Source: an uncultured Actinomycetota bacterium (GTDB lineage Bacteria > Actinomycetota > Actinomycetes > JAFAQI01). From it: DNA of 64,000 nt. The notes below the pieces were generated by a model. That model ran no database searches. It was not told the origin of the DNA and saw nothing but the letters and a program-made list of their open reading frames with translations. Position numbers and translations under genes: made by a program. Position 1 is the first letter of the stretch. The number at the start of each line of letters is the position of its first letter. This document shows, piece after piece, positions 1 through 64,000 of the stretch. The DNA is taken from contig CAWBLI010000005.1 in assembly GCA_963789615.1 (NCBI GenBank), forward strand, positions 1,454,309 through 1,518,308, written 5' to 3'.

Positions 1-720
1 CGCCGGTCTCGAGACCGATTGCCAGGGGTGCCGCAAGCGGCGTCGAGGCGAGGACCATCGCCTGCGAGTGGGCGCCGCAGCCGTGGTCGACGGACACGAC
101 CCGTCCGTCGTCGGGCGCGTACTCGTTGGCGCAGGCGCCGAAGGCCTGCCGCAGCGCGCCGGCCAGCGGCACGTAGAACCCGCAGGTGGCGCACGGCGCG
201 GGGGCGGACTTGGCGATCGGCGCGGACGGTCCCGGCTCGCCGGCGTACCAGCGCTCGACCGCTTCTTCTCGGCCCTCGAAGGACAGCACCCGCTCGCGAC
301 CGAGGCCGAGCTCGAGGCTGACCTCCTGCTCCTCGACGTCGTCCGTGGAGAAGTACGCCGGCACCAGCCGCGGGTCCTCGGCGGTGGTGACGAGCAAGTC
401 GCCGACACCCAAGTCACCGGGGCGGAGCCGCTCGCTCCACGGCACCCACTCGGGCGCGAGGATGGCGTCCTCGCCCGGCAGCAGGACGACCTCATCGACC
501 GTCACGTTGCGTGCCCGTGCTGCCCGGGCCAGGGTGACGGCCCACCGCCACCCGACGTACGCCGGGTCGAGCGTCGCGAACAGGTGGGTGACGACGCGCT
601 CGCCGTCGACCTCGATACCGAGATGCTCTCCGACCAGCCCGGGGGCGTCGCTCTCCGCCGCGACGCGGGCGACCTCGACAGCGGCAGCGGTCACAGAGTC
701 CGGTGTCGCGGTCGCAGTCG
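1..720 (-). CDS. DUF3027 family protein (GTG start near 720; C-terminus runs off window start)
   Basis: Reverse translation from 720 gives VTSTATATPDSV...FSTDDVEEQEVSLELG...CATCGFYVPLAGALRQAFGACANEYAPDDGRVVSVDHGCG. The Cys-rich C-terminal region is typical of actinobacterial DUF3027. Conserved neighbour of the cold-shock protein and groEL2. Confidence 0.55.
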
Positions 721-731
721 AGGTCACGCGG

Positions 732-1118
732 TCAGACCTCGAGCTCGCTCGCGACCGCGCGCAGCACCTGGGCGATCCGCTGCGAGGTCTGCTTGTCCGG
801 GTAGCGGTTGCGCCGCAACGACGGAAGCACCTTGGAGTCCAGCAGCTTGATCATGTCGTCGACGAGACCGTGCAGCTCCTCGGCCGGGCGCCGGGTGGCC
901 GCGGCGACCGACGGGATCGGGTCGAGAACCCGCACCGACAGCGCCTGCTCACCGCGCCGGCCCTCGGCCACGCCGAACTCCACCCGGGCGCCGGGCTTCA
1001 GCGACGTGCCCTCCGGCAACGAGGACGCGTGCACGTAGACGTCGCTGCCCGCGTCGTCACGGGACAGGAAGCCGAAGCCCTTGTCCACGTCGAACCACTT
1101 GACACTGCCGGTAGGCAC
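732..1118 (-). CDS. cold-shock domain protein (CspA-like CSD plus C-terminal extension)
   Basis: N-terminus [30 protein letters not shown] is the canonical CSD RNP motif. TGA stop at 732. Confidence 0.8.
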
Positions 1119-1210
1119 GCTGACCTCTTCGTCTCGATTGCGGGGTGCACTCAGGCGTGCACAGCTTCAGGCTAGCCGTCATTGCGCCGGGCGCGAGCCC
1201 GATTATGCGC

Positions 1211-2662
1211 TCATCGCCACCGGTCGGGGTCCGGCAGCAGCTCGTTCATCGAGCCGGACCGGAAGCCGCGCGGGTCCAGCTGGACCGTCTCGAACCCCTG
1301 GACCGCGTCGAGGATGCCCGGCCGGGCGGCGACGGCGGGCACCGCCTCGGGATCGACCTCCACCCGGGCCAGGTCGCCGAGATCCCGCACCCGCAGGTCG
1401 CGAATCGCGATGCCGTGCTCGGCCAGTGCCTCCCGCAGCGCGGCTTCGGCCCGTTCTACCCGGGACAGCCGATCGGCGGTGACCTCGACACCGAAGGCGA
1501 TCCGGCTCGACAGGCAGGCGGCGGCCGGCTTGTCCCAGGTCGCGAGCCCCCAGTCGTGGCTTGCCCGTCGCACCGACGCCTTGTCGAGACCGGCGTCGAG
1601 CAGCGGCGTGAGCGCGCCCCGCTCGGCGGCGGCGCGGATCCCGGGCCGGAAACCGGCCGCCACGTCGTCCGCGTTGGTGCCGGTCAGCACGTGCGCCACG
1701 CCCATCGAGGCGGCCAGCTCGGACAACACGTCGAGCAGCTCAGACTTGCAGAACCGGCAGCGGTCACCGGCGTTGGCGCGGTAGCCGTCGCGGGCGAGCT
1801 CGTCGGTGGTGGGCGTCACGTGACGCACCCCGAGTTCCCTGGCGAAGGCGCGGGCCGCGTCGAGCTCGCTGCCCGGCAGGCTCGGTGAGACCGCGGTGGC
1901 GGCGACGACCGACGCCGGGCCGAGGGCGCGCACGGCGGCGGCAAGCAGGAACGCCGAGTCGGCGCCCCCGCTGAACGCGACCATCACCGAGACGAGCCCG
2001 GCCAGCGCAGCGTTGAGCGCGTCGAGACGACCCGGGAGCAGGTATGACGAGAGCCAGCCGGCGAACTCCGTGAGGTCGTCGAGGACCACGTCGGCGCCGG
2101 CCTCGCGCAGCTCGGCGACGGTGTCGGCACCAGTAGCGACGGCGACGGCGGTGGCACCGGCGGTCCGGGCTGCGAGCATGTCGCCAGTGTGGTCACCGAC
2201 GTACACCGCGGCGGCCCGGTCCCGAAGCACCTCGCCCTTGTCCGGTCCCCAGACCCAGCCGACGACCTCGTCGGGGGTGAGCCCGAGCCGCTCGACCGTG
2301 GCCCGCACCGCGGGTTCGTTCTTGGCGCTCACGACGACCGACCGGCCGCCTTCCCGGCGTACCGCGTCCAGCGCCTCGACCGCGCCGGGCAGCAGCGTCG
2401 TCCGCTCGACGCCGAGCGTCATGAAATGGGCGCGGTAGCGGTCGGCGAGCTCACCGACCCGTTCCGGTGCCACCCAGTTGGCCAGCTCGACCTCGAGCAG
2501 CGGCCCGAGCCGGGTCGCCGCGAGCTCGCCGTCGATCTCGATGCCGGTCTCGTCAGAGACGGCGCGGTAGGTCGCCACGACGCCCGGCCGTGGGTCGGCG
2601 AGCGTCATGTCGAGGTCGAAACCGACGACGAGCGGGTGCGGCAGCCCCCGTCTCGTCGTCAT
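1211..2662 (-). CDS. HAD-family hydrolase fused to PP-loop ATPase (LarE-like ATP-dependent sulfur transferase)
   Basis: N-terminal half has HAD motifs (VVGFDLDMTLAD ... VYVGDHTGDMLAA). C-terminal half has the PP-loop SGGADS plus CRFCK, resembling LarE/TIGR00268. Confidence 0.65.
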   Translation of the reverse strand: MTTRRGLPHPLVVGFDLDMTLADPRPGVVATYRAVSDETGIEIDGELAATRLGPLLEVELANWVAPERVGELADRYRAHFMTLGVERTTLLPGAVEALDAVRREGGRSVVVSAKNEPAVRATVERLGLTPDEVVGWVWGPDKGEVLRDRAAAVYVGDHTGDMLAARTAGATAVAVATGADTVAELREAGADVVLDDLTEFAGWLSSYLLPGRLDALNAALAGLVSVMVAFSGGADSAFLLAAAVRALGPASVVAATAVSPSLPGSELDAARAFARELGVRHVTPTTDELARDGYRANAGDRCRFCKSELLDVLSELAASMGVAHVLTGTNADDVAAGFRPGIRAAAERGALTPLLDAGLDKASVRRASHDWGLATWDKPAAACLSSRIAFGVEVTADRLSRVERAEAALREALAEHGIAIRDLRVRDLGDLARVEVDPEAVPAVAARPGILDAVQGFETVQLDPRGFRSGSMNELLPDPDRWR

Positions 2663-2672
2663 TGCTCCGAGA

Positions 2673-3923
2673 CTAGAAGGCTCCGGTGCCCTCCGGCGTA
2701 CCGAGACCGGTCGGGCCGTCGTACCCGGACGTGCCGGTGCACAGGTAGCTGCCGCCGCAGGAACCGTTGCTGCCGCTGGTCACGTCGTTGAGCGAGCCGG
2801 TGTGGGCGTAGGCGAAGGACGCGCCGTTCGTGCTGGCGGCGTTGCCGGCGAGCGCGTAGACGCTCGCGATGATCGGCGAGGCCACGCTGGTGCCGCCGAA
2901 CTCCAGCCAGCCGGACTGGCCCTCGTTGGCGGTGGAGTCGTAGACCGCGACGCCGGTGTTCGGGTCGGCGTCGGCTGAGACGTCAGCGACGGTGCGGTTG
3001 GCGCAGCCGGTGTCGTGCTGCCACGACGGCTTCGGCTCGTACGACGAGCAGCCACTGCCGGTGCCGCCCTCGATGCCCGAGAGCGCGCCGTCGCCCCAGA
3101 CCGTCTCGCTCCAGCCTCGGCTGTTGCTGGCGGTGCTCAGCGAGGTGCCACCGACAGCCGTCACGGACGGAGCCGCCGCCGGGAACTCCACGCCGTACCC
3201 GCTGTCACCGGCGGAGGCCGTGATCGCGATCCCCGGGTGGTTGTAGGCGGAGTTGTCGGCGGTCTCGGAGGAGTCCTCGCTGCCGCCGTAGGAGTTGGAA
3301 ATCTCGGTCGCGCCCAGGGCGGCCGCCTCGTTCTCGGCCTTGACGAGGTCGGAGTCGTTCGCCGTGGACGCCTCGACGAGCAGGATGTGCGCGTTCGGTG
3401 CGATCGCGGAGACCATGTCGAGGTCGAGGGACTCCTCCTGCGCCCAGCCGGTGTCGGTGCTGGGCGGGGTGCTGCCGCCGTTCTCGTTCACCTTGGTGAA
3501 GCAGCCGTTGGCGGTGGTGCAGGCCGACTCGCCGTACTGCGACCGGTACGTCGCCAGGTCCTGGGCCGCGGTCGGGTCGTCGTAAGCGTCGACGATGGCG
3601 ACCGTCTGGCCGCTCCCGGCGCTGGCCGACGGCAGGTCGTAGGCCGACTGCAGGTCGGCCGGCCCGTAGCCCTCGGGGGTGGCGTTCGAGGCCAGCAGGC
3701 CGAACGTGCCGTTGGCGTAGGTCAGCTTCTTGGCCTTCAGCAGCGCCAGACAGGCGACCGACCCGGCCTTCGGAGTCGCGCAGCTCGGGACGAACGTGGT
3801 GGCGGTCGAGACGATCGTCCGGCCGGAGTTCGGCGCCGCGCTGGCGGACGTGGCCGCGGCCAGCGATCCGGTGACGATCAGTGCAGCCGTGGCGACCGCG
3901 AGTCCTGTCGGGTGGCGACGCAT
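2673..3923 (-). CDS. secreted sedolisin/subtilase-like serine peptidase (S53/S8 clan)
   Basis: Signal peptide MRRHPTGLAVATAALIVTGSLAAATSASA. GGTSVASP serine motif. Overall S53 kumamolisin-like pattern. Confidence 0.7.
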   Translation of the reverse strand: MRRHPTGLAVATAALIVTGSLAAATSASAAPNSGRTIVSTATTFVPSCATPKAGSVACLALLKAKKLTYANGTFGLLASNATPEGYGPADLQSAYDLPSASAGSGQTVAIVDAYDDPTAAQDLATYRSQYGESACTTANGCFTKVNENGGSTPPSTDTGWAQEESLDLDMVSAIAPNAHILLVEASTANDSDLVKAENEAAALGATEISNSYGGSEDSSETADNSAYNHPGIAITASAGDSGYGVEFPAAAPSVTAVGGTSLSTASNSRGWSETVWGDGALSGIEGGTGSGCSSYEPKPSWQHDTGCANRTVADVSADADPNTGVAVYDSTANEGQSGWLEFGGTSVASPIIASVYALAGNAASTNGASFAYAHTGSLNDVTSGSNGSCGGSYLCTGTSGYDGPTGLGTPEGTGAF

Positions 3924-4129
3924 GAGTCCTCCGAGCCGTGGATGGGGTGCCGTCGAGGCGAGACCTTATCCGAAAAGTCCGTTTTGTGGGATTTACCCGC
4001 ATTTCGTGCGACGGTAACGGCCGCGGTGGTAGCGGCCTTGTGGACAGCGCTGCGGGCTGTGGACGGCGCCAGCGGCCCCGCGTGCTCGCGCCCTACCGTG
4101 CGCTCCTACCCGTCCACCAGGAGGTCGTC

Positions 4130-4423
4130 ATGGCAGGGATACGCGTCACGCCGGAACAGCTGCAGGGGATGTCGGGCCGGGTGAGCGGCAGCGCGTCGTC
4201 GATCGAGGGTGAGCTCGCCGGACTCGCCGGGGCGCTGGCACCACTCGGCGGCGACTGGGCCGGGCTGGCCAGCCAGCGGTTCGAGCAGTTGTGGGCGGAG
4301 TGGCAGCGCAGCGCGCGCGGCCTGCACGAGGCGCTCACCGGGATCAGCACGCTGCTCAACCAGGCCGGCGCCCACTACGCCGAGGCCGAGCACGCCATCG
4401 CCGGCTCCTTCGGCGCCATGTAG
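4130..4423 (+). CDS. WXG100 family type VII secretion target (ESAT-6-like)
   Basis: 97 aa, MAGIRVTPEQLQGMSGRV...GGDWAGLASQRFEQLW...HYAEAEHAIAGSF. Has the W-x-G motif and helix-turn-helix length typical of EsxA/EsxB. Confidence 0.8.
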   Translation: MAGIRVTPEQLQGMSGRVSGSASSIEGELAGLAGALAPLGGDWAGLASQRFEQLWAEWQRSARGLHEALTGISTLLNQAGAHYAEAEHAIAGSFGAM

Positions 4424-4429
4424 CCCCGC

Positions 4430-4487
4430 CGAGTGCGACGCTTTAGCCCTTTGGGGCCGGTCAGTTAGGGACACAACGTCGCACTCG
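4430..4487. repeat. nested-hairpin repeat element, family A (copy 1)
   Basis: CGAGTGCGACG-N36-CGTCGCACTCG with inner GCCC/GGGAC stem. Begins 6 nt after the WXG100 TAG stop. Near-identical copies at 43537 and 33874. Confidence 0.6.
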
Positions 4488-4508
4488 ACGTGGGTCAGGG
4501 GTACGACG

Positions 4509-4545
4509 AAAAACAGGGGCGGCCCGGTTTCCCGGACCGCCCCTG
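4509..4545 (-). terminator. rho-independent terminator of groEL2
   Basis: On the minus strand: GC-rich 9-bp stem CAGGGGCGG/CCGCCCCTG with a 14-nt loop, followed by a TTTTT tract. Lies 28 nt past the groEL stop. Confidence 0.6.
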
Positions 4546-4572
4546 TCAGGCGTTGCGTGTGGTGCGAGCGGA

Positions 4573-6324
<1,752 letters not shown>

Positions 6325-6383
6325 TCACTCGACGACCCAGAGTGCCAGCTCCATTGTTAGCACTCACCCCTGTCGAGTGCAAG
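6325..6383 (-). promoter_or_regulatory. two tandem CIRCE (HrcA) operators upstream of groEL2
   Basis: TTAGCACTC-N9-GAGTGCAAG at 6357-6383 and a degenerate CACTC-N9-GAGTG copy at 6325-6347. Consensus is TTAGCACTC-N9-GAGTGCTAA. Confidence 0.7.
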
Positions 6384-6429
6384 GCATCCCGCGTGAGCGC
6401 CCTGCCCTGAGTGGGCCAGACGGGCGAAA

Positions 6430-6600
6430 CATGTTTGGGAGCGTTAAGGGCGGGGAATGCAAAGCCGATCTAGTGTGTGCGTGCCACCCAACCGGGTGAC
6501 CGCCGCCTCCGTTCGCCGAACCTGTCCGTCGGAGTGCGCCAATCAACCCATCGGACAGGACCGGGGACCCACGTCACTTGAAGCGCTTCGGCGCTCCTTG
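6430..6600 (+). ncRNA. candidate ydaO-type (cyclic-di-AMP) riboswitch in the 5' leader of the NlpC/P60 hydrolase
   Basis: The roughly 480-nt leader contains GGCGGGGAAUGC ... CCGGGUGACC ... CCGAACCUGUC ... CCGGGGACCCACG blocks reminiscent of ydaO consensus. This riboswitch class is known upstream of actinobacterial cell-wall hydrolases. Confidence 0.35.
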
Positions 6601-6686
6601 GGGTGAAGTCGACGAGATCCTTTCGCCGACCGGGCTAGCACCTGCCCGAACCCGACAGCTAACTCGGCAGGCGTCGGAGAGCACGC

Positions 6687-7265
6687 ATGACTTTTGCGTT
6701 CCTGCGCGCCCGAATGGGTGCTGTTGTCCTCGCCGGTCTGTTCGCCGGCACCGTCCTCGCCGTCTCCCCCACAGCTGCCAGCGCCTCGCCGGCAGCTGGG
6801 ACGGCGACCAACGCCACCGTGTCGCACCACCACCACCTCACGAAGAAGCAGCGGCACCACCGCCACGAGCTGAAGCTTCGTCACCGCTACGAGGTGAAGG
6901 TCCACAAGGTGCTGCACGAGGCCGCCAAGCAGCGCGGCAAGCCCTACGTGTACGGCGCGGCCGGCCCGCACTCCTTCGACTGCTCCGGCCTCGTGATGTA
7001 CGTGTTCCGTCACGCCATCGGCAAGTCCCTTCCCCACAACGCGGCCGCGCAGTACGGCGTCACGCACCACATCTCGCGCAAGCACCTGCGGCGCGGTGAC
7101 CTGGTGTTCGTCGACAACGGCGGCTACATCTCGCACGTGGGGATCTACGCGGGACACAGTTCCAGTCACCGCTACTGGTGGGTCGCGCCGCACACCGGCG
7201 AGCGCGTCCACAAGCAGCCGATCTACCAGGCGCACTTCCTGTACGGCGAGGTCCTTCGCCCCTGA
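6687..7265 (+). CDS. secreted NlpC/P60 family peptidoglycan endopeptidase
   Basis: Signal peptide, His-rich linker, catalytic DCSGLV Cys motif and the HVGIY His motif. Confidence 0.85.
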   Translation: MTFAFLRARMGAVVLAGLFAGTVLAVSPTAASASPAAGTATNATVSHHHHLTKKQRHHRHELKLRHRYEVKVHKVLHEAAKQRGKPYVYGAAGPHSFDCSGLVMYVFRHAIGKSLPHNAAAQYGVTHHISRKHLRRGDLVFVDNGGYISHVGIYAGHSSSHRYWWVAPHTGERVHKQPIYQAHFLYGEVLRP

Positions 7266-7350
7266 CCGGACGATCGACACGCTCTTGTCGCGACAGCGGC
7301 CCGCTACCGACCAGGTGGCGGGCCGTTCGTCGTACCGGGTCGGTTGCGGC

Positions 7351-7628
7351 TCAGCCGCCCGCGACGGCCGGGATGATCGAGACGCTCGCGCCGTCGGGCG
7401 TCGGCGTCTGGAGCCCCTCGGCGAAGCGCACGTCCTCGTCACCGACGTAGACGTTGACGAACCGCCGCAGCTTGCCGTCGTCGTCCAGCACCCGGGCCCG
7501 GATGCCGGGATGGTCGGCATCGAGGCCGTCGAGCACCTCCGCAAGCGTCCGGCGCCGGTCACGTCGACCTCGGCCGAGCCGCCGGTCAGGCCCCGCAGGA
7601 TCGTCGGGATCCGGACGCTGACGCTCAT
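7351..7628 (-). pseudogene. MoaD/ThiS-family sulfur-carrier-like protein ending in GG; frameshifted in this assembly
   Basis: N-terminus MSVSVRIPTILRGLTGGSAEVDVTGAG is in one frame; C-terminus TLAEVLDGLDADHPGIRARVLDDDGKLRRFVNVYVGDEDVRF...IIPAVAGG is in another. One base is missing in the gccgg run at about 7550-7556. Confidence 0.6.
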
Positions 7629-8921
7629 GACGCGAGCCCGGCGTCGCGGAACGCGTCGAGCGACGCCCGGATCGTGGCGGTCGGGCGGGCCACCGGCTCG
7701 ACGGCGTCCAGCGTCTTGAGCCCGTCACCGGTGTTGAGGATGACCGTCTCGGCGTCCGGGTCGAGCTGACCCGAGGCGAGCAGCTTGCGCAGCGTCGCCA
7801 CCGTCACGCCGCCCGCCGTCTCACCGAAGACGCCGGTCGTCTGGGCGAGCAGCCGGATCCCGTCGACGACCTCGTCGTCGGTGACGTCCGCAATCGCCCC
7901 ACCGGTACGACGGACGACGTCGAGCGCGTAGGGCCCGTCGGCCGGGTTGCCGATCCCGAGCGACTTGACGATCCCGCTCGGGCGCACCGGCTGGACGACG
8001 TCCTGCCCGGCCTGGAAGGCCGCCGACACCGGCGAGCAGCCGGCCGACTGCGCCCCGAAGACGGCGTACGGCGTGTCCTCGACCAGACCCAGCTTGGCGA
8101 GCTCGCGCCACGCCTTGTCGACCTTGGTGAGCAGCGATCCCGGACGCGATCGGGACGACGACCTGCTGCGGCAGCCGCCAGCCGAGCTGTTCGGCCACCT
8201 CGTAGCCCACCGTCTTCGAGCCCTCGGCGTAGAAGGGGCGGACGTTGACGTTGACGAAGGCCCACGGCAGCTCGCCGGCGACCTCGGCGCAGAGCCGGTT
8301 GACGTCGTCGTAGGAGCCCTCGACGGCGATCAGGGTCCCGCCGTACACCGCGGTCGTGATCACCTTGCCGGCCTCGAGGTCGTGCGGGATGAACACCACC
8401 GAGCGCATCCCGGACCGGGCACAGGCGGCCGCCACCGCGTTCGCGAGGTTGCCGGTCGACGCCGCCGACAGCACCGCGAAGCCCATCGCCTTGGCCGCCG
8501 AGGCAGCGACCGCCACGACCCGGTCCTTGAACGAGTGCGTGGGGTTCCCGCTGTCGTCCTTCACCCACAACGAACGCATCCCGAGCTCGGCGGCGAGCTT
8601 CTCTGCCGGCACCAGGCGCGTCATGCCGACCTGGAGGTCGACCAGCGGCGCGGCCGGCAGCAGTCCGCCGTACCGCCACATGGTGCGAGGGCCGGCTTCG
8701 ATCGAGGCGCGCGTGACCAGGCGCATCGCGGCCTCGTCGTAGCTGATCTCGAGCGGACCGAAGCACATCTCGCAGACGTGGGACGGGCCGAGGTCGTAGG
8801 TCGCGCCGCACTCGCGGCAGGCCAGGCCGGCCGCGGAGCCGAACCCGGACGTGGAGGGTCGATCGATCAACGAAGTCATGACACCAGAGCCTTCATCATC
8901 TTTCCCGCGGGCTGGGCCCAC
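7625..8921 (-). pseudogene. thrC: threonine synthase with N-terminal zinc ribbon; +1 frameshift at about 8141-8146
   Basis: ORF 7821-8921 carries CRECGATYDLGPSHVCEMC plus PLP lysine region SFKDR and reads to ...PIASG. ORF 7625-8029 carries the ThrC C-terminus QDVVQPVRPSGIVKSLGIGNPADG. The junction tccgggatcgctgctcacc has one extra base. Confidence 0.7.
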
Positions 8922-9060
8922 GGGCCGGACTTGGCACCTGCCCTCACGGGTGGTTGCCGGGGCTTCACCGGGCCGGTCCCTCTGCCCCTCTGGATGACGT
9001 GCGACCCGGAAGCCGCACCGTCTCAGTGTGTCACATGCCTCGCACGCTCAGCGCAGCGCG

Positions 9061-9681
9061 TCAGCCGGTCCAGAACCGCGTGACGACCAGGACCAGATCA
9101 GGGGAATGCAGACCGCCCTCGGACTGCGGCTCGAGGCGCTGGATCTGACCGAAATCGTGCGCGAGGTGCTCGGCCGCGGCGAGCCCGTTCGGCGGGTAGT
9201 AGACGGTCGTCTCGGCGACCCGGCCACGCAGGTTCCCGATCTGCCCCAACGGCCAGCCGCGGCTCTCGACCTCCGCGGCGACGTGATGGGCCAGCCCGTG
9301 GATCCGGGAGTTGTTCAGCACCGACACGGGGGCGAAGGCCGTGTCACTGGCGGCCGGCGACGGGCTGCTGCGCGGTGTGGCGTGATGGTGGGTGGGATGC
9401 GGGGTCGGCGTGTGGTGGGCGTGCGTGGGCACCGGCGACGGTGAGCCGACGACGGACGTCGTGTGCACGGGCGACGCGACCGGCTGGTGTGTGGCCGGCG
9501 CGACGGCCGCGTTGGAGCCGTTGCCGTTGCCATTGCGGCCGTTGATCCAGATCAGCAGGACGATGACGACGACAACGACCACGACAGCGGTCAGCGGGGC
9601 AGCCAGCCGGGTGAGCGTGCGGCGCGCGCCGCTGGGCGCCCGGTGGCTCTGCGGCCGCTCGGGCGGATACCAGTCAGCCAT
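9061..9681 (-). CDS. membrane-anchored LytR_C (cell-envelope-related attenuator C-terminal) domain protein
   Basis: TM helix AVVVVVVVIVLLIW, His/Pro/Thr-rich linker, and a C-terminal LytR_C-like region (VLNNSRIHGLAHHVAAEVESRGW...VYYPP). Confidence 0.6.
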   Translation of the reverse strand: MADWYPPERPQSHRAPSGARRTLTRLAAPLTAVVVVVVVIVLLIWINGRNGNGNGSNAAVAPATHQPVASPVHTTSVVGSPSPVPTHAHHTPTPHPTHHHATPRSSPSPAASDTAFAPVSVLNNSRIHGLAHHVAAEVESRGWPLGQIGNLRGRVAETTVYYPPNGLAAAEHLAHDFGQIQRLEPQSEGGLHSPDLVLVVTRFWTG

Positions 9682-9753
9682 CGGGACACTCGAACCACAC
9701 GACCGCGCGTTGCATCAGCCAGCCCTCCGGGCCCGGTCGGTCGTTGGTGGGGG

Positions 9754-10047
9754 TCAGACCTCGATGCCGAGGCGACGAGCGGAACGCGCGCGCTGCCGCG
9801 CTGCCCGCAGCCGGCGCAGCCGCTTGACCAGCATCGGGTCGGCGGCCAACGCCTCCGGCCGGTCGAGCAGCGCGTTGAGCACCTGGTAGTAGCGGGTGGC
9901 CGACATGTCGAACAGCTCGCGGACCGCCTGCTCCTTGGCGCCGGCGTACTTCCACCACTGGCGCTCGAAGGCCAGGATGTCGCGGTCACGGTCGGACAGC
10001 TCGCCGACCGCCGCTCCCTGGCCGGACAGTGCTCCCGCAGCACTCAT
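9754..10047 (-). CDS. DUF3263 domain protein
   Basis: LSDRDRDILAFERQWWKYAGAKEQAVRELFDMSATRYYQVLNALLD is the hallmark DUF3263 core. Start chosen at MSAAGAL. Confidence 0.55.
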   Translation of the reverse strand: MSAAGALSGQGAAVGELSDRDRDILAFERQWWKYAGAKEQAVRELFDMSATRYYQVLNALLDRPEALAADPMLVKRLRRLRAARQRARSARRLGIEV

Positions 10048-10137
10048 GGCGCACTCCAACGATTGACGTCCTCGAACTACAGCTGTGTCATTCTGGCACA
10101 TGTCGGCCACCTGACGGTGCAGGACCGGGGGCACGGA

Positions 10138-11403
10138 TCAGGGGTAGAGGCCTCGGGTGCGGTGCGCCTCGGCGACCCGGCCGACCCCGATCATCTGTGC
10201 CGCCGTACGCAGCGAGACGTCCTGCTCCTGAGCCAGGGCCGATACTTCGCCGTACGCCGACTCGAGAATCGAGGCGAGCCGGTCGTTCACCTCGGTCTCC
10301 GACCAGGCGTAGGCCTGCAGGTCCTGGACCCACTCGAAGTAGGAGACGGCGACGCCACCGGAGTTGGCGAGGATGTCCGGGACGATGATCGTGCCCTTGT
10401 CCTCGAGGACCTCGTCGGCGTCCGGCGTGGTGGGGCCGTTCGCGCCCTCGACGATGAACCTCGCCTTGATCCGGTCGGCGTTCCCGTCGTGGATGACGCT
10501 CTCCAGCGCGGCAGGCACCAGGACATCGACGTCGAGCTCGAGCAGCTCCTCGTTGGAGATGGCGTCCGTCCCGGGGTACCCGACGACCGACTCCATCCCG
10601 CCACCGCGCAGCGCGCGGAGCATCGCGGCGGGGTTCAGCCCCAGCGCGTTGTAGGCACCACCCTTGACGTCGGAGACCGCGACCACCTTGCAGCCGGCGT
10701 CGTGGAGGTACTGCGCGGCGAGGCCACCGACCTTGCCGAAGCCCTGGATCGCGACGGACGCGTCGCGAGGGTCGATGCCGGCCTCGCGCAGCGCGAGGAA
10801 TGCCGTGATCAGCACGCCGCGGCTGGTGGCGCCGCCACGCCCCTGGGAGCCGCCGATGCTCACCGGCTTGCCGGTGACGACACCGGTCACGGTGTAGCCG
10901 CGGTTCACCGAGTAGGTGTCCATGAACCACGCCATGGTCTGTTCGTCGGTGCCGACGTCAGGGGCCGGGATGTCCTTCTCCGGGCCGACGATCGGGCCGA
11001 TCTCGCTGGCGTAGCGACGGGTCACCCGTTCCAGCTCCGTCATGCTGTAGAGCCGGGGGTCGATCGTCACCCCGCCCTTCGCCCCGCCGTACGGGATCCC
11101 GATCAGTGCGCACTTCCAGGTCATCCACATCGCGAGGGCGCGCACCTCGTCGATGTCGGTCGACGGGTGGTAGCGGATGCCGCCCTTGGCCGGCCCCCGC
11201 GAGAGGTTGTGCTGCACCCGGTAGCCGCGGAGCACCTCGGTGCTGCCATCGTCCCGGCGGAGCGGGATCGAGACCGTCATCTCCCGACGGGGCGTGGCGA
11301 GCAGCTGGTGCATTCCGTCGTCGAGGCCGAGCTGCTTCACCGCCTCCGTCAGCTGGGCCTGTGCAGACTGCCACGCAGACTGGCGTGCCACCACCGTTAC
11401 CAC
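10138..11403 (-). CDS. gdhA: NAD(P)-dependent glutamate dehydrogenase
   Basis: KGGIRYHPSTDIDEVRALAMWMTWKCALIGIPYGGAKGG and the GFGKVG Rossmann motif. Start probably GTG (VVTVVARQ). Confidence 0.9.
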   Translation of the reverse strand: MVTVVARQSAWQSAQAQLTEAVKQLGLDDGMHQLLATPRREMTVSIPLRRDDGSTEVLRGYRVQHNLSRGPAKGGIRYHPSTDIDEVRALAMWMTWKCALIGIPYGGAKGGVTIDPRLYSMTELERVTRRYASEIGPIVGPEKDIPAPDVGTDEQTMAWFMDTYSVNRGYTVTGVVTGKPVSIGGSQGRGGATSRGVLITAFLALREAGIDPRDASVAIQGFGKVGGLAAQYLHDAGCKVVAVSDVKGGAYNALGLNPAAMLRALRGGGMESVVGYPGTDAISNEELLELDVDVLVPAALESVIHDGNADRIKARFIVEGANGPTTPDADEVLEDKGTIIVPDILANSGGVAVSYFEWVQDLQAYAWSETEVNDRLASILESAYGEVSALAQEQDVSLRTAAQMIGVGRVAEAHRTRGLYP

Positions 11404-11585
11404 TCCTCCGCCCCATGGGTCGCCGTTGACCGTAACTGGGGTTCGAGGCCCCATCCTGCCAGGGTTTGTGCAGGCTGCGCCGTCATGGGTGGCGGCGGAC
11501 CCTGCACAAACCGGGATTCAGGACTCCAACCGGATCCGATCCGCATGCGTCACAGTGAGTGCCGGGTATGGATGAGGAGCCGCTC

Positions 11586-12320
11586 ATGCGCATCGCTGCC
11601 GTCGCGGTGGCCTGTCTCGCCCTGGCAGGCACCGCCGTCCCGCAGCCGACAGCCGCCTCCGTCCCGCACGTCGCGAGATCGACGGATTCGCCGCGACATT
11701 GGACCTACCGCGCGGATGTGGACGGTGATGGGCATCCTGACCGCATCCGGATCACTGCGGGGTCCGACCTCAAGCCCGGTTCGTTGGGCTGGACCGGTCA
11801 TTACACAGTGAGCGTGCATCTCAGCTCGACGGGGAAAACCGTCACCCACCGACTGCACCTGGCTTACTACTTCTCGGCGTACCAACGCTTCACGCCCTGG
11901 TACGGCGCGGCACACCTCATCGGATGGCATCGGAAGCAACTCGTCCTCGGTCGTGAAAACGGCGCGCACACCGTCCTGTTCCATGTCCTGAGCCTGCGGC
12001 ACAACCGCCTGGTCAGCCTCCCCGCTCCGGCCGCGTCACGGAGCGGGTGGTTCATCAACGCGTCGTTCGGCACCGGGGAGCAGGGCTGGCGATGCGTGGC
12101 GCACGGCATCGAGTACCGCGACGTGCACCCGGTGAACGAGAAGATCACCCGCTTCCGAGTGACGCGCAGCAGCTTCGTCCGCCATGGGAGCGGTTGGAAG
12201 CGGATCCATCACTTCAGCGCCGTCGCCCCCGCGGGCAGCGGACATCAGCCGCCTCGTCGCACCCAGCGGTACGCGTCGTTCGCGTGCGCTGGCCTCCCGA
12301 GCAACCCGCGCAACTTCTGA
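11586..12320 (+). CDS. hypothetical secreted protein
   Basis: Signal peptide MRIAAVAVACLALAGTAVP. DVDGDGHPDRIRI calcium-binding-like motif. No confident family assignment. Confidence 0.45.
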   Translation: MRIAAVAVACLALAGTAVPQPTAASVPHVARSTDSPRHWTYRADVDGDGHPDRIRITAGSDLKPGSLGWTGHYTVSVHLSSTGKTVTHRLHLAYYFSAYQRFTPWYGAAHLIGWHRKQLVLGRENGAHTVLFHVLSLRHNRLVSLPAPAASRSGWFINASFGTGEQGWRCVAHGIEYRDVHPVNEKITRFRVTRSSFVRHGSGWKRIHHFSAVAPAGSGHQPPRRTQRYASFACAGLPSNPRNF

Positions 12321-12365
12321 CGGCGATCTGTGAACCGCCGCTGCTCGCCGGCGGGCAGTGGCAGT

Positions 12366-14165
12366 TCACAAAGCGGGGGTTACGACGGCCGCGGCGGGTT
12401 TTTGGCGACGAGCACGACGAATCGCCAGCAGCTGCTTCGGGCCGACGATGAAGGCCTCCGCCTCCAGCGCCGCGATCGCGATCCGTGGCAGCTCGCCAGC
12501 GCCGGGGTAGCAGATGAAGCGGGGCTCCCACACCGGCCGGAACTTCGCGTTGAAGCGGTACAGCGACTCGATCTGGAACCACCGCGACGCCCACAGCAGG
12601 ATGGCCCGCCAGGCCCGCAGGACCGGCCCGGCGCCGAGCCGGTCACCGCGCTCGAGCGCCGAGCGGAAAACCGAGAAGTTCAACGACAGCCGGCAGATTC
12701 CGAGCTCTGGCGCGGCCTGGACCGCCGCCACGATCATGAGCTCGTTGAGACCGGGCTCGGCGGCACGGTCACGACGCATCAGATCCAGCGACAGCCCATC
12801 GCGACCCCAGGGCACGAAGTGCAGCAAGGCGGCGAGCCGGCCGTCGGAGTAGGCACAGACGCAGACGCAGTCGCTGTCGGCGGCGTCCCCGAAGCGGCCC
12901 AGCGCCATCGAGAAGCCGCGTTCGACCTCGGCGCCGCGCCAGGTGGCCGCCTGCCGGGTGAGGTCCGCGATCTCCGAGGTCGAGAGGTCGCCGACCCGGC
13001 GTACCGATGTGGTGTAGCCGGCCCGCTCCACCCGCGACACCATCTGCCGGACGTTGCGCATCGCCCGGCCCTCGAGGCTGAACTCATCGATGTCGAGCAC
13101 GGCCTCGTCGCCGAGCTCGAGCGCGCGCAACCCGGCTTCACGCACCCAGACCTCGCCGCCCTGCTCGCTGCAGCCCATCACCGCCGGCACCCATGCGTGG
13201 CGGCGCGCTTCCCGGGCGAACGCCGCGATGGCGCCGGGCCACGCCTCGGGGTCACCGATCGGGTCTCCGGAGGCGAGCATCACGCCGGACACGACGCGGT
13301 AGGACACCGCCGCCTTACCCGTGGCGGAGAAGATCGCCGCCTTGTCGCGCCGCAGCGCGAAGTATCCGAGCGAGTCACGCTCACCCTGCCCGTTCAGCAG
13401 CGCGCGTAGCCGTTCGTCGTCCCGGTCGGACAGTGCCGCCACCGGCTCGGGCGAGCGCAGGATCAGGTACGCCGTGACCAGCACGGTGACGGCGCCAAGC
13501 GCCAGCAGTACGGCGAAAACCAGGTCAGCGGTGCCGTCGTCGCGGAACCGGATCGGGCCACTCACCCCGACCAGTCCCGCACCGACCTCCTTGAGCCGGC
13601 CCCCGACGGACGGCGAGCCGATCACCGAGTCATGGCGGAACAGCAGGAGCAGATAGCCGAGCACGAACGACGCGGCGAGCATCGCCACGAACACCACGGG
13701 CGCGCGCCAGCGGGTGCGCGGGTCGCCCGCCGCGTAGAACTGATCGGACAACAGGATCAGCAGCACGGTCAGGACCAGGGTGACGGAGGCCTCCTCGACA
13801 TCGAGGCCCTTGATCACGTGCGACACCATCGTCAGGACGGTGAGGGCGAGGGCGCCCCGCCAGGCCCGGCGCTTACGGCGGCGCAGCCCCTGCCCGAGCA
13901 GCACCAGCAGGATCCCGGCCACCAGGGTGACGGCGCTTGCGCTCTGCGCCACCCCGAGTGGGACGACCTTGGTGAGGTCCCGAAGTCGGCCGGCGCGCTC
14001 CGGCGCCAGTGCTGTGATGATGTCGACGACGCCGAGCGCCACCGTGGCCACGGCGATGGCAGTCGGGACGCCGCGAAGCAACCGCACCCGCTCGGAGAGC
14101 GGCAGGCGCGCGCTGGCCGAGGTCTCGGGGTCGGTTCCCGGTCGAACGTGTCGGGTGCTTGTCAT
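12366..14165 (-). CDS. MprF-like phosphatidylglycerol lysyltransferase domain protein (DUF2156/LPG synthase C-terminal) with N-terminal polytopic membrane domain
   Basis: Multiple TM helices, then C-terminal ...LNELMIVAAVQAAPELGICRLSLNFSVFRSALE...FRPVWEPRFI, typical of the LPG_synthase_C domain. Start uncertain because the ORF abuts the tRNA. Confidence 0.7.
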   Translation of the reverse strand: MTSTRHVRPGTDPETSASARLPLSERVRLLRGVPTAIAVATVALGVVDIITALAPERAGRLRDLTKVVPLGVAQSASAVTLVAGILLVLLGQGLRRRKRRAWRGALALTVLTMVSHVIKGLDVEEASVTLVLTVLLILLSDQFYAAGDPRTRWRAPVVFVAMLAASFVLGYLLLLFRHDSVIGSPSVGGRLKEVGAGLVGVSGPIRFRDDGTADLVFAVLLALGAVTVLVTAYLILRSPEPVAALSDRDDERLRALLNGQGERDSLGYFALRRDKAAIFSATGKAAVSYRVVSGVMLASGDPIGDPEAWPGAIAAFAREARRHAWVPAVMGCSEQGGEVWVREAGLRALELGDEAVLDIDEFSLEGRAMRNVRQMVSRVERAGYTTSVRRVGDLSTSEIADLTRQAATWRGAEVERGFSMALGRFGDAADSDCVCVCAYSDGRLAALLHFVPWGRDGLSLDLMRRDRAAEPGLNELMIVAAVQAAPELGICRLSLNFSVFRSALERGDRLGAGPVLRAWRAILLWASRWFQIESLYRFNAKFRPVWEPRFICYPGAGELPRIAIAALEAEAFIVGPKQLLAIRRARRQKPAAAVVTPAL

Positions 14166-14167
14166 CT

Positions 14168-14239
14168 GAGCCCCGTGTCCGGATCGAACGGACGACCTGC
14201 CGCTTACAAGGCGGCTGCTCTACCACTGAGCCAACGGGG
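14168..14239 (-). tRNA. tRNA-Thr (anticodon TGT)
   Basis: Reverse complement GCCCCGTTGGCTCAGTGGTAGAGCAGCCGCCTTGTAAGCGGCAGGTCGTCCGTTCGATCCGGACACGGGGCT folds as a cloverleaf. Anticodon loop CTTGTAA. 7-bp acceptor stem, GTTCGATCC T-arm. Confidence 0.85.
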
Positions 14240-14265
14240 CGAGGCTGGTTCAGGGTAGTGCGGAG

Positions 14266-15054
14266 CTACTGCTCAGGGGGGCTGGCTGAGGTTCGCCCGA
14301 TCTCCCGGTCGGCGACCACCTCCGGAGCCTCGTCGGCGTCTTCGACCTCGTCGGGCACCAGGTACCGGTAGAACAGCGCGGCGAGCGCACCGCCGACGAG
14401 CGGCGCGACGATGAACACCCAGACCTGCCTGAGTGCGGTGCCCCCGACGATGAGCGCGGGTCCCAGGCTGCGCGCCGGGTTGACCGACATGCCGGTCAGC
14501 GCGATCCCGAGCAGGTGGACGGCCGTCAGTGCCACGCCGATGGCGAGCCCGGCCAGGCCGGGCGAGCCGAGCCGGCTGGTGGCGGCAAGCACCACGAGCA
14601 CGAAGATGAAGGTGAGCACGACCTCTGCGGCGAGCGCACCGCCGAGGTTGATGTGGACCAGCGACTTGCTGCCGTAGTCGTTGGTGCCGAGGCCGGTGAC
14701 GCTCCGGCTGTAGTGCGGGGTCCCGGAGAAGATGCCCCACAGCACCAGCGCGCCGAGGATCCCGCCGACGAACTGCGCGATCCAGTACCCCGCCGCCTCG
14801 TTGAGCGTCATCCGCCCCGAGGTGAGGAAGCCCAGCGTCACCGCGGGGTTGACGTGCGCCCCGGACACCGGCCCGATCGTGTAGGCCAGCGCCATCACCA
14901 CGAAGCCGAAGGCGGTCGCGGTCGCGAGGATCCCCGCCGACACGCTGCTGCCGGTCGCGCCGAACCCGAAGCTCAGCGTCGCTACGCCGACACCCACGAT
15001 GACGAGCAGCGCGGTGCCCACCATCTCGGTCACGACCTTGCGAGCGTCCATCAG
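14266..15054 (-). CDS. aqpZ: aquaporin Z (MIP family water channel)
   Basis: Two NPA boxes (HVNPAVT, SVNPARS) and six TM helices. Start at MDARKVVTEMVG. Confidence 0.9.
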   Translation of the reverse strand: MMDARKVVTEMVGTALLVIVGVGVATLSFGFGATGSSVSAGILATATAFGFVVMALAYTIGPVSGAHVNPAVTLGFLTSGRMTLNEAAGYWIAQFVGGILGALVLWGIFSGTPHYSRSVTGLGTNDYGSKSLVHINLGGALAAEVVLTFIFVLVVLAATSRLGSPGLAGLAIGVALTAVHLLGIALTGMSVNPARSLGPALIVGGTALRQVWVFIVAPLVGGALAALFYRYLVPDEVEDADEAPEVVADREIGRTSASPPEQ

Positions 15055-15127
15055 CTGCCTCCCACCGCCACGGAACGACCTTCCGGCGGTCACGGTCACA
15101 CCTCGCGGCCACAGCGGCCCTCACACT

Positions 15128-16725
15128 GTGGGGGTGGAATCCCGATCGGTCACGCGCCGCGAGGCACTCGGGATGCTCGTCGGCGCTGCTGCCGCCACCA
15201 CCCTGGCCGGATGCTCGTCGGGATCGTCCGCGACCCGGCTCGGCTCAGTCCACTGGCTCACCCGTCCGGTCCAGCGCACGCCCGGCGTCGCCGTCCGCCG
15301 CCGACTGGCGGAGCCTGGCCGGCCAGCTTCACGGCACGCTGGTCCGCCGAGGCCGGACCGGGTACGACGCAGCCCGGCTGCTGTTCAACCGCCGCTTCGA
15401 CGGCGAGCACCCGGCGGCCGTCGTACGGGTCGCGGACGCCGACGACGTGGCGACCGGGCTCGCCTTCGCCCACCGGTTCGCGCTGCCGCTGCACCTCCGC
15501 TCCGGCGGCCACTCCTACCTCGGCGCCTCGTCCGGACCCGGGCTGGTGCTGGACCTGCGGTCACTCAACGGCCTCCGAGTCGACGCCGCGGCCGGCACCG
15601 CGACGCTGGGCGCCGGGATCGCCCTGGTCGACGCGTACGACGGACTGGCGGCGCACGGTGCGGCGATCCCGGCCGGCTCGTGTCCCGACCGTCGGCCTGT
15701 CCGGCCTGACCCTGGGCGGCGGGATCGGTGTCGTCACCCGGCAGTACGGCCTGACCAGCGACCGGCTGGTCGGAGCCACCGTCGTGACCGCGACCGGCGA
15801 GACCATCACCGCCGACGCCGCGCACCACTCCGACCTGCTCTGGGCGTTGCGCGGCGGCGGGGGCAGCTTCGGCGTCGTCACGTCGTTGCGGCTGCAGACC
15901 CATCCGACGCCGTCGCTGGCCCACGCCTATCTGGTCTGGCCCTGGTCGGCGGCGGCCGAGGTGTTGGCCGCCTGGCAGCAGCAGGCGCCGCGGGCGCCGC
16001 GGGCGATGTGGTCGACCTGTCACCTGTTGGCGCCGGCGACCCGGCCGGCGCCGCCGACCGTCGTAGTCGCCGCGGTGTACGTCGGCAGCACGGCCGGGCT
16101 GAGCGAGCAGGTCGGGCGGCTGACCCAGGCGATCTCGACCCCGCCGACCACGAACTTCGTGGCGTCGGAGAGCTATCTCGACACCATGTTGCTGGAGGCC
16201 GGCTGCTCGAGCATCTCCGAGACGGCCTGCCACGTCGCCGCCGAGACACCGGGCGGGACGTTGCCGCGCGACGCGTTCGTCGCGGGGTCGGACTTCTTCA
16301 CCCGGCAGATCGGCACGGCCGGGATCGCGCGGCTGGTCCGCGCGGTCGAGACGCGGGCGGCAGACCGCCGGCTCGGTGCCGGCGGTGCGTCGTTCGACGC
16401 GCTCGGCGGGGCCGTCGACGACCTGGCTGCGGACGCATCGGCGTACGTGCATCGGGGTGCGTTGTTCGACGCGCAGTACACCGCGTCGTGGGCGGGGACG
16501 CCGGGCAACGGGCCGCTCCCGCGCAACCAGGCTTCACTGGCCTCGATTCGAGCAGCCGCAACGGATTTCGCGTCCGGCCAGTCGTATCAGAACTACCCTG
16601 ACGCCACCCTGCGCGATCCGCAGCAGGCGTACTACGGGGCCAACCTGAGCCGGCTGGTCGAGGTACGACGGACCTACGACCCCACGAGCGTTTTCACCCA
16701 GCCCCAGGGCGTCCCGCTGACCTGA
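15128..16725 (+). pseudogene. Tat-secreted FAD-linked oxidase (BBE/PCMH-type FAD-binding) with two homopolymer frameshifts
   Basis: Tat signal SRSVTRREALGMLVGAAAATTLAGCSS (frame 2). FAD domain ...VRVADADDVATGLAFAHRFALPLHLRSGGHSYLG (frame 0). BBE-like C-terminus ...GLSGLTLGGGIGVVTRQYGL...YQNYPD (frame 1). Junctions lie at about 15250-15300 and 15684, the latter an extra C in tgtcccgacc. Confidence 0.65.
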
Positions 16726-16734
16726 CCCTCCAAC

Positions 16735-16795
16735 TGTCAGGACAGCTGAGCGCCGACAAGGGCCAGGTCCACTGACACGTCGGTCAGCTGGCGCG
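16735..16795. repeat. TGTCAGGAC palindromic repeat, family X (copy 1)
   Basis: CTGTCAGGACAGCTGAGCGCCGACAAGGGCCAGGTCCACTGACACGTCGGTCAGCTGG. About 48/58 identical to the copy at 18042. Lies between convergent gene ends. Confidence 0.6.
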
Positions 16796-17201
16796 CTCGA
16801 AGACGACGACGGGGATGACCCGCGGCGCGGCCTGCTCCTCGTAGTCCGCGAAACCGGGCATCACCGCGACCTGGCGGTCCCAGATCCGCTGGCGTTCGTC
16901 ACCGGTGACTTCCCGTGCGACGACCGGGATCGTGTCGGTGCCGACCTCGACCGTCGTCTCGGGATTCGCCATCAGGTTGAGGTACCAGTCCGGGTGGGTC
17001 GGTGCACCGCCCTTGGAGGCGAATACGGCATACCCGCCGTCGACCGGAAGGTAGACGACGGGGTTGATCCGCTCGGCTCCGCTGGTGCGACCGCGGTGGT
17101 GGATCAGGATCATCGGAGCGCCCTCGAACTGGCCGCCGACGCGACCGTCGTTGGCGCGGAAGTCCTCGATGACCTGTCGGTTCCAGTCGTCTCGATCAGC
17201 C
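16784..17201 (-). CDS. deazaflavin-dependent nitroreductase family protein (DUF385)
   Basis: ...APMILIHHRGRTSGAERINPVVYL...VFASKGGAPTHPDWYLNLMANPETTVEVG is the F420-dependent DDN/PNPOx-like signature. Confidence 0.7.
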
Positions 17202-17240
17202 ACGTCGTCAGCGTATTGCGCGCCGTCTGAGTCTGCTCGC

Positions 17241-17993
17241 TCAGCCGGCCTCGGCGACCTCGCGCTCGCGGAGGTGGACGTCGAGCTTCCTCTTGATGCG
17301 CTGCAGTGCATTGTCGATCGACTTCACGTGCCGCTGCAGCATCTCGGCGATCTCCACGTAGCTCTTGCCGTCGACGTAGAGCCGGAGCACCTCGGCCTCG
17401 AGGTCCGAGAGCGCCTCGTCGACGTGCTCCTGCAGCGCCCGGATCCGCTCGGCCGAGATCACCAGCTCGCAGGGGTCGTCGACCTCGGGCAGCGCCAGGA
17501 CGTCGGCGAGCGTGCGGTCGCCGTCCTCGTCGGTCGCCAGCGGGCGCGAGAACGACACGTAGTTGTTGAGGGGGCCGTGCTTGTGGCGCGTCGCGGTCTT
17601 GATGGCCGTGATCATCTGGCGGGTCACGCACAGCTCGGCGAACGCCCGGAAGCTCGACTGCAGGTCGGGGTTGAAGTCGCGGACCGCCTTGTACAGCCCG
17701 ATCATCCCTTCCTGGATGATGTCCTCGCGGTCGCCGCCGACCAGGAAGTAGGACCTGGCCTTGGCGCGGGCGAAGCCGCGGTATTTCGTGAGCAGATCGG
17801 TCAGGGCCGTCTCGTCGCCGCTGCGCGCCGCGAGGACCAGGACGTCGTCCTCGTCGGTGACACGAAGCTCGGGTTCGGCCGCGACGTCGAGTCGAGCCCG
17901 GATCGACCGCGTCCTGTCTCGTCCTGCGTGTGCTCGCACGCTGCGCTCCGGAGTCTGGGGCAGTGCCCCGACCGGCTGACCAGGGCGTGTCAC
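17241..17993 (-). CDS. sigma-70 family sigma factor closely resembling Bacillus SigH (Spo0H)
   Basis: DREDIIQEGMIGLYKAVRDFNPDLQSSFRAFAELCVTRQMITAIKTATRHKHGPLNNYVSFS is nearly colinear with B. subtilis SigH region 2. Conserved Bacillus-like synteny downstream of cysS-rlmB. Confidence 0.8.
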   Translation of the reverse strand: MTRPGQPVGALPQTPERSVRAHAGRDRTRSIRARLDVAAEPELRVTDEDDVLVLAARSGDETALTDLLTKYRGFARAKARSYFLVGGDREDIIQEGMIGLYKAVRDFNPDLQSSFRAFAELCVTRQMITAIKTATRHKHGPLNNYVSFSRPLATDEDGDRTLADVLALPEVDDPCELVISAERIRALQEHVDEALSDLEAEVLRLYVDGKSYVEIAEMLQRHVKSIDNALQRIKRKLDVHLREREVAEAG

Positions 17994-18041
17994 CTGCTCA
18001 ACGAGCCACCACGCTGCGGGTTACGGCCGGTATCGGAAAAC

Positions 18042-18100
18042 CTGTCAGGACGGTCGAGCTCGCAGAAGGGCCGGAGCCACTGACAAGTCGGTCAGCGGGT
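18042..18100. repeat. family X palindromic repeat (copy 2)
   Basis: CTGTCAGGACGGTCGAGCTCGCAGAAGGGCCGGAGCCACTGACAAGTCGGTCAGCGGG. Lies 3' of rlmB and 5' of the sigma factor gene. Confidence 0.6.
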
Positions 18101-19117
18101 ACGACGGCGAGCGACCTCGGCCAGCACGATGCCGGCTGCCACCGAGGCGTTGAGGGACTCCACGTCCGAGACCAGCGGGATCCGGACGGTCAGGTCGCAG
18201 GTCTGCGATACCAGGCGCGAGAGCCCGCGGCCCTCGGCGCCGACCACGATCACGACCGGGCCGGAGGCGAGCTCCAGCGCGTCGAGATCGATCTCCCCCT
18301 TGCCGTCGAGGCCGGCCACCATCAGGCCAGCTTCGGCGTACGACGTGAGCGTGCGGACCAGGTTGGTGACCCGGGCGACCGGCAACCGCGCCAGCGTGCC
18401 GGCGCTGGCCTTCCAGGCGGCCGGGGTCACCCCGGCGGCGCGGCGCTCCGGCAGGAGCAGGCCGTGCGCCCCGAAGGCGGCGGCGGAGCGCGCCACGGCA
18501 CCGACGTTGTGCGGGTCGGTGACGCCGTCGAGCGCCACGATCAGCGCCGGCGTCGTCGACTCCAGCGCCCGGCGAAGCAGGTCGCCGGCGTCGGTGTAGT
18601 CGAACGGCTTGACGACGAGCGCGACCCCCTGGTGCTGCGGGCCGCCGGCGAGCCGGTCGAGCTCGGGCCGCTCCGCCGCGAGCACCGCGATGCCATGAGC
18701 CACCGCGATCCGACGAGCCTCGTCGATCCGGTCGTCACGCTCGACACCGTGAGCGACGTACAACGTGGTCGCCGGGATCGAGGCGCGCAGCGCCTCCACG
18801 ACCGCATTGCGGCCGGCGACCAGCCCGTCCGCCGGCACGCCCCGGCGCTGCCGCGGCGGCGGACCGCCCGATCGGCCACCACCCTGCGGCGCTGCGCCTC
18901 GTGACGAGGCCGCACCGCGCGACGCCGTGCCACGTGTCGCTGCGCCGCGTGAAGCCGTCGTACCGCGCGTCGCGGGCTTCGCCCGCCGGGCGGCCGGGTG
19001 GCCGGTGCGCTCGGTCGCCTTGGGCGTGGCCTTCCGGCCTTCGAGCTTCTTGCGACCGTGGCCGCCGGTGCCCTTGTGGGGGCCCTTCTTCGGCGCCATC
19101 AGCTGGGCACCCGCCAA
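18092..19117 (-). CDS. rlmB: 23S rRNA (guanosine-2'-O)-methyltransferase RlmB (SpoU/TrmH family) with basic Ala/Arg-rich N-terminal extension
   Basis: SpoU substrate-binding and methylase motifs ...[37 protein letters not shown]...[13 protein letters not shown]...[12 protein letters not shown]. Confidence 0.85.
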
Positions 19118-20476
19118 CGCGGCCCGTCAGGGGTGTCCTCGACGACGACGCCGGCGTCGGCGAGCGCGTCACGGATCCGGTCGCTCTCCGCGAAGTCCTT
19201 GCGCTCGCGGGCGGCCTGCCGGGTCGCGAGCAGCGCCGGGACCAGCGCGTCGACGACCGGCGCGAGGCCGTCGCCGGTCGCGGTCTCGAAGTCGCCCGGC
19301 CACAGCCCGAGGACCTTGGTCATCGCCGCGACGCTCGCCGAAGCGTCGGCCACGGCCGCGGTGTCACCGGAAGCGAGCGCGCTGTTTCCCCGGCGTACCT
19401 CCTCGTGCAGCACCCCGAGGGCGGCCGAGACGGCGAGGTCGTCGTCCATCGCGGCGGCGAAGGCAGCCGGTACGACGGCGTCGGCCGGCGGTTCCCCGGT
19501 CAGTTCGGCGGCGCGCTGCAGGAAGCCGGCGATCCGCTCGTACGCCGCGCCGGCCTCGATCACGCCCTCGGTCGACCACTCGCTCGCGCTCCGATAGTGC
19601 GCCGAGGTCAGCGCGTAGCGCAGCGCGGGGGCACCGTACTCGGCCAGCAGGTCCGGCACGAAGATCGAGTTGCCGGTCGACTTGCTCATCTTGGCGCCGT
19701 TGGTCGTGAGCGTCCCGCCGTGCAGCCAGAATCGCGCGAAGCCGTCACCGGCCGCGTTGGACTGGGCCAGCTCGTTCTCGTGGTGCGGGAAGAGCAGGTC
19801 GAGGCCGCCGCCGTGGATGTCGAACGTCGGGCCCAGGTAGCGGGTCGCCATCGCCGAGCACTCGAGGTGCCAGCCGGGCCGGCCCGGACCCCACGGGGTC
19901 TCCCAGGAGGGTTCGCCGGGCTTCGCTCCCTTCCACAGCGTGAAGTCCAGCGGGTCACGCTTGGCACCGGGATCCTCGGTCGACTGCATCGCGTCGGGAC
20001 GCTGGCCGGACAGCTCGCCGTACGCCGGCCACGACCGGACGTCGAAGTAGACGTCGCCACCCGCCGCGTAGGCGTGACCGCCGTCGATCAGCCGCTGCAT
20101 CAGCGTGATCATCTCGGTGACGTGGCCGGTCGCCCGGGGCTCGCCGGTCGGCGGGATGACGTTCAGCGAGCGGTAGGCCTCGTCGAACTGCCGCGTCACG
20201 CGGGTCGCGAGCGCCCACCACGGCTCACCGGCCGCCTCGGAGTTGCGGAGGATCTTGTCGTCGATGTCCGTGACGTTCTGGACCAGCTCGACGTCGTACC
20301 CCTTGGTCGTCAGCCAGCGGCGCAGCAGGTCGATGCCCACCGAGGTCCGCATGTGCCCGATGTGGGGTGCGGACTGCACGGTCGGCCCGCAGACGTAGAT
20401 CCCCACGACGCCATCGCGCAGCGGCGCGAAGTCACGGACCGCCCGGGTCCGGGTGTCGTAGAGGCGCAAGGACATG
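19099..20476 (-). CDS. cysS: cysteine--tRNA ligase
   Basis: [13 protein letters not shown] (HIGH motif), KMSKS, zinc-binding Cys residues. Start at [10 protein letters not shown]. Confidence 0.95.
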
Positions 20477-20504
20477 CCGGACAGCCTAGTGAGAACGGCC
20501 GGTC

Positions 20505-21704
20505 TCAGACCCGTTCGACGAGCATTGCCAGGCCCTGGCCGACACCGACGCAGAGCGTCGCGAGGCCACGGTCGGAGCCTTCCCGCTGCATCCGGCCGAG
20601 CAGCGTGACGACCAGCCGGGCGCCGGAGCAGCCCAGCGGGTGGCCGAGCGCGATCGCGCCGCCGTCGGCGTTGACGCGGTCGAGGTCGAGCCCGAGCCGC
20701 CGGGCGCACGCCAGCACCTGCACCGCGAACGCCTCGTTGAGCTCGACTGACCCGACGTCGTCGAGCGCCCAGCCGGCGCGGGCCAGCGCCTTCTCCGTGG
20801 CGGGCACCGGACCCAGCCCCATCGTCGACGGCCGGACGCCGGCACTGGCACCGGCGACCACGCGCGCGACGGGGGTGAGGCCGTGACGCGTCACTGCGTC
20901 ACCGCTCGCGAGCACGAGGGCGGCGGCACCGTCCGATAGCGGCGAGGACGATCCCGCGGTCACGACGCCGCCGTCACGGAACACCGTCTTGAGCTTGGCC
21001 AGCCGCTCGAGGCTGGTGTCGGGTCGCGGACCCTCATCGGCACTGACCGTCCCCGCGGCGGTCTCGACCGCGATCAGCTCGGCGTCGAATCGCCCGTCCT
21101 TGGCGGCCGCGACGGCGCGCTCCTGCGACCGCAGCGCGTAGCGGTCGGAGTCCTCCCGGGTGATCCCGTCGAGCGCCGCGACCTCCTCGGCCGTCTCGCC
21201 CATCGGGATCGTCGCCTTGCCCTCGTCGAGCTGCTTCATCCGCGGGTTGGTGAAGCGCCAGCCCAGCGAGGTATCGGAGACCTCACCGGGCCGAGCCCAC
21301 GGCGTACCCGGCTTGGCCATCACCCAGGGCGCTCGGGTCATCGACTCCACGCCCCCCGCGACGACGATGTCGGCCTCACCGGTACGAATCGCCTGGGCGC
21401 CCGCCACGACCGCCTGCAGGCCGCTCGCACACAGCCGGTTGACGGTGTAGCCGGGCACCGAGACCGGCAGGCCGGCGAGCAGCGCCGCCATCCGAGCGAC
21501 GTTGCGGTTGTCCTCACCGGCCTGGTTGGCGGCACCGAGCACCACCTCGTCGACGGCGTCGTCGGGCACACCGGCCCGGTCGATCGCCTCCCGCACGACG
21601 AGCGCGGCCAGGTCGTCGGGACGGACACTGGCGAGGGCTCCGCCGTACCGTCCCATCGGGGTCCGGACAGCGCTGACGAGGTACGCCGATTGATCGCTCA
21701 TCAC
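20505..21704 (-). CDS. acetyl-CoA C-acyltransferase (thiolase)
   Basis: Thiolase N-terminus [10 protein letters not shown], active-site [12 protein letters not shown]-terminal [11 protein letters not shown]. Confidence 0.9.
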
Positions 21705-21723
21705 TTCATTGTGCGGGTTGCGA

Positions 21724-22236
21724 TCAGCGGGGTACGACGAGAGCCGTCGCGATCGCGGCCAGGCCTTCGCCGCGCCCGGTCAGGCCCAGGCCGTCCGTCG
21801 TGGTCGCGGACAGCGAGACCGGGGCGCCGATCGCCGCGGACATCGCGGTCTGTGCGTCGACACGACGGTGCGCGAGCTTCGGGCGTTCGCCGATCAGCTG
21901 GACCGCCACGTTGATGATCGCCCAGCCGTGCGCACCCAGCCGGCGGGCGGTCTCCGCGAGCAGGCTGGCGCCGCTCGCCCCGGCCCAGTGCGGGTCCGCG
22001 GTCCCGAACTCGCTGCCGAGGTCACCGAGACCGGCGGCGGAGAGCAAGGCGTCGCAGACCGAGTGCGCCACGACGTCACCGTCCGAGTGACCGGCGAGCC
22101 CAGGCTCCCCCGGCCAGCCCAGGCAGGCCAGTGCGAGCGGCACCGAGTCGTCGAACGGGTGGACGTCGACACCGATGCCGATCCGCGGCAGGTCAGGCAG
22201 GCCCTCGGTGAGCGGTACGACGTCGTCAGCGCTCAT
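21724..22236 (-). CDS. ispF: 2-C-methyl-D-erythritol 2,4-cyclodiphosphate synthase
   Basis: [11 protein letters not shown]...[25 protein letters not shown] is the IspF signature. Start overlaps the upstream stop (ATGA). Confidence 0.9.
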
Positions 22237-23363
22237 GCACCGGCACCCGACGTCGCGACGGCTCCCGGGGCCCCGGCGATCTGGCCGAAAACGAGCCGGC
22301 CGTTCGCGGTGATGACGACGCTGGTGACGCGCACGGTCACATCTTTGTTGATCAGCCCCCGCGCACGCTCCACAACCACCATGGTGCCGTCATCGAGGTA
22401 CCCGACGCCCTGACCCGCCTCCCGGCCGGGCTTGATCAGCTGGACGACGACGTCCTCACCGACGACGACCGGCGGACGCAGCGCGAGCGAGAGGGAGTGC
22501 AGGTTCAGCACCCGGACGCCGGCGAGCGCCGCGACCTTGGCGAGGTTGGTGTCGAGGGTGAGCAGCGAGTGGTCCTCGTCCAGGCACACCCGGATCAGCT
22601 TGGCGTCCACGTCACGGACCTCGGGGTGCGGGTCGGGGAGGACGTCGAGGTCGATCGGGGGCTCGCGGCGCAGCGCCTCGAGCAGCTCGAGACCACGGCG
22701 GCCGCGGGCCCGCCGGTTCGGCTCGGCGGAGTCAGCCAGGTGCTGCAGCTCCTCGAGGACCGGCTGGATCACCAGCATGGTGCAGTGCAGGAAGCCGGCC
22801 CGTACGACGTCGAGCACCCGAGCGTCGACGGCGACGGACGTGTCGACGATGACGGCGATCGGGGGCGGCCGGCGCGGCGTGACGCCGGAGCCCCGACCGA
22901 ACAGCGCGAGCATCCCGTCACGCTTCGCGGCACCCACCCGGAAGCCGAAGTAGCCCAGCAGCAGGACGAGGATCGCGAAGATGGGCAACGCGATGATCGG
23001 GTTCGGGATGAGGAAGAACGGCCACCCCAGACCGGCTCCGACGACGACGCCGGCGACGGCTCCGAACCCGCCGGCGACCAGGGTGTCGGCGGACACGTCC
23101 CGCAGCGCGACCACGGTCCGGTCGGCGGTGGCGGCTGCGCTGCGGCCGAACATCCCGCCGAGGACGTAGCCGAGCCCGCTGCCGACGATGACGCCGAGGG
23201 CGGTGCCGCCGAGCGCTCCCAGCACCCGCTGATCCCCGTGCTGCGCCGAGGCGTGTCCGAGCTGGAATCCGACCTCAGCGAAGAACAGGACCGTCAGCAG
23301 GCGGAGCAGCTCGATGACGCCACGAGGCGCGCGACCCTTGCCTGTCGAGCGCGAGGGGGTCAT
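22233..23363 (-). CDS. YacL-like membrane protein with PIN and TRAM domains
   Basis: N-terminal TM helices, central PIN-like fold ([17 protein letters not shown]...), C-terminal TRAM-like beta domain. Occupies the yacL position of the Bacillus yacL-ispD-ispF locus. Confidence 0.7.
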
Positions 23364-23395
23364 CCGCGAATAGTCGGCATGACCGGCTGGGAACT

Positions 23396-23878
23396 TCAGG
23401 CGCCGAGAACCTCGTCGAGCAGCACCTCGGCCTTGTCCTCGTTGGTGCCCTCGGCCAGGGCGAGCTCGCTCACGAGAATCTGCCGTGCCTTGGCCAGCAT
23501 CCGCTTCTCGCCGGCGGACAGGCCGCGCTCACGGTCGCGACGCCACAGGTCGCGGACGACCTCGGAGACCTTGTTGACGTCTCCGGACGCGATCTTCTCG
23601 ACGTTGGCCTTGTACCGGCGGGACCAGTTGGTCGGCTCTTCGGTGTGCGGGGCGCGCAGGATGTCGAAAACCCGCTCGAGGCCGTCGGCCCCGACGACGT
23701 CACGAACACCGACGTACTCAGCGTTGTCGGCGGGCACACGCACGGTCAGATCACCCTGGGCGACCTTCAACACCAGGTAGGCCTTTTCGACGCCTTTGAT
23801 AGTGCGGGTCTCGATGGCCTCGATGAGCGCGGCCCCATGGTGCGGGTAGACCACCGTCTCGCCAACCGTGAACGTCAT
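23396..23878 (-). CDS. carD: CarD-family RNA polymerase-binding transcription regulator
   Basis: [29 protein letters not shown]... N-terminal Tudor-like RNAP-interaction domain plus C-terminal helical domain. Confidence 0.9.
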
Positions 23879-24062
23879 GCGCGTTTTTCCCCTTCCGATC
23901 CACCCATCCTACCACGCACCCCCGATCCAACGATCGACGAGCCGGGCGCAAAACCGCAGGTCAGAGCCATTTTAGCCGTCTCGTTGGGCCTTGACAGGAC
24001 GCGTCCGGCGTGCTTGTCAGACAACGGTTTCGATCCGCGCCGGATCGGCGCATACTGACGGT

Positions 24063-24821
24063 ATGCCGGACGACGACGACCGTCCGAGCGACGCTTCGAG
24101 CGCCGCGGACCCTTCCTGGGCCGAAGTGACCGTTCCGGACACCATCGCCGAGCTCGTCGCAGACATCGAGGCCTACCACCGAGAGGTACGCCGAGACCGT
24201 CGCCGGGCCCGCCGGCAGCGGCTGATGTCACGCCCCGGCGTCCTGCCGCTGTCCATCGTCTCGGTCGCCCTGGTGCTCGCCGGCATCGTTGCGACCTTGC
24301 TCACCGTGCTGGCACCGTCACGGAGCAACACCACCGTCACCTCGCTCCCGCTCGCCACCGGGACCACTGCCCCGCCGGGCGACAAGGGCGGCTTGCTGCC
24401 CCGGGTGACGCTCGCGGCCGAAGAGGGGCAGACCGTGCTGTCGACCGCGCTGCGACCATCGGTCGTAGCTCTCGTGCCGGTGGGCTGTAGCCAAGCGATC
24501 GACTGTGACGCGGTGCTCAATCAGCTGGCCGGACAGGCCGACGAGGTCGGCTACCCGCTCGACACCGTCGTCCCCTCGATGCCCGAGGCCGGACCCATCA
24601 AGACGGCACTGACGACCGGCAAGCCGCGGGTCCTGGTCGACACGCATACCCCCGCTCACCCGGCCCAGTCGCTCTACACGCTGTCGAACGCCAAGGGCCT
24701 CACCGTCCTGCTGATCGGGCGCAACGGCGTGATCGCCGACCGGTTCACCGATGTCACCGGCGCGATCCCGTCGATCAACGGCGAGCTCGTCGACATGAGC
24801 CAGCCGCGGGCCAGTCGCTGA
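24063..24821 (+). CDS. hypothetical single-pass membrane protein
   Basis: Acidic N-terminus MPDDDDRPSD, Arg-rich stop-transfer, TM helix VLPLSIVSVALVLAGIVATLLTVLA, extracytoplasmic domain. No family recognised. Confidence 0.4.
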   Translation: MPDDDDRPSDASSAADPSWAEVTVPDTIAELVADIEAYHREVRRDRRRARRQRLMSRPGVLPLSIVSVALVLAGIVATLLTVLAPSRSNTTVTSLPLATGTTAPPGDKGGLLPRVTLAAEEGQTVLSTALRPSVVALVPVGCSQAIDCDAVLNQLAGQADEVGYPLDTVVPSMPEAGPIKTALTTGKPRVLVDTHTPAHPAQSLYTLSNAKGLTVLLIGRNGVIADRFTDVTGAIPSINGELVDMSQPRASR

Positions 24822-24827
24822 GCCTGG

Positions 24828-25664
24828 TTGTCGACCTCGTCGTTGCTCGGCCTGGTCCGGGCCACCCATCCGCTGCCGGCCGTCGCCGTCACCGCGTTCT
24901 TCAGCGCGACGGCACTCGCCGCCGGGCTGGGCGGCGGCCGGACCGTGCTGCTCGCGGCCGCCGTGCTCTGTGGCCAGCTGTCGGTCGGCTGGGCCAACGA
25001 CGCGATCGACGCACCGCTGGACATCCGGGCTGCCCGACCCGACAAGCCGATCGCGACGGGTCAGGTCTCGCGGCGGGCGGTCACGGTGGCAGCCGGGATC
25101 GCGCTGGTCGCTGACGTCCCGCTCTCGCTGGCGCTGGGCTGGCGGGCCGGCGTTGCGCACCTGGTGGCCGTCGCCTCCGCCTGGTCCTACGACCTGGGCC
25201 TGAAACGGACCGTGTTCAGTGTCGTCCCGTACGCCGTGTCCTTCGGACTGGTGCCGGTCATCGTGGCGGCGACGTTGCCCGGTTCGCCCCGCGCCCAGTC
25301 CGCGCTGATCGGGGCCGGCGTCGCGTGTGGGATCGCCGCCCACTTCGCGAACACCGTCGGCGATACCGAGGAAGACGCGCTGACCGGGGTCCGTGGCCTG
25401 CCGCAACGGATCGGGCCGCGGCGCTCGACCCTGGTGGCGGGAGGGATGGTCGTGGTTGCCGGCGTACTCGTCCTGATCGCGGTGGGTGCCCGGCCGCTGC
25501 CGATCGCGGCGCTCGCCGTCGACGTGGTGCTCGCGGCCGCGCTGCCGGCCGCGCTGCGAGTGCCGGGATCCCGCCGGCTGGCGTTCCGGCTGGTCCTCGT
25601 CGCGGTAGCCGTGCTGGTGGTGACGTTCGTCGTGGCGGGTGGCTCCCACCTCACCGCGGCCTAG
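24828..25664 (+). CDS. UbiA-family prenyltransferase
   Basis: Polytopic membrane protein with the Asp-rich NDAID motif (GWANDAIDAPLD) typical of UbiA/DPPR synthase family. Confidence 0.7.
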   Translation: MSTSSLLGLVRATHPLPAVAVTAFFSATALAAGLGGGRTVLLAAAVLCGQLSVGWANDAIDAPLDIRAARPDKPIATGQVSRRAVTVAAGIALVADVPLSLALGWRAGVAHLVAVASAWSYDLGLKRTVFSVVPYAVSFGLVPVIVAATLPGSPRAQSALIGAGVACGIAAHFANTVGDTEEDALTGVRGLPQRIGPRRSTLVAGGMVVVAGVLVLIAVGARPLPIAALAVDVVLAAALPAALRVPGSRRLAFRLVLVAVAVLVVTFVVAGGSHLTAA

Positions 25665-25730
25665 TACCCGCTCGCTACGCTGACCCGACCGATCCCCGCC
25701 GCCGAGCCGGCGACCGCCGAGGAGAGACCC

Positions 25731-26330
25731 GTGATCAAGCGCCGCGCCCTGATCGGCGTCGTTCTCGTCGCCGCGATCCCGGTGCTGTCCGGCTGCGGCC
25801 TCGAAGTAAAGGACGAGACGAGCAAGGAGTCGAGCCCGGTCCAGGCGAGGGACGTGTCCATCGGCGCGATCGACGTGCGCAACGCGTTCATCACCTACGA
25901 CACCTTGCCGGCCCCGAATCCGAACGCTGAGGAGCCGCTGCCGGTCGCCTCCGGCTCCGGTGGGTATCTCGTCGTCACGTTGGTCAACAACGGCGTCAAG
26001 CAGGACGCGCTGACGGGCGTTTCCTCGCCCCTCGGCACGATCACCCCCACCGGCGGATCTCTCGTCCGCCTGTTGCCGGGCATCCCCGTCGCCTTCGGTT
26101 CGCCCGGGACCGGCAGCGCTGGTCCCTACCTGAACATCGCGTCCGCCAACCCGGCCGCGGACGGGACGAACATCCCGGTTCGGTTCACCTTCGCGAACGC
26201 GGGCAGCCTGACCGTGCCGGTGCCGGTGGTCGAGACCGAGAACAACTCGACCCATCTGACCTACCCGCTGCCGACGCCGACGTCGACCGAGACGCTGCCG
26301 TCGGAGGGCCTGCAGCCCGCGCCTGACTGA
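25731..26330 (+). CDS. hypothetical lipoprotein
   Basis: Signal peptide plus lipobox VLSGC. Ser/Thr/Pro-rich mature region. Confidence 0.55.
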   Translation: MIKRRALIGVVLVAAIPVLSGCGLEVKDETSKESSPVQARDVSIGAIDVRNAFITYDTLPAPNPNAEEPLPVASGSGGYLVVTLVNNGVKQDALTGVSSPLGTITPTGGSLVRLLPGIPVAFGSPGTGSAGPYLNIASANPAADGTNIPVRFTFANAGSLTVPVPVVETENNSTHLTYPLPTPTSTETLPSEGLQPAPD

Positions 26331-26339
26331 TCCGGCGCG

Positions 26340-27090
26340 TCAGCGTCCCTGGTTCTTCACCGCGTCGATCGCGTCGGCTGCCGCCGCCGGGTCAAGGTAG
26401 GTCCCACCCTGGCTCACCGGACGTAGGTCGCCGTCGAGGTCGTAGCGCAGCGGGATCCCGGTCGGGATGTTGAGGCCCACGATGGTGTCCTCGTCGATGC
26501 CGTCGAGGTGTTTGACGAGCGCCCGCAGCGAGTTGCCGTGAGCGACGACGAGGACGGTCGCGCCGGAGCGCAGGTCCGGAACGATCGCGTCGTACCAGTA
26601 GGGCAGCAGCCGCTCGACCACGTCGGCGAGGCACTCGGTGCGGGGGACGATCTCGGGGGCTAGGGCCGCGTAACGCGCGTCGCGGGCTTGGGAGTACTGC
26701 GAGTCGTCGGCGATCGGCGGCGGCGGGGTGTCGTAGGAGCGACGCCAGGCCATGAACTGCTCGTCGCCGTACTGCTCGCGGATCGCGGCCTTGTCCTTGC
26801 CCTGCAGGTCGCCGTAGTGCCGCTCGTTGAGGCGCCAGGACCGGCGTACCGGGATCCAGTGCCGGTCCGCGACCGTCGAGCGCCGGTTGCGCCGTGTCGA
26901 TCGCCCGGCGCAGCAGCGAGGTGTGGAGCAGGTCAGGCAGCAGCGCGTGCTCGGCGAGCAGCTCGCCGGCCCGGCGCGCCTCAGCCCGGCCGGTGTCGGT
27001 GAGGCCGACGTCGACCCAGCCGGTGAACTGGTTGGTGGCGTTCCACTCGCTCTGGCCATGGCGCAGCAGCAACAACGTGCCGACGGTCAT
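26340..27090 (-). pseudogene. gpmA: 2,3-bisphosphoglycerate-dependent phosphoglycerate mutase; frameshift at about 26865
   Basis: N-terminus [23 protein letters not shown] (catalytic RHG) is in ORF 26392-27090. Remainder ...[23 protein letters not shown]...[13 protein letters not shown] is in ORF 26340-27059. Junction is the gacggtcg G-run. Confidence 0.8.
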
Positions 27091-27113
27091 GCCTCGACAT
27101 CCTGCCGGTCCGA

Positions 27114-27170
27114 CTTGTCAGGGTCTACGGCCCCCCTGCCCGCGTAGCCGCCCTGACAAGTGGTCAGGGC
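27114..27170. repeat. family X palindromic repeat (copy 3)
   Basis: CTTGTCAGGGTCTACGGCCCCCCTGCCCGCGTAGCCGCCCTGACAAGTGGTCAGGGCC. Shares TGTCAGG...CTGACAAGT(C)GGTCAGSGG with copies 1 and 2. Confidence 0.5.
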
Positions 27171-27680
27171 CGATTCGCGGGGTCGGCGAAGCGGGCGAAC
27201 GCAGCGAGGTTGGCCAGCGACTCACCCCGGCTCACCCGCCAGTCCCACTCCCGCTCGATCGAGGAGCGGAAGCCGATCTCGAGCGCGACGTCGAACCAGT
27301 CGTCGGCGTAGGTCAGCACGCTGCCGAGCAGTCGGTCCAGCTCGTCGGGCTCGACCGAGGACAGCGGAAGCCGGCCGACCAGGTACACGTCACCGAGGTG
27401 GTCGACCGAGAACGAGACGCCGTACATCCGGGCGTTGCGCTGCAGCAGCCAGCGGTAGAACGCCTCTTGGTTCTCATCCGGCCGGCGGCAGAAGAACGCC
27501 TCGATGTGCAGCGAATGGTCGCCGATCACGAACCACGTGACCGTCGCAAGCTTCCGTACTCCGGGAAGCCGGACCACGAACGAGCCGGCGGTGGGCTCCT
27601 CGAACTCCAGCTCGCGCTCGACCAGGGTCTGCCGTAGTACGTCGGCGAGAGCGGGTGTGGAGGCCTCGCTCACAGTGTGT
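27164..27680 (-). CDS. YbjN-domain protein (Rv0487-like)
   Basis: ...FVVRLPGVRKLATVTWFVIGDHSLHIEAFF...YGVSFSVDHLGDVYLVGRLP fits the YbjN putative-sensory-transduction fold. Conserved partner of mshA. Confidence 0.65.
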
Positions 27681-28934
27681 TCACAGGGCCTGGTAGACCT
27701 CGACGAGCCGCGACGCGGTCGCAAACCAGCCGAACTCCCGGGCGTGCTCGACGCCGCCAGCCGCCATCGCGTCCCGACGTTGCGGATCGTCGAGCAGGCT
27801 GCCGAGCGCACGCGCCCACGTCGTCGGGTTGTGGTCGTCGATCAGCAGACCCGAGACCCCGTCGCGCACCGCGGTCCGCAGCCCGCCCACCCCGGCCGCG
27901 ACGACCGGCGTCCCGCAGGCCTGCGACTCCACCGCCACCAACCCGAAGGACTCGGTGTACGACGGCACCAGCGTGAGGTCAGCCGCGCGGTAGTAGTCGG
28001 CCAGCTCGGGTTGCGGCACCGGCCGTTCGAAGCGGACCACATCGGCGATGCCGAGCGACCCGGCGAGCTTGTGCAGGTGCTCGGGCTGCGCCAGCCCGGA
28101 CCCGGACGGCCCGCCGACCACCGCGACCACGAGCCGGTCCCGGATCGAGGGGTCGGCTGCCAGCAGCTCGGCGGTCGCGCTCAGCACCACGTCGGGCGCC
28201 TTGAGCGCCTGGATCCGGCCGACGAACAGCAGCATCACGGCGTCGTCGGCGACCCCGAGGCGGCGCCGGGCGAGCGCGCGCGGGCCGGGGGCGAACACAC
28301 CCAGGTCGACACCGGGCGCAATCGTCGCCACCCGCGCCGGGTCCGCGTCGTACAGGTCAGCGAGCTGCGTGGCCTCGTCGGAGGTCGACGCGACCAGCCG
28401 GTCGGCCGCCTCGACCACCTGCGCCTCACCGATCGCCCGCAGCGCCGGCTCCGGGCAGTCGCCGTCGGCCAGCGCGGCGTTCTTCACCCGGGCCATGGTG
28501 TGCATGGTGTGGACCAGCGGGACGCCCCAGCGCTCCTTGGCCAGCCAGCCGACCTGCCCGGACAGCCAGTAGTGCGAGTGCACCAGGTCGAACCAGCCGG
28601 GCTCGTGGGCGGCCTCCTCGCGGAGCACGCCGCTGGTGAACGCGCACAGCTGGGCCGGCAGGTCGTTCTTGTCCAGCCCCTCGTACGGCCCCGCGGTGAT
28701 GTGGCGGACCGAGACGCCGGGGACCAGCTCCACCCGTGGCGGGAGGTCGCTGCAGGTGGCGCGGGTGAAGATCTCCACCTCGATGCCCATCCCGGCGAGC
28801 TGCTTGGACACCTCGCTGATGTAGACGTTCATCCCGCCCGCGTCGCCGCCGCCGGGCTGGTCGAGAGGGGACGTGTGCACCGACAGCGTCGCGATCCGCC
28901 GCGGCAGCCTCATGACACCATCCTGCCGGATCAC
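27681..28934 (-). CDS. mshA: D-inositol-3-phosphate glycosyltransferase (mycothiol biosynthesis)
   Basis: GT4 fold with the MshA N-terminal signature [29 protein letters not shown] and C-terminal [19 protein letters not shown]. Confidence 0.9.
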
Positions 28935-28972
28935 CCGGCCTCCCTGCCAGCTCGCCTCGTAGTCTCTCCCCG

Positions 28973-29720
28973 GTGAGCAGAGGAACCGCCGTCGTCACGG
29001 GCGCCAGCAGCGGCATCGGAGCCGCCACCGCGCGACGCCTGGTGAGCGAGGGGTACGACGTCATTGCGGCTGCCCGCCGAGCCGACCGGCTCACCGCGCT
29101 GGCCGATGAGATCGGCTGCGGCGCGGTCGTGCTCGACGTCACCGACGAGAGCTCGGTGCGGGAGCTCGCGGGTGCGGTCACTGACTGCCATGTCCTGGTC
29201 AACAACGCCGGCGGCGCGTTCGGTCTCGACCCGGTGTCCGAGGCCAAGGACGACGACTGGCAGCGGATGTGGGACGTCAACGTGATGGGCACGATGCGGG
29301 TGACCCGCGCGCTGCTTCCCCAGCTCGAGGCCAGCGGCGACGGCGTGATCGTCAACCTCACCTCGACCGCGGGGTACGTCGCCTACGAGGGCGGCGGCGG
29401 GTACGTCGCCGTGAAGCACGCGGAGGTCGGCGATGACCCGGACGCTCCGGCTGGAGCTGCTGGGCAAGCCGATCCGGGTCGTCGAGGTCGCGCCCGGCAT
29501 GGTGGAGACCGAGGAGTTCACCCTCAACCGGCTGGGTGGTGACCGGGAGAAGGCGGCGGCGACGTACGCCGGTGTGCCCGGCCCGCTGTCGGCCGACGAC
29601 ATCGCGGACTGCATCGCCTGGGCCGTCACCCGGCCGTGGAACGTCAACATCGACCAGATCGTGGTCCGGCCGCGAGCCCAGGCGGCCCAGCACCGGGTCT
29701 ACCGGGAGGACCCGACATGA
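28973..29720 (+). pseudogene. short-chain dehydrogenase/reductase; frameshift at about 29428
   Basis: TGASSGIG Rossmann motif and NNAG. Catalytic region reads to ...YVAVKHAEV, then continues in another frame as MTRTLRLELLGKPIRVVEVAPGMVETE. Extra G in gaggtcggcgatg. Confidence 0.7.
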
Positions 29721-30447
29721 CGACACCGGCGTACTCCGAGCTCATCGCGGCGGTCCGCGGCGAGGGTGAGGGGATCATCGCCGCCGCCCGGCTCGGCCTC
29801 GATGCACCCGTCACCACCTGCCCCGGCTGGGACGTGGGGCGGCTGGTCCGGCACGTCAGCCGCGTCTACCAGACGGCGGAGCACGTCGTCGCGCATCGCC
29901 TCACGCAGGAGCCGGCGGAGTGGCCGGACCGGCCGAGGGCGACCCGATCGAGGTGCTCGGATCGTTGCTCGACGAGGTGGTCACGGCGCTGCGGGACGCC
30001 GACCCGGACACCGCGGTGTGGAACTGGTCGACGGTCGCCGAGCCGGTCGCCGGGTTCTGGGCGCGCCGGATGGCGCACGAGTCGTCGATCCACCGCTTCG
30101 ACGCGCAGATCGCCCACGCCATGCCGCAGCCGATCGACGCCGAGCTGGCGGCCGACGGCCTCGACGAGCTCATCGACGTACTGTCGCCGCGGATCTACTC
30201 CCGTGCGGGTGGCGGCGGTCCGGAGGGTTCCGTGCAGCTCCAGTCCTCCGACGACGGCGCGTGGTGCCTCGGGCTCGAATCCGACGCGGTGCAGCGGCTG
30301 GATGTCGTCAGGGAGCCGGACGCGAGTGCCAGTGGTACGTCGAGCACCTTGCTGCTGGCCGCCTATGGCCGGGTGCCGTGGACATCGCTGACGGTCGAGG
30401 GTGACATCGGCCTGCTCGAGCGATGGTCCGCCACCATGCAGTTCTGA
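29717..30447 (+). pseudogene. mycothiol-dependent maleylpyruvate isomerase family (MDMPI/DinB-like, TIGR03083) protein; frameshift at about 29925
   Basis: N-terminus AARLGLDAPVTTCPGWDVGRLVRHVSRVYQTAEHV is the metal-binding MDMPI N-domain. C-terminal domain continues in another frame (GPAEGDPIEVLGSLLDEVV...). One G is missing in gagtggccgga. Confidence 0.6.
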
Positions 30448-30466
30448 CGTCAGCGCAGTTCTGACG

Positions 30467-31624
30467 TCAGCGCGTCGCCGCGAGCAACGGCACCAGCAGT
30501 TCCCGGTCGGTGAGCGAGCCGTGATGGCCCGGCAACGACGACAGCCGTGACTCGCGTCGGCGTTGCACGACGCCGAGCTCGCCCCGCGACATCGCGAGGA
30601 CGTCACCGATCCGGCGCCGCGCCGTCGGCGTCACGATCGGTCCGAACAGCCCGGCCGCGATGGCGTCGTCGCGGGCTAGGACCCAGGCCCGCTCGCCGAG
30701 CAGCTCGGTCCAGATCGCCAGAACGTCAGCAGCAGCACCGGGTTCGCAGTGCACGTGGCGCATCCGGGGCTCGCCGGCCAGCGCGACCACGCCATTGCGA
30801 AGCGGGGAATCCGGCTCATCTGCGTCGATGGTCGCGTCGGCCGGCATGTCCGCCATGCCGTGGTCCGACGTGACGAACAACGTCGTCCCGGCCGGCAACC
30901 GAGCGGCGAGCAGCTCGACGTGGCGGTCGACCAGGCTGAGCTGGGCGTCCCAAGCGTCCGTGCTCGCGCCCCGGACATGCCCGACGAAGTCGAGCTCGGA
31001 GATGTAGGCGTACACCAGCGAACGGTGGCCACGGTCGGCGACGGAGGCCGCTATCGCGATCGCGTCGCCGGCGGTCGCGCAGCCGTAGTAGCGACCGCCG
31101 CGGAACGCCGCCCGGGTCAGCCCGGTGCCCTCGAAGGCGCGGGAGTTCGCGATGCTCACGCTGACGCCGGCGTCCGCGGCCTGCTCCCACATCGTGGGCA
31201 GCGGCTGCACCACCTCCGGGACCAGCCGGTCGCGCAGATCGTCCTTGCGCCCGACCGGCTGCCAGGCCAGCCAGTTCACGACGTTGCCCGACTCCTCGTC
31301 GTACGACGTGTAGCCGGTGATGCCGTGCTGCCCGGCGGGCACGCCAGTCGACAACGACGCCATCGAGGTGGCGGTCGTCGTCGGGAAGCCGACGGTCAGC
31401 TCGGTGCACGCCATTGATGACAGGTACGGCGCGGCGGCGGCGTGCTCGCGCATCGACAGCAGGCCGAGACCATCGACGAGCAGGACAACCGCCCGCTGGG
31501 TGGGGGCGAGCCCGAGCCGGTTCTCGCCGCCGGCGTCCATCGCGGCGAGCACCGACGGCACCACGTCGGAGATCGACGCCTCGCCGTAGCGCGGGACCGG
31601 GAACGGGGGCGTCACTGCGGTAGC
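30467..31624 (-). CDS. alkaline phosphatase/nucleotide pyrophosphatase (AlkP-core) family protein
   Basis: ...VVLLVDGLGLLSM...GFPTTTATSMASLSTG...SDHGMADMP is the type-I phosphodiesterase/nucleotide pyrophosphatase metal-site pattern. Confidence 0.65.
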   Translation of the reverse strand, partial: ATAVTPPFPVPRYGEASISDVVPSVLAAMDAGGENRLGLAPTQRAVVLLVDGLGLLSMREHAAAAPYLSSMACTELTVGFPTTTATSMASLSTGVPAGQHGITGYTSYDEESGNVVNWLAWQPVGRKDDLRDRLVPEVVQPLPTMWEQAADAGVSVSIANSRAFEGTGLTRAAFRGGRYYGCATAGDAIAIAASVADRGHRSLVYAYISELDFVGHVRGASTDAWDAQLSLVDRHVELLAARLPAGTTLFVTSDHGMADMPADATIDADEPDSPLRNGVVALAGEPRMRHVHCEPGAAADVLAIWTELLGERAWVLARDDAIAAGLFGPIVTPTARRRIGDVLAMSRGELGVVQRRRESRLSSLPGHHGSLTDRELLVPLLAATR

Positions 31625-32332
31625 CGGACCCGCAGCCGCCGGAAGCCCTTGCCCTTGTTCTCGACCTTGACGACCTCCATGCCGCGGATCTGCTTCGTCG
31701 ACGCGACATGAGTGCCGCCGTCGGCCTGGGTGTCGAGGCCCACGATGTCGACGATCCGGACCTCGGTCAGGCCGGGCGGCAGCAGGTTGGTCGCGGTCCG
31801 GATGATGTCCGGGATCGCGAACGCCTCGTCGTACGGGAGGACTGAGACGTCGATCCGACGGTCGGCGTCGATCTCCACCGCGCAGGCCGCCGCGATCGAG
31901 TCCTTGAACCCCTCCGGGACCTCGGGCAGGTTGAAGTCCATCCGGGCTTCGAGCGGCTCCATGTTGCCGCCGGTCACCAGCGCGCCGTAGTCGCGGAACA
32001 CGACGCCGGCGAGCAGGTGCAGCCCCGAGTGGGTGCGCATCAGGGCGGTACGACGGTCGTCGTCGAGAGCACCCTGCACCGACGTACCGGGCTGGGGGGA
32101 CCGGGTCGTCGTCGGCGGGGATCAGGTAGACGTCGTCGCCGGTGTGACGGGCTCCGACGATGCGGGTCTGGACGCCACCCCAGAGCAGGACCCCGTGGTC
32201 GGGCGGCTGGCCGCCGCCGCCGGGATAGAACGCGGAGCGGTCCAGGACGATGCCATCGGCGTCACTGCTGAGGACGGTTGCCTCCCAGTCGCGGAGGGTC
32301 GCGTCGGTCAGCTCTAACCGGTGGGTCGCCAC
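31612..32332 (-). pseudogene. alanyl-tRNA editing protein AlaX-like (AlaRS editing domain homolog); frameshift in a 6-G run at about 32094-32099
   Basis: N-terminal ...LELTDATLRDWEATVLSSDADGIVLDRSAFYPGGGGQPPDHGVL and C-terminal ...ALMRTHSGLHLLAGVV...GGTHVASTKQIRG lie in different frames. HxxxH and CxxxH editing-site pattern is present. Confidence 0.6.
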
Positions 32333-32645
32333 GTCTGGCAGGCTACGACCAAGCCGCCGGTGCGCGGCGGCCCGATCGCGAACGACGACCCAGGAGATCC
32401 GATGGCGACAGTGGTACTGGTCGGAGGCTCGCGCGACGGCGAGAGCACGGTCGTGGACGACGAGGTGCGGCGGTTGCTGGCTCACTCGGATGCGCCGGGC
32501 CTGCTCGACGTCTACGAGCCCACCGGTGAGCATCACCATCTGGCCGGCAACGAGGATCCGGCGGAGGTGTTCGCGTTCGTCGGCCAGGAACCGCTCGGTG
32601 ACATGGCGCCGGAGTCGCTGCACCTGCCGCCGAAGGCCTGATTTC

Positions 32646-32946
32646 TTACCAGGGGCCGTACGGGCCCTGCGAGCTGCTGCCGCCGCTGATCCCTCGGACG
32701 GCGGGTCGGACATCGAGCAGGTAGATCAGCGCCGCGATCAGCCCGATGACGCTGAGGAATCCGGCCAGGCTGAACAGGAACGCGACCACGAGGATCGTGA
32801 CCCAGGCCGTCTTGTGCAGCTTGCCGGCGGCGCGGTAGGCGGCGTCGGTGTGCAGCAGCGAGTCGACGAACGAGTACACGATGACCACGAGGATCGCCAC
32901 GTGGATGATGAGGAACACGCCGTTCAGCGGCGACAGGAGATTCATG
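32646..32946 (-). CDS. DUF2516 family small membrane protein
   Basis: MNLLSPLNGVFLIIHVAILVVIVYSFVDSLLHTDAAYRAAGKLHKTAWVTILVVAFLFSLAGFLSVIGLIAALIYLLD. Two TM helices flank the conserved TDAAY/AAGKL motif. Confidence 0.5.
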
Positions 32947-33000
32947 GCAATGTCCAGAGTACGGCGCGGAACCGCACGGACTGTGATACGTCGTAACACC

Positions 33001-33877
33001 ATGCGCAGCAGCAGGATCGCCGGTCTCGGAATCGTCGTCGGCCTAGGCCTCGCCTCGGCATGTGGGGCAGGCGACTGGGTTCCACATGGACGGCGCACGC
33101 AACGCCAGCTTCGTTGAGCCCGGGATCACCATCGGGAGCTCGGCACGCCGATGCGGTTGCCGAGGCGAGGCGGCTGGTGCGGCTGAGCCCGACGATGACC
33201 GGCGAGACCCGCATTGCTACCGCCCCCGTGAAGAGCCTGCGGCACCCCCCGTTTGCTCCCGCGGAGAGCCAGCTCGTGATCCGCCACCGGTTCTGGGTCA
33301 GCGACCGGACCCTCACCGCCACGTTCGATGCGCTGAAGAAACTGGCGCCGCACGGCACCCGGACACAAGGCGAGGGAGAGTCCGGCGACCACGGCCGGGT
33401 CACCGAACGGGACATCGAGTTCGCCGTGGTTCACCTGCCGGGCACGCTCGCCGACGCAGACCTAGACATCCAGGTCGTTCGCGACGGCCACGGGCACAGT
33501 GCCGTCGGGGCCTACGCCGAGGTGGTGCCGCAGCCCAAGCGCAGGCCGAACGAGCACGTCCCACTCTCCGTCCGCACCGTGAAACTGTTGCGGCTGAAGG
33601 ATTTTCCGTCGCGAGTCGTCAAGAGCAGGACGATCAATGGCCGTCGCGCCGCAACCCTGGTCCGCGACTTCGATGCCCTCGTGGTCAGGCCCCCCGGCGA
33701 GATGAGCTGCCCGGCCGGCACGCACGAAACCGAGGCGGTCTTCCGTTCCCACGGCCACACCTGGCGGGCGTCGTACCCGTCGTGCGACGCGTGTCCGTCA
33801 CCCGCGGCGGCCACCAGCTGCCCGATCTGGTGCCCGACCGCGCATTCACCCGGGCGTTGCATCGCGACCTCGGTTGA
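33001..33877 (+). pseudogene. hypothetical lipoprotein; signal peptide, body and tail are in three different frames
   Basis: MRSSRIAGLGIVVGLGLASACGAGDW (lipobox LASAC) in frame 1. Body roughly 270 aa in frame 0. TGA at 33875-33877 (frame 2) is embedded in the family A hairpin exactly as for two other genes, suggesting it is the true stop. Confidence 0.35.
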
Positions 33878-33930
33878 GTGTGACGCTCTGTCCCTTCCGA
33901 CCCGGGTAGTAAGGGACGGATCGTCACACT
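33874..33930. repeat. nested-hairpin repeat element, family A (copy 2)
   Basis: TGAGTGTGACG-CTCT-GTCCCTT-N14-AAGGGAC-GGAT-CGTCACACTC. The outer 10-bp stem and inner 7-bp stem match the architecture of copies at 4430 and 43537. Lies between convergent gene ends. Confidence 0.55.
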
Positions 33931-33942
33931 CGACGGGGAGGG

Positions 33943-35262
33943 TTAGCGGTGGAACGGGCCCGAAATGCCCGGCGGCACCGGGACGTGATGCTGCAGCGCC
34001 CAGTCCCGCGCCATCGCGATCCGCGCCGGTGTCGTCGGGTGGTTGAAGAAGAGCACGAAGAGCACCGGCGACGGCTCGAGATCGTCGAGGCCGCTGAGGG
34101 CGAGGTTGCGCTGCGCCTGGACGAAGGCCTGCGGGTCGCGGTCGAGCACCAGCGAGTGATGGTCGGCGCGCGCCTCGATGTGGCGTGACACGACGTTGTA
34201 CAGCGGGCTGATGGCGAAGTTCAGGACGGTGTACGACGCGAGCAGCAGCGGGACGATGAGCGGATCGGCCATGCCGGTGGCGCCGCCGAGTCGCGGCAGC
34301 CGACGGCCGGGGCCGAGGAACGCACCGGCCAGGCACATCGCGGCGGCGACCCCGATCGCGCCTTCCAGGGTGCCGCGCAGTACGTCGTGGTACTTCGAGT
34401 GGCCGAGCTCGTGGGCGGTCAGTGCCCGGATCTCGCGCGGATTGTCGTCGCGCAGCAACGTGTCGTAGAGCACCAGCCGCCGGCTCCCGCCGAAGCCGCT
34501 GACGTAGGCGTTCTCCGAGTTGGTGCGGGCCCCTTCGTGCGCCACCAGGATGTCTTTGAGGGGCTGCCCGTCCCGCCGAGCGAGGGCAAGCAGCGAGGTC
34601 CGCAGCGGGCCGGCTGGCAGCGACGTCGTCGACGTGAACAGCGGCTGCACGGTGTAGGGGTAGACGTACGAACCGACGATGACCAGGGCCGCGCCGACCC
34701 CCGCCGCCCAGATCCACCACCGCCTCGGCGCCCGGCGCGCCAGCGCGATGAGGATCAGCACGACTACCGATGTCGACACGATCGTGACGAGGTAGCCGCG
34801 GCCGACGTCGGCGAACCACCCCGACCACCCTTCGTTGGTCAGGCCGTAGTGCCGCTCGATGGTGTGCTCGTGCGCGGCAATCGGAAGCAGCACCAGCAGG
34901 GTCACCAGGGTGACGAGGACGGCGCCGGCGAAGCCCTGCAGCAGCCACCGCCGGGTCGGGAGCCGCTCGATCAGCCGGGCGCCGAGCGGCGAGAGCCCGA
35001 GCGCCGCCGGGATCAGGATCGACAGGGCCACCGCCAGCAGCCCCCACGGACGGATGACGTCGTGGTACGCCGTCTCCCGGGCGATCTGGGCAGCCGTGAA
35101 GTCCACGGTGGCGTCCGGATGCACCGGTCCGCCCGGCACCTTCCCGGGCAGCGGGTGCCAGGGCGTGGTCAGCGCGATGAGGACGCCGAGACCGACCAGC
35201 AGGATCACGCCGCACAGCAGCGGCGTCCGTCGGCTCACCCCGGCACCGCGGTTGCGAACCAT
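33943..35262 (-). CDS. M48 family (HtpX/Ste24-like) integral membrane zinc metallopeptidase
   Basis: HELGHSKYHD zinc-binding motif, multiple TM helices, downstream E...A...H third ligand region. Confidence 0.75.
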   Translation of the reverse strand: MVRNRGAGVSRRTPLLCGVILLVGLGVLIALTTPWHPLPGKVPGGPVHPDATVDFTAAQIARETAYHDVIRPWGLLAVALSILIPAALGLSPLGARLIERLPTRRWLLQGFAGAVLVTLVTLLVLLPIAAHEHTIERHYGLTNEGWSGWFADVGRGYLVTIVSTSVVVLILIALARRAPRRWWIWAAGVGAALVIVGSYVYPYTVQPLFTSTTSLPAGPLRTSLLALARRDGQPLKDILVAHEGARTNSENAYVSGFGGSRRLVLYDTLLRDDNPREIRALTAHELGHSKYHDVLRGTLEGAIGVAAAMCLAGAFLGPGRRLPRLGGATGMADPLIVPLLLASYTVLNFAISPLYNVVSRHIEARADHHSLVLDRDPQAFVQAQRNLALSGLDDLEPSPVLFVLFFNHPTTPARIAMARDWALQHHVPVPPGISGPFHR

Positions 35263-36014
35263 CGACCGGCGACGTCGAACGAGCGGACCGGCCGGCCGAA
35301 GCATTCGGTCAGTGCCGCCGAGTCACGCAGCAGCGAGACGTCGCCCTGGGCAGTGATCCGGCCGTCGCGCAGCAGGGCGACGTGGCTGGTGGTCGCCGGC
35401 AGCTCTTCCAGGTGGTGGGCCACCGTGACGCTGGCCAGCGCCGGGTCCTCGCCAGCAGCGGTCTCGACCGCGGCGAGCAGGTCGGCCCGGCCGGGAAGAT
35501 CCAGGCCGGCGGCCGGCTCGTCGAGCAGCAACAGCGACGGTCGGGGGACGAGCGCCCGGGCGAGCCGGGCCCGGGCGCGTTCGCCCTGCGAGCACACGCC
35601 GATCCGCCGGTCGGACAGCGGCGAGAGCCCGACCGAGGCGACGAGCCGGCGTACCCGCTCGCGGGTCTCGGCACCGGGTACGCCGAGCGGCTGCACGGTC
35701 TGGGTCGCGCCGGTTTCGACGTACTGCTCGACCGTCAGCTCGCCCGGCAGCCGCAGCCGGACGTCGACGGAGCCGATGGCGCGTCGTAGCTCGCGGACGT
35801 CGACCTGCCCGAGCCGGCGACCGAAGACCTCGACCGTGCCGGACGACGGGAACCGCTGGGCGCCTGCCAGGGCGAGCAGCGTGGACTTGCCGGCGCCGTT
35901 CGCGCCGAGCAGCGCCCAGTGCTCACCGGGAGCGACGACCAGGTCGATCTGGTGGAGGACGTGCGGGCCGCCGGGGAACCACACCTCGGCCCCTCGGATA
36001 GCCAGCACGCTCAC
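35235..36014 (-). CDS. ABC transporter ATP-binding protein
   Basis: Walker A GANGAGKST, ABC signature CSQGERARARLARAL, Walker B LLLLDEP. Confidence 0.7.
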   Translation of the reverse strand: MSVLAIRGAEVWFPGGPHVLHQIDLVVAPGEHWALLGANGAGKSTLLALAGAQRFPSSGTVEVFGRRLGQVDVRELRRAIGSVDVRLRLPGELTVEQYVETGATQTVQPLGVPGAETRERVRRLVASVGLSPLSDRRIGVCSQGERARARLARALVPRPSLLLLDEPAAGLDLPGRADLLAAVETAAGEDPALASVTVAHHLEELPATTSHVALLRDGRITAQGDVSLLRDSAALTECFGRPVRSFDVAGRWFATAVPG

Positions 36015-36033
36015 GTGGTGGCACGCTATCCGT

Positions 36034-36555
36034 ATGCCGAAGCCCGATGCCGACGAGCAGGTCCGTCTCGAGGAACGACGGCAGGAGCTGCGGAGTGAGC
36101 ACCTGGTGCCGGTCGCCGACCGGGCGCCCAGCCCGGGACGCGGAATCCACCATGCGGCGCTGATCTGCAGCGATGTCGAGCAGACCATCGGCTTCTACCA
36201 GGGGCTGCTCGGCTTCCCGCTGGTCGAGCTGGTCGAGAACCGCGACTACCCGGGCTCGTCGCACTTCTTCTTCGACCTCGGCAACCGCACGTTGCTCGGC
36301 TTCTTCGACTTTCCCGGGCTCGGTCTCGAGGCGGCCCCGGAGGGGTTCGGCGGCGTCCAGCACATCGCGATCTCCGTCACGCCCGAGACGCACGCCGCGA
36401 TCCGGCAGCGGCTGGACTCGGCGGGTATCCCGTACGACGGGCCGCAGCGCGGCATCCCGGAGTCGATGTACCTGCGCGACCCCGACGGGATCGGCATCGA
36501 GCTGCTCTCGGACGACCTGATGTTCTTCGGCGGCGAGTGGCTCGACGGCCGCTAG
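36034..36555 (+). CDS. VOC (glyoxalase/bleomycin-resistance/dioxygenase) family protein
   Basis: IHHAALICSDVEQTIGFYQGLLGFPLV ... GVQHIAISV ... GIELL is the paired beta-alpha-beta-beta-beta VOC module. Confidence 0.7.
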   Translation: MPKPDADEQVRLEERRQELRSEHLVPVADRAPSPGRGIHHAALICSDVEQTIGFYQGLLGFPLVELVENRDYPGSSHFFFDLGNRTLLGFFDFPGLGLEAAPEGFGGVQHIAISVTPETHAAIRQRLDSAGIPYDGPQRGIPESMYLRDPDGIGIELLSDDLMFFGGEWLDGR

Positions 36556-36589
36556 CCCACCCCCACGCATGGGCCATTGGTGGGGTTAG
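36556..36589. repeat. CCACCAATGGGCCAT-type palindromic repeat, family P (single copy)
   Basis: CCCACCCCCACGCATGGGCCATTGGTGGGGTTAG. Approximately the reverse complement of the third unit of the tandem array at 60306-60396. Lies between convergent gene ends. Confidence 0.55.
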
Positions 36590-37482
36590 TTGAGGGTGCG
36601 CGGGATGTACGTCGCATGGGCGGCCACGACCAGCACCACGATGAGTCCGACGTACCCGGCCGCAACCCGAAGCCGCTGTTGCCGGGTCAGGCTGAGGTAG
36701 ATCTTGGAAGGCCCCGAGTTGCGGCCCCGGAATCGTTGCCACAGCTCGAATCCGCCGAGCACGATGATGATCAGCAGCACCGGGCTGGGCCGGTAGATCT
36801 CGAGGCCCACGACGGCAGCCAGACCGACCACCCAGATCGCCGGGTGCAACGCCCCCGCGACCCGACCGCCGTCGAGCGGCAGCGCAGGCAGCAGGTTGAA
36901 CAGGTTGAGCAGCATGCCGGTGAAGGCAAGGCTGCGCAGCAGATCGGACCCGTCGGCATGTGCCACCCAGGCGACCGCCAGCGACGCCAGGGTGCCGGCG
37001 ACCGGGCCGGCCAGCGCCGACTCGGCCTCCTCGTAGACCGACCGCGGCATCGACTTCATCGACACGAACGCGCCGAGGAACGGCAGGAAGACGGGCCAGC
37101 CTGATTTGATGCCGCGCGCCCGCAGCACCACGACATGACCCATCTCGTGGACCAGGATGAGCAGGACGAAGCCGAGCGCGAACTTCCAGCCCCACAGGGT
37201 CGCGTACGCCGCCACGGACACGGCCATCGAACCGACGACCACCAGCGCCTTGAGCTTGAACAGCACGGCGCCGAACTTCGCCAGCAGCGCGCCGGCGCCG
37301 GCAACGGGGCCAGTGGCCCGCTTGACCCGCGTGCCGGTCGAAGGTGGCGGCGTACCGGAGTCGTGGTGGTCCGGCGAGGAGTCATCCGGACGGTACGGCG
37401 GCGGGACCTGCACCTGATAGCTCGACACCGCGAACGGATCTCCGGGCGGGAGCGGCTGGTCGGTCACTCCTCCATGGTGCAC
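36586..37482 (-). CDS. site-2 protease family (M50) membrane metalloprotease
   Basis: HEMGH zinc motif inside a TM helix. Pro/Asp-rich cytoplasmic N-terminus. LNLLPALPLDGG (LDG motif). Confidence 0.7.
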   Translation of the reverse strand: MHHGGVTDQPLPPGDPFAVSSYQVQVPPPYRPDDSSPDHHDSGTPPPSTGTRVKRATGPVAGAGALLAKFGAVLFKLKALVVVGSMAVSVAAYATLWGWKFALGFVLLILVHEMGHVVVLRARGIKSGWPVFLPFLGAFVSMKSMPRSVYEEAESALAGPVAGTLASLAVAWVAHADGSDLLRSLAFTGMLLNLFNLLPALPLDGGRVAGALHPAIWVVGLAAVVGLEIYRPSPVLLIIIVLGGFELWQRFRGRNSGPSKIYLSLTRQQRLRVAAGYVGLIVVLVVAAHATYIPRTLN

Positions 37483-37506
37483 CCCGCCGATGCGGGATAC
37501 CTGAAC

Positions 37507-37555
37507 GTGTCAGGACGCTCGAGCCCTGATTTGGGCCGAGCGTCCTGACACGTCC
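37507..37555. repeat. family X palindromic repeat (copy 4)
   Basis: GTGTCAGGACGCTCGAGCCCTGATTTGGGCCGAGCGTCCTGACAC is a 15-bp perfect inverted repeat sharing the TGTCAGGAC...GTCCTGACAC core. Lies 3' of the hbhA-like gene. Confidence 0.6.
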
Positions 37556-37566
37556 TAGGGATTAGG

Positions 37567-38118
37567 TCAGCTGGATGCGCTGGTGGTGCGGACCGACGCG
37601 GTGACCTTCTTGGCCGGGGTACGACGAGCGGTGGCCTTCTTCGCCGTGGGGCGCTTGGCCGTGGTCTTCTTGGCGCTCGTGCGCTTCGCCGTGGTCTTCT
37701 TCGCCGGCGTCGCGGGCTTGCGGTCGTGCGTGCCGAAGGACTTGCCCGGCTTCTCGCCGCGCAGGCCGGCGACAACCTTGGCGCCGCGGGTCGCGAAGTC
37801 GTCGTACGTGCTGGACGCCTGCTTGCGGAAGTCCTCGGCCTGCTTGCGCAGCTCAACCGGCAGCGACTGGGCGCGCGACGGGAAGTCCTCGGCCTGCTTG
37901 CGCAGCACCTTGACCTGCTTGCGAAGCTCGACCGGCAGCGTCTGGGCGCGCGACGGAAGCTCCTCGGCCTGCTTGCGCAGCTCCTTCACCTGCTCCGGGA
38001 ACGACGCGACGACCTCGCGGTAGCGCTCCACGGCCAGGTCACCGGCGCCGGCAAGGGCGTACAGGGGCTTGGGGTCGAAGACGGTGATGGCGGGGATGGT
38101 GGTGCGGACGGTAGGCAT
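37567..38118 (-). CDS. heparin-binding hemagglutinin-like (HbhA family) protein with Lys/Ala-rich C-terminal repeats
   Basis: N-terminal TM-like helix, coiled-coil ELRKQAE.../ELRKQAEDFRKQA, and C-terminal KKTTAKRTSAKKTTAKRPTAKKATARRTPAKK repeats as in mycobacterial HBHA. Confidence 0.6.
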   Translation of the reverse strand: MPTVRTTIPAITVFDPKPLYALAGAGDLAVERYREVVASFPEQVKELRKQAEELPSRAQTLPVELRKQVKVLRKQAEDFPSRAQSLPVELRKQAEDFRKQASSTYDDFATRGAKVVAGLRGEKPGKSFGTHDRKPATPAKKTTAKRTSAKKTTAKRPTAKKATARRTPAKKVTASVRTTSASS

Positions 38119-38219
38119 GTAACGGACCTCCTGGGACCGGGGATGTGTCGCCGATCGCGACACAACGACTGTGCGGGTGGAGCAGCGAACGGACGGCGCC
38201 CGTTCACACGTCCCCACCG

Positions 38220-38750
38220 TTAAGGAACGACGGGACTGTCGGGACTGGACAAGACGTCGGACGCGACCGACGGGTTGCGCGGCGCGCGCCGAGCGGTTCG
38301 GGTCCGCGAGGGCTTGGTGACCTCGGTCGTGACGACCGGGGCTGCCACGGGTGACTCCACCACCGGGACCTCGCCGAGGGTGTCGGCGGCGGCCAGCGCG
38401 GCGTCGTTCTCGCGGCGATACGCCTCGTACAGCTCGAGCAGCACCTGCTTCTGCCGTTCCTGCAGGTGAGCATCCGACAACACCGCCGCTGGGACGTCGC
38501 TGTCGCCGTACCGCTCCTCCAGGATTCCCGCCTGGACGTACAACGCCTCGGCGGAGATCCGCAGCGCCTTCGCGATCTGCTGGAGGATCTCGGCACTGGG
38601 TTTGCGCAGCCCACGCTCGATCTGGCTGAGGTAGGGGTTGGACACCCCCGCGAGCTTGGCCAGCTGCCGCAGCGAGATCTGCGACGACGACCGCTGCTCG
38701 CGGATGTAGTCGCCGAGATTACGAACGTCCAGCTTGGCCACGTGATCCAC
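38220..38750 (-). CDS. XRE-family helix-turn-helix transcriptional regulator (Rv0474-like)
   Basis: QISLRQLAKLAGVSNPYLSQIERGLRKPSAEILQQIAKAL is the canonical Cro/C1 HTH. GTG start. Confidence 0.85.
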   Translation of the reverse strand: MDHVAKLDVRNLGDYIREQRSSSQISLRQLAKLAGVSNPYLSQIERGLRKPSAEILQQIAKALRISAEALYVQAGILEERYGDSDVPAAVLSDAHLQERQKQVLLELYEAYRRENDAALAAADTLGEVPVVESPVAAPVVTTEVTKPSRTRTARRAPRNPSVASDVLSSPDSPVVP

Positions 38751-38797
38751 TTTAGGGGACTGTGCTAGCTATTGCAAGCACACAGCAAGCACATCTG

Positions 38798-38812
38798 GAC
38801 GTGATCCACGTC
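38798..38812. promoter_or_regulatory. palindromic candidate operator upstream of the XRE regulator
   Basis: GACGTGATCCACGTC is a near-perfect palindrome. A related CACGTGATCCAC overlaps the GTG start at 38738-38750. The intervening region has unusually low GC. Confidence 0.35.
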
Positions 38813-38835
38813 ACTCCAGCAAGCACATAACGCGC

Positions 38836-39762
38836 TCAGGCCAGTACGGCGCGGACCTCGCCGACCGGATCGCCGTGACCCAGCACCGGCGTGGTCGCAA
38901 GCTCGTCGAAGATGGCTGCCTCGACGCCGATCCGGCGCAACGCCGCGACGAGGACCGGGACGCGCGCCCGGGCGGCGCCGTCGTCGATCTTCACCGCCAC
39001 GGCCGGGCCGTCGTCGAAGCCGACGGCATAGACGCCCTCGGCGCCGTCCTTGGCCACCAGGCCCGGTACGCCGGACATCAGCGCCGTGACGTCATGCCCA
39101 ATGCCGCCGACCAGCTCCGGATGAGCGCGCATCGCGTCGCCGCAGCGGCCGAGCCGACGGAACGACCGGGCCAGGCCGCTCAGTGTGATCGCGAACAGCG
39201 GAGCGCCGCAGCCGTCGACGGCGGTCGCAGCGACCCGGTCACCGGTCAGGTCCTCGATCGTGGCGCGCAGCGCCTGCTGCAAGGGGTGCGAGGGATCGCG
39301 GTATCCCTGGGTCGGCCAGCCGGCCGCCACGCAGGTCGCGAGCATTCCGGCGTGCTTGCCGGAGCAGTTCTGGGCGATCCGGCTCGGACCTTCACCGGCT
39401 CGCGTCATGGCGCGGCTGCTCTCGCCGTCGAGCGGCATGCCGGGGGTGTTGTCGAGGTCGCTCTCGTCGAGCCCGGCGCCGGCCAGGATCCGTCGTACCA
39501 CCGCAAGGTGCTCCGGCTGGCCGGAGTGGCTGGCGCAGACCAGGGCCAGCTGCTGGTCGTCGACGTCGAGGCCGGCGCGCAACATTCCCAACGCCTGCAA
39601 CGGCTTCACCGCGCTGCGTGGCAGCATCGGCTCGTCGGGGCGGCCGGCGGCGAAGCCGGTCGAGCCGTCGGCGAGCAGGGCGATCACGCTGCCGTGGTGA
39701 TGGCCCTCGACGAAGCCGTTGCGAACTACCTCGGCGACGACAGGCAACGATTCGGCCCCCAC
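38836..39762 (-). CDS. asparaginase (PF06089 L-asparaginase II family)
   Basis: ...RSAVKPLQALGMLRAGL...ALVCASHSGQPEHLAVV...NCSGKHAGMLATC...DGCGAP matches the Rhizobium-type asparaginase II family. Confidence 0.8.
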   Translation of the reverse strand: MGAESLPVVAEVVRNGFVEGHHHGSVIALLADGSTGFAAGRPDEPMLPRSAVKPLQALGMLRAGLDVDDQQLALVCASHSGQPEHLAVVRRILAGAGLDESDLDNTPGMPLDGESSRAMTRAGEGPSRIAQNCSGKHAGMLATCVAAGWPTQGYRDPSHPLQQALRATIEDLTGDRVAATAVDGCGAPLFAITLSGLARSFRRLGRCGDAMRAHPELVGGIGHDVTALMSGVPGLVAKDGAEGVYAVGFDDGPAVAVKIDDGAARARVPVLVAALRRIGVEAAIFDELATTPVLGHGDPVGEVRAVLA

Positions 39763-39782
39763 GCCGGCTGCGGTGGTGCTGA

Positions 39783-40359
39783 TCAGCTGCTCTCGGTGGG
39801 CAACAGGTCAGCGACGTCGGCGGTGCCGTCCTTGTAGCGGCGTCCGATCTCGGCCGTGCACGCGTCCATCACGTGCTGGACCAGGCGGCGCTTGGCCGAC
39901 AGGTCGACCTCCTCGTGCTGGAGCAGGTCGAGCACTCGGTTGAGGTCGGCATCGTCGTGTTGCGAGGGATCCGAGAGGTCGACGTCGGCGAGCATCGACT
40001 CGAGGTAGCGACGGTGCTCCTCGGACTCGGTCGGCTCGACGGTGACGTGGCGGCCCGAGGCCGTGGGGGCCGACCGGCGGCCCATCGGCGAGGATCGTAG
40101 TGAGCGAGTCGACGAGGGAGTTCGAGCCATCGCCCACGCGGCGGGCGAGCTCGGCGCGCAGGATGTCCATCCGGCCTTGCAGCAGCCGCCGCAGGTAGGA
40201 CAGGTTGGTCTCCTCCTGCTCGGCTTCGGAGCGCATCCGGCGGACGTCCTCGAGCGGGCGCTCGGTGAGGTCGTCCAGGTATCCCTCGGCCAGGATGTGG
40301 TCGATTCGGCGGTTCCCCGGGTTCGTCATGCGAGCGGCCTCCGGCTCTGTCGTCGTCAC
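39783..40359 (-). pseudogene. RsiG-like c-di-GMP-binding anti-sigma factor homolog; frameshift at about 40080-40100
   Basis: Two exact copies of the RsiG motif E-x3-S-x2-R-x3-Q-x3-D: ETNLSYLRRLLQGRMD in the N-terminal helix and EVDLSAKRRLVQHVMD in the C-terminal helix. The halves are in different frames. Confidence 0.5.
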
Positions 40360-40491
40360 CGCGCCATGGTGTCACGACACGCCGCGAACATGTCCGTGCA
40401 GATTGGCCCGAATGGCTCAACGTCCGCAAGAAATGTGCCGAAGAGATGGAAGCAGCCAGCACCAGCCCGCGCCGTCAGGAGGTCGTCGTTC

Positions 40492-43400
40492 ATGCTCAAA
40501 GGCGACCTGGCCACCACACCGCTCGCTCCGCTGCTCCTAGATCTCGCCGATGACAGTGCCACCGGGTGTCTGGTCATCGTCGAGGACAGCGGCGACGGTG
40601 ACGAGGCGCAGCTCTACCTCAAGCAGGGTCTGGTCTACGCCGTACAGGTCCCAGGACGGCGCCCCCAGCTCGGCTCGAAGCTCGTCTCCTCCGGCGCCCT
40701 AGCGCCCGAGGCGCTCGCCGATGCGCTCGAAGCGCAGCGGACCGAGCTGCAGGGCTGGCGCCTCGGCGAGCTGCTGGTCCACCTCGGGTACGTCGAACAG
40801 TCCGTCGTCGAGGCGTTCGTCCGCGAACAGGTCGACGACGCGATGTGGGACCTGATGCGCTGGCACAACGGCCGGTGGAGGTTCCGCAAGAACACGAAGA
40901 CCCGCGAGGACGTCGCCTCTCCGATGGAGGTCGTCGCCCTGCTGTCGAAGCTGCGGGAACGCGGCTACGAGTGGGAGACCATCTCCGCGGTCGTCCACGG
41001 GCCGGCCGCGGTGCCGGTGCTCTCGACGCGCGGCAACGCTGACGCCGAGATGACCCTCGACCCCGACGCCTGGTCGATGCTGTGCAAGATCGACGGCGAG
41101 CGCTCGGTCGCCGACCTGGCCCGCGATTGCGGTTACACGCTTGTTCGAGGCCGGTCACGTCATCGTGAGCCTGGTCCACGCCGGCTTGGTCGACATCGAG
41201 GAAGACGTCGACGTCGCCGGAGGGTGCGGCGTACGGCGCCAGCACGCTGTCGGCTGCCTGGCGCGACAACGCCGAGTCGGCGGAGACCGGTCGAGGTTGG
41301 TACGACGAGCCACAACGGCAACGGTCACGGCGAGCTCGGCGCAAGCGACGACGCCGAAGGCGACGCGCTCTCCCGGCTGGCCCGGCTCGTCACGGAGGTG
41401 GCGGGCGGGCCCGCAGTCTACCGAAGCGGCAGAGGCCGAACCGCTGGCAACCCAGCGAGGTTCTGGACGGTCCGGACTGGCACTCGATGAGCGAGACGGA
41501 CGACTCCTTCGCCGTTGCGCTGGCTCGGGTTTCATCAGCTCTGACCGAGGTACTGGGCCCCGCCAACGGCGAGAGCGATCCCTTCGACGTACCTGGCAAC
41601 ACTTCGCCTCCGCCGGCGTGAGTCCGAGCCCGACCCCGAGTGGGACCGACGCGCGAAGCTTCGCTCGGCGGCAGCCGCCGAGCTGGCGGCCGCACATGCG
41701 CTGGCCGAAGCGCTTCGGCCGCAGGACGAGGGCGAGCAGGAGCAGGCCGAGGCCGAAGGCGACGTCATCCACCTGGCTCCGAGCGAGGCCGAGCTCGCCG
41801 AGCGGAGGCGGCCGCTGAAGAGCAGGCTCGTCTTGAGGCCGAAGCGGAGGCTCGGCTGGAGGCCGAAGCGGAAGCTGCACGCCTCGAAGCGGAAGCAGAA
41901 GCTGCCCGGCTCGAAGCCGAAGCGGAAGCTGCACGTCTCGCCGCCGACGAAGAAGCCGCCCGGCTCGAAGCCGAAGCGGAAGCTGCACGGCTCGAAGCCG
42001 AAGGAGAGGCCGCCAGGCTCGCAGCCGAGGCAGAAGCTGCGCGGCTGGAGGCCGAAGCGGAGGCTGCACGCCTCGCCGCCGAAGACGAAGCCGCCCGGCT
42101 CGAAGCCGAAGCGGAAGCTGCACGCGTCGCCGCCGAAGCCGAGGAGAAGGCCCGGCTCGAGGCCGAAGCCGAGGCCGCACGCGTCGCCGCCGAAGCCGAA
42201 GAGAGGCCGCTCAGGCGGAAGCCGAAGCGGAGGCTGCACGCTCGCCGCCGAAGAAGAGGCCGCACGGCTCGCCGCCGAAGAGGAAGCGCACGGCTCGAAG
42301 CCGAAGAAGAGGCCGCCCGGCTCGCCGCTGAGGAAGAAGCCGCCCGGCTCGAAGCCGAAGCCGAAGCCGCAGGCTGGCTGCCGAGGAAGAAGCCGCCCGG
42401 CTCGCCGCGGACGAAGAAGCCGCCCGGCTCGCCGCTGAGGAAGAGGCAGCACGGCTGGCCGCTGAGGAGCAGGCACAGCTCGAGGCCGAGGCCGAAGCCG
42501 CCCGTGTCGCGGCAGAGGAGCAGGCCCAACTCGAAGCCGAAGCCGAAGCCGCACGCCTGGCCGCCGAGGAAGCGGCTCGCCTCGAAGCAGAGGCCGCTCA
42601 GTTGGCCGCAGACGAGCAAGCACGGCTCGACGCCGAAGCTGAGGCCGCGCGCCTCGAGGCCGAGGCCGAGGCTGAAGCCGAAGCCGCACGCCTGGCCGCG
42701 GAAGAGCAGGCACACCTCGAGGCCGAGGCCGAGGCCGCACGCCTGGCCGAAGCGAGGAGCAGGCACGCCTCGAGGCCGAGGCCGAAGCCGCACGGGCGGC
42801 TGCCGACGAGGCAAGCTCGGGTCGAGGCCGAAGCGGAAGCCGCACGCCTTGCCACCGAAGCTCAAGAGGAGGCCGCTCGCCTTGCCTCCGAGGAGGAGGC
42901 TGCTCGCCTTGCCGTCGAGGAGGCCGAGGCTCGCCTCGCCGCCGAGGAGCAGGCCCGACTTGTCGCGGAGGCCGAGGCGGCGCAACTCGCCGCTGAGGCG
43001 GACACGGCTCGGACGCCGTCGAGGAAGCCGAAGCTCGTCAGCTCGCCGAGCGGGAGTTCGCCCAGCTCGCAGCGGACGACACTCCCTATGTGCAGGCGCC
43101 GGCTGCCGGGTTCAGCGGGGCCGATGAAGAGGCCGCTCGCCTCGCAGACGAGGCGCAGATCGCCCAGCTCGCCGAGATCGCGCTCGACAGAGTGAGTCGG
43201 ACTTCAGCGCCGCGCAAGCAGCCGCCCTGCTGGTCGAGCTGTCCGCGGAACCAGTGACGGGCTACATGCCTCAGTCATCGTCGAATGACGATTACATGAC
43301 GCCTCGCGATGACGACGACGAGGACGACGACATCTATCCCAGACAGCAGGGCGGCGAGAACAAAGCGGATACCGCGGCCCTGTTGCGCGAGCTTTCGTCG

Positions 43401-43526
43401 CTAGGCACCGAGGAGAACAACGGGGACGCACCAGGTCCGCCGACTCCGCCGCGGCCCCAGCAGCAACGCCCCAACGCCGCGAACGACAAGAAGCAGCGCA
43501 AGAAGATCGGCCTCTTCGGCCTGTAG
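40492..43526 (+). pseudogene. DUF4388 (PatA-like N-domain) protein with giant Ala/Glu-rich coiled-coil repeat region and acidic/basic C-terminal tail; multiply frameshifted
   Basis: MLKGDLATTPLAPLLLDLADDSATGCLVIV...WDLMRWHNGRWRF is the DUF4388 domain. More than 40 copies of ARLEAEAEA follow. C-terminus DDDDEDDDIYPRQQ...KKQRKKIGLFGL. The reading frame changes at least 4 times (41148, about 42200, about 42780, about 43200). Confidence 0.5.
41820..43050 (+). repeat. 27-bp tandem repeat (about 45 units) encoding (A-R-L-E-A-E-A-E-A)n
   Basis: Unit consensus gaagccgaagcggaagctgcacgcctc with synonymous and conservative variation. Internal to the DUF4388 protein. Confidence 0.8.
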
Positions 43527-43536
43527 CGGATCACGC

Positions 43537-43594
43537 CGAGTGCAACGTTATTGCCCTTAAAGGGCGCCCGGTTAGGGACATAGCGTCGCACTCG
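43537..43594. repeat. nested-hairpin repeat element, family A (copy 3)
   Basis: CGAGTGCAACG-TTATT-GCCCTTAAAGGGC-GCCCGGTTAGGGACATAG-CGTCGCACTCG-ACGTG. About 85% identical to the copy at 4430 over roughly 60 nt, including the flanking ACGTG. Confidence 0.6.
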
Positions 43595-43613
43595 ACGTGA
43601 TGATGTGGGCTAG

Positions 43614-44525
43614 CTAGGCGTCGACGACTCGTTCGGCTTTGAGGGCCATGCCGGCGACGTTCAGCAACGCGTCGTCCGGGGTCTGACGCTTCACCACAGC
43701 CAGCGCGACCGGGCCGAGCTCGGTGTGCTGCACCGCCGTACCGAGGAAGCCCACCTGCTTGCCATCGAGCTCGATCGGTGTCTGCGGCGGCGGCAGCTCG
43801 TCAGACGTCCCGTCGAGATGACCGAGGATCAACCGACGCGGCGGCCGGCCCAGATTGTGAACGCGCGCAACGGTTTCCTGGCCCCGATAACACCCCTTGT
43901 TCAGATGTACGGCGTGGCCGATCCAGCCGACCTCGTGCGGAATCGTCCGATGGTCGGTCTCGAACCCGAGCCGCGGCCGATGCCCCGCCACCCGCACCGC
44001 CTCGAACGCGTCGTGACCGACGAGCGGCAGGTCGATCCCGTCGACCCGGTCGCCCAGCTCGGCGCGCGGGACGTAGCAGTCCTGGACCGAGCCTTCGGTC
44101 ACCACGGAGAGGATGGCGACGGACTCGGTCTCGTCGCTCACCTCGACCCGCAGCATGAACCGCATCGAGTCGAGGTACGACGTGAGCGCCGGCGCCGTCC
44201 CTGGCTCGACCCCGATCCATGTCGCCTCGCCGTCGTCGACGATCGCGAGGTGGTGCTCGACGTGTCCGTGCGGCGACAGGATCAGCGCCTCGATCGGCGC
44301 CTCCGGCGCCAGCGACTCGAGATGCTGCGACGTGAGCGAATGCAGCCAGGACAACCGGTCCGGCCCGCTGACCCGTACGACGCCACGATGTGACCGGTCG
44401 ACGACGCCTCCCGTCGTCAGCACCGCACGCTGCTCGCCGAACGGATCGCCGTAGTGCCCGGCGACGCCCGCATCGACACCACGGCCAGGCGCAGCGCCGT
44501 GCCGTTGCGATGGGAGCGTGCTCAC
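43614..44525 (-). CDS. ygfZ: folate-binding YgfZ-family protein (GcvT-like, Fe-S cluster repair/tRNA modification)
   Basis: GcvT-like fold and the conserved C-terminal region ...LNKGCYRGQETVARVHNLGRPPRRL (KGCYxGQE motif). Confidence 0.8.
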   Translation of the reverse strand: MSTLPSQRHGAAPGRGVDAGVAGHYGDPFGEQRAVLTTGGVVDRSHRGVVRVSGPDRLSWLHSLTSQHLESLAPEAPIEALILSPHGHVEHHLAIVDDGEATWIGVEPGTAPALTSYLDSMRFMLRVEVSDETESVAILSVVTEGSVQDCYVPRAELGDRVDGIDLPLVGHDAFEAVRVAGHRPRLGFETDHRTIPHEVGWIGHAVHLNKGCYRGQETVARVHNLGRPPRRLILGHLDGTSDELPPPQTPIELDGKQVGFLGTAVQHTELGPVALAVVKRQTPDDALLNVAGMALKAERVVDA

Positions 44526-46897
44526 CGGTCCATGCTAGGCGCCTCGTCGCTCCAGGCCACGCTCGCCGACACGGCGTCGTACCGCTCCAAACCCGCCCGG
44601 GGCGGCGGGACCGGATCTGAAGCCGTGGCCCGCGTCGCCGCCGGCAGTCGGAACGCGAACGTCGAGCCGGACCCGGGCGTCGATGTAACGGTGACATCGC
44701 CGCCCATCCCGCGGGCCAGCCGGCGACTGATGTAGAGCCCGAGCCCGGTGCCGGTCTGGGTCTGCGTCGCCGCCAGCCGCTCGAACCGCGCGAAGATCCG
44801 CTCCTGGTCCTCGACCGGGATGCCGGGGCCGTGGTCAGTGACGGCTACCACCACGTGATCGCCGTCGATATCCACCGCGATGTCGACCGGCTCGCAGTCC
44901 GGCGAGTACTTCACAGCGTTCGCGACCAGGTTCGACAGCACCCGCTCGATCCAGACCGCCGAGCCCTCGACGTCGCAGCACCCCGGCGGCGCGAACAACC
45001 GCACCCGCTGGGTCGCCTGCACCGACCGTACGACGTCGACCACCCGGCCCGCGATTGCGAAAACATCGACGACCGCCGGGGTCTCGCCGCCCCGGCTCTC
45101 GACCCGCGAGGACTCCAGGATGTTCAGCACCAGCGACTCGAGCCGTTGCGACTCGCGCAGGATGCTCTGCGCAGCGGTACGACGCTGGTCCTCGCTGAGC
45201 CGGTCGCCGCGGGTGAGCAGCGTCATCGCCCAGCCCTTGATCGGCACCAGCGGCGTCCGCAGCTCGTGCGAGACGACGGCGACGAAGTCGTCCTTGAGCA
45301 GCTCGAGCTCGCGGGCCTGCGTCACGTTACGGGCGATCACGACGAGCGAGGCGCCGCGTCCGTCACGGGCCGGCACCTGGCTGTAGGAGCACGACAGCCA
45401 GACCAGGCTGCCGTCGGCGGCCGTGACCTGCACCTCGACCGGCAGCACCCGGTCCTCGGGCTGCTCGTCCCACCCGGCGATCCGGACGACCGCTCCCGAG
45501 GAATCCCGCGGGTCCAGCGGCTCGAGGCCGACGTTGCCGACCAGGTCGGTCCCGGCGTACCCCGTCATCGCGGCCATTGCCGGGTTCCAGGACTGCACCG
45601 TGCCGTCGGCGTCGATCGTGAAGATCCCGTCGCCGGTGTGGTCGACGATGTCGGCCAGCGTGCGGCGCTGCGCCTCGATCGCGCGCACCAGGTCGACTCG
45701 CTGCAGGAAGCCGGCCAGCTCGCGGGCGAGCGCGCCGGCCACCGCCACGCCGGACTCGAACCCCTCGATGCCGCTGTGGTCGTGGAGCAGCAGGACGCCG
45801 AGGACGCGGTCGGCGGACACCAGCGGCGCCGCGAGCACCCGCACCCGCAGGCTCCGGGCACGCGTCGTCGGCAGCTCGGGCGGGTCGTCGAGCAGGACCG
45901 GGGCTATCAGCGTGGTGGCGAGCCGCTCGGCGAGCGGGTGCGGCCCGTCGCTGCGGCTGTAGACGCCGGCCGAGGTGCACCGGTGCACCTGCGGCAGCTC
46001 GTCGGGATCGAGCAGGACCAGCTCCGCGATCTCGGCCCCGAAGCCGGTGCAGGCGGCCGCCAGGGTCTCCGGCAGCACCTCACGGACGTCGTGCGACACG
46101 ACGAGATGGTGGGTGGCCTTGTGCAGACCGTCGAGCCGGCGGCGGTCAGCCCGCAGCGACGCCTCGGCGCGACCGGCGGCCCACAGCACGACGAGCAGCG
46201 CCATCGCCAGGGTGACGGTCCACGGCACCCACAGGTACGCCGCCGTGAGCAGCACGCCGACGACCGAGCTGGCGGCCAGGCTTCCGAGCCGGCCGAGCAG
46301 CACCGACCACAGAACGCGCTCGCTGTCGCGGGCGGAGTCGTCCACCCCGGTGACCCAGAGGATCCCGATCACGAGCAGCTGGTCGACGAGCCACACCGAC
46401 AGCAACGCGACGAGCAGGAGCAGCACCGAGGAGGTGCTGGCGATCGGCTGGCCGGAGCCACCGCTGATGATGAGGACGCCGACGCTCACCGATGCGACCC
46501 GCTGCGCGACGGTCAGCGCCCCGCGGACCACGCCGTCGCGCCGAATGATCCCGGCGACACCGACCCCGACGGCGACAACGACGACGGTGTCGGTACCCGT
46601 CGTACACAGAAGCAGTGGGGCGAAGAGCGACTCGACCAGGGTCAGGCCGCCGATCGCCTCGTGGCGGACGTACCGGATCTGCAGCGTCTCGGCCAACGCG
46701 ATCATCGCCGCGAAGATGATGAGGTACGCCGGGCCCAGCCGGTCGGGGCCGTCGACGGACGCCGCGAACGTGGCAAGGGTCGCCGCCGCCGCACCGACAC
46801 CGACGACGTACGCCAGCATCCGCGGTACCGCAGCAGCCGCTTGCCGGCTGTTCCTCTGTCGGGTGGCCGACCACGACAACGCCATGTCACCCCTCAC
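44522..46897 (-). CDS. multidomain sensor histidine kinase (membrane domain, GAF, PAS, HisKA, HATPase)
   Basis: About 9 TM helices. PAS region GDGIFTIDADGTVQSWNPAMAAMTGY. H-box VVSHELRTPL. N, G1 and G2 boxes (NLVANAVKYS, DHGPGI, GTGLGLYI). Confidence 0.85.
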   Translation of the reverse strand: MRGDMALSWSATRQRNSRQAAAAVPRMLAYVVGVGAAAATLATFAASVDGPDRLGPAYLIIFAAMIALAETLQIRYVRHEAIGGLTLVESLFAPLLLCTTGTDTVVVVAVGVGVAGIIRRDGVVRGALTVAQRVASVSVGVLIISGGSGQPIASTSSVLLLLVALLSVWLVDQLLVIGILWVTGVDDSARDSERVLWSVLLGRLGSLAASSVVGVLLTAAYLWVPWTVTLAMALLVVLWAAGRAEASLRADRRRLDGLHKATHHLVVSHDVREVLPETLAAACTGFGAEIAELVLLDPDELPQVHRCTSAGVYSRSDGPHPLAERLATTLIAPVLLDDPPELPTTRARSLRVRVLAAPLVSADRVLGVLLLHDHSGIEGFESGVAVAGALARELAGFLQRVDLVRAIEAQRRTLADIVDHTGDGIFTIDADGTVQSWNPAMAAMTGYAGTDLVGNVGLEPLDPRDSSGAVVRIAGWDEQPEDRVLPVEVQVTAADGSLVWLSCSYSQVPARDGRGASLVVIARNVTQARELELLKDDFVAVVSHELRTPLVPIKGWAMTLLTRGDRLSEDQRRTAAQSILRESQRLESLVLNILESSRVESRGGETPAVVDVFAIAGRVVDVVRSVQATQRVRLFAPPGCCDVEGSAVWIERVLSNLVANAVKYSPDCEPVDIAVDIDGDHVVVAVTDHGPGIPVEDQERIFARFERLAATQTQTGTGLGLYISRRLARGMGGDVTVTSTPGSGSTFAFRLPAATRATASDPVPPPRAGLERYDAVSASVAWSDEAPSMDR

Positions 46898-47238
46898 AGT
46901 GGCTTCACTGTGGGATCGGCAGATGGACGCGCCAGCCCCATGACGCGGCCGGGTGGGTGACGGCTGATCAGGAAGGACTAAGCCGTCCGTGTCCCCCCAG
47001 GTCAGGCCCCTGCCGACGGTGCGCCCAGCGACCGTTCGTGGGCGATGATGCCGCGACTGTCGGGACCGAGTGGCGACACGAGATCGATGAGCAGAGACAG
47101 CGGAATACCCGCCGCTAGCAGGCGCATGGCCGGGCTGATCGGGCTCGTGGAGTTGGTGATGTCCTGCACAACAAGTGGATCGGGACCGGGTGCGCGGTCG
47201 GACAGGGCCGTACGGACCAGCGGCGGTTCGGCGACCGG

Positions 47239-48003
47239 GTGGAATCGCGGGCCCGTAGCCTCAACCGGGTGACGGACCACCCATTGCCGAGTCTTTCGGT
47301 CGTGCTTCCGGCGTACAACGAAGAAGCCAACATCGAGACCGCGGTACGCCGAGCCGGCGAGGTGGCGGACCGGCTCGGGCTCGAGCATGAGGTGATCGTC
47401 GTCGACGACGGCTCGGTCGACCGGACTGCCCAAACCGTCCGGCGGATGCAGGCGTCCGACGACCGCGTGGTCCTGGTGCAGCACCGGCGCAACCTCGGGT
47501 ACGGCGAGGCACTGAAGAGCGGGTTCAGCTCAGCGACGATGGACCTGGTGTTCCTCACCGACGCCGACAACCAGTTCGACCTCGACGAGCTCGGGGACTT
47601 CCTCGAGCTGATCGAGCACGCCGACGTGGTGGCCGGCCACCGGGTGCATCGCAGCGACCCGTGGTTCCGCCGGGTCAACGGCCACGCGTGGAACTACCTG
47701 GTGCGCACGCTGTACTACGTGCCGGTCCGCGACGTCGACTGCGCCTTCAAGCTGTTCCGCCGCGAGGTGTTCGACGGTGTGACGCTGGACAGCGGCGGCG
47801 CGATGGTGAGCACCGAGCTGATGGTCACGCTGAGCCGGCGCGGCTACCGGATCGTCGAGCGCGGCGTCACCCATCTGCCGCGGACGGCCGGCAGCCCGGG
47901 TGGTGCCGACCCGCGGGTGATCGTGCGGGCGTTCCGGGAGCTGTTCCGGCTGCACGGGAAGCTCTCCGCGATGGAGCAGTCCTGGCTCAAGCCCCACGAG
48001 TGA
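47239..48003 (+). CDS. GT2 family glycosyltransferase (polyprenyl-phosphate sugar synthase-like, DPM1/GtrB type)
   Basis: LSVVLPAYNEEANI ... VIVVDDGSVDRT ... FLTDADNQFD (DxD) ... DCAFKLFRR. Confidence 0.8.
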   Translation: MESRARSLNRVTDHPLPSLSVVLPAYNEEANIETAVRRAGEVADRLGLEHEVIVVDDGSVDRTAQTVRRMQASDDRVVLVQHRRNLGYGEALKSGFSSATMDLVFLTDADNQFDLDELGDFLELIEHADVVAGHRVHRSDPWFRRVNGHAWNYLVRTLYYVPVRDVDCAFKLFRREVFDGVTLDSGGAMVSTELMVTLSRRGYRIVERGVTHLPRTAGSPGGADPRVIVRAFRELFRLHGKLSAMEQSWLKPHE

Positions 48004-48061
48004 GCGACAGGCTCGCTGGGCTGGCGGGCCCATCCGTGGGCCTAGCGTGGGGGTGAGTCGC

Positions 48062-49018
48062 TCAGCTCCAGTGACGGCCGCCGTCGGTCGTCGCGTAGGC
48101 GCGACCGGCACTGATCAGGAGCCCGTCGTTGCCGGACGCGAGCGCGACTGAGGCCGGCGCGATCGCCTCGGTCAGGCAGCTGCCCTGGTGCCAGGTCCGC
48201 CCAGAGTTGCTGCTGGTGGCGACGCGCAGCCCGGCGCAGTGGAGTGCTCCCGACAGGACGAGTACGGCGTCGCCGGACTCCCCGGCCGCCACGGCCGCGA
48301 CGGTGCCGGCCGGGACCTGGCCGACGGCCTTCCAGCTCGATCCGGCGTTGGTGGTGCGCTCGACGCCGGTGGGGCAGACGACCAGAGCGGTGTTGTTACC
48401 GGTGGCCGACACGGCGACGGGCTTGGCGTTGCCGCTGCACGGCGTCGTCGTGGCCCCGGTCGAGGTGCGCACCCCGCCCTTGAGCGGGAACCACACCGAT
48501 CCCAGCGTGGTGGCGGCGGTCCAGGTGGTGCCGCCGTCGCCGGTCCCGTAGTAGGTCGGTGAGGTGCACGAAGCGGTCGTCCCGACCGCCCAGCCGGCGG
48601 TAGCGCTGGTGAACTCGATCCGCAGCACGTGCGGCGCCGGCGCCGTGAGCGCCGACCACGACCGGCCGCCGTCCGTCGTCTTCGCCAGGTTGGGCTTTCC
48701 GCTGCACCCGCCGTGCGCGCGCCACGCCGTCGTACTGTCGCTGGCCGTGAACAACCGGTTGCGCTCGCCCGGCGTGACCGTGGCGTCCGAGCCCGGCTGT
48801 TGGGAAGTGCTCGCGTTCGGGCTGGCGCTCGCCGAGGGGCTGGGAGTCAGGTTCACGGTGCCGCTGAATGTCACGACCGATCTCGTCGCCGCGCTCTGCG
48901 CCGCACTGGACGGGTCGGAGCGGTGCGAACGGTCGAGCGCAGCATGAACCAGCGCCGCGTCCCCGACCGTCAGCAGGACGACGAGAAGGACGACAGCGAC
49001 CCGCCGGAGCCCTAACAC
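48062..49018 (-). CDS. secreted BNR/Ycf48-like beta-propeller protein
   Basis: Signal peptide. Repeated S-x-D-x-G-x-T-W motifs (TTDGGRSW, TGDGGTTW, TTNAGSSW, SSNSGRTW, TTDGGRHW). Confidence 0.55.
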   Translation of the reverse strand: MLGLRRVAVVLLVVLLTVGDAALVHAALDRSHRSDPSSAAQSAATRSVVTFSGTVNLTPSPSASASPNASTSQQPGSDATVTPGERNRLFTASDSTTAWRAHGGCSGKPNLAKTTDGGRSWSALTAPAPHVLRIEFTSATAGWAVGTTASCTSPTYYGTGDGGTTWTAATTLGSVWFPLKGGVRTSTGATTTPCSGNAKPVAVSATGNNTALVVCPTGVERTTNAGSSWKAVGQVPAGTVAAVAAGESGDAVLVLSGALHCAGLRVATSSNSGRTWHQGSCLTEAIAPASVALASGNDGLLISAGRAYATTDGGRHWS

Positions 49019-49037
49019 GCTGACCAGGACATCACGG

Positions 49038-49655
49038 TCACGACGGCCTGTCGGCTCGACTCGCCGCTTCGTACTGGCTCACGCAGTCGTCGTACGACGG
49101 AAGGATTCCCTCGCTCACCGCCTGGGACAGGCTCACCGCCTCGGCGTCGCGCGGCGAGCGGATCAGGTCGCCGATGTCGTCCGGCCACGGCAGTCCGAGC
49201 GCTGCATCCAGCGCGTCGAGGGTGTGCTCAGCGGCCGGGTTGTACGTCGAGGAGACCAGGTAGTTCACGACCGTGTCGTCACGCAGCGCGCAGAATCCGT
49301 GCGCCAGGCCCTCGGCGACCACCAGCACTCGTCGGTCGACATCGTCGAGGACGGCGCTCGCGAACGCCCCGAAGGTCGGCGACCCGACGCGCACGTCGAG
49401 GACGACGTCGAGGACCGAGCCAGCCGGGCAGGCAACGACCTTCGCCTGACCGGGCGGTACGTCGGCGACATGCATGCCACGCAGCACGCCGCGATGCGAG
49501 AGCGAGAGATTCGCCTGCGCGGTAGGAAATCGTCGGCCGGTCGCCTCGGCCAGCTCGTCGTCGCGAAACCACTCGAGGAACGCGCCGCGGTCATCGGCGT
49601 ACTGCGTGGGGGTGCACAGCCAGGCGCCGGGAACGTCGAGCGGGCGAATGTCCAC
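49038..49655 (-). CDS. rmlC: dTDP-4-dehydrorhamnose 3,5-epimerase
   Basis: VDIRPLDVPGAWLCTPTQYADDRGAFLEWF...RGMHV is the RmlC cupin. GTG start. The long upstream in-frame extension is an artefact. Confidence 0.85.
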   Translation of the reverse strand: MDIRPLDVPGAWLCTPTQYADDRGAFLEWFRDDELAEATGRRFPTAQANLSLSHRGVLRGMHVADVPPGQAKVVACPAGSVLDVVLDVRVGSPTFGAFASAVLDDVDRRVLVVAEGLAHGFCALRDDTVVNYLVSSTYNPAAEHTLDALDAALGLPWPDDIGDLIRSPRDAEAVSLSQAVSEGILPSYDDCVSQYEAASRADRPS

Positions 49656-49674
49656 GCCCGGGACGCTATCGGGG

Positions 49675-50211
49675 TTAGCTGCCTGGAGGTGACGGCGATG
49701 GTGTCGGGGTGGCGTCGCCGGCAGCCGGGCTCGGCGGGAGAGCGGAGGCGTTGCCCGGGGTTGCCGTCGGAGTCGCGGTCGACGTCCCGTGCGAAGTGGC
49801 CGTCGACCTGGCAGTCGACGCGGCCGTTGGCGTTGCGGTTGGTTCGCCGCTGGGTACGGCGCTCGGTACGGCGGTGACGCGGCACGGCGTCGCGTACGCC
49901 GTCGCGGGGGCGTGAGAGCTCGGCGAGCTGGCAGACGGCATCGGCGTGGCACATGCGGCGGTCCGATGGTGCGAGCTGCTCGCCGGGGTGACGACCTGGA
50001 CGTGGCCACCGGATCCGCCGGACGACGTGACGGCATGCACGGTTATCGGCGTACCGGCCAGCACCGCCGCTACCCCGGTCGCGGCGTAGGCCTGGTGCCG
50101 TCGATGGATCCGATGGCCGGCCCGCCGTACGACGGTCAGGGTGCCGGGATCCGCGACCGCCCGGTCGGCCAGTCCGCGCATGGCGGCGCGGATCGCATCG
50201 TCGTTCATCAT
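49675..50211 (-). CDS. hypothetical protein, possible anti-sigma factor partner of the ECF sigma (S/T/P/A-rich C-terminus)
   Basis: Start overlaps the sigma-gene stop (ATGA). N-terminal 60 aa globular, one hydrophobic segment GVAAVLAGTPITVHAV, then low-complexity tail. Confidence 0.35.
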   Translation of the reverse strand: MMNDDAIRAAMRGLADRAVADPGTLTVVRRAGHRIHRRHQAYAATGVAAVLAGTPITVHAVTSSGGSGGHVQVVTPASSSHHRTAACATPMPSASSPSSHAPATAYATPCRVTAVPSAVPSGEPTATPTAASTARSTATSHGTSTATPTATPGNASALPPSPAAGDATPTPSPSPPGS

Positions 50212-50753
50212 GTGCCGATCCTCACGGTGGGTTCATCCTCCAGGACATCTGCGTCAGACAGCAGCACGCGCAGCTTGCTCAACCCGCGTGAGGTCTGACT
50301 CTTCACGGTGCCGACCGAGCACTGCAGCACCTCGGCGGCTTGCGCCTCGCTCATGTCATCCAGGTAGCGCAGGACCACTGCGGCGCGCTGGCGGACCGGC
50401 AGGCAGGCGAGCGCTCGCTGCAGGGCATCGAGCTGGTCGACGTGGGCGAAGGCGTCTCTGCCGACGACCTCGGGAAGCTCGGCGGTAGGCCGCTCGCCCC
50501 GCCACCGCCGGCGCCAGGACATCCGCTGCTCGTTGACGATGGCAGTCCGGACGTAAGCCTCGGCCCGCCCGTGGTCGATCTTCGACCAGCGCAGCATGGT
50601 GCGCGTCAACGCCGCCTGGACCAGATCCTGGGCGGCGTTGCGGTCGCCGCAGATCAGATAGGCAAAGCGGGTGAGCGGGAGCAGCCGCGCCTGCACGAAC
50701 TGCGCGAAGCCGTCCTCGTCGCGGATCACACCTGTCACGATGCGCAGCCCCAC
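50208..50753 (-). CDS. ECF (sigma-70 group 4, SigE-like) RNA polymerase sigma factor
   Basis: Region 2 FAYLICGDRNAAQDLVQAALTRT and region 4 LRYLDDMSEAQAAEVLQCSVGTVKSQTSRGLSKLR. Confidence 0.85.
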   Translation of the reverse strand: MGLRIVTGVIRDEDGFAQFVQARLLPLTRFAYLICGDRNAAQDLVQAALTRTMLRWSKIDHGRAEAYVRTAIVNEQRMSWRRRWRGERPTAELPEVVGRDAFAHVDQLDALQRALACLPVRQRAAVVLRYLDDMSEAQAAEVLQCSVGTVKSQTSRGLSKLRVLLSDADVLEDEPTVRIGT

Positions 50754-50790
50754 CGAATGGTTGCCCCGTCGTACCGATTCCCTCGAAGGG

Positions 50791-51651
50791 TTAGTCGAGG
50801 AGGGTCAGCAGGTAGCCGCCGTAGCCGCTGGTCGCCAGCGCGGCCGCGTGCTCGCGGAGCTGGTCGTCGGTGATCCAGCCCTGCCGCCAGGCGATCTCCT
50901 CGGGACAGCCGATCTTCAGCCCCTGCCGGTCCTCGACCACGCGCACGAACTCCGAGGCGTGGACCAGGCTGGCGAAGGTTCCGGTGTCGAGCCACGCCGT
51001 GCCGCGGGGCAGCACGCTCACCCGGAGCCGGCCGCGGTCGATGTAGGCCTGGTTCACCCCGGTGATCTCGAGCTCGCCCCGCGGGCTGGGGGTGAGGCTG
51101 CGGGCGATCTCGACGACCTCGTTGTCATAGAAGTACAAGCCCGGTACGGCGTACGAGCTCCGCGGATGCTCGGGCTTCTCCTCGATGGACACCGCCCGGC
51201 CTTCGCCGTCGAGCTCGACGACGCCGTACGCCGAGGGCTCCGCCACGTGGTAGGCGAAGATGTGACCGCCGGTGATGTCGGTCAGGCCGGCCAGCTGGGC
51301 ACCGAGCCCGGTGCCGTGGAAGATGTTGTCGCCGAGCACCAGCGCGACCGAGTCGCCACCGATGAAGTCCGCACCGATCGTGAACGCCTGGGCCAGGCCC
51401 TTCGGCTCCGGCTGGACCGCGTAGGTGACCTCGATGCCGAGCTCGTGGCCGTCGCCGAGCAGCCGTTGGAACTGCGCGGAGTCCTCCGGCGTCGTGATGA
51501 TGAGCACCTCACGGATGCCCGCCATCATCAACGTTGACAACGGATAGAACAGCATCGGCTTGTCGTAGACCGGCATCAGCTGCTTGGAGATCGCGCGCGT
51601 GATCGGCCACAGCCGCGACCCGGTTCCACCTGCCAGCACGATGCCTTTCAC
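50791..51651 (-). CDS. rmlA: glucose-1-phosphate thymidylyltransferase
   Basis: [39 protein letters not shown]-terminal [17 protein letters not shown]. Confidence 0.9.
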
Positions 51652-51686
51652 GCCCGTACGGTAGCGGGGCACGGCATGATGGTCGC

Positions 51687-52664
51687 GTGAAGCTGCTTGT
51701 CACAGGCGGTGCCGGTTTCATCGGCTCCCACCTGGTCCGGACCCTGTTGACCGACGGCTACCCGGCGTACCAGGGCGTGGAGGTGACCGTCTACGACAAG
51801 CTGACGTACGCCGGAAACGTCGCGAACCTCTCGCCGGTCATCTTCAGCGACCGCTACCACTTCGTGCACGGCGACATCCTCGACAGCAAGCTGCTGGACG
51901 AGGTGCTGCCGGGTCACGACGCCGTGCTCAACCTCGCCGCCGAGTCCCACGTCGACCGGTCGATCACGGGCGGGGCGGAGTTCGTCATGACGAACGCGGT
52001 CGGGGTCCAGACCCTGCTCGACGCCTGCCTGCGTGCCGGGATCCCTCGCGTCGTACAGGTGTCGACCGACGAGGTGTACGGGTCGATCCCCGAGGGGTCG
52101 TTCACCGAGACCACCCTGCTCGAGCCCAACTCGCCGTACGCCGCTGCGAAGGCCGCCGGTGACCTGATCGCGCGCTCCTACGTCGTGACGCACGGGCTCG
52201 ACGTGGTCGTGACGCGATGCACCAACAACTACGGGCCCTACCAGTACCCCGAGAAGCTGATCCCGCTGTTCGTGACGAACCTGTTCGATGCGTTGAAGGT
52301 GCCCTTGTACGGCGACGGGCTCAACGTGCGCGACTGGCTCCACGTCGACGACCACTGCCGCGCCCTGATGCTCGTCCTCGACAAGGGCCGGGCCGGCGAG
52401 ATCTACAACATCGGCGGCGGCACCGAGCTGGCCAACCGCGACCTCACCGAGCGGCTGCTCGCCGCGTGCGGCGCCGACTGGTCGTCGGTGACACCGGTCG
52501 AGGACCGCAAGGGCCACGACCGGCGGTACTCCCTCGACGACTCCAAGCTGCGTGCGGAGCTCGGCTACGCGCCGCAGATGGACTTCGACGCCGGCCTGGC
52601 CGCGACGGTGCAGTGGTACCGCGACAACGAGTCCTGGTGGCGACCCCTGAAGTCCCCCGCGTAG
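51687..52664 (+). CDS. rmlB: dTDP-glucose 4,6-dehydratase
   Basis: [17 protein letters not shown] ... VSTDEVYG ... YAAAKAAGD (TDE and YxxxK motifs). Confidence 0.95.
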
Positions 52665-52690
52665 CCATTGGTGCTCTTAGGCTGACCGCC

Positions 52691-53560
52691 ATGACGCGCT
52701 GGCTGGTGACCGGCGCCGGGGGGCAGCTCGGGACCGACGTCGTCGACGTGCTCCGCGTCTACCGCGCCGACGTCGTCGCCGCTGACCACGCGATGCTCGA
52801 CATCACCGACCCCGACGCCGTCGACGGCGTGCTGCTCGGCGCCGCTCCAGACGTCGTCGTGAACTGCGCCGCCTACACCGACGTCGACGCCGCCGAGACG
52901 AACGAAGGCGCCGCCAGACGCCTCAACACGGTCGGCCCCGGCCTGCTCGCACAGTGGTGCGCACGCCACCGCGCCCGGCTGATCCACGTCTCGACCGACT
53001 ACGTGTTCTCGGGCGACGCCGAGGCACCGTACGACGAAAACGCACCCACCCAGCCGCGATCGGCGTACGGAAGAACCAAGGCCGGTGGCGAGCGCGCGGT
53101 AGCGGCCGCCGGCGGCGACTGCCACGTCGTCCGCACCGCCTGGGTGTACGGCGCCTCCGGCCGCAACTTCGTCAAGACCATCGCCCGGCTGGCCGGCGAG
53201 CGCGAGACGCTCGACGTGGTCGATGACCAGCTCGGCTCGCCGACCTGGTCGCTGCACCTCGCCCGCGCGCTGGTCGCACTGAGCGTCGAGGACGTCCCGC
53301 CGGGCATCTGGCACTGCACCGGCGCCGGCGAGGCGACCTGGTGCGGGCTGGCCCGCGCCGTCCTCGCCGAGATGGGCATGGACCCCGCCCGCGTCAGGGC
53401 GACGACGTCCGAGGCGTTCCGCCGCCCGGCGCCGCGACCGTCGTACTCCGTGCTGTCCGACCGGCGGTGGATCGAGGCCGGGCTACCGACGATGGCGCAC
53501 TGGCGGGACGCCCTGCACGAGGCGTTCCTTGCCGTCGGCGAGGAACTGGTCGGTCGATGA
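52691..53560 (+). CDS. rmlD: dTDP-4-dehydrorhamnose reductase
   Basis: MTRWLVTGAGGQLG ... VSTDYVFSG ... YGRTKAGGE. Confidence 0.9.
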   Translation: MTRWLVTGAGGQLGTDVVDVLRVYRADVVAADHAMLDITDPDAVDGVLLGAAPDVVVNCAAYTDVDAAETNEGAARRLNTVGPGLLAQWCARHRARLIHVSTDYVFSGDAEAPYDENAPTQPRSAYGRTKAGGERAVAAAGGDCHVVRTAWVYGASGRNFVKTIARLAGERETLDVVDDQLGSPTWSLHLARALVALSVEDVPPGIWHCTGAGEATWCGLARAVLAEMGMDPARVRATTSEAFRRPAPRPSYSVLSDRRWIEAGLPTMAHWRDALHEAFLAVGEELVGR

Positions 53561-54327
53561 GCCGATACGCGACCATCGTCCTGCGCGCCTACGGCCGGAC
53601 CGTCGGCATCACCGGGCCCGACACCGCCCTCGGCATCGTCCGCGACCGGCTTCCCCCGTCGTACCGGCCGTCAGCTGACGAGCCGGAGCGGCAGTGGCGG
53701 ATCGGAGTCCGCGGCGGGTTGTTCCGCGCCGACAACGACAGCGACCAGCTCGCGCTCGTCGACAACGTCGTGACCGCGAGCGAGATCGTGCTGAGCGACC
53801 TCGAGCTGTGGGTCGCCGAGCACGCCCGGCGCCACATCTTCGTCCACGCCGGCTGCGTCGTCATCGACGACCGCGCGATTCTCATCCCCGGCCGCAGCAT
53901 GAGCGGCAAGACCAGCCTCACCGCGGCGCTGATCCGCGCCGGGGCGACGTACTGGTCGGACGAGTACGCCGTTCTCGACTCCAGCGGGCAGGTGCGGCCC
54001 TACTCCCGGCGGCTGGCGATCCGACCGTACGACGGCGGACCCCCGCATCGCATGACCGCGACGGATGTCGGCGGCGCCGTGGGTCGCGGGGCGCGACCGG
54101 TCGGGCTGGTCGTCGTGCTGCGCTACGACGCCGGCGCCGGGTGGAACGTCCGGCCGCTGACCCGCGGCCAGGCGGTGCTTCAGCTGCTCGACAACACGAT
54201 CCCGGCCCGGAGCCGGCCCCGCGCGGTGCTGTCGGCGCTGGACCGGGCCACCCAGCACGCGCAGTGCCTGGCCGGCACCCGCGGCGACGCCGACGCCACC
54301 GCCGAACTGATCCTCGCCAAACTCTGA
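53558..54327 (+). CDS. HprK-related serine kinase (HPr kinase C-terminal-domain homolog; HprK-related kinase A/B type)
   Basis: P-loop LIPGRSMSGKTSLTAALIRAG followed by the Asp-rich catalytic region WSDEYAVLD. ATG overlaps the rmlD stop (ATGA). Confidence 0.6.
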
Positions 54328-54424
54328 AACCCGGGGGCGAACCTGCCGATAGCGCCTAGGTGTCCCGTCTTCCTGCCGTGCGTGCCGTTCCCGGCCGACG
54401 GCTTCCCGCCGCATCGGCGACGAC

Positions 54425-55381
54425 GTGGTGCTCTACGACCGTGACGACCACGACGTCCACCTGCTGACCGGCCCGGTCGCAGCGGTCTGGCGCCGCCTGG
54501 AAGGCGACTCGGACGCCCCCGACATCTCCCCGACCGAGCACGACGCCGCGGTGCAGCACCTGCTCGACCTCGGCGTCGTCGTCCCGGTCGGAGGCGACGA
54601 CGGCATCAGCCGCCGCCGGCTGCTGCAGCGCGGCGCCCTCGTCGCCGCCGGCGGTGTCGTGGCGCTGCCGCTGATCGAGTCGATCAGCGCCCCGGCCGCG
54701 TTCGCCGGCTGCTCGTCCGCCGGCTCGATGACCTATGACCTGGTGTCGTCGTTCGGATCCGGCGTGACGTCGAAGAACGCCGCCGTCCCGAACGCGCCGA
54801 CCTTCGTCTGCGGCGGCACCAACGTCACCGGCACCCGGACCGGCAACAACGCGATCGGTCCGTTCAGCTTCACCTTCACCCCGCGGGCAAGCGACGGCTG
54901 CACCGTGGGCGGCAAGGGGATCGGCGACCCGCCAACCTGGGGCCTGGTCTACAACGGCACCGGCGGCGCTGGGAAGCAGTTCATCGACCCGGTCACCGGC
55001 TACAACGACTACGTCGGGTACGCCGCCGGCACCACCGGGCCGCTGCAGCTGACACCGGACACGGCGCACGACGTCGGCATCCGCTTCGACCGGCAGTGCT
55101 CGACGGTCGCGAGCTCGTCGGCGTTGCTTACCTTCAGCCTGACCAACACCTCCGCCAGCAACGTCACCATCGGCTTCGACAAGCTGACCTCCGTGACGGC
55201 GACCAACAACGGCGTCGCCACGACCGGCCTCGGACCGTTCACGCTGGCAGCCGGGAAGAAGCTGGTCGGAACCGCCACCGCGACGCTGACCGCCGCCACG
55301 CCGTACTTCCAGGTCTACGCGGACTGGACCGCCGGCACCAACCAGCCGATCACCGTCACGACGTTCACCGTCACCGTCTGA
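54425..55381 (+). CDS. PqqD/RRE-like domain fused to Tat/lipobox-like segment and secreted Thr/Gly-rich beta-rich domain (paralog 1)
   Basis: VVLYDRDDHDVHLLTGPVAAVWRRLEGDSD...AAVQHLLDLGVV is a PqqD-like wHTH. SRRRLLQRGALVAAGGVVALPLIESISAPAAFAGCSS follows, then about 210 aa T/G/S-rich ending TVTTFTVTV. GTG start; no in-frame start nearer the RRR. Confidence 0.55.
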   Translation: MVLYDRDDHDVHLLTGPVAAVWRRLEGDSDAPDISPTEHDAAVQHLLDLGVVVPVGGDDGISRRRLLQRGALVAAGGVVALPLIESISAPAAFAGCSSAGSMTYDLVSSFGSGVTSKNAAVPNAPTFVCGGTNVTGTRTGNNAIGPFSFTFTPRASDGCTVGGKGIGDPPTWGLVYNGTGGAGKQFIDPVTGYNDYVGYAAGTTGPLQLTPDTAHDVGIRFDRQCSTVASSSALLTFSLTNTSASNVTIGFDKLTSVTATNNGVATTGLGPFTLAAGKKLVGTATATLTAATPYFQVYADWTAGTNQPITVTTFTVTV

Positions 55382-55486
55382 GCCCATGGCCGCGGTCGCC
55401 ACGACCTTCACAGCGCTGCGGCGCTCGACTCAGCTCTGGCTGGCCTGTGGTCTCTCGCGCTGCTGCTGCTCGGCCTGACCGCCGAG

Positions 55487-56020
55487 GTGCTCCACAGCGG
55501 CTGGGTGGTCAGCATCGACCGCCACATCCAGCTGCAGGTGTTCCTGCACCAGCATCGCGGGCTCCGCGACGCCGCGAACGTCCTGACCTGGTTGGGCGAC
55601 CCGGCCACGGTCGTCGTCGTGGTCGTGTTGTCGACGGTGGTTCTCGCCGTACGCCGGGACTGGGTCCGCGCCGTCGCGCTGCCGGTCGCCGTCGTCGCCG
55701 CGCTTTTGGTGGGCCAGGTGGTGCGGCACGCGATCGGCCGCAGCTCGCCGACCTTCGGCTCGCACCTGCACGTGCCGGGCGGCGACTCGTACCCGTCGGG
55801 GCACGCACTCGGCGCGGCGCTGTGCCTGGCGGCCGTGGCGATCGCGGTACGACGGCGATGGGTGAGCTGGGCGGCGGCCGTCATCGCCGTACTGGTCGCC
55901 GTCGCCCGGGTGTATCTGTTCGCGCACTTCACCAGCGACGTCATCGCCAGCCTGCTCGCGGCGGCCGTCGTCGTCACCGCCGTCGAGGCGGTCGCCGAGA
56001 TGACAGCCGAGCGAACCTAG
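55487..56020 (+). CDS. PAP2-family (phosphatidic acid/undecaprenyl-pyrophosphate phosphatase-like) membrane protein; N-terminus possibly extended to 55386 through a frameshift
   Basis: Conserved PSGH and SR...H phosphatase motifs (PSGHALGAA ... ARVYLFAHFTSDV). Upstream in-frame TM helix lacks a start codon, while ATG 55386 is in the -1 frame. Confidence 0.55.
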   Translation: MLHSGWVVSIDRHIQLQVFLHQHRGLRDAANVLTWLGDPATVVVVVVLSTVVLAVRRDWVRAVALPVAVVAALLVGQVVRHAIGRSSPTFGSHLHVPGGDSYPSGHALGAALCLAAVAIAVRRRWVSWAAAVIAVLVAVARVYLFAHFTSDVIASLLAAAVVVTAVEAVAEMTAERT

Positions 56021-57489
56021 TAGGCCCCGTCGCGCAGGATCACGGCGAAGAACGTCTTCCACAGGATCATCAGGTCCATCGCGAACGACCAGTTCTCGAC
56101 GTAGTACAGGTCGAGGCGGACGCTGTCCTCCCAGCTCAGGTCGGAGCGGCCGGACACCTGCCACAGGCCGGTGATGCCGGGGCGGACCAGCAGCCGGCGC
56201 GCGACGTCGGAGCCGTACTCCGCGACCTCGCTGGGCAGCGGCGGGCGCGGGCCGACGATCGCCATGTCGCCCTTGACGACGTTCCACAGCTGCGGCAGCT
56301 CGTCGAGCGACCACTTGCGCAGCAGGGCACCGAACCGCGTCACCCGCGGGTCGGCACGCATCTTGAACAACAGCCCGTCGGCGGCTTCGTTCTGCTCGCG
56401 CAGCGTCTCCAGCAACGCCTCGGCGTCGGAGCGCATGGTCCGCAGCTTGTAGACCGTGAACTCGCGGCCGTGCTTGCCAACCCGGGTCTGCCTGAACAGC
56501 GGTGCGCCCGGACTGTCGATCCGGATCATCAGCGCGAGCGCGCCGAGCACCGGCAGCATCAGCACGAACGCGATCGTCGCGGTCACCCACTCGAACGTCG
56601 CCTTCACCCGCGGCCGCAGCCCGACCAGGTCCGGCTCGTCGACGTGCAGCAGCGGCAGGCCCGCGACCGGGCGGATGTTGATGCGCGGCCCGGCGACGTC
56701 GGTGAGTGCCGGCGCGACGACCAGGTCGACCCCGGTGCCCTCGAGCTCCCACGACAGGTGCCGCAGCACGAGCGGCGACATGCCGGGCCCGGAGGCGACA
56801 GCAACGGTGTCGGCCTGCGACGCCTTCACGGCCTCGAGCACCTGGGTGAGCGATCCCAGGACAGGCAGGCCGTTCTCGAGCGCGCGACCCGGTCCGGGAG
56901 CGGGCACGCAGACACCGACGACGCGGAAGCCGGCATGAGGCACCCGGCCGAGCTCGTGGGCGAGCTGCGAGACGTTCTGCGCACCACCGACCGCGAGCAC
57001 CCGGTGCTGGTAGCGCCCGAAGGCACGCTGGTGATGCAGCCAGCGACGGGCGGCGTACCGGCCGAGCAGCAGCAGCAGGGTGCCGAGCGGCAGCGCGATC
57101 GCGACGTAGCCGCGGGCCAGCTGGATCTGGAAGATGTAGCAGATGACGGCGGCGCTGGCGCCCAGTCGGAACGACGCTGCACCGACCCGCTTGAACTCCT
57201 CAGCGCCGGTCCCGAGGTAGCGCATCTCATAGGCGCGGCCGACGACGAGCATCAGCAACCAGACCGGGACGACGAGCAGGCTGACCGCCAGGTAGGACAG
57301 GCCGTGGATGGCGGAGCCGTCGTTGGCGCCGAACCGGGCGCGGAACGCGATGAGCGTGCTGACGAGGACGATGAAGGTGTCGATCGAGACCAGGATCCGG
57401 CGGTACTGCAGCTGCCAGTCCGCGGTCCCGACCAGCGGAAGCAGGGTTTCCGCGGGCGGGGTGCTGGTGACGTCGTGACCGCGCTGCAT
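56017..57489 (-). CDS. WbaP-like undecaprenyl-phosphate hexose-1-phosphate transferase (polyprenyl glycosylphosphotransferase, priming enzyme)
   Basis: N-terminal TM bundle. C-terminal bacterial sugar transferase domain ...LFRQTRVGKHGREFTVYKLRTM...LDELPQLWNVVKGDMAIVGPRP. Confidence 0.85.
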   Translation of the reverse strand: MQRGHDVTSTPPAETLLPLVGTADWQLQYRRILVSIDTFIVLVSTLIAFRARFGANDGSAIHGLSYLAVSLLVVPVWLLMLVVGRAYEMRYLGTGAEEFKRVGAASFRLGASAAVICYIFQIQLARGYVAIALPLGTLLLLLGRYAARRWLHHQRAFGRYQHRVLAVGGAQNVSQLAHELGRVPHAGFRVVGVCVPAPGPGRALENGLPVLGSLTQVLEAVKASQADTVAVASGPGMSPLVLRHLSWELEGTGVDLVVAPALTDVAGPRINIRPVAGLPLLHVDEPDLVGLRPRVKATFEWVTATIAFVLMLPVLGALALMIRIDSPGAPLFRQTRVGKHGREFTVYKLRTMRSDAEALLETLREQNEAADGLLFKMRADPRVTRFGALLRKWSLDELPQLWNVVKGDMAIVGPRPPLPSEVAEYGSDVARRLLVRPGITGLWQVSGRSDLSWEDSVRLDLYYVENWSFAMDLMILWKTFFAVILRDGAY

Positions 57490-57654
57490 GGCGCTGGTAC
57501 GGGCGTCGTCGGCCAGGGTCACGGTCTCCCTTCCGATCCGTCCGCGTCGAGAGTTCAGGTTAGGACCGGCGGTCCGGCCTGTCAGACACTTTGGCAACGT
57601 TGTAGGCGTAAGTTCAGTAACCCATTCGGCCTAACAGGCAGCCATCTTGAGGAG

Positions 57655-58842
57655 ACTTCGCTGAGCCGGCTCAAGATCCTTCTGGTGGATCATGTCGCAC
57701 GGCTCTCCGGCGGCGAGATCGCGCTCGCCCGCGTGCTTCCCACGCTCGCGCACGATGTCGACATCCACGTCGTTCTGGGCGAGGAGGGCCCGCTCGTCGC
57801 TCGACTCCGCGAGGCCGGCATCCAGGTCGAGGTCATGCCGCTCGCGGCGGCCGCCCGCGACACCCGCAAGGACACCGTGACGGCGACCGGCGTACCGCTC
57901 GGCGCCGCCTGGGCCACCTCGTCGTACGTGTGGGCGCTGCGACGACGGATCCGCGCGCTCCGACCGGACATCGTGCATACCAACTCCCTCAAGTCCGCCG
58001 TGTACGGCGGGCTGGCCGGCCGGGCTGCCGGCGTACCGGTGCTCTGGCACATCCGCGACCGCATCGCGACCGACTACCTGCCGGCCAGCGCGGTTCGGAT
58101 GATCCGCGGCGCGGCCGGGGTGCTCCCGACCGCGATGGTGACTCCCTCGCGCACCACCATGGACACGATGCCGGGACGGCGGCCGGTGATACGTGCTGTC
58201 GTCCCCGATTCTGTTGAACTGCCTAGTGTCGACGTCTCGGACGCTTCATCGGAGGCGTCGGGGGTTCCCGACGACGTCGCCGACGGGCCTCACCCGTTCC
58301 GGATCGGGATGGTCGGGCGGCTGGCGGAGTGGAAGGGCCAGCACATCGCGATCGAGGCGTTCGCGCGGGCGTTTCCGGATGGCGACGCGCAGCTGTGGTT
58401 GGTCGGCGAGGCGATGTTCGGGGAGTCGGTGTACGTCGACCGGCTGCGCCGGCAGATCGACGCGCTCGGGCTCGGCGACCGGGTCGAGCTCCGCGGCTTC
58501 CGTGACGACGTCTGGTCGGAGCTCGCCCGGCTGGACGTCCTCGTGCACGCCTCGACCAGCCCGGAGCCGTTCGGCCAGGTCGTTCTCGAGGGGATGGTGT
58601 ACGGGCTCCCGGTCATCGCGGCAGCGCCCGGTGGGCCGGCCGAGATCATGGTCGACGAGGTCGACGGGCTGCTGGTGCCGGCGGGATCGGTGGCCGCGTT
58701 GGCGGCGGCTCTCGAACGGCTCGCGTCGGACTCCGGGCTGCGCGACCGGCTGGGGCAAAGCGCCCGAATCACCGCAGCGCGGTACACACCGGCCAGAACC
58801 GCCTCCGGTCTGCTGAGCGTGTATCGGCGGATGGTCGATTAA
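57655..58842 (+). CDS. GT4 family glycosyltransferase
   Basis: ...HIRDRIATDY... and C-terminal EPFGQVVLEGMVYGLPVIAAAPGGPAEIMVDEVDGLLV (E-x7-E motif region). Start codon uncertain (CTG/TTG about 57652-57661). Confidence 0.75.
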   Translation, partial: TSLSRLKILLVDHVARLSGGEIALARVLPTLAHDVDIHVVLGEEGPLVARLREAGIQVEVMPLAAAARDTRKDTVTATGVPLGAAWATSSYVWALRRRIRALRPDIVHTNSLKSAVYGGLAGRAAGVPVLWHIRDRIATDYLPASAVRMIRGAAGVLPTAMVTPSRTTMDTMPGRRPVIRAVVPDSVELPSVDVSDASSEASGVPDDVADGPHPFRIGMVGRLAEWKGQHIAIEAFARAFPDGDAQLWLVGEAMFGESVYVDRLRRQIDALGLGDRVELRGFRDDVWSELARLDVLVHASTSPEPFGQVVLEGMVYGLPVIAAAPGGPAEIMVDEVDGLLVPAGSVAALAAALERLASDSGLRDRLGQSARITAARYTPARTASGLLSVYRRMVD

Positions 58843-58932
58843 GACACCCCTCGCCCGCACCGATGCCTCTCTGGAGTCAGAAAGGACCGCTGCCCCTCTG
58901 GGCTTAGAGGAAGCTGCGCGAAAGGGGACCCG

Positions 58933-60288
58933 ATGTCGTCGACGGCACCGCGGCGCGTCCCCGGCGTGGTCGAGCGACCGATCGGCGACGAGATCGTCGC
59001 CTACGAGCCGGCGCAGGGCGCAGCGCATGTCCTGCGTGGCATCACGGCCACGGTCTGGCGCTGCTGCGACGGTGACCGCGACCTCCCGGCGATCGCCGTC
59101 GCCAACGGCCTGAGCCTCGACGACGTCGTCGCCGCGGTCGACGAGCTGGAGTCGGCGGGTCTGCTGTTCGGCGTACCCGGGGGGATCGACCGGCGACGGC
59201 TGCTGCAACGCGGCATGCTGCTCGGCGGTGCGGTCGCGGGCGTCATGAGCATCGAGTCGATCCTGGCGCCGCTGCCGTTCGCGGCTGCCAGCACGCCGGT
59301 GACGATCATCAACCGGGCGATCGCGGGGACCGTCACGGGCACCATCCCGAAGGGCTTCCTGACGCTGCACTTCACGATCATCGGTGGGGGCGGCGGCGGC
59401 AGCTACTCGCAGGGCACGTTCGTCAGCGGCGCCGGCGGCGACGCGTCGTCGATCACCGGGTCGATCACCCTCGCGTCCAACCCGAGCGGCACCGTGGTCA
59501 CCGCGGTCGTGGGGGCCGGCGGCGCGGGAGGCGTCTCGACGCCGGGAGTGGTGGCGGGCGGGTCTGGCTTCGGCAACGGCGGCAGCGCCAACACGGCTGG
59601 CCCCGGCGGAGGCGGAACCGCGATAACCATCGGCGGCCAGGCGATCGTCGTCTCCGGTGGCGGTGGCGGTGGCGGCCGGTCTTTCGTCAACGACGACAGC
59701 ACCGGTGGCATCGGTGGTGACGCCGGCGACGCCGCGCTGACCAATGTCGCGGACCCGGGGTCGGGTGGCGGTGCGTCGAACGACGGCAACTTCGCCGGTG
59801 GCGGCGGTGGCGGTGGCCAGACCAGCGGCGGTGGCGTGGCTTCGGGTGGTGCGGGTGGCGCCGGCGGCCCGGCTCCGACCGGGCGCGGGATCACGGGTGG
59901 CAAGAAGGGCGTGGCTGGCTCGGTCGGCACCGCGGGCACGGCGGCGGCGGGTGGCAATGGCGGGGCCGGCGGCACCGGCGGCTTTGGCGGGACCGCGGTC
60001 GAGAACGCCTACGCAAGCGGTGGCGGCGGTGGCGGCGGCTGGGGTGGCGGCGGTGGCGGCGGCGAGGGCGGCAACAACGGCCAGTCCGCAGGCTCCGGCG
60101 GTGGCGGCGGTGGCGGCGGCTCCAACTACACGAATGGCCGGACCGGATTCACCGTGGCGATCGCGTCGATCGGGGATGTCGTCGGGTCCGGCAACGGCGC
60201 CGGTGGTGCAGGCGGCGTGTCGACCGCGTCCGGCGGAGCCGGCAACCCGGGCCAGCCCGGCTACGCGATCGTCAGCTACAGCCCCTGA
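58933..60288 (+). CDS. PqqD/RRE-like domain fused to Tat-like segment and secreted Gly-rich repeat domain (paralog 2)
   Basis: VERPIGDEIVAYEPAQGAAHVLRGITATVWRCCDGDRDLPAIAVANGLSLDDVVAAVDELESAGLLF is a full PqqD-like fold. DRRRLLQRGMLLGGAVAGVMSIESILAPLPFAAAS follows, then about 330 aa of GGxGG-type Gly-rich repeats ending YAIVSYSP. Confidence 0.55.
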   Translation: MSSTAPRRVPGVVERPIGDEIVAYEPAQGAAHVLRGITATVWRCCDGDRDLPAIAVANGLSLDDVVAAVDELESAGLLFGVPGGIDRRRLLQRGMLLGGAVAGVMSIESILAPLPFAAASTPVTIINRAIAGTVTGTIPKGFLTLHFTIIGGGGGGSYSQGTFVSGAGGDASSITGSITLASNPSGTVVTAVVGAGGAGGVSTPGVVAGGSGFGNGGSANTAGPGGGGTAITIGGQAIVVSGGGGGGGRSFVNDDSTGGIGGDAGDAALTNVADPGSGGGASNDGNFAGGGGGGGQTSGGGVASGGAGGAGGPAPTGRGITGGKKGVAGSVGTAGTAAAGGNGGAGGTGGFGGTAVENAYASGGGGGGGWGGGGGGGEGGNNGQSAGSGGGGGGGGSNYTNGRTGFTVAIASIGDVVGSGNGAGGAGGVSTASGGAGNPGQPGYAIVSYSP

Positions 60289-60305
60289 TCTTGCCCGCCG
60301 CCCGC

Positions 60306-60396
60306 CCCCACCAATGGCCCATTGGTGTTGCTATAGCCCCACCAATGGGCCATGCGTGTTGCTATAGCCCCACCAGTGGGCCATGCGTGTGGGGGG
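60306..60396. repeat. family P palindromic element, three tandem units of about 31 bp
   Basis: ccccaccaatggcccattggtgttgctatag / ccccaccaatgggccatgcgtgttgctatag / ccccaccagtgggccatgcgtgtggggggttag. Each unit contains the palindrome CACCAATGG-CCATTGGTG. Fills the convergent gap 60289-60396. Confidence 0.7.
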
Positions 60397-61686
60397 TTAG
60401 CGGCGGGTGAGGTCGGCGAGCGCCCCGAAGGCGCGGCCGACCCGCGGCTGGTCTCGCAACACGGGTACGGCGAATGGCCGCTGCTGGCCGTCTCCGGTCA
60501 CGGCCGGTGCACCGAACTCCGAACGTGCCGCGGCCCGCGACCCCGACCCGGCACGAGCGGCATGCGGCACCGAGCCGGCGGCGACGGCGCGGGCGTAGAG
60601 ATCCGCCTGCCGGGCAGCCACGACATCCCACTGCTTGTCCCGGGCGGCGGCGATGCCGCGCTGCCGCAACGCCTCCCACTCGACCGGGTCCTGGCCGAGC
60701 CGAGCGACGGCGCGCGCCAGCCCCACCCGGTCGCCCTCCGCCGAGAGCCAGGCGCCACCGGCCGCCACCTCGGGGATGGTCCCGCTGGCATATCCGGCGA
60801 CGGCCGCGCCGCACGCCTGCGCCTCGACGACGCCGCGCCCGAACTGCTCCACCCAGCGGCTGGTCGCCTGGCTCGGTACGACGACGACGTGGCTGCCGCG
60901 GTAGATCTCGGCCAGCGAGCTCTCGTCGGCCCACGGCAGCAGGTCGACGTGGCCGGTCACCCCCCACTTCGACGCGAGCTCGGGGATCCGCGCCGCCTCC
61001 GGGCCGGACCCGACCACCACCAGCCGGGCGTCGCGGTGCCGGCGTACCTCGGCCAGGACCTCGACCGCGTCGGCGACGCCCTTCTCCGGCACCAGCCGCC
61101 CGGCGAGCGCCAGCCGGAACAACTCGTCGGCGTGCTGCTGGTGACCCGGCGAGAACACGCCCGGGTCGTGACCGAGCGGCAACACCTCGATCAGCCCGGC
61201 GTAGCCACGACCGCGGACCACCGACGCGGCCTGCCGCGAGCAGGGCGCGATCGCGCTCAACCGTCCGAACGCCTGCCGCTCCCACGAGGTGTACGGCGGC
61301 GGGTAGCGCTTGTCGAGGTTCTGCGCCGTGTAACCGACCGCCGGCGTCCCGACTGGCAGCGCCGCGAGGACCTGATGCGTGACCGCGCTGAACGGTTCCT
61401 CGTGCAGGTCCACCAGATCCGGAGCCACCCGGCGGATCACAGCGACCAGCGCGGCTGGATCGGCGTACCGATGGCGGTTGACGTCACCAGCGCGGCTCAC
61501 CGGCAGTGAGACGACCTCGAACGGCTCATCGGAGAGCGTCGACTCGGAGCCGGACTCCGGCCACGACGACGGGACCACGAGCACGACGTCGACGCCGGCA
61601 GCGACCAGCGCGCGTTCCCGCGCGCGGTGCGACCGGTCGCGTCCGGCGTGGTAGATCCGCAGGACGCGCAGCCGCTGCTCACCCAC
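60397..61686 (-). CDS. GT4 family glycosyltransferase
   Basis: ...VVVGSGPEAARI... GT4 fold with C-terminal ...VVPSQATSRWVEQFGRGVVEAQACGAAVAGYASGTIPEV. Confidence 0.75.
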   Translation of the reverse strand: MGEQRLRVLRIYHAGRDRSHRARERALVAAGVDVVLVVPSSWPESGSESTLSDEPFEVVSLPVSRAGDVNRHRYADPAALVAVIRRVAPDLVDLHEEPFSAVTHQVLAALPVGTPAVGYTAQNLDKRYPPPYTSWERQAFGRLSAIAPCSRQAASVVRGRGYAGLIEVLPLGHDPGVFSPGHQQHADELFRLALAGRLVPEKGVADAVEVLAEVRRHRDARLVVVGSGPEAARIPELASKWGVTGHVDLLPWADESSLAEIYRGSHVVVVPSQATSRWVEQFGRGVVEAQACGAAVAGYASGTIPEVAAGGAWLSAEGDRVGLARAVARLGQDPVEWEALRQRGIAAARDKQWDVVAARQADLYARAVAAGSVPHAARAGSGSRAAARSEFGAPAVTGDGQQRPFAVPVLRDQPRVGRAFGALADLTRR

Positions 61687-62368
61687 CCGAGCACGCTACC
61701 GATCGGTCGGGGTCAGGATCCGGTCCGCACCGCGGCGAGGAGGACGAGGACGAGGACGACGCATCGTCGAGCCGCAGCGCCGGGATCGTGACGTGCGTGA
61801 TCGGGCCGATGGCGACCGCGTAGAGCACCGTGCCCACGCCGACGGTCCCGCCCAGCAACCAGCCGGTGACCAGCACGCAGGCCTCGATCACGGTGCGGAC
61901 CACCCGCACCGAATGTCCGCGCGCCGCGATGCCCGTGGTGAGGCCGTCGCGCGGGCCAGGGCCGAGCCCGGCTCCGATATAGGCGCCGGTCGCGATCCCG
62001 TTGAGTCCGACAGCTCCCACCAGTACGACGATCCGCCACCACAGCGCGTGCGGCGTCGGCACGTAGTCAAGCGTGGCGTTGATGACCACGCCGACGACCG
62101 CCACATTGCAGACGGTGCCCAGGCCGGGCCGCTGCCGCAGCGGGATCCAGCCGAGCAGGACGACAGCGCCCACGAGGATCGCCCAGGTTCCGACCTGCAG
62201 CCCGAAAGTGCGCGACAACCCCTGCTGCAGCACGTCCCACGGGTCGACCCCGAGCCCAGCCAGCAGCAGCAAGCCGTCGCTGAACCCGTACAGCGCAAGG
62301 CCCGCGAACAGCAGCGCGACCCGGGCGGGTCGGCGCGAGGCGGGGACCGGCGCGAGCAGCAACACCAC
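61679..62368 (-). CDS. YczE/YitT-like integral membrane protein
   Basis: LLFAGLALYGFSDGLLLLAGLGVDPWDVLQQGLSRTFGLQVGTW is the YczE family N-terminus. About 6 TM helices. Poly-Ser C-terminal tail. Confidence 0.55.
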   Translation of the reverse strand: MVLLLAPVPASRRPARVALLFAGLALYGFSDGLLLLAGLGVDPWDVLQQGLSRTFGLQVGTWAILVGAVVLLGWIPLRQRPGLGTVCNVAVVGVVINATLDYVPTPHALWWRIVVLVGAVGLNGIATGAYIGAGLGPGPRDGLTTGIAARGHSVRVVRTVIEACVLVTGWLLGGTVGVGTVLYAVAIGPITHVTIPALRLDDASSSSSSSSPRCGPDPDPDRSVACSGG

Positions 62369-62421
62369 GCCACGGTGTCACGTCGGCGCGATCCGCCGGT
62401 CTCGCCGCCCGGCGTGATGTA

Positions 62422-63390
62422 TTGGCAGGCGCCATGCTCACCGACGTCCTCGCCGACTCGACCGCCGCGCCCGACGACCTGGCGCGCGACGGTGTCGCGC
62501 TGCTTGCCGCGCATTTGCTGGTCGGGCGGCTGGACGAGCGGCAGCGTCGGACCCTGATCGAAGCGGCGATGCCGTGGACCCTCGCGACGATGACCTCGGA
62601 GATCGCCGCCCGCGACGCCAGCGCCACCCTCAGCGAAGCCGGCATCGACCACGCGGTCATCAAGGGGCCGATCCTCGCGGCGGCCTGGCGCGAGACGTTC
62701 GGCAGCGACGTCCGGACCTACACCGACGTCGACATCCTGGTACGCCGGTCCGACGTACCCGCGGTCACCCAGCGACTGGTTTCTGAGCTCGGCGCGACCG
62801 AGTCGGTGAGGTCGGTCGGCGAGATCGGCTTCGGGCTGCCCAGCGGCGCCGCCATCGACCTGCACTGGCTCCTCATCAACGACGAGGGCGTGGTCGCACG
62901 GCACCGGCTCGACACCGACGACCTGCTGCGCCGGGTCCGCACCGACGGTCCGCTACGCCAGCTCGACCCGGTCGACTCGGTGATCCACGTCAGCCTGCAC
63001 GCCGTCATCAGCGACGGCAGCCGGCTGGCGGCGGCCATCGACCTCGCCGCGCTGCTGCGCACCGGCGACATCGATCTGGACCTGCTGGTACGACGGGCCC
63101 ACCACCACCGCGCGGTACTGCCGCTGGCCGTCATGACCGACCGCGCCGCCGCCGTGACCGGCTTCGCCGAGGCGGTCGAGCTGGCCCGCCGGCTGCCCAG
63201 CTCGCCGTGGCGCACCGCCTGCCGGCGCTTTGCCGGGTCGGTGCGGCCGGCGAGCGGCCGACGCTGGACCGGCGGGGAGATGATCCGCGCGACCCGGTAC
63301 AGCACGCTGAGCTCGGTCGCCGCGGTGGTTGCCGCGCTGCCCACCAACGTGCGGACCCAGCGCGAGCTGCGTCGCGGGGCACTTCGGTGA
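62422..63390 (+). CDS. uncharacterised nucleotidyltransferase family protein (PF14907-like)
   Basis: ...HAVIKGPILAAAWRETFGSDVRTYTDVDILVRRSD ... DLHWLL matches the lasso-cluster-associated 'nucleotidyltransferase' family. hG[GS]-x9-13-Dh[DE]h pattern is present as KGP...DVDIL. Confidence 0.55.
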   Translation: MAGAMLTDVLADSTAAPDDLARDGVALLAAHLLVGRLDERQRRTLIEAAMPWTLATMTSEIAARDASATLSEAGIDHAVIKGPILAAAWRETFGSDVRTYTDVDILVRRSDVPAVTQRLVSELGATESVRSVGEIGFGLPSGAAIDLHWLLINDEGVVARHRLDTDDLLRRVRTDGPLRQLDPVDSVIHVSLHAVISDGSRLAAAIDLAALLRTGDIDLDLLVRRAHHHRAVLPLAVMTDRAAAVTGFAEAVELARRLPSSPWRTACRRFAGSVRPASGRRWTGGEMIRATRYSTLSSVAAVVAALPTNVRTQRELRRGALR

Positions 63391-64000
63391 CTCCGCCTCG
63401 GGTCGCGCTGGTGTCGCTGGAGCCCTGGGACCTGGTGTGGCGGCGCAACCAGCATCTGGTCGCCGAGCTGCTCGCGCAGCGGCTGGTCGCCTCGGTGGTG
63501 TTCATCGAGCCGCCGGCGGCGGGCCGACCGGCACCGGCGCGGTCCCCGCTGCCCGGGGTCACCGTGATCCGGCCGGTGCTGCCGGTCCCCCGTCGTACCG
63601 GTGGGCTCTCGGTGGTCGCTACCTGGCTGCGACGGCGGTGGCTGCGTGACGTCGACGTGCTGTGGGTCAACGACCCGGTGCTCGGCGCGCGGTGCTCCGA
63701 GGGCAGCCGAGCCCGGGTCGTGTACGACGTGACCGACGACTGGCGGTTCTCCGAGCAGCCGGCCCGACTCACCCGACGGCTCGTCGCCGCCGAGGACCGG
63801 CTCGCCGCGACCGCGGTGACCGTGGTCTGCAGCGACGTCCTCGCCGAGCGCTGGTCGCAGCGCTACGGCGTCGCCGCGGCCGTGGTCCACAACGCGGCCA
63901 CGCAACCGTCGTACGCCGCGGTCGCGCCGAGGCAGCTGCCGGGGAACGGCCTGCATGTCGGGTACGTCGGCACGCTGCACGAGGACCGGCTCGACATCGA
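63387..64000 (+). CDS. glycosyltransferase (GT4-like), 5' partial, continues beyond window end
   Basis: VTPPRVALVSLEPWDLVWRRNQHLVAELL...VVCSDVLAERW...HVGYVGTLHEDRLDI. Start overlaps the upstream stop (GTGA). Confidence 0.55.
   Translation, partial: MTPPRVALVSLEPWDLVWRRNQHLVAELLAQRLVASVVFIEPPAAGRPAPARSPLPGVTVIRPVLPVPRRTGGLSVVATWLRRRWLRDVDVLWVNDPVLGARCSEGSRARVVYDVTDDWRFSEQPARLTRRLVAAEDRLAATAVTVVCSDVLAERWSQRYGVAAAVVHNAATQPSYAAVAPRQLPGNGLHVGYVGTLHEDRLDI

What the first reader, a model, noticed from the sequence alone, without database searches (positions are those of the whole stretch)
4430..4492. Conserved nested-hairpin element (family A) immediately after stop codons of three unrelated plus-strand genes
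Copies at 4430-4487, 33874-33930 and 43537-43594 share an 11-bp outer stem CGAGTG(C/T)(G/A)ACG/CGTC(G/A)CACTCG, an inner G(C/T)CCCTT/AGGGAC stem and a flanking ACGTG. Copies 1 and 3 are about 85% identical over 60 nt. Each starts 0-10 nt after the stop of a + strand gene (WXG100, lipoprotein, DUF4388 protein); in copy 2 the TGA is part of the stem. Each occupies a convergent intergenic gap. This is more sequence conservation than generic terminators need. It suggests a dispersed REP/MITE-like element or a conserved 3'-UTR structure, e.g. a stability or localisation determinant for exported-protein mRNAs.
Basis: seen in the sequence. Interest (0 to 1): 0.6.

Follow-up and report, generated by a model that had tools for sequence, protein, structure and literature searches.

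The report
Dispersed palindromes tied to nuclease gene
The three hairpins are copies of a 63-base palindromic DNA repeat that sits just after genes in many actinobacteria, comes and goes between close relatives, and elsewhere brackets a small DNA-binding nuclease gene, which suggests a repeat-plus-enzyme system of a kind not described before.

Summary
Window 4427-4490, 33872-33935 and 43534-43597 are the only three copies of one 63-64 nt palindrome (CGYC-GAGTGYRACG-35/36 nt inner stem-CGTYRCACTC-GACG), each just after a stop codon in a convergent gap.

It is not a gene-specific 3'-UTR structure. The same element occurs across Actinomycetota, nearly always with a 55-nt core span. Outer arms are conserved and inner stems are lineage-specific but complementary. 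It is enriched in convergent gaps and depleted in divergent ones.

Orthologous sites show gain, loss and turnover. The copy-1 site is empty in a contig with identical GroEL. The copy-3 site is empty, or holds three other palindrome families, in relatives.

There is no U-tract and no G.U versus A.C strand bias, so I found no sign of selection on the RNA.

New lead: a ~300-aa protein (AbiEi-like DNA-binding module fused to a DUF559/Vsr-like endonuclease) is bracketed by this hairpin in seven independent lineages. More distant homologues are bracketed by other palindromes whose arms track the protein tree. One hairpin-gene-hairpin unit sits in two genomic contexts, with homology ending at the hairpins.

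Best reading: a REP-like repeat whose cognate protein is a PD-(D/E)XK nuclease, not a RAYT. Mobilisation by that protein is inferred, not shown.

The parts
4427..4490 (.). Copy 1 of the palindromic element: CGCC-GAGTGCGACG-inner 36 nt-CGTCGCACTC-GACG. The inner stem is eroded (GCCCTTT...GTTAGGGAC).
   Evidence: 46-48 bits on both strands. The orthologous site in L094 (identical GroEL) lacks the 59-nt core. L203 and L204 lack it too.
33872..33935 (.). Copy 2: GGTT-GAGTGTGACG-inner-CGTCACACTC-GACG. It has the best-preserved long hairpin, and a TGA at 33875-33877 lies inside the left arm.
   Evidence: 53 bits. MFE is -46.7 (plus strand) and -37.9 (minus strand) kcal/mol.
43534..43597 (.). Copy 3: CGCC-GAGTGCAACG-inner-CGTCGCACTC-GACG, with one A.C mismatch in the arm.
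   Evidence: 46-49 bits. The orthologous gap is empty in L095 and is filled by three other palindrome families in L100, L101 and L102.
4130..4423 (+). Context: WXG100 gene whose stop codon precedes copy 1.
   Evidence: Pfam PF06013, E 6.7e-22.
4515..4546 (-). Context: ordinary GC-rich hairpin plus T5 run that terminates groEL (4573-6201, minus strand). The gap already has a canonical terminator next to copy 1.
   Evidence: Sequence read. The hairpin is conserved in L094, L203 and L204, which lack the element.
33943..35304 (-). Context: M48 peptidase gene converging on copy 2.
   Evidence: Pfam PF01435, E 1e-18.
43254..43526 (+). Context: C-terminal ORF (...KKIGLFGL) of the DUF4388/PatA_N repeat protein that starts at 40492. 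Its stop codon precedes copy 3.
   Evidence: Its orthologue in L100 is a 785-aa PatA_N protein.
43614..44525 (-). Context: ygfZ (folate-binding GCV_T family) converging on copy 3. It served as the anchor for the orthologous-site test.

Best explanation
The three hairpins are solo copies of a REP-like palindromic DNA repeat about 63 nt long that is widespread in Actinomycetota.

- Anatomy: 14-bp outer arms (CGTC GAGTGYGACG and their complement) are conserved across orders. The 35-nt centre is free to change as long as it stays self-complementary and the core span stays at 55-56 nt.
- How copies arise and persist: copies appear as discrete insertions and persist almost only just 3' of stop codons, above all in convergent gaps, where they do little harm. 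A few supply the stop codon themselves (TGA in the arm, as in copy 2).
- Cognate protein (inferred): the outer arms are the recognition sequence of a ~300-aa protein with an AbiEi-type winged-helix DNA-binding module fused to a DUF559/Vsr-like PD-(D/E)XK endonuclease. Its single-gene unit is bracketed by two such hairpins.
- Proposed system (inferred): hairpin and protein form a repeat-plus-enzyme system analogous to REP/REPIN-RAYT, but built on a different nuclease fold. The nuclease would act on the palindrome, as duplex inverted repeats or as an extruded cruciform, to generate or maintain solo copies.
- Effect on RNA: on transcripts the element will form a very stable 3' hairpin. Any terminator or stabiliser effect is a by-product, not what shaped the sequence.

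Shown here: the repeat family, its anatomy, its placement, its presence/absence at orthologous sites, and its physical association and co-variation with the gene. Inferred: that the protein binds the arms and mobilises the hairpin.
For: 1. Family and anatomy.
- 93 genome stretches from about 40 actinobacterial species carry the exact-arm pattern.
- The core span is 55 nt in 80 and 56 nt in 13 of 112 matches.
- Inner-stem pairs show many pair types. For example columns 22/42 read UA 37, CG 29, GC 11 and unpaired 2. Overall 83.5% of cells are paired against 72% in shuffles and 25-43% when the 3' partner is slid by 1-3 columns.

2. Placement.
- Observed convergent/tandem/divergent counts are 38/53/3 against about 15/63/16 expected (p about 3e-11).
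- In tandem gaps 47 of 53 copies lie nearer the upstream stop codon, at a median of 23 nt.

3. Turnover at orthologous sites.
- The copy-1 core is absent from L094, which encodes an identical GroEL and has near-identical flanks. It is also absent from L203 and L204.
- The copy-3 gap is 13 nt and empty in L095. It holds three unrelated palindrome families in L100, L101 and L102.

4. No signal on the RNA: sense-strand G.U 96 versus A.C 103, and mean T fraction 0.14 downstream of the hairpin.

5. Gene association.
- Hairpins lie on both sides of the AbiEi-DUF559 gene in L084 and L073, L104 and L105, and L184, L185 and L186.
- In 369 kb of loci chosen by protein homology alone, the covariance model finds 12 family-A sites, and all 12 lie next to the homologue gene.
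- 25 of 69 testable homologue loci have matching palindromes on both flanks (score 45 or more). With the flank test run identically on both sets (score 50 or more), 9 of 42 homologue genes are positive against 5 of 523 other genes.

6. Arm type follows the protein tree. Up- and downstream copies share arms but not centres.

7. Discrete unit: L117/L122 and L120/L130 lie in different genomic contexts, and their homology begins and ends at the outer ends of the two hairpins (L117 2343-3414 matches L130 707-1777).

8. Protein.
- DUF559 is matched in 35 of 38 homologues.
- The profile hits PDB 3hrl and the homing endonuclease I-Bth0305I, 3r3p.
- The AlphaFold model has pLDDT 92. Fold matches are Rv2827c/AbiEi (1zel) and 3r3p (TM 0.70 on the target).
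- AbiEi models match residues 15-200 at E 1e-11 to 1e-14.
- D228, E239, G242, H245 and D252 are invariant.
- AbiEi-type antitoxins bind inverted repeats (PMC7319586).

9. The window copies share the inner motif GCCCTTT...GTTAGGG with the gene-flanking hairpins of L185.
Against: - No experiment or polymorphism links the protein to movement of the hairpin.
- The window holds no such gene. None was captured in the 24 stretches from the richest genome, MAG BP_197.
- Conversely, L184 and L185 (36 kb together) contain no solo copies.
- Arms and gene could co-vary simply because they are linked and inherited together.
- The copy-1 polymorphism cannot tell insertion from precise deletion. Its junction is ambiguous (CG/CG microhomology or a 2-bp duplication), with several substitutions around it.
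- Invariance of the arms in alignment A4 is partly forced by the search pattern.
- Gene calls in the loci come from my own codon-bias caller.
- An RNA-level role (U-tract-independent termination, 3' protection) is not excluded by the absence of strand bias.
Confidence: 0.6

Rival explanations
1. The element is primarily an RNA element: a U-tract-independent (I-shaped, TRIT-like) bidirectional terminator or a 3'-end stabiliser. It would be selected because it ends or protects the transcripts of the genes it follows. [quoted passage not shown]
For: - The element lies immediately after stop codons, with strong enrichment in convergent gaps.
- Hairpins are very stable, -30 to -65 kcal/mol.
- There is a precedent in the mycobacterial TRIT motif, for which the authors proposed a dsRNA-binding factor (PMC3152330).
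Against: - No T-tract follows the hairpin, and G.U and A.C mismatches are equal on the sense strand.
- Minimum free energy is no lower on the sense strand.
- The copy-1 gap already has a canonical terminator (4515-4546).
- The same gaps in relatives are empty or hold unrelated palindromes.
- Copies also lie upstream of the DUF559 gene's start.
- In M. tuberculosis, predicted TRITs overlap only 2-4% of mapped 3' ends (10.1101/2022.06.01.494293).
Confidence: 0.15
2. The causal arrow runs the other way. The palindromes are an independent repeat family, spread by some other means. The AbiEi-DUF559 gene is a free-standing homing-endonuclease-like parasite that targets the palindrome and duplicates it on insertion, so that it ends up bracketed by two copies.
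For: - The nuclease domain resembles the Vsr-like homing endonuclease I-Bth0305I.
- In some units the two flanking copies are nearly identical, centres included (L117, L122), as a target duplication would give.
- Solo copies vastly outnumber genes.
Against: - It leaves the spread of the solo copies unexplained.
- In most units the two flanking copies share only the arms (L104, L105, L108, L158, L166).
- No half-palindromes or empty versus occupied hairpins were seen.
Confidence: 0.15
3. It is a conventional MITE or REP, that is, a non-autonomous derivative of an IS with a DDE transposase, or a REP mobilised by a RAYT (HUH Y1 transposase). The DUF559 association would be incidental.
For: - The whole element is a terminal-inverted-repeat structure.
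- It has a REP-like genomic distribution.
- The copy-1 indel is flanked by a CG/CG repeat that could be a 2-bp target duplication.
Against: - No transposase-like protein recurs among 689 predicted proteins in the 93 element-bearing stretches.
- There is no GTAG tag. The element is much longer (63 nt, about 29 bp of stem) than GTAG or CGTC REPs (PMC3733652).
- The DUF559 association is far from incidental.
Confidence: 0.05
4. The palindromes are static operator sites of a transcription factor regulon: the AbiEi-like protein acting as a regulator, with its own gene autoregulated through the upstream hairpin.
For: - AbiEi-family proteins autoregulate through inverted repeats (PMC7319586).
- The upstream hairpin lies 35-85 nt before the start codon, next to a conserved YTGTGGAY motif.
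Against: - Solo copies sit at 3' ends of genes and are almost absent from divergent (promoter) gaps, 3 of 94.
- Sites turn over between close relatives.
- The nuclease catalytic residues are invariant.
Confidence: 0.05

Closest known systems
REP/REPIN sequences with their RAYT (REP-associated tyrosine transposase)
   Same: - Short extragenic palindromes in many copies, placed after genes in tandem and convergent gaps.
- A single-copy cognate gene bracketed by the repeats.
- Repeat sequence and protein co-diversify.
- Genome-specific repeat consensus.
   Different: - The bracketed gene encodes an AbiEi-like wHTH plus a DUF559/Vsr-like PD-(D/E)XK nuclease, not an HUH Y1 transposase.
- There is no GTAG tag.
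- The element is 63 nt with about 29 bp of stem, against 20-40 nt.
- It occurs in Actinomycetota, where tagged REPs were not reported (PMC3733652).
TRIT (Tuberculosis Rho-independent terminator) motif of Mycobacterium (RNIE paper, PMC3152330)
   Same: - Highly conserved, largely palindromic (bidirectional) stem-loop in actinobacteria, with about 150 copies per genome.
- A narrow position distribution at or overlapping stop codons.
- No good overlap with mapped 3' ends.
   Different: The TRIT sequence and model were not available here, so identity or relatedness could not be tested. TRIT was reported as restricted to Mycobacterium, and no associated protein gene was described for it. One family-A-like copy was seen in an uncultured Mycobacterium contig (L087).
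CGTC-tagged REPs (Di Nocera et al. 2013, PMC3733652)
   Same: - CGTC at the end of a dispersed palindrome.
- No transposase had been identified for them.
   Different: - There, CGTC is an unpaired tag at one end, stems are 8-9 bp, loops 4-5 nt, and a CCA tail follows. They occur mostly in Alphaproteobacteria.
- Here, CGTC pairs with GACG and is part of a stem of about 29 bp.
Free-standing Vsr-like/EDxHD homing endonucleases (I-Bth0305I, PDB 3r3p)
   Same: The same nuclease fold, in a small selfish-looking single-gene unit.
   Different: The unit is not inside an intron or intein. The nuclease is fused to an AbiEi-type DNA-binding module, and the gene is bracketed by palindromes that also occur as numerous solo copies.
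AbiEi antitoxins of type IV AbiE toxin-antitoxin systems (e.g. Rv2827c, PDB 1zel)
   Same: An N-terminal wHTH plus AbiEi C-terminal domain. This family is known to bind inverted repeats.
   Different: No AbiEii (DUF1814) toxin gene lies alongside. A nuclease domain is fused in its place.

Membership tests
Rfam RNA families (any) | Match to a curated covariance model | tested here: not met
   No match at the three sites at gathering score across the window. No relevant match at E up to 1 in four loci holding 13 copies.
Canonical intrinsic (Rho-independent) terminator | GC-rich hairpin followed directly by a U-rich tract | tested here: not met
   Mean T fraction is 0.14 (maximum 0.33) in the 12 nt after the element on the sense strand. 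Right flanks are G-rich.
GTAG REP / REPIN-RAYT | Conserved GTAG tetranucleotide at the 5' end of a 20-40 nt imperfect palindrome | tested here: not met
   The ends are CGYC/GACG and the element is 63 nt long.
GTAG REP / REPIN-RAYT | A RAYT (Y1 HUH transposase) gene flanked by the repeats | tested here: inconclusive
   No recurrent transposase-like protein appears among 689 predicted proteins of the 93 stretches. The gene found bracketed is AbiEi-DUF559 instead. Whole genomes were not searched.
CGTC REPs (families CGTC-1 to -4) | Unpaired CGTC tag, 8-9 bp stem, 4-5 nt loop, short CCA-like tail | tested here: not met
   CGTC pairs with GACG (56-84% Watson-Crick per position). The stem is about 29 bp. 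Family features are taken from PMC3733652.
TRIT (Mycobacterium) | Match to the TRIT covariance model or consensus | not testable with these tools
   The paper's text gives no sequence and no supplement is held. Position near stop codons and palindromic nature agree with TRIT.
MITE | Terminal inverted repeats | tested here: met
   The whole element is an inverted repeat.
MITE | Target-site duplication flanking each copy | tested here: inconclusive
   The single filled versus empty comparison shows a CG/CG repeat at the junction, with nearby substitutions. There is no consistent direct repeat in the flanks, only a C-rich left and G-rich right bias.
MITE | Parent IS with the same ends encoding a transposase | tested here: inconclusive
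   A ~1.07-kb unit with the same hairpins at both ends exists. Its protein is a PD-(D/E)XK nuclease of untested activity, not a known transposase.
Integron attC site | R''/R' core sites RYYYAAC...GTTRRRY, and gene-cassette arrays next to an integrase | tested here: not met
   The inner GTTAGGG of copies 1 and 3 lacks a matching RYYYAAC partner and is absent from other lineages. Copies are solitary between ordinary genes.
AbiE type IV toxin-antitoxin (for the associated protein) | AbiEi antitoxin encoded in an operon with an AbiEii (DUF1814) nucleotidyltransferase toxin | tested here: not met
   The N-terminal half matches AbiEi models, but the neighbouring genes are unrelated and no DUF1814 gene is present.
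DUF559 / Vsr-like PD-(D/E)XK nucleases (for the associated protein) | Match to PF04480 and the Vsr-like fold with conserved acidic and histidine residues | tested here: met
   PF04480 is matched in 35 of 38 homologues. The profile hits 3hrl at E 7e-6 and 3r3p at E 1e-3. Fold TM is 0.70 to both. D228, E239, H245 and D252 are invariant.

The most novel reading that the evidence does not exclude
Actinobacteria harbour a large class of repeat-plus-enzyme replicators, not described before and parallel to REPIN-RAYT. In it, ~60-nt perfect palindromes with 12-16-bp specificity arms are recognised, and are generated or maintained, by a cognate AbiEi-wHTH/DUF559 PD-(D/E)XK nuclease whose own gene is bracketed by the palindromes. 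Many arm specificities would co-diversify with the protein: the family has more than 10,000 clusters at 50% identity with E up to 1e-10. The mycobacterial TRIT motif may be one branch of this class.
Probability: 0.4. Interest if true: 0.85.

Novelty: new variant of a known kind. Interest (0 to 1): 0.72.

Why it matters
- **An unexplained class of sequences.** Conserved palindromes at gene ends in high-GC Gram-positive bacteria (such as TRIT in M. tuberculosis) have lacked an explanation since 2011. They are neither canonical terminators nor linked to any enzyme.
- **A concrete candidate.** A candidate cognate protein with predictable specificity (arms that co-vary with the protein) turns this into a testable problem: binding, cleavage, mobilisation and effects on neighbouring genes.
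- **If the protein drives the repeats.** It would be a second, independent invention of the REP-RAYT lifestyle on a different nuclease fold. It would give a function to a very large family now labelled 'DUF559' or mis-annotated as 'very-short-patch-repair endonuclease'. It could also supply sequence-programmable structure-specific nucleases.
- **For annotation.** These elements explain many intergenic hairpins, some stop codons, and assembly or alignment breaks in actinobacterial genomes.

Tried and rejected
- **Rfam.** The gathering scan of the window and the E-value scan of four loci found nothing at the elements.
- **Literature by literal sequence.** GAGTGCGACG, CGTCGCACTC and their RNA forms returned only primers. 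Searches combining DUF559 with palindromic, repeat or mobile terms found nothing relevant.
- **TRIT sequence.** It is not in the text of the RNIE paper, no supplement is held, and the other TRIT-citing papers I opened gave no sequence either. Identity with TRIT is therefore left open.
- **Strand assignment.** I tried minimum free energy, G.U versus A.C counts, and the CGTC/GACG asymmetry against gene direction. There was no MFE or wobble bias. Polarity gave only a weak 26 versus 15 trend. I treat the element as strandless DNA.
- **attC-like reading** of GTTAGGG. Rejected: there is no inverse core and the motif is lineage-specific.
- **Telomere-like TTAGGG.** Coincidence.
- **Phage or plasmid carriage.** The viral-contig scan gave 6 hits, none with the 55-56 nt span. 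tblastn of the protein against plasmids found nothing.
- **Source genome.** Looking up the window's own contig via GroEL and YgfZ gave only a short JGI contig and 'not on record'. The organism is known only as a MAG close to 'Mycobacteriales/Frankiaceae bacterium' MAGs.
- **Gene callers.** My first GC3-only gene callers were unreliable and were replaced by a codon log-odds caller.
- **A mirrored YTGTGGAY motif** at the downstream end of the unit was not found.
- **The P0241 contig** (98% WXG100) could not be read.
Full report
**1. The observation**

The three sequences are present as described and align over about 64 nt.
- The pattern GAGTGYRACG-N25-50-CGTYRCACTC occurs three times in the window and never in 100 dinucleotide-preserving shuffles.
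- The repeat finder groups the three copies as one family: 66 nt, with copies 2 and 3 at 71% and 80% identity to copy 1.
- A covariance model built later from 80 copies in other genomes recovers only these three sites. They score 46-53 bits (E about 1e-10 to 1e-12); the next best hit in the window scores 17 bits.
- Including the conserved ends, the copies span 4427-4490, 33872-33935 and 43534-43597.
- Each lies in a convergent gap directly after a plus-strand stop codon.
  - Copy 1 follows a WXG100 gene (PF06013, E 7e-22).
  - Copy 3 follows the C-terminal ORF of a DUF4388 protein.
  - Copy 2 follows an ORF without Pfam matches whose reading frame changes near 33720. If the last segment is read in the second frame, its stop would be the TGA inside the element's arm.
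- The minus-strand partners are groEL, an M48 peptidase and ygfZ.

**2. Not a described RNA family**

Rfam finds a SAM riboswitch, a c-di-AMP riboswitch and a tRNA in the window, but nothing at the elements. A permissive scan of four loci holding 13 copies also finds nothing relevant. Searching the literature for the literal arm sequence returns only unrelated primers.

**3. A widespread family with a fixed anatomy**

One scan of one genome per species (GTDB representatives) with the exact-arm pattern plus GACG returned 93 stretches.
- Apart from a handful of chance matches in other phyla, they come from Actinomycetota:
  - two Frankiaceae MAGs (24 and 7 stretches) and several 'Mycobacteriales' MAGs;
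  - Blastococcus, Geodermatophilus and Trujillonella;
  - Cellulomonas, Georgenia, Luteimicrobium and Antiquaquibacter;
  - Microlunatus, Streptomyces and a Kineosporiaceae MAG.
- Of 112 matches including the window, 80 have a GAGTG...CACTC span of exactly 55 nt and 13 of 56 nt. Folding energies are -30 to -65 kcal/mol.
- The element is one long hairpin.
  - The ends are CGTC/GACG.
  - The 10-bp arms were fixed by my search pattern, so their invariance in that set is partly by construction.
  - The centre is 35 nt. It differs completely between lineages but stays self-complementary.
- On 80 aligned copies, 83.5% of stem cells form standard pairs. The figure is 72% in shuffles and 25-43% when the 3' partner is slid by 1-3 columns. 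17 of 29 pairs show changes on both sides, for example columns 22/42: UA 37, CG 29, GC 11, unpaired 2.
- Within one genome (BP_197, 28 copies) the copies share a genome-specific consensus. Median identity of the centre is 77%, and each copy carries 3-7 stem mismatches.
- Beyond CGTC/GACG there is only a compositional bias, C-rich on the left and G-rich on the right.

**4. Where the copies sit**

I called genes with a codon log-odds caller trained on these loci.
- Copies fall in convergent, tandem and divergent gaps 38, 53 and 3 times. About 15, 63 and 16 would be expected from gap numbers (p about 3e-11).
- One copy lies inside a called gene.
- In tandem gaps, 47 of 53 copies are nearer the upstream stop codon: median 23 nt, against 108 nt to the next start.
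- In eight cases, including window copy 2, the stop codon is the TGA of a TGAGTG arm.

**5. DNA element or RNA structure**

If the hairpin were selected in the transcript, mismatches on the sense strand should favour G.U over A.C. In 46 copies in tandem gaps, oriented with the genes, I count 96 G.U and 103 A.C (p = 0.67).
- Minimum free energy is no lower on the sense strand.
- The 12 nt after the hairpin average 14% T.
- The copy-1 gap already contains an ordinary hairpin-plus-T5 terminator for groEL (4515-4546).
- So the palindrome is maintained without regard to strand, and it is not a canonical terminator.

**6. Orthologous-site tests**

*Copy 3, the ygfZ / DUF4388 gap.* I fetched contigs encoding YgfZ relatives. 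The gene order and the neighbouring protein's C-terminal end (...IGLFGL) are conserved in all of them.

| Source | YgfZ identity | Content of the gap |
|---|---|---|
| Window | - | family-A element |
| L101 | 95% | 4.5 tandem copies of an unrelated 32-nt hairpin unit |
| L102, L103 | 86% | the window's other palindrome family (TGTCAGGAC...GTCCTGACA) |
| L095-L099 | 84% | 13 nt, no element |
| L100 | 78% | yet another tandem palindrome |

*Copy 1, the WXG100 / groEL gap.*
- A metagenome contig encoding an identical GroEL (L094) is near-identical through the groEL terminator but lacks the 59-nt core. There the site reads CCCGTCGCGGG, itself a mini-palindrome.
- Contigs with 91% and 89% identical WXG100 proteins also lack the element.
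- The junction has a CG/CG repeat and several nearby substitutions. I cannot distinguish a 2-bp target duplication from microhomology, nor formally insertion from deletion. Parsimony over four relatives favours a gain in the window's lineage.

These results rule out a conserved, gene-specific 3'-UTR structure. They show that the elements behave as discrete, replaceable insertions.

**7. An associated gene**

All-against-all comparison of 689 proteins predicted in the 93 stretches showed no recurrent transposase. It did show one small cluster of ~300-aa proteins, each next to elements.

| Locus | Organism | Gene | Flanking elements |
|---|---|---|---|
| L084 | Mycobacteriales MAG | 6870-7763 | 6758-6812 and 7834-7888 |
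| L073 | Cellulomonas aerilata | 4315-5232 | arrays of elements on both sides |
| L058 | Antiquaquibacter soli | about 3843-4721 | one element about 40 nt upstream |

- The proteins are only 30-35% identical to each other.
- A metagenome scan with their alignment gave 80 loci. The two closest homologues are again bracketed on both sides. L105 has GAGTGTGACG arms. L104 has GACTGTGACG/CGTCACAGTC, a compensated arm variant.
- Three more loci were fetched through an independent protein search. L184, L185 and L186 are all bracketed. In L184 and L185 the downstream hairpin overlaps the stop codon.
- The centres of the L185 hairpins (GCCCTTT...GTTAGGGC) resemble window copies 1 and 3.
- Unbiased count: in 369 kb of loci selected only by protein homology, the covariance model finds 12 family-A sites, and all 12 lie next to the homologue gene.

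**8. The pattern is general for the protein family**

- Of 69 homologue loci with enough flank, 25 have similar palindromes, mostly 55-75 nt, on both sides of the gene. They lie about 40-140 nt before the start and 0-120 nt after the stop.
- With an identical procedure on my gene calls, 9 of 42 homologue genes but only 5 of 523 other genes reach the same score. Three of those five are in loci that had been selected for elements.
- The arms differ between groups: GATAGTCCGGACTATC; GATCATGGCG; CGAGCGTCGAGTT; CGATGCATGGCACG; TTGACACGTGCATC; and others.
- Proteins with the same arm type are each other's nearest relatives (53-62%, 70-88%, 60%, 65% and 69% identity within groups).
- The up- and downstream copies of one gene usually share the arms but not the centre.
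- Across proteins only 53-62% identical, the GAGTG-type arms are kept, or changed with compensation, while the centres are unrelated. This argues for selection on the arm sequence itself rather than mere linkage.
- One group gives a boundary test. L116/L117/L122 and L120/L130 lie in two different genomic contexts. Between the contexts, DNA homology starts and stops at the outer ends of the two hairpins (L117 2343-3414 matches L130 707-1777, 1.07 kb).
- L120 also has a third, solo hairpin of the same type 2.3 kb away.
- Hairpin-gene-hairpin therefore behaves as a discrete cassette, and other arm families also have solo copies.

**9. The protein**

- Pfam matches DUF559 in 35 of 38 homologues, REase_MTES_1575 in 34 and AbiEi_1 in 14.
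- PADLOC AbiEi models match residues about 15-200 at E 1e-11 to 1e-14.
- A profile search of PDB sequences hits the DUF559 protein 3hrl (7e-6) and the catalytic domain of the Vsr-like homing endonuclease I-Bth0305I, 3r3p (1e-3). Both belong to the VSR/DUF559 clade of PD-(D/E)XK nucleases (PMC3424549).
- An AlphaFold model (pLDDT 92, pTM 0.89) matches Rv2827c/AbiEi (1zel, probability 0.99). It also matches 3r3p and 3hrl (TM 0.70 on the target). Foldseek E-values are weak, so this only corroborates the sequence evidence.
- D228, E239, G242, H245, D252 and R255 are invariant.
- No AbiEii toxin gene lies alongside.
- AbiEi-type proteins bind inverted repeats (PMC7319586).
- A conserved YTGTGGAY motif lies about 45 nt upstream of the ATG of the family-A-flanked genes. 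It occurs once per unit and does not occur at solo copies.
- The family is very large: 25,184 clusters at 50% identity with E up to 1e-3, and 10,923 with E up to 1e-10. Sources label members 'very-short-patch-repair endonuclease' or 'DUF559 domain-containing protein'.
- It was not found on plasmids at E 1e-20, and the element is essentially absent from viral contigs.

**10. Interpretation**

The best-supported reading is that the window's three hairpins are solo members of a REP-like palindromic repeat family, and that the cognate protein of the family is an AbiEi-wHTH/DUF559 nuclease encoded by a hairpin-bracketed unit elsewhere in the genome.
- Shown: the family, its anatomy, its placement, its turnover, and the association and co-variation with the gene.
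- Inferred: that the wHTH module reads the 14-bp arms, that the nuclease acts on the palindrome, and that this generates or maintains solo copies.
- The placement after stop codons is most simply explained by survival where insertions are harmless. Some copies replace the end of a reading frame and donate a TGA.
- Alternatives I cannot exclude:
  - the nuclease gene homes into pre-existing hairpins;
  - the hairpins have a terminator or stabiliser role on RNA;
  - a conventional transposase not captured here moves them;
  - they are operator sites.
- Weak points:
  - no such gene lies in the 64-kb window or in the 24 stretches from the most repeat-rich MAG;
  - there are no solo copies in the 36 kb around two of the bracketed genes;
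  - there is only one ambiguous filled/empty junction;
  - gene calls rest on my own caller.

**11. Comparison with known systems**

- The system works like REP/REPIN-RAYT but fails that family's defining tests: there is no GTAG, the element is longer, and the enzyme fold is different.
- It is not one of the CGTC-REP families. Those have an unpaired tag, 8-9-bp stems and a proteobacterial distribution (PMC3733652).
- Its closest positional analogue is the mycobacterial TRIT motif: palindromic, about 147 copies, centred on stop codons, with a suspected protein partner (PMC3152330). Predicted TRITs overlap only 2-4% of mapped 3' ends (10.1101/2022.06.01.494293). Whether TRIT is a branch of the same family could not be tested, because its sequence is not in the held text.

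**12. Verdict**

The element as a repeat is a new member of a familiar kind. The bracketed AbiEi-DUF559 gene makes it a new variant of the REP-plus-enzyme theme. I found no description of it in the searched literature.

Noticed in passing
window 16731-16781, 18039-18089, 37504-37554: A second dispersed palindrome family (ACGTGTCAGGAC...GTCCTGACACGT). The same family fills the gap orthologous to copy 3 in related contigs L102 and L103. No associated gene was found among the fetched loci.
   Followed up: partly
window 8893-9000 (-), 6527-6688 (+), 14169-14240 (-): SAM riboswitch, c-di-AMP (ydaO) riboswitch and a tRNA, all above the Rfam gathering scores.
   Followed up: no
window 41796-43016 (within 40492-43526): About 30 copies of a 27-bp coding tandem repeat (EAEAARLEA...) inside the DUF4388/PatA_N gene. 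The reading frame appears broken into three ORFs, which points to an assembly error in the repeats or to a pseudogene.
   Followed up: no
window 33140-33877: The ORF upstream of copy 2 has coding signal in one frame up to about 33700 and in another frame from about 33740 to the TGA in the element's arm. This may be a frameshift, or a C-terminus replaced on insertion of the element. It has no Pfam match.
   Followed up: partly
L202 1797-2330 versus L203 679-700: In a relative, the same WXG100/groEL gap carries a ~530-bp insertion bounded by a ~10-bp direct repeat (TGCCGCCTGC) that a sister contig lacks. In another relative (L204) a glyoxalase gene sits in the gap. The gap is an insertion hot spot.
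   Followed up: no
L101 1296-1440; L100 10915-11025: Two further unrelated hairpin repeat families in tandem arrays occupy the ygfZ-downstream gap in relatives (32-nt unit CACACGCATGGCCCATTGGTGTG..., and GCAATGTGGCATTGC...GTCAGGGGGCAC).
   Followed up: no
L084 6821, L104 339, L105 2436, L184 4894, L185 9951, L186 3970: A conserved YTGTGGAY motif lies about 45 nt upstream of the ATG of every family-A-bracketed AbiEi-DUF559 gene. It occurs once per unit and is absent from solo copies. It may be a promoter or operator.
   Followed up: partly
L093 1242-1812; L073 3906-4261: In Cellulomonas aerilata the element forms tandem arrays: five copies about 140 bp apart in L093, and four copies about 100 bp apart next to the DUF559 gene in L073. 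These are reminiscent of BIME-like clusters.
   Followed up: no
L087 4839-4892 (uncultured Mycobacterium sp.): A family-A-like copy with the same arms (54-nt span) lies in a convergent gap, and the upstream gene ends 8 nt inside it. The -8 position is the one reported for TRIT, which hints that TRIT and this family may be related.
   Followed up: no
Foldseek result for the AbiEi-DUF559 model: The top-ranked (weak) structural matches were uncharacterised proteins of the Toxoplasma and Tetrahymena mitochondrial ribosome large subunit (9i05_Xg, 9g6k_L9, 6z1p_AS). This may reflect DUF559-like domains recruited there.
   Followed up: no

Follow-up and report, generated by a model that had tools for sequence, protein, structure and literature searches.

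The single-base insertions and deletions that split genes in the window (the whole 64-kb stretch of DNA analysed, 71% GC, from the public assembly of an uncultured, Mycobacteriales/Frankiales-like soil actinobacterium; coordinates are in window numbering) are very probably errors of the assembly consensus, with each affected gene intact in the organism. The nearest comparators, two Logan contigs from the independent run ERR10755945 (L113, 99.32% identity; L114, 99.36% identity), provide same-species evidence for the PAP2 and lipoprotein genes only, about 2.9 kb; over this length they differ from the window by eight indel events and 11 substitutions, and the four coding frameshifts of this part of the window, together with four further indels, are all missing from them. 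Strains normally differ from one another mainly by substitutions.

Frameshifts in eleven genes

Orthologs were compared with the window by tblastn and with a custom frameshift-aware protein–DNA aligner, written because a frame plot of third-codon-position GC missed sites (two of the three lipoprotein frameshifts went undetected, and the frames of the Ala/Glu repeat were not separable). After L113 and L114, the next comparators were L002, L011, and L116 (89–95% identity), followed by more distant relatives. Where a reference ORF ran from stop to stop, aligner events close to its 5' end were not counted as frameshifts; those at 6292, 10120, 14166, 27689, 39766, and 44535, for example, are located upstream of a start codon or within opposite-strand shadow ORFs, as are the stops that the aligner reported. 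Also rejected were a candidate from the GC frame plot at 49678, where translation gives an uninterrupted anti-sigma ORF with RmlC after it, and the use of L001 as a reference, since the genes called in it are themselves out-of-frame nonsense (e.g., a 548-aa 'FAD oxidase'); L001 was kept only as an example of a damaged assembly.

All 11 genes named as broken in the initial annotation are interrupted by ±1-base frameshifts, including the PAP2 gene, which had been listed as probable. At least 22 events were found, probably 26–28, insertions being commoner than deletions. The sites agree with the positions first given to within about 10–35 nt. Genes and frameshifts are as follows.

7351–7628, minus strand: MoaD/ThiS-like sulfur-carrier gene; −1 at about 7549
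7625–8879, minus strand: ThrC-like PLP enzyme gene; +1 at about 8139–8141
15120–16725, plus strand: secreted FAD-binding oxidase gene; +1 at about 15221–15250, +1 at 15684
26340–27090, minus strand: gpmA phosphoglycerate mutase gene; +1 at 26874
28973–29720, plus strand: short-chain dehydrogenase (SDR) gene; +1 at 29429
29717–30447, plus strand: MDMPI-family gene; −1 at about 29935–29937
31612–32332, minus strand: AlaX-like tRNA-editing gene; +1 at 32092 (plus-strand C)
33001–33877, plus strand: lipoprotein gene; +A at 33074, +G at 33138, −G at 33792
32955–33942, no strand: indels beside or outside the lipoprotein coding sequence; +C at 32955, −T at 32978, +2 at 33939–33942
39783–40329, minus strand: RsiG-like anti-sigma gene; +1 at about 40056
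40492–43526, plus strand: DUF4388 protein gene, product of about 1010 aa that includes a repeat region rich in Ala and Glu; multiple frameshifts, at 41140 and at about 41219, 41290, 41404–41480, 41590, 41805, 42201, 42240–42290, 42372, 42752, 42814, 43012, and 43154–43189
55386–56020, plus strand: PAP2 phosphatase gene; −1 at 55454

As first proposed, both parts of each broken gene are conserved in shifted frames: they correspond to consecutive residues of intact orthologs in tblastn and frameshift-aware alignments, and each merged translation yields one full-length Pfam match that spans the junction. In the MoaD/ThiS-like gene, frameshift-aware alignment with three orthologs places the −1 event at 7546–7549, where L011 (94.7% nucleotide identity) reads GCCGGCACG and the window GCCG-GACG; the merged protein matches Pfam ThiS over positions 1–76 of 76. 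Residues 10–253 of three orthologs of the ThrC-like enzyme lie in frame −3 and residues 253–422 in frame −1, the window reading TCCGGGATCG at about 8141 and six relatives TCC-GGCTCG; the merged protein covers PALP 2–295 of 295. The TAT/lipobox signal, the N-terminal FAD_binding_4 part, and the C-terminal part of the FAD oxidase occupy three different frames, with two +1 events relative to L013 and L061, and at 15684 the window has TGTCCCGACCGTC against TGCCCGACG-GTG in L013.

For gpmA, the window reads GACGGTCG at 26874 and three relatives GAC-GTCG; the merged protein is 249 aa with 100% coverage, the length of nearly all its closest homologs. In the SDR gene, residues 1–152 of L002 stop at 29428 and residues 153–247 begin at 29430 (window GTCGGCG, L002 GTC-GCG), and in the MDMPI gene residues 1–73 and 74–243 of L002 share one base at 29935, the window reading GGCC-GAGG at about 29936 and relatives GCCCGAGG or GCCGGAGG. 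The AlaX-like gene switches between frames −1 and −2 at L002 residue 79; the RsiG-like gene passes from frame −2 to −3 at about 40056 relative to three orthologs (L105, L103, L099), and its merged product matches Pfam RsiG with 117 bits in two stretches. At 55454, L113 reads GGTCTCCTCGCG and the window GGTCT-CTCGCG, the sole gap over 1177 nt, and the PAP2 product of L113 is intact at 211 aa.

The lipoprotein gene had been described as broken at about 33075; a frameshift does lie at 33074, as one of three. All three are absent from L114, whose product is intact (308 aa) and whose alignment with the window has seven gap openings and four mismatches in 1.72 kb; a second Logan contig (run ERR11571140) gives the same 308-aa gene call. 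Repeated frameshifting of the DUF4388 gene was borne out, with 41140 joined by at least eight more frameshifts, probably 12–14. Three-frame translation and a codon-usage dynamic programme were added for this gene; the programme gives about 15 events, and protein-guided alignment with L104, L094, and L103 gives 9–13, with no stops relative to L104 and L094 and one relative to L103. The corrected N-terminal 435 aa align with intact JGI proteins over 96–97% of their length, and the gene is a single ORF in relatives.

Frameshift density is very uneven, a point against consensus error: 13–15 within a 2.1-kb part of the DUF4388 gene, three in the 0.9-kb lipoprotein gene, one only between 44 and 64 kb, and none in the window's genes for GroEL, CysS, MshA, and a 2.7-kb histidine kinase. 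The two hot spots may represent locally poor consensus, arising from low coverage or from mixed strains.

Sequence context of the indels

The initial annotation had placed the junctions in G- or C-runs. Under that reading the platform miscounts such runs and the indels are homopolymer-length miscalls within them, which we regard as unlikely. A change of run length by one base is compatible with the events at 26874 and 29429 (G to GG), and at 55454 (CC to C) and 33792 (GG to G), the last two altering 2-base runs; it is possibly compatible with those at 8141, 15684, and 29936. The break in the AlaX-like gene adjoins a 6-base run, to which it had been ascribed. However, where close comparators fix the altered base, about half of the indels have no adjoining identical base. 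At sites with comparators of at least 94.7% identity, no link to a homopolymer was found at 33074 (+A), 33138 (+G), 32092 (+C), or 7549: the three inserted bases are flanked by different bases, as are the bases deleted at 7549 and 32978. At 32092, L116 (95.4% identity) reads GGG-TGGTGGG and the window GGGCTGGGGGG, so the length of the 6-G run at 32094–32099 is unchanged and the extra base lies beside it.

The window as a whole argues in the same direction. It holds 11 runs of at least six bases, with a frameshift near one of them and the other ten unaffected; no frameshift lies within a run of four or more bases, and the indels were not enriched in homopolymer runs above chance. In sequence of 71% GC, 51% of insertions placed at random would fall next to the same base, so run extension at that rate is what chance gives. 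The run-length spectrum of the window agrees with that of short-read relatives, and no shared sequence motif (a possible methylation context) was seen by eye at the indel sites. Errors of pyrosequencing, Ion Torrent, and early Nanopore sequencing concentrate in runs of about 4–5 bases or more; they share with the present case single-base length changes that lead to frameshifts, but none of the resolved frameshifts in the window sits in a run of that length. On these comparisons the errors are best described as generic ±1 indels, scattered, rather than homopolymer-length errors. Since about half of them lie outside runs and they are concentrated in few genes, homopolymer-aware correction alone would be insufficient for this assembly.

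Consensus error and gene decay

That the frameshifts are real, through recent gene decay or an indel-prone mutator, so that the broken genes are true pseudogenes, is very improbable. The public deposition does contain the indels, and their clustering in probably dispensable genes (DUF4388, lipoprotein) resembles what follows gene death. Mycobacterium leprae, whose genome has undergone reductive evolution, has accumulated true pseudogenes, and the window resembles it in having many frameshifted genes in one locus, some hit repeatedly; unlike it, the window has no accompanying stops, deletions, insertion elements, or relaxed selection, and intact alleles exist at 99.3% identity. Alongside at least 22 frameshifts, the genes with a comparator showed no in-frame stops, except the single DUF4388 stop relative to L103, and neither large deletions nor insertion elements. 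Downstream of four frameshifts dN/dS is 0.08–0.18 (0.098 for downstream gpmA), unchanged from the 0.04–0.15 of nine of the ten intact control genes measured with the same relative as reference; purifying selection on the broken genes persists. Decay would moreover have struck gpmA and alaX, with indels about as frequent as substitutions against the intact 99.3% contigs.

The more distant comparators agree: at about 95% identity, the indel at 7549 is absent from L011 and that at 32092 from L116, and at every other site the genes are uninterrupted in L002, L011, L116, and more distant relatives. Comparison with orthologs, one of the checks first suggested, shows uninterrupted genes at the sites, and the preference for sequencing or assembly error over pseudogenisation is strongly supported by the intact contigs, the unchanged dN/dS, and the lack of nonsense codons. 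Another large-contig relative, L001 (ENA contig_20299, 3.57 Mb), carries the same type of damage, at least eight of 17 genes being broken, at positions that differ from those in the window.

We give still less credence to a very recent burst of indel mutation, or locus-specific hypermutation, in this lineage that would make all the frameshifts real, or at any rate those of the dense DUF4388 and lipoprotein clusters; in that case the intact alleles found elsewhere would belong to sister strains. Programmed ribosomal frameshifting or slipped-strand phase variation, for which the ±1 frame changes themselves are the only support, can be dismissed, as orthologs at 75–99% identity are single-frame for every gene, the junctions have no repeat tract or long run, and the genes affected, which are unrelated to one another, show changes of either sign (+1 and −1).

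Under consensus error, residual ±1 errors concentrated in a few stretches would shift the reading frames. They would have arisen in a consensus built from long reads, probably a lightly polished Nanopore-only assembly: for an uncultured organism from soil, a contig of megabase scale (1,891,829 nt) implies that long reads were used. Many GTDB relatives are Microflora Danica MAGs, which are Nanopore-only assemblies produced by Flye with a single round of Medaka; their authors inspected them for Nanopore-associated errors (PMC12313526). The indel errors of Nanopore-only MAGs (PMC12313526, PMC9262707) are alike in the megabase contig, the uncultured soil source, the splitting of conserved genes by ±1 indels, and the intact alleles in independent assemblies, and MAGs of that project are among the closest genomes. 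Unlike in those reports, which stress long homopolymers and low GC, the window has 71% GC, its indels are mostly outside runs, and its errors pile up in two genes.

The ThrC-like gene pair and the annotation

The indels are almost certainly consensus errors, so the genes are to be read as intact; the view that annotation must merge frames holds along with the artefact reading. As an ordinary artefact, the frameshifts matter for annotation and not for biology. The public record already holds at least one truncated out-of-frame product, the 332-aa 'DUF4388' protein P0150, which NCBI and ENA place on the 1,891,829-nt contig and which is 100% identical to the uncorrected out-of-frame ORF at 40492–41487. 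Pathway reconstruction from this genome would wrongly call glycolysis (gpmA) and a methionine route broken.

Damage to essential genes had been put forward as an argument for error. It is valid for gpmA and weak for thrC, whose neighbourhood contains a further feature.

8893–9000, minus strand: SAM riboswitch, unbroken; Rfam RF00162, 83.5 bits, model positions 1–108 of 108

This riboswitch lies directly upstream of the ThrC-like gene, which is translationally coupled to the ThiS-like gene through overlapping stop and start codons, so that PALP (ThrC-like) and ThiS (sulfur carrier) domains are encoded by adjacent genes. Because of the SAM riboswitch and the coupled ThiS-like gene, MetM/MetO fits better than threonine synthase: judged by gene context, 'thrC' is probably MetM and the MoaD/ThiS-like gene MetO, which would act in the thiocarboxylate pathway of homocysteine synthesis. 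MetM is often misannotated as threonine synthase (GapMind 2026 preprint). NCBIfam still scores the merged ThrC-like enzyme as thrC (TIGR00260, 245 bits).

Frameshifted genes

The window has a GC content of 71% along its whole length and carries typical actinobacterial housekeeping genes (GroEL, CarD, IspF, CysS, MshA, and RmlABCD, among others). At many places the coding signal switches frame on the same strand with no stop codon, as seen in the plot of GC at third codon positions and in stop-to-stop ORFs. Comparators were L002 (short-read MAG contig, 89% identical, spanning 18.1–33.6 kb, all genes intact); L011 (JGI contig, 94.7% identical, spanning 4.5–7.6 kb); GTDB relatives for the ThrC-like gene region; JGI metagenome contigs for the DUF4388 gene region; and same-species contigs, added later. 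A purpose-written protein-versus-DNA aligner permitting ±1 frameshifts was run with every usable reference ORF.

Frameshifts by gene. +1, one extra base; −1, one missing base in the window relative to intact orthologs. Sites are from frameshift-aware protein–DNA alignment, except PAP2 (contig of a 98%-identical 211-aa homolog, found by homolog search).
ThiS/MoaD-like: −1 at 7549
ThrC-like: +1 at 8141
FAD oxidase: +1 at about 15221–15250; +1 at 15684
gpmA: +1 at 26874
SDR: +1 at 29429
MDMPI: −1 at 29936
alaX-like: +1 at 32092
Lipoprotein: +1 at 33074; +1 at 33138; −1 at 33792
RsiG-like: +1 at 40056
DUF4388: +1 at 41140 and many others
PAP2: −1 (one C) at 55454

The gene list of the initial annotation was accurate, and the frameshifts are present in the sequence in all 11 genes: orthologous proteins map to the window in at least two frames with consecutive residue ranges, the aligner places the shifts, and the merged translations match single Pfam models at full length across the junctions (PALP, 2–295 of 295; ThiS, 1–76 of 76), with good matches also to RsiG, DUF4388, FAD_binding_4, and PAP2. 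Its second FAD oxidase site and its merely probable PAP2 frameshift were both borne out, and gpmA stands as an essential gene that was struck; merged GpmA has 249 aa, and nearly all of its closest homologs are equally long, with 100% coverage. The TAT/lipobox signal peptide of the FAD oxidase lies in a third frame.

Assembly error or gene decay

The frameshifts are very probably assembly errors, as the initial annotation had read them; five lines agree, namely same-species contigs, dN/dS, lesion type, a public protein, and a related contig. Two Logan contigs (run ERR10755945), with 99.32% and 99.36% identity to the window, have intact PAP2 and lipoprotein genes, and a second run (ERR11571140) gives the same intact 308-aa lipoprotein gene call. 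Over 2.9 kb, window and Logan contigs differ by 11 substitutions and eight indel events; the lipoprotein contig alone shows seven gap openings and four mismatches. Because close strains differ chiefly by substitutions, so indel-dominated a difference at 99.3% identity points to an error on one side of the comparison, and it is the window that has the broken genes.

Downstream of four frameshifts dN/dS is 0.08–0.18 (Nei–Gojobori, against L002), and in nine of ten intact control genes it is 0.04–0.15; the supposedly untranslated gene halves are without drift. Among at least 22 frameshifts, the frameshift-aware alignments revealed neither an in-frame stop nor any larger lesion in the genes for which a comparator was at hand. 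Neutral decay should, by our own informal estimate, also add nonsense codons. True decay of the hit genes would also produce the repeated hits seen in dispensable genes and so retains a small probability; the indel cluster of the lipoprotein, however, is absent from the same-species contigs in direct comparison.

The public protein P0150 (NCBI and ENA, DUF4388-type, 332 aa, on a 1,891,829-nt contig) is identical at 332 of 332 residues to the uncorrected out-of-frame ORF 40492–41487 (+) of the window; being this truncated out-of-frame ORF, it indicates that the source genome was deposited with annotation already affected. The window thus stems from a publicly deposited assembly, and contigs of megabase size for an uncultured lineage of soil imply long reads. 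The nearest genomes include many Microflora Danica MAGs, which were assembled from Nanopore reads only with Flye and one Medaka polishing round, and were inspected by their authors for Nanopore-associated errors (PMC12313526). The related contig L001 (ENA ERZ25039522 contig_20299, 3.57 Mb; identity to the window, 88%) is more fragmented than the window, at other positions, with at least eight of 17 genes in L001:1–20483 broken relative to L002. Within about 6 nt of FAD oxidase site 15684 it carries a +1 insertion of its own; this near-coincidence may be chance or context-specific error. The frameshifts are an ordinary data-quality artefact and matter only to annotation and to the way in which the assembly ought to be polished.

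Sequence context and density of the errors

A homopolymer mechanism is not supported. The initial annotation had placed the junctions in G or C runs; about half of the resolved indels lie off runs. Against comparators of about 95–99% identity, the inserted A at 33074 (between G and C), G at 33138 (between A and C), and C at 32092 (between G and T) extend no run, and the deletions at 7549 and 32978 contract none. Among sites with the base fixed by a close comparator, a run is altered only at 55454, 33792, and 32955, each time by one base in a run of at most two. The six-base run at alaX, the only run of that length to which the initial annotation tied an indel, has equal length in the window and in L116 (95.4% identical relative), the extra base lying two positions outside it. 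Ten of the window's 11 runs of at least six bases are untouched, and the run-length spectrum agrees with that of short-read relatives. With 41.5% of bases in runs of at least two, a random insertion extends an identical neighbor 51% of the time (computed for this composition), so the observed run association is at chance level.

Error density is uneven. GroEL, CysS, thiolase, MshA, and a 2.7-kb histidine kinase are without frameshifts, and 44–64 kb is almost entirely clean. The DUF4388 gene has 9–13 frameshifts by conservative protein-guided alignment and about 15 by a codon-usage dynamic programme; five to six of the latter fall in an acidic linker free of repeats, and there the sequence, once corrected, can be aligned to intact JGI proteins over 96–97% of its length. 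The three lipoprotein frameshifts are accompanied by four further indels beside the gene; those outside or at the edge of the coding sequence within 32955–33942 lie at 32955, 32978, and 33939–33942, so frameshift counts underestimate the local error rate. As a guess, these hot spots might stem from locally low coverage or from a consensus confounded by mixed strains.

The architecture of the DUF4388 protein (40492–43526) is kept in the related loci L094, L103, and L104: DUF4388 domain, acidic linker, Ala/Glu/Arg-rich repeats of several hundred residues, and C-terminal tail (ADTAALLRELSSLG...KKRGLFG). The name "FtsK/SpoIIIE-like" of one JGI homolog is probably a low-complexity naming artefact. 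The divergent RsiG-like gene adjoins the repeat protein (39783–43526), a pairing kept in the relatives L105, L103, and L099; by eye, its product has both E-x3-S-x2-R-x3-Q-x3-D motifs, which in Streptomyces RsiG bind c-di-GMP.

ThrC-like/ThiS-like pair and other loci

Features of the pair and of the remaining loci.
6527–6688 (+): c-di-AMP (ydaO-type) riboswitch
6663–7265: NlpC/P60 cell-wall hydrolase gene
7351–9000 (−): ThrC-like/ThiS-like pair
8893–9000 (−): full-length SAM riboswitch
54353–55381 (+) and 58930–60288 (+): secreted proteins

The SAM riboswitch precedes the ThrC-like gene, which starts 14 nt downstream, and the ThrC-like reading frame ends in a stop codon that overlaps the ThiS/MoaD-like start codon. 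MetM/MetO, the thiocarboxylate-dependent homocysteine synthase, is described as a ThrC homolog with a sulfur carrier, the same pairing as here. According to a preprint (GapMind 2026), annotations frequently mistake MetM for threonine synthase. The pair is probably a MetM/MetO homocysteine-synthesis operon, not threonine synthase and a molybdopterin gene; since NCBIfam still scores the ThrC-like protein as thrC, the reassignment is probable, not proven. The riboswitch and the overlapping ThiS-like gene favor MetM/MetO, and the reassignment removes the earlier argument from threonine auxotrophy.

The c-di-AMP riboswitch lies upstream of the NlpC/P60 hydrolase gene, which has an in-frame 24-nt length difference from a 94.7%-identical relative. 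The two secreted proteins look paralogous, with an N-terminal segment in common (…VVLYDRDD…/…EIVAYEPAQ…) and Thr/Gly-rich tails; both genes lie within a cell-wall polysaccharide cluster (rmlABCD and several glycosyltransferases).

Follow-up and report, generated by a model that had tools for sequence, protein, structure and literature searches.

The window, the whole 64,000-nucleotide stretch of an uncultured actinobacterial contig that we analysed, holds on its forward strand one gene (40492–43526) whose product has ~1010 amino acids. Its start codon, an ATG at 40492, is preceded by a GGAGG at 40479–40483, and its stop codon lies at 43524–43526. The gene and its surroundings comprise the following features.

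39783..40359, minus strand: rsiG, for the c-di-GMP-dependent anti-sigma factor of WhiG, the divergent neighbour (Pfam PF22802, E 2.9e-34 over two frames)
40414..40444, plus strand: promoter of the WhiG (sigma-28 family) type; -35 TCAA at 40417-40420, 16-nt spacer, -10 GCCGAAGA at 40437-40444
40492..41223, plus strand: N-terminal module (aa 1-244) with a PATAN/DUF4388 beta-sheet core that carries the alpha-clip insert, then a long helix and a winged-helix-like subdomain
40666..40830, plus strand: alpha-clip insert, aa 59-113; tandem 24-residue motifs QLGSKLVSSGALAPEALADALEAQ - RTELQGW - RLGELLVHLGYVEQSVVEAFVREQ
41224..41800, plus strand: acidic linker with a net charge of -26, ~aa 245-436, in which three short helices are conserved, LSRLARLVTEVA, SFAVALARVSSALTEVLGP and DPEWDRRAKLRSAAAAELA
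41800..43130, plus strand: Ala/Glu/Arg repeat region, ~aa 437-880; ~42 units, mostly ARL(E/A)AE(A/E)EA, net charge -97
43191..43247, plus strand: first conserved C-terminal helix SDFSAAQAAALLVELSA, which opens the intact C-terminal frame; family motif AAxL(V/A)EL(S/N)
43308..43331, plus strand: polyacidic run DDDDEDDD within a disordered acidic/Pro-rich stretch; the run is not conserved
43353..43400, plus strand: invariant short helix ENKADTAALLRELSSL(G), the most conserved element beyond the N-domain (AF2 helix 55-70, pLDDT 84)
43488..43526, plus strand: polybasic-hydrophobic tail and stop, with KKQRKKIGLFGL at 43488-43523
43614..44525, minus strand: ygfZ-like folate-binding (GCV_T) gene, the conserved downstream neighbour (Pfam PF01571, E 1.3e-18)

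No single open reading frame (ORF) spans the gene. Coding sense switches among the three forward frames, and a frame-aware reconstruction required 15 shifts to give a protein of 1003–1011 aa, in agreement with the roughly 1000-residue DUF4388 protein of the original prediction. The breaks are ~13–15 scattered single-base indels of both signs: one near 41140 in the N-module, at least five in the linker (non-repetitive sequence at 41140–41600) and eight to nine in the repeat region. The linker was read by three-frame translation matched to homologues P0004, P0022, P0031 and L002. The first reading had noticed that the frame collapses several times and tied this to the repeat; the breaks are real, but they are 1-nt indels rather than collapses of the 27-bp unit.

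The gene is most likely intact in nature, with the indels arising as consensus errors of long-read assembly. We read them this way because housekeeping genes in the window are frameshifted too and because the defect tracks long-read assemblies. Net frameshifts occur in 8 of 12 related loci from “MFD” long-read metagenome-assembled genomes (MAGs) and in none of 33 other loci. Elsewhere in the window, PALP, FAD_binding_4 and His_Phos_1 are each a single Pfam domain split across frames, and rsiG itself is split by one frameshift near 40056–40130. This comparison across the window used codon-usage Viterbi segmentation and Pfam split-domain checks, which replaced a blastx against all ORFs of related loci that was swamped by high-GC shadow ORFs. 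A genuine pseudogene with biological indels would account for the crowding of 13–15 breaks into ~2 kb, several of them outside the repeat, at a density ~40-fold higher than in the remaining window. We nevertheless consider decay very unlikely: no frame segment contains an in-frame stop and each still shows the conserved sequence of the family, 650 nt of N-domain and the final 330 nt are free of indels and 75–79% identical to relatives, essential-type genes of the window suffer the same type of error, and the defect follows assembly type. Programmed frameshifting or phase variation at the repeat, which would make the frame changes in this repetitive sequence a means of governing expression, is more improbable still. 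Slippage by a 27-bp unit preserves frame, the scattered indels have both signs, no break coincides with a slippery site or homopolymer tract, and short-read assemblies have intact ORFs as a rule. The high indel density in the gene, including the breaks outside the repeat, is left without explanation by the assembly-error reading. Related loci show similar damage, with orphan C-terminal mini-ORFs (46–107 aa) on Mb-size contigs and one locus, L082, in which the gene is split into 377 + 88 aa.

Its relatives show the gene to be real and conserved in actinobacteria. Among 80 related loci we found 37 intact ORFs of 562–1447 aa with the same two ends. Long repeats occur in intact ORFs of this size from short-read assemblies, which argues against an assembly artefact of a much shorter repeat. 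A family search with the N-module returned 476 clusters at E <= 1e-30, and every homologue carries the DUF4388 fusion. Among the 135 top representatives, 69 are full length and have the LLRELSSLG helix and the tail together; the remainder are truncated. A distant N-domain query gave 22 matches, one of them named Candidatus Nanopelagicales.

The PatA-like DUF4388 N-domain recognised in the first reading, fused to a long Ala/Glu helix, stands on firm ground. Residues 3–161 match Pfam DUF4388 (PF14332) at E 1.3e-17 with 64.4 bits (cut-off 25), covering profile positions 1–121 of 122, and the AF2 model of the N-module is confident (mean pLDDT 93.9, pTM 0.88). In the model, helices 60–67, 72–84, 91–97 and 103–122 sit between strands 47–52 and 128–133. 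They form the two helical hairpins by which Makarova et al. 2006, as relayed in bioRxiv 10.1101/2021.06.11.447907, describe the alpha-clip insertion of PATAN. The C-terminal subdomain of the N-module matches winged-helix parts of GATOR1/SEA subunits and 2yu3 in Foldseek, a placement that we deduced from aligned length. PATAN is a protein-interaction output domain that in cyanobacteria is membrane-localised and binds PilB/PilC (bioRxiv 10.1101/2021.06.11.447907).

The gene product shares its N-terminal PATAN/DUF4388 domain with alpha-clip with PatA of Anabaena, PixE, PixG and LsiR of Synechocystis and SgnC of Myxococcus. Unlike these proteins it lacks a REC domain, has an acidic spacer of 130–1141 aa across the family, an LLRELSSLG helix and a basic tail, and is encoded by an actinobacterial gene with a WhiG-type promoter that is paired with rsiG. 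Downstream of PATAN we found neither the C-terminal REC of PatA-type response regulators nor any other Pfam domain, and the acidic spacer and short motifs occupy that place instead.

The alpha-clip insert is probably an MshEN-type module and a candidate c-di-GMP binder, as both its sequence and its modelled fold suggest. It matches the NCBIfam profile NF053729 (“c-di-GMP_motif, MshE-related”) over positions 1–53 of 53 at E 6.9e-10, with a score of 38.6 bits that exceeds the cut-off of 38 by only 0.6 bits. A PDB profile search, in which residues 52–111 alone were aligned, retrieved PilF (domain 301–358, GSPII-C; whole-protein E 3.8e-8), MshE 5HTL (E 1.4e-3) and PilB. The top PDB match of the insert in Foldseek was 5htl_A (60 columns, rmsd 1.4 Å, 33% identity, probability 1.00), so that the insert has the compact four-helix fold of the 53-residue MshEN unit.

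Motif-level comparison gave a similar picture. We tested the pattern RLGxx(L/V/I)(L/V/I)xxG(L/V/I)(L/V/I)xxxxLxxxLxxQ, and a relaxed form with R/K/P/N at position 1, in an alignment of 150 sequences. Key G, L and Q positions are 83–100% conserved, the conserved positions of the insert being G61, G92, L60, L64, L70, L75, L79, Q82, R90 and Q113. Motif 2 fits the relaxed pattern fully (R90 90%, G92 100%, G99 93%, Q113 83%). Motif 1 departs from it only at position 1, where Q stands in 65%, M in 14%, D in 6% and L in 5%, so that it lacks the stacking Arg. Seven residues (RTELQGW) separate the motifs, in place of the canonical five, and the insert aligns without gaps to PilF GSPII-C, which has the same 7-residue spacing and binds c-di-GMP (PMC12002112). 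PilF GSPII-A no longer binds once the equivalent Arg of its motif II is lost, and MshEN motifs that are perfect may still fail to bind in an unfavourable context, so that sequence alone is not decisive (PMC12002112). Like the MshEN/GSPII domains of V. cholerae MshE (5HTL), T. thermophilus PilF (GSPII-B, GSPII-C) and NfrB, the insert has tandem 24-residue motifs in a four-helix unit and keeps the conserved Gly, the Leu cluster and the terminal Gln. It differs in sitting within the PATAN sheet rather than heading an ATPase or glycosyltransferase, and in lacking the first Arg of motif 1.

In the repeat region that follows the linker, Tandem Repeats Finder (TRF) reported a 27-bp period with 22 copies at 41862–42462 and further arrays up to 42999. 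The original prediction of a perfectly periodic repeat of about 45 copies holds for the long 9-aa repeat. “Perfect” is an overstatement because unit parsing found 26 of the ~42 units to be exactly 9 aa, 7 to be 8 aa and the rest irregular. The synonymous variation it described in the 27-bp unit is borne out: at the DNA level, eleven identical copies of ARLEAEAEA use 9 different 27-mers, whose mean nucleotide identity is 84%. The region consists of 41% A, 29% E, 9% L and 8% R, with 139 acidic and 42 basic residues (3.3:1; -0.22 net charge per residue). Of the 42 Arg/Lys, 40 have Glu/Asp at i+4, and nearly every Arg has Glu at both i+4 and i-3. As a single alpha-helix the repeat would be ~67 nm long.

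Its Ala/Glu richness and helical repeats recall Scy and FilP of Streptomyces, likewise long Actinobacteria proteins, and the first reading proposed a cytoskeletal scaffold of this kind or a molecular ruler. On that view the repeat would assemble with itself into rods or filaments and so organise the pole or nucleoid, or it would set a fixed length. Its great length and helix propensity, the identity of units whose DNA differences are synonymous only, the capacity of Ala-rich helices to pack as Ala-coils, and the length of the segment in all close relatives (145–660 aa) speak for such a role. Scy and FilP are, however, defined by heptad, hendecad and 51-residue hydrophobic periodicity. In our repeat, spectral peaks appear only at 9, 4.5 and 3 residues. 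A 3.5–3.67 hydropathy period is absent and no seam is detectable. Bulky hydrophobic residues make up 11.5% of the repeat; even the best heptad register leaves only ~2 of 8 a/d positions fillable, and the net charge also weighs against self-association.

Comparison with relatives further undercuts the scaffold. The hydrophobic period differs between orthologues (5, 6, 8, 9, 10, 12, 19 or none), and in the distant subfamily a Pro-rich acidic linker replaces the repeat while both protein ends are retained. The ninefold range in spacer length (130–1141 aa in 108 full-length relatives) is hard to square with a ruler. We therefore regard a self-associating scaffold or ruler as improbable. Spacers range in composition from Ala/Glu-rich (A+E up to 56%) to Pro-rich, and in all 108 relatives their net charge is negative (-0.05 to -0.28 per residue). 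By this comparison the exact repeat is a lineage-specific, replaceable element and not a conserved cytoskeletal coiled coil. Most likely it forms a stiff single helix, up to ~67 nm long, that does not self-associate. As in ER/K single alpha-helix (SAH) spacers, there is no hydrophobic seam and i+4 ion pairs occur, and the segment plausibly acts as a stiff spacer between functional ends; canonical SAHs are charge-balanced in E/K/R, in contrast to the high Ala content and acidic excess seen here.

Beyond the spacer, the two conserved motifs are the only places where AF2, given the C-terminal alignment, predicts a helix. The first helix lies at residues 3–19 of the frame (43197–43247; pLDDT 82–85). 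The second, also written DTAALLRELSSLG and LLRELSSLG in the family, has invariant R, E, L, S and L in 32 diverse sequences and 66 fragments. This helix, like the MshEN-type motif and the conserved WhiG-type promoter, was missed in the first reading. The polyacidic and then polybasic C-terminus that it did describe is present. The DDDDEDDD stretch has AF2 pLDDT 55–61 and no secondary structure. The tail, disordered and not helical in AF2, holds 2–4 hydrophobic residues and varies in the family as KKKKGLFGR, KKKIGLFGL or RRKRRFWGR, with a median net charge of +5 over the last 14 residues (108 proteins). In both subfamilies the protein ends, behind a Pro-rich linker, in a basic cluster with Leu/Phe or Phe/Trp. 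A profile search for the C-terminal module in other architectures returned only fragments of the same family.

The divergent neighbour is the RsiG homologue of the original prediction. Both of its E-x3-S-x2-R-x3-Q-x3-D motifs are readable (ETNLSYLRRLLQGRMD and EVDLSAKRRLVQHVMD), and rsiG divergently adjoins the gene in 80 of 80 related loci by tblastn, by which the downstream ygfZ-like gene is found in 45 of 80. The Nanopelagicales-like subfamily does not share the adjacency of rsiG. A palindrome beside rsiG, GTGTCACGACAC, was considered as a conserved element and rejected, being present in 2 of 76 sequences.

The intergenic region contains a conserved promoter motif. Its extended form, GGCTYAAY-N14-TGCCGA, occurs once in the window (0.06 expected) and has exactly one match in 75 of 80 loci, on the plus strand, 40–130 nt upstream of the gene and nowhere else in these loci. 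T[AC]AA-N16-GCCGA is found in 62 of 75 loci, always with N16, as against 1% of random pieces and 1 of 75 on the opposite strand. Positions 40417–40441 fit T(A/C)AA-N16-GCCGA(T/A) and lie less than 200 bp from the start codon, as expected of WhiG-regulon promoters, and the motif matches the WhiG consensus with its WhiG-specific N16 spacing (PMC12871210; PMC7005675). It departs from WhiG promoters in its last three -10 bases, (A/T/G)G(N) rather than TAA, and in a -35 extended to GGCTCAAY. A strict sigma-28 scan (TAAA-N14-17-GCCGATAA, <=2 mismatches) found matches in 1 of 75 loci, the background level, and was superseded by the raw upstream alignment, which showed GGCTCAAY...TGCCGA. From promoter motif and synteny, the gene appears to be transcribed by WhiG. 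The RsiG/WhiG and DUF4388 literature that we consulted does not mention it, and it is absent from the WhiG targets named there (whiH, whiI, vnz15005, pil, flagellar and DGC/PDE genes). The third WhiG target of Streptomyces, vnz15005, is a membrane protein and no homologue of the gene product (PMC7005675).

Combining these observations, we propose, with a little more confidence than doubt, that the gene encodes a three-part WhiG-regulon adaptor: a probably c-di-GMP-responsive PATAN head, an acidic stand-off spacer and a membrane-tethering tail. The head would be a PATAN domain whose alpha-clip is an MshEN/GSPII-type c-di-GMP-binding four-helix unit, followed by a winged helix. The spacer would be long, strongly acidic and of low complexity, expanded in this lineage to the Ala/Glu/Arg units. 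In the third part, the disordered C-terminus, two short helices are conserved, as is the polybasic-hydrophobic tail. The back-to-back arrangement with rsiG and the conserved WhiG-type promoter suggest that the protein is made when c-di-GMP falls: RsiG would release WhiG and the gene would be expressed. The tail would then anchor the protein peripherally at the acidic membrane, while the polyanionic spacer, repelled by membrane and nucleoid, would keep the PATAN head off the anchor. There the head may engage a partner in a c-di-GMP-sensitive manner; judging from other PATAN proteins, this partner could be the motor of a pilus or secretion system, or the division machinery.

The membrane is the point at which a competing account departs. 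The protein could instead be a soluble adaptor whose spacer is merely a flexible tether between two interaction modules, with no stand-off role, and whose C-terminal helix and basic tail bind protein or nucleic acid. The tail could equally do either. LLRELSSLG resembles the short linear motifs that bind proteins, the disordered tail is short, the spacer sequence is unconstrained, and basic Lys/Ala tails of actinobacterial nucleoid proteins bind DNA. Set against this, the basic cluster with its Leu/Phe or Phe/Trp is conserved in both subfamilies. Such a make-up is typical of peripheral membrane anchors, for example the MinD membrane-targeting sequence, and the spacer is consistently acidic, not merely flexible. 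The likeness extends to MinD/FtsA-type targeting sequences in general, which share the C-terminal basic cluster and hydrophobic pair behind a flexible linker; the tail differs in being shorter, with few hydrophobics and no predicted helix. We judge the soluble adaptor unlikely, though still a serious contender, and retain the membrane-tethered adaptor as our working model.

Among the c-di-GMP-controlled sigma/anti-sigma switches of Actinobacteria, RsiG–WhiG is, to our knowledge, the one understood best, and the WhiG targets we know of outside Streptomyces come mostly from promoter predictions. The rsiG adjacency in 80 of 80 loci, the near-invariant WhiG-type promoter and the MshEN-type motif make this gene a candidate effector linking second-messenger level to cell organisation, and the widespread, poorly understood PATAN domain gains a possible ligand. 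More speculatively, the family may be an unrecognised c-di-GMP receptor and also the conserved output gene of RsiG–WhiG in Frankiales, Acidothermales and related actinobacteria, with a polyanionic membrane tether that controls motor or division machinery; we put this forward tentatively, as a possibility that we rather doubt. Assembly also goes wrong systematically in this family. Contigs built from short reads break within the gene and long-read assemblies introduce frameshifts, so that database entries are mostly truncated and labelled “partial DUF4388”, or are C-terminal mini-ORFs that stand alone as orphans.

The PATAN gene at window positions 40492-43526 (+) represents a previously unstudied family in which a probable c-di-GMP module is joined to a conserved WhiG promoter beside rsiG, the gene of the c-di-GMP-dependent anti-sigma of WhiG. 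This combination, which lies beyond the emphasis of the original prediction, is what gives the gene its interest. The RsiG/WhiG papers and the few papers that mention DUF4388 do not describe it (a 2026 regulon preprint being taken without its supplementary target tables). The main features are as follows.

40414-40441 (+): WhiG-type promoter motif, the single match in the window versus 0.06 expected
40492 (+): ATG start codon of the PATAN gene, preceded by GGAGG at 40479-40483
43524-43526 (+): stop codon of the PATAN gene
44522-46897 (-): intact 791-aa membrane sensor kinase (GAF-PAS-HisKA-HATPase), two genes downstream

Scanning genomes turned up 251 relatives; the loci of 80 were kept and examined. 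These come from Frankiales, Frankiaceae, Acidothermaceae and 'Mycobacteriales' MAGs, together with the complete genome of Acidothermaceae bacterium B102 (AP028633, locus L071). By tblastn, rsiG is divergently adjacent in 80/80. The regions upstream of the PATAN genes share a nearly invariant motif, GGCT(C/T)AA(C/T)-N14-TGCCGA(A/T/G)G, which occurs exactly once in 75 of the 80 loci, always on the coding strand and 40-130 nt before the start, with no further copy in up to 12.7 kb per locus. Written as T(A/C)AA-N16-GCCGA, it is the published WhiG consensus, and in all 62 matches the spacer is N16, the hallmark by which WhiG promoters differ from those of flagellar sigma factors, which have N15 (PMC12871210, PMC7005675). 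For this form the background is 1% among random pieces, and the opposite strand gives 1/75. In this clade of 80 loci, then, the WhiG-type promoter is conserved and the pairing with rsiG is obligate.

The encoded protein is conserved and tripartite, with a PATAN head into which an MshEN-type module is inserted, a variable acidic spacer, and a C-terminus of short motifs and a basic tail. Intact ORFs of 562-1447 aa occur in 37 of the 80 loci. An exhaustive profile search returned 476 clusters (50% identity) at E<=1e-30, and 69 of the best 135 representatives are full length with both C-terminal motifs.

The DUF4388 N-terminus of the original prediction is borne out by Pfam (E 1.3e-17). AlphaFold2 models the N-terminal 244 residues at pLDDT 93.9, as a beta-sheet core broken by four helices (60-122), after which come a long helix and, at 191-236, a small helical subdomain. 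Foldseek found no solved structure spanning the whole N-domain, and its matches to the subdomain are restricted to winged-helix parts of larger proteins. The four inserted helices of the model make up the PATAN 'alpha-clip' and match MshEN; the top PDB match is 5HTL, a structure of MshE with c-di-GMP (rmsd 1.4 Å across 60 columns, 33% identity). The family profile likewise matches PilF (domain 301-358, which is GSPII-C; whole-protein E 3.8e-8), MshE-N and PilB N-termini, in each case through residues 52-111 only. The curated 53-residue NCBIfam model 'c-di-GMP_motif, MshE-related' aligns over its full length, scoring 38.6 bits where the cut-off is 38.

Against the published motif RLGxx(L/V/I)(L/V/I)xxG(L/V/I)(L/V/I)xxxxLxxxLxxQ, motif 2 (RLGELLVHLGYVEQSVVEAFVREQ) agrees and motif 1 (QLGSKLVSSGALAPEALADALEAQ) agrees save at its first residue. 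The Gly, Leu and Gln positions of the motifs are 83-100% conserved in a set of 150 distinct sequences. In these, motif 1 begins with Q, M, D or L, and Arg57, lying two residues before that position, is 96% conserved. The literature on first-residue substitutions cuts both ways. PilF GSPII-C, with Pro at the corresponding position of motif II and the 7-residue inter-motif spacing of the alpha-clip here, binds c-di-GMP. A Ser in that position abolishes binding in GSPII-A, and even perfect motifs can fail where domain context blocks binding (PMC12002112). Binding by the alpha-clip therefore seems plausible, at a little short of an even chance.

The middle of the protein, by contrast with these ends, is not conserved across the family. 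Among the 37 intact ORFs the Ala/Glu-rich region runs from 145 to 660 aa, with a dominant hydrophobic period of 5, 6, 8, 9, 10, 12, 19 or none. A distant subfamily, one member of which is named Candidatus Nanopelagicales, carries a Pro/Glu/Val/Ala-rich linker instead. Over 108 full-length proteins the spacer spans 130-1141 aa and is acidic in all (-0.05 to -0.28 charge per residue), and the last 14 residues have a median charge of +5. Because the middle is unconserved yet always acidic, the 9-residue repeat is the form that a variable acidic spacer takes in this lineage.

The original prediction was largely right in describing that repeat. TRF recovers the 27-bp period, nine different 27-mers encode eleven identical ARLEAEAEA units, and the C-terminus is indeed polyacidic, then basic (DDDDEDDD ... 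KKQRKKIGLFGL). There are ~42 Ala/Glu/Arg units, but 'perfectly periodic' overstates the case, as only 26 have exactly nine residues. The readings placed on this real feature, a cytoskeletal protein or ruler and a repeat that collapses the frame, are unsupported. The repeat does not fit a filament former of the Scy/FilP kind: its hydropathy spectrum peaks solely at 9, 4.5 and 3 residues, the repeat harmonics, with no peak at 3.5-3.67; bulky hydrophobic residues make up 11.5%; and the best heptad register fills ~2/8 core positions. A ruler is hard to reconcile with the range of spacer lengths. Acidic residues (139) outnumber basic ones (42); of the latter, 40 are followed by an acidic residue at i+4 and 37 preceded by one at i-3. 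These properties are those expected of a single helix, stiff, self-repelling and up to ~67 nm long, or else of an extended polyanion. At 41826-42790 the repeat is rich in GAA and GCT codons despite a genome of ~70% G+C, and synonymous differences separate units of identical peptide sequence. Selection that keeps the DNA itself from becoming repetitive may lie behind this.

AlphaFold2 predicts disorder throughout the C-terminal 111 residues save for two helices, SDFSAAQAAALLVELSA and ENKADTAALLRELSSL. The core of the second, RELSSL, is invariant in every alignment and is followed by a Pro-rich stretch and a tail of the form KKKKGLFGR, KKKIGLFGL or RRKRRFWGR. In its composition, basic plus aromatic or aliphatic, this tail resembles the ends by which peripheral membrane proteins are anchored. 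The invariant ALLRELSSLG (43362-43391) resembles the start of MshEN motif 2, RLGELLVHLG (40759-40788), so closely that MAFFT placed 53 of 54 fragments of the C-terminus at residue 93 in the N-domain; this may be chance, or the C-terminal helix may mimic or dock on the alpha-clip.

We hold the architecture and regulatory link of the gene with good confidence. Under the mechanism we propose, a fall in c-di-GMP would free WhiG from RsiG and allow the PATAN gene to be transcribed. The basic tail would attach the protein to the anionic membrane. The helix, as a polyanion, would be repelled from both membrane and nucleoid and would project the head, which would bind a partner in a way that c-di-GMP may control. 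In cyanobacteria, PATAN domains bind PilB/PilC at the membrane (bioRxiv 10.1101/2021.06.11.447907). These functional steps are tentative and rather doubtful; taken whole, the account of the gene has an even chance or marginally better.

Three-frame translation of 40492-43526 (+) gives no single ORF, and the protein-like reading jumps between frames. A frame-aware dynamic programme, scored by the amino-acid usage of the gene family, required 15 shifts and yielded 1003-1011 residues. Homologue sequences back at least five shifts in the non-repetitive linker at 41140-41600, where YGAS..LSAA, LSRLARLVTEVA, SFAVALARVSSAL and DPEW..AAAAELA, all of them conserved, are each read in a different frame. 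The breaks are 1-base insertions and deletions of both signs rather than changes in the 27-bp unit, and their likeliest origin is assembly error rather than biology. Codon-usage segmentation flagged same-strand frame switches elsewhere in the window, three of which split a single Pfam domain over two frames:

7630-8841 (-): PALP/threonine-synthase-like gene, break ~8135
15283-16720 (+): FAD_binding_4+BBE oxidase gene, break ~15680
26347-27091 (-): His_Phos_1 phosphatase/mutase gene, break ~26887

Since three ordinary genes are each broken by one frameshift, indel errors are general in this assembly; rsiG of the window is likewise split. Switches lacking a stop codon at the junction (~29441, ~29929, ~49686 and ~49966) are probably, on codon usage, further frameshift errors.

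Across related loci the defect tracks the kind of assembly. Net frameshifts occur in 8/12 loci of the nanopore-based 'MFD' MAGs (Flye-style contig names, contigs up to 3.2 Mb), versus 0/33 other loci. C-terminal mini-ORFs of 46-107 aa are present on contigs up to 3.5 Mb, and in the Nanopelagicales-like locus L082 the gene is called as 377 + 88 aa. Short-read contigs typically stop within the repeat, ~30 related loci reach a contig end inside the gene, and database homologues are mostly 'partial'. The indel density in the gene (~13-15 in 2 kb) is ~40x that of the rest of the window and reaches the non-repetitive linker; our best guess is strain heterogeneity of a hypervariable region.

In the Nanopelagicales-like subfamily, whose spacer is a short Pro-rich acidic linker, rsiG is not adjacent, and CTCAA-N17-TGCCGA still lies ~45 nt upstream of the PATAN gene. 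At L081 4800-5000 and L082 4800-5000 the asparaginase II, XRE and GCV_T neighbours are kept and a BKACE gene replaces rsiG. A ygfZ-like gene lies downstream in 45/80 loci (tblastn). The remaining neighbours are housekeeping genes (asparaginase II, XRE regulator, glyoxalase, M50 peptidase, GAF-PAS histidine kinase), and synteny of the kinase with the rsiG-PATAN pair is not conserved. Some 10 nt before the start codon of rsiG is a perfect 12-bp palindrome, GTGTCACGACAC (40369-40380). Of the 76 upstream sequences examined only two, those of the window and of locus L003, contain it, which makes a conserved operator unlikely. At 37567-38217 (-) lies a Lys/Ala-rich protein whose basic tail is of the AKKTTAKR type and whose interior holds ELRKQAE(D/E)FPSRAQ(S/T)LPVELRKQ repeats. 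Its Pfam match to HC2 (histone H1-like) is weak and below the cut-off. The gene keeps its synteny with the rsiG-PATAN pair in 26 loci, and its product may be nucleoid-associated or HbhA-like.
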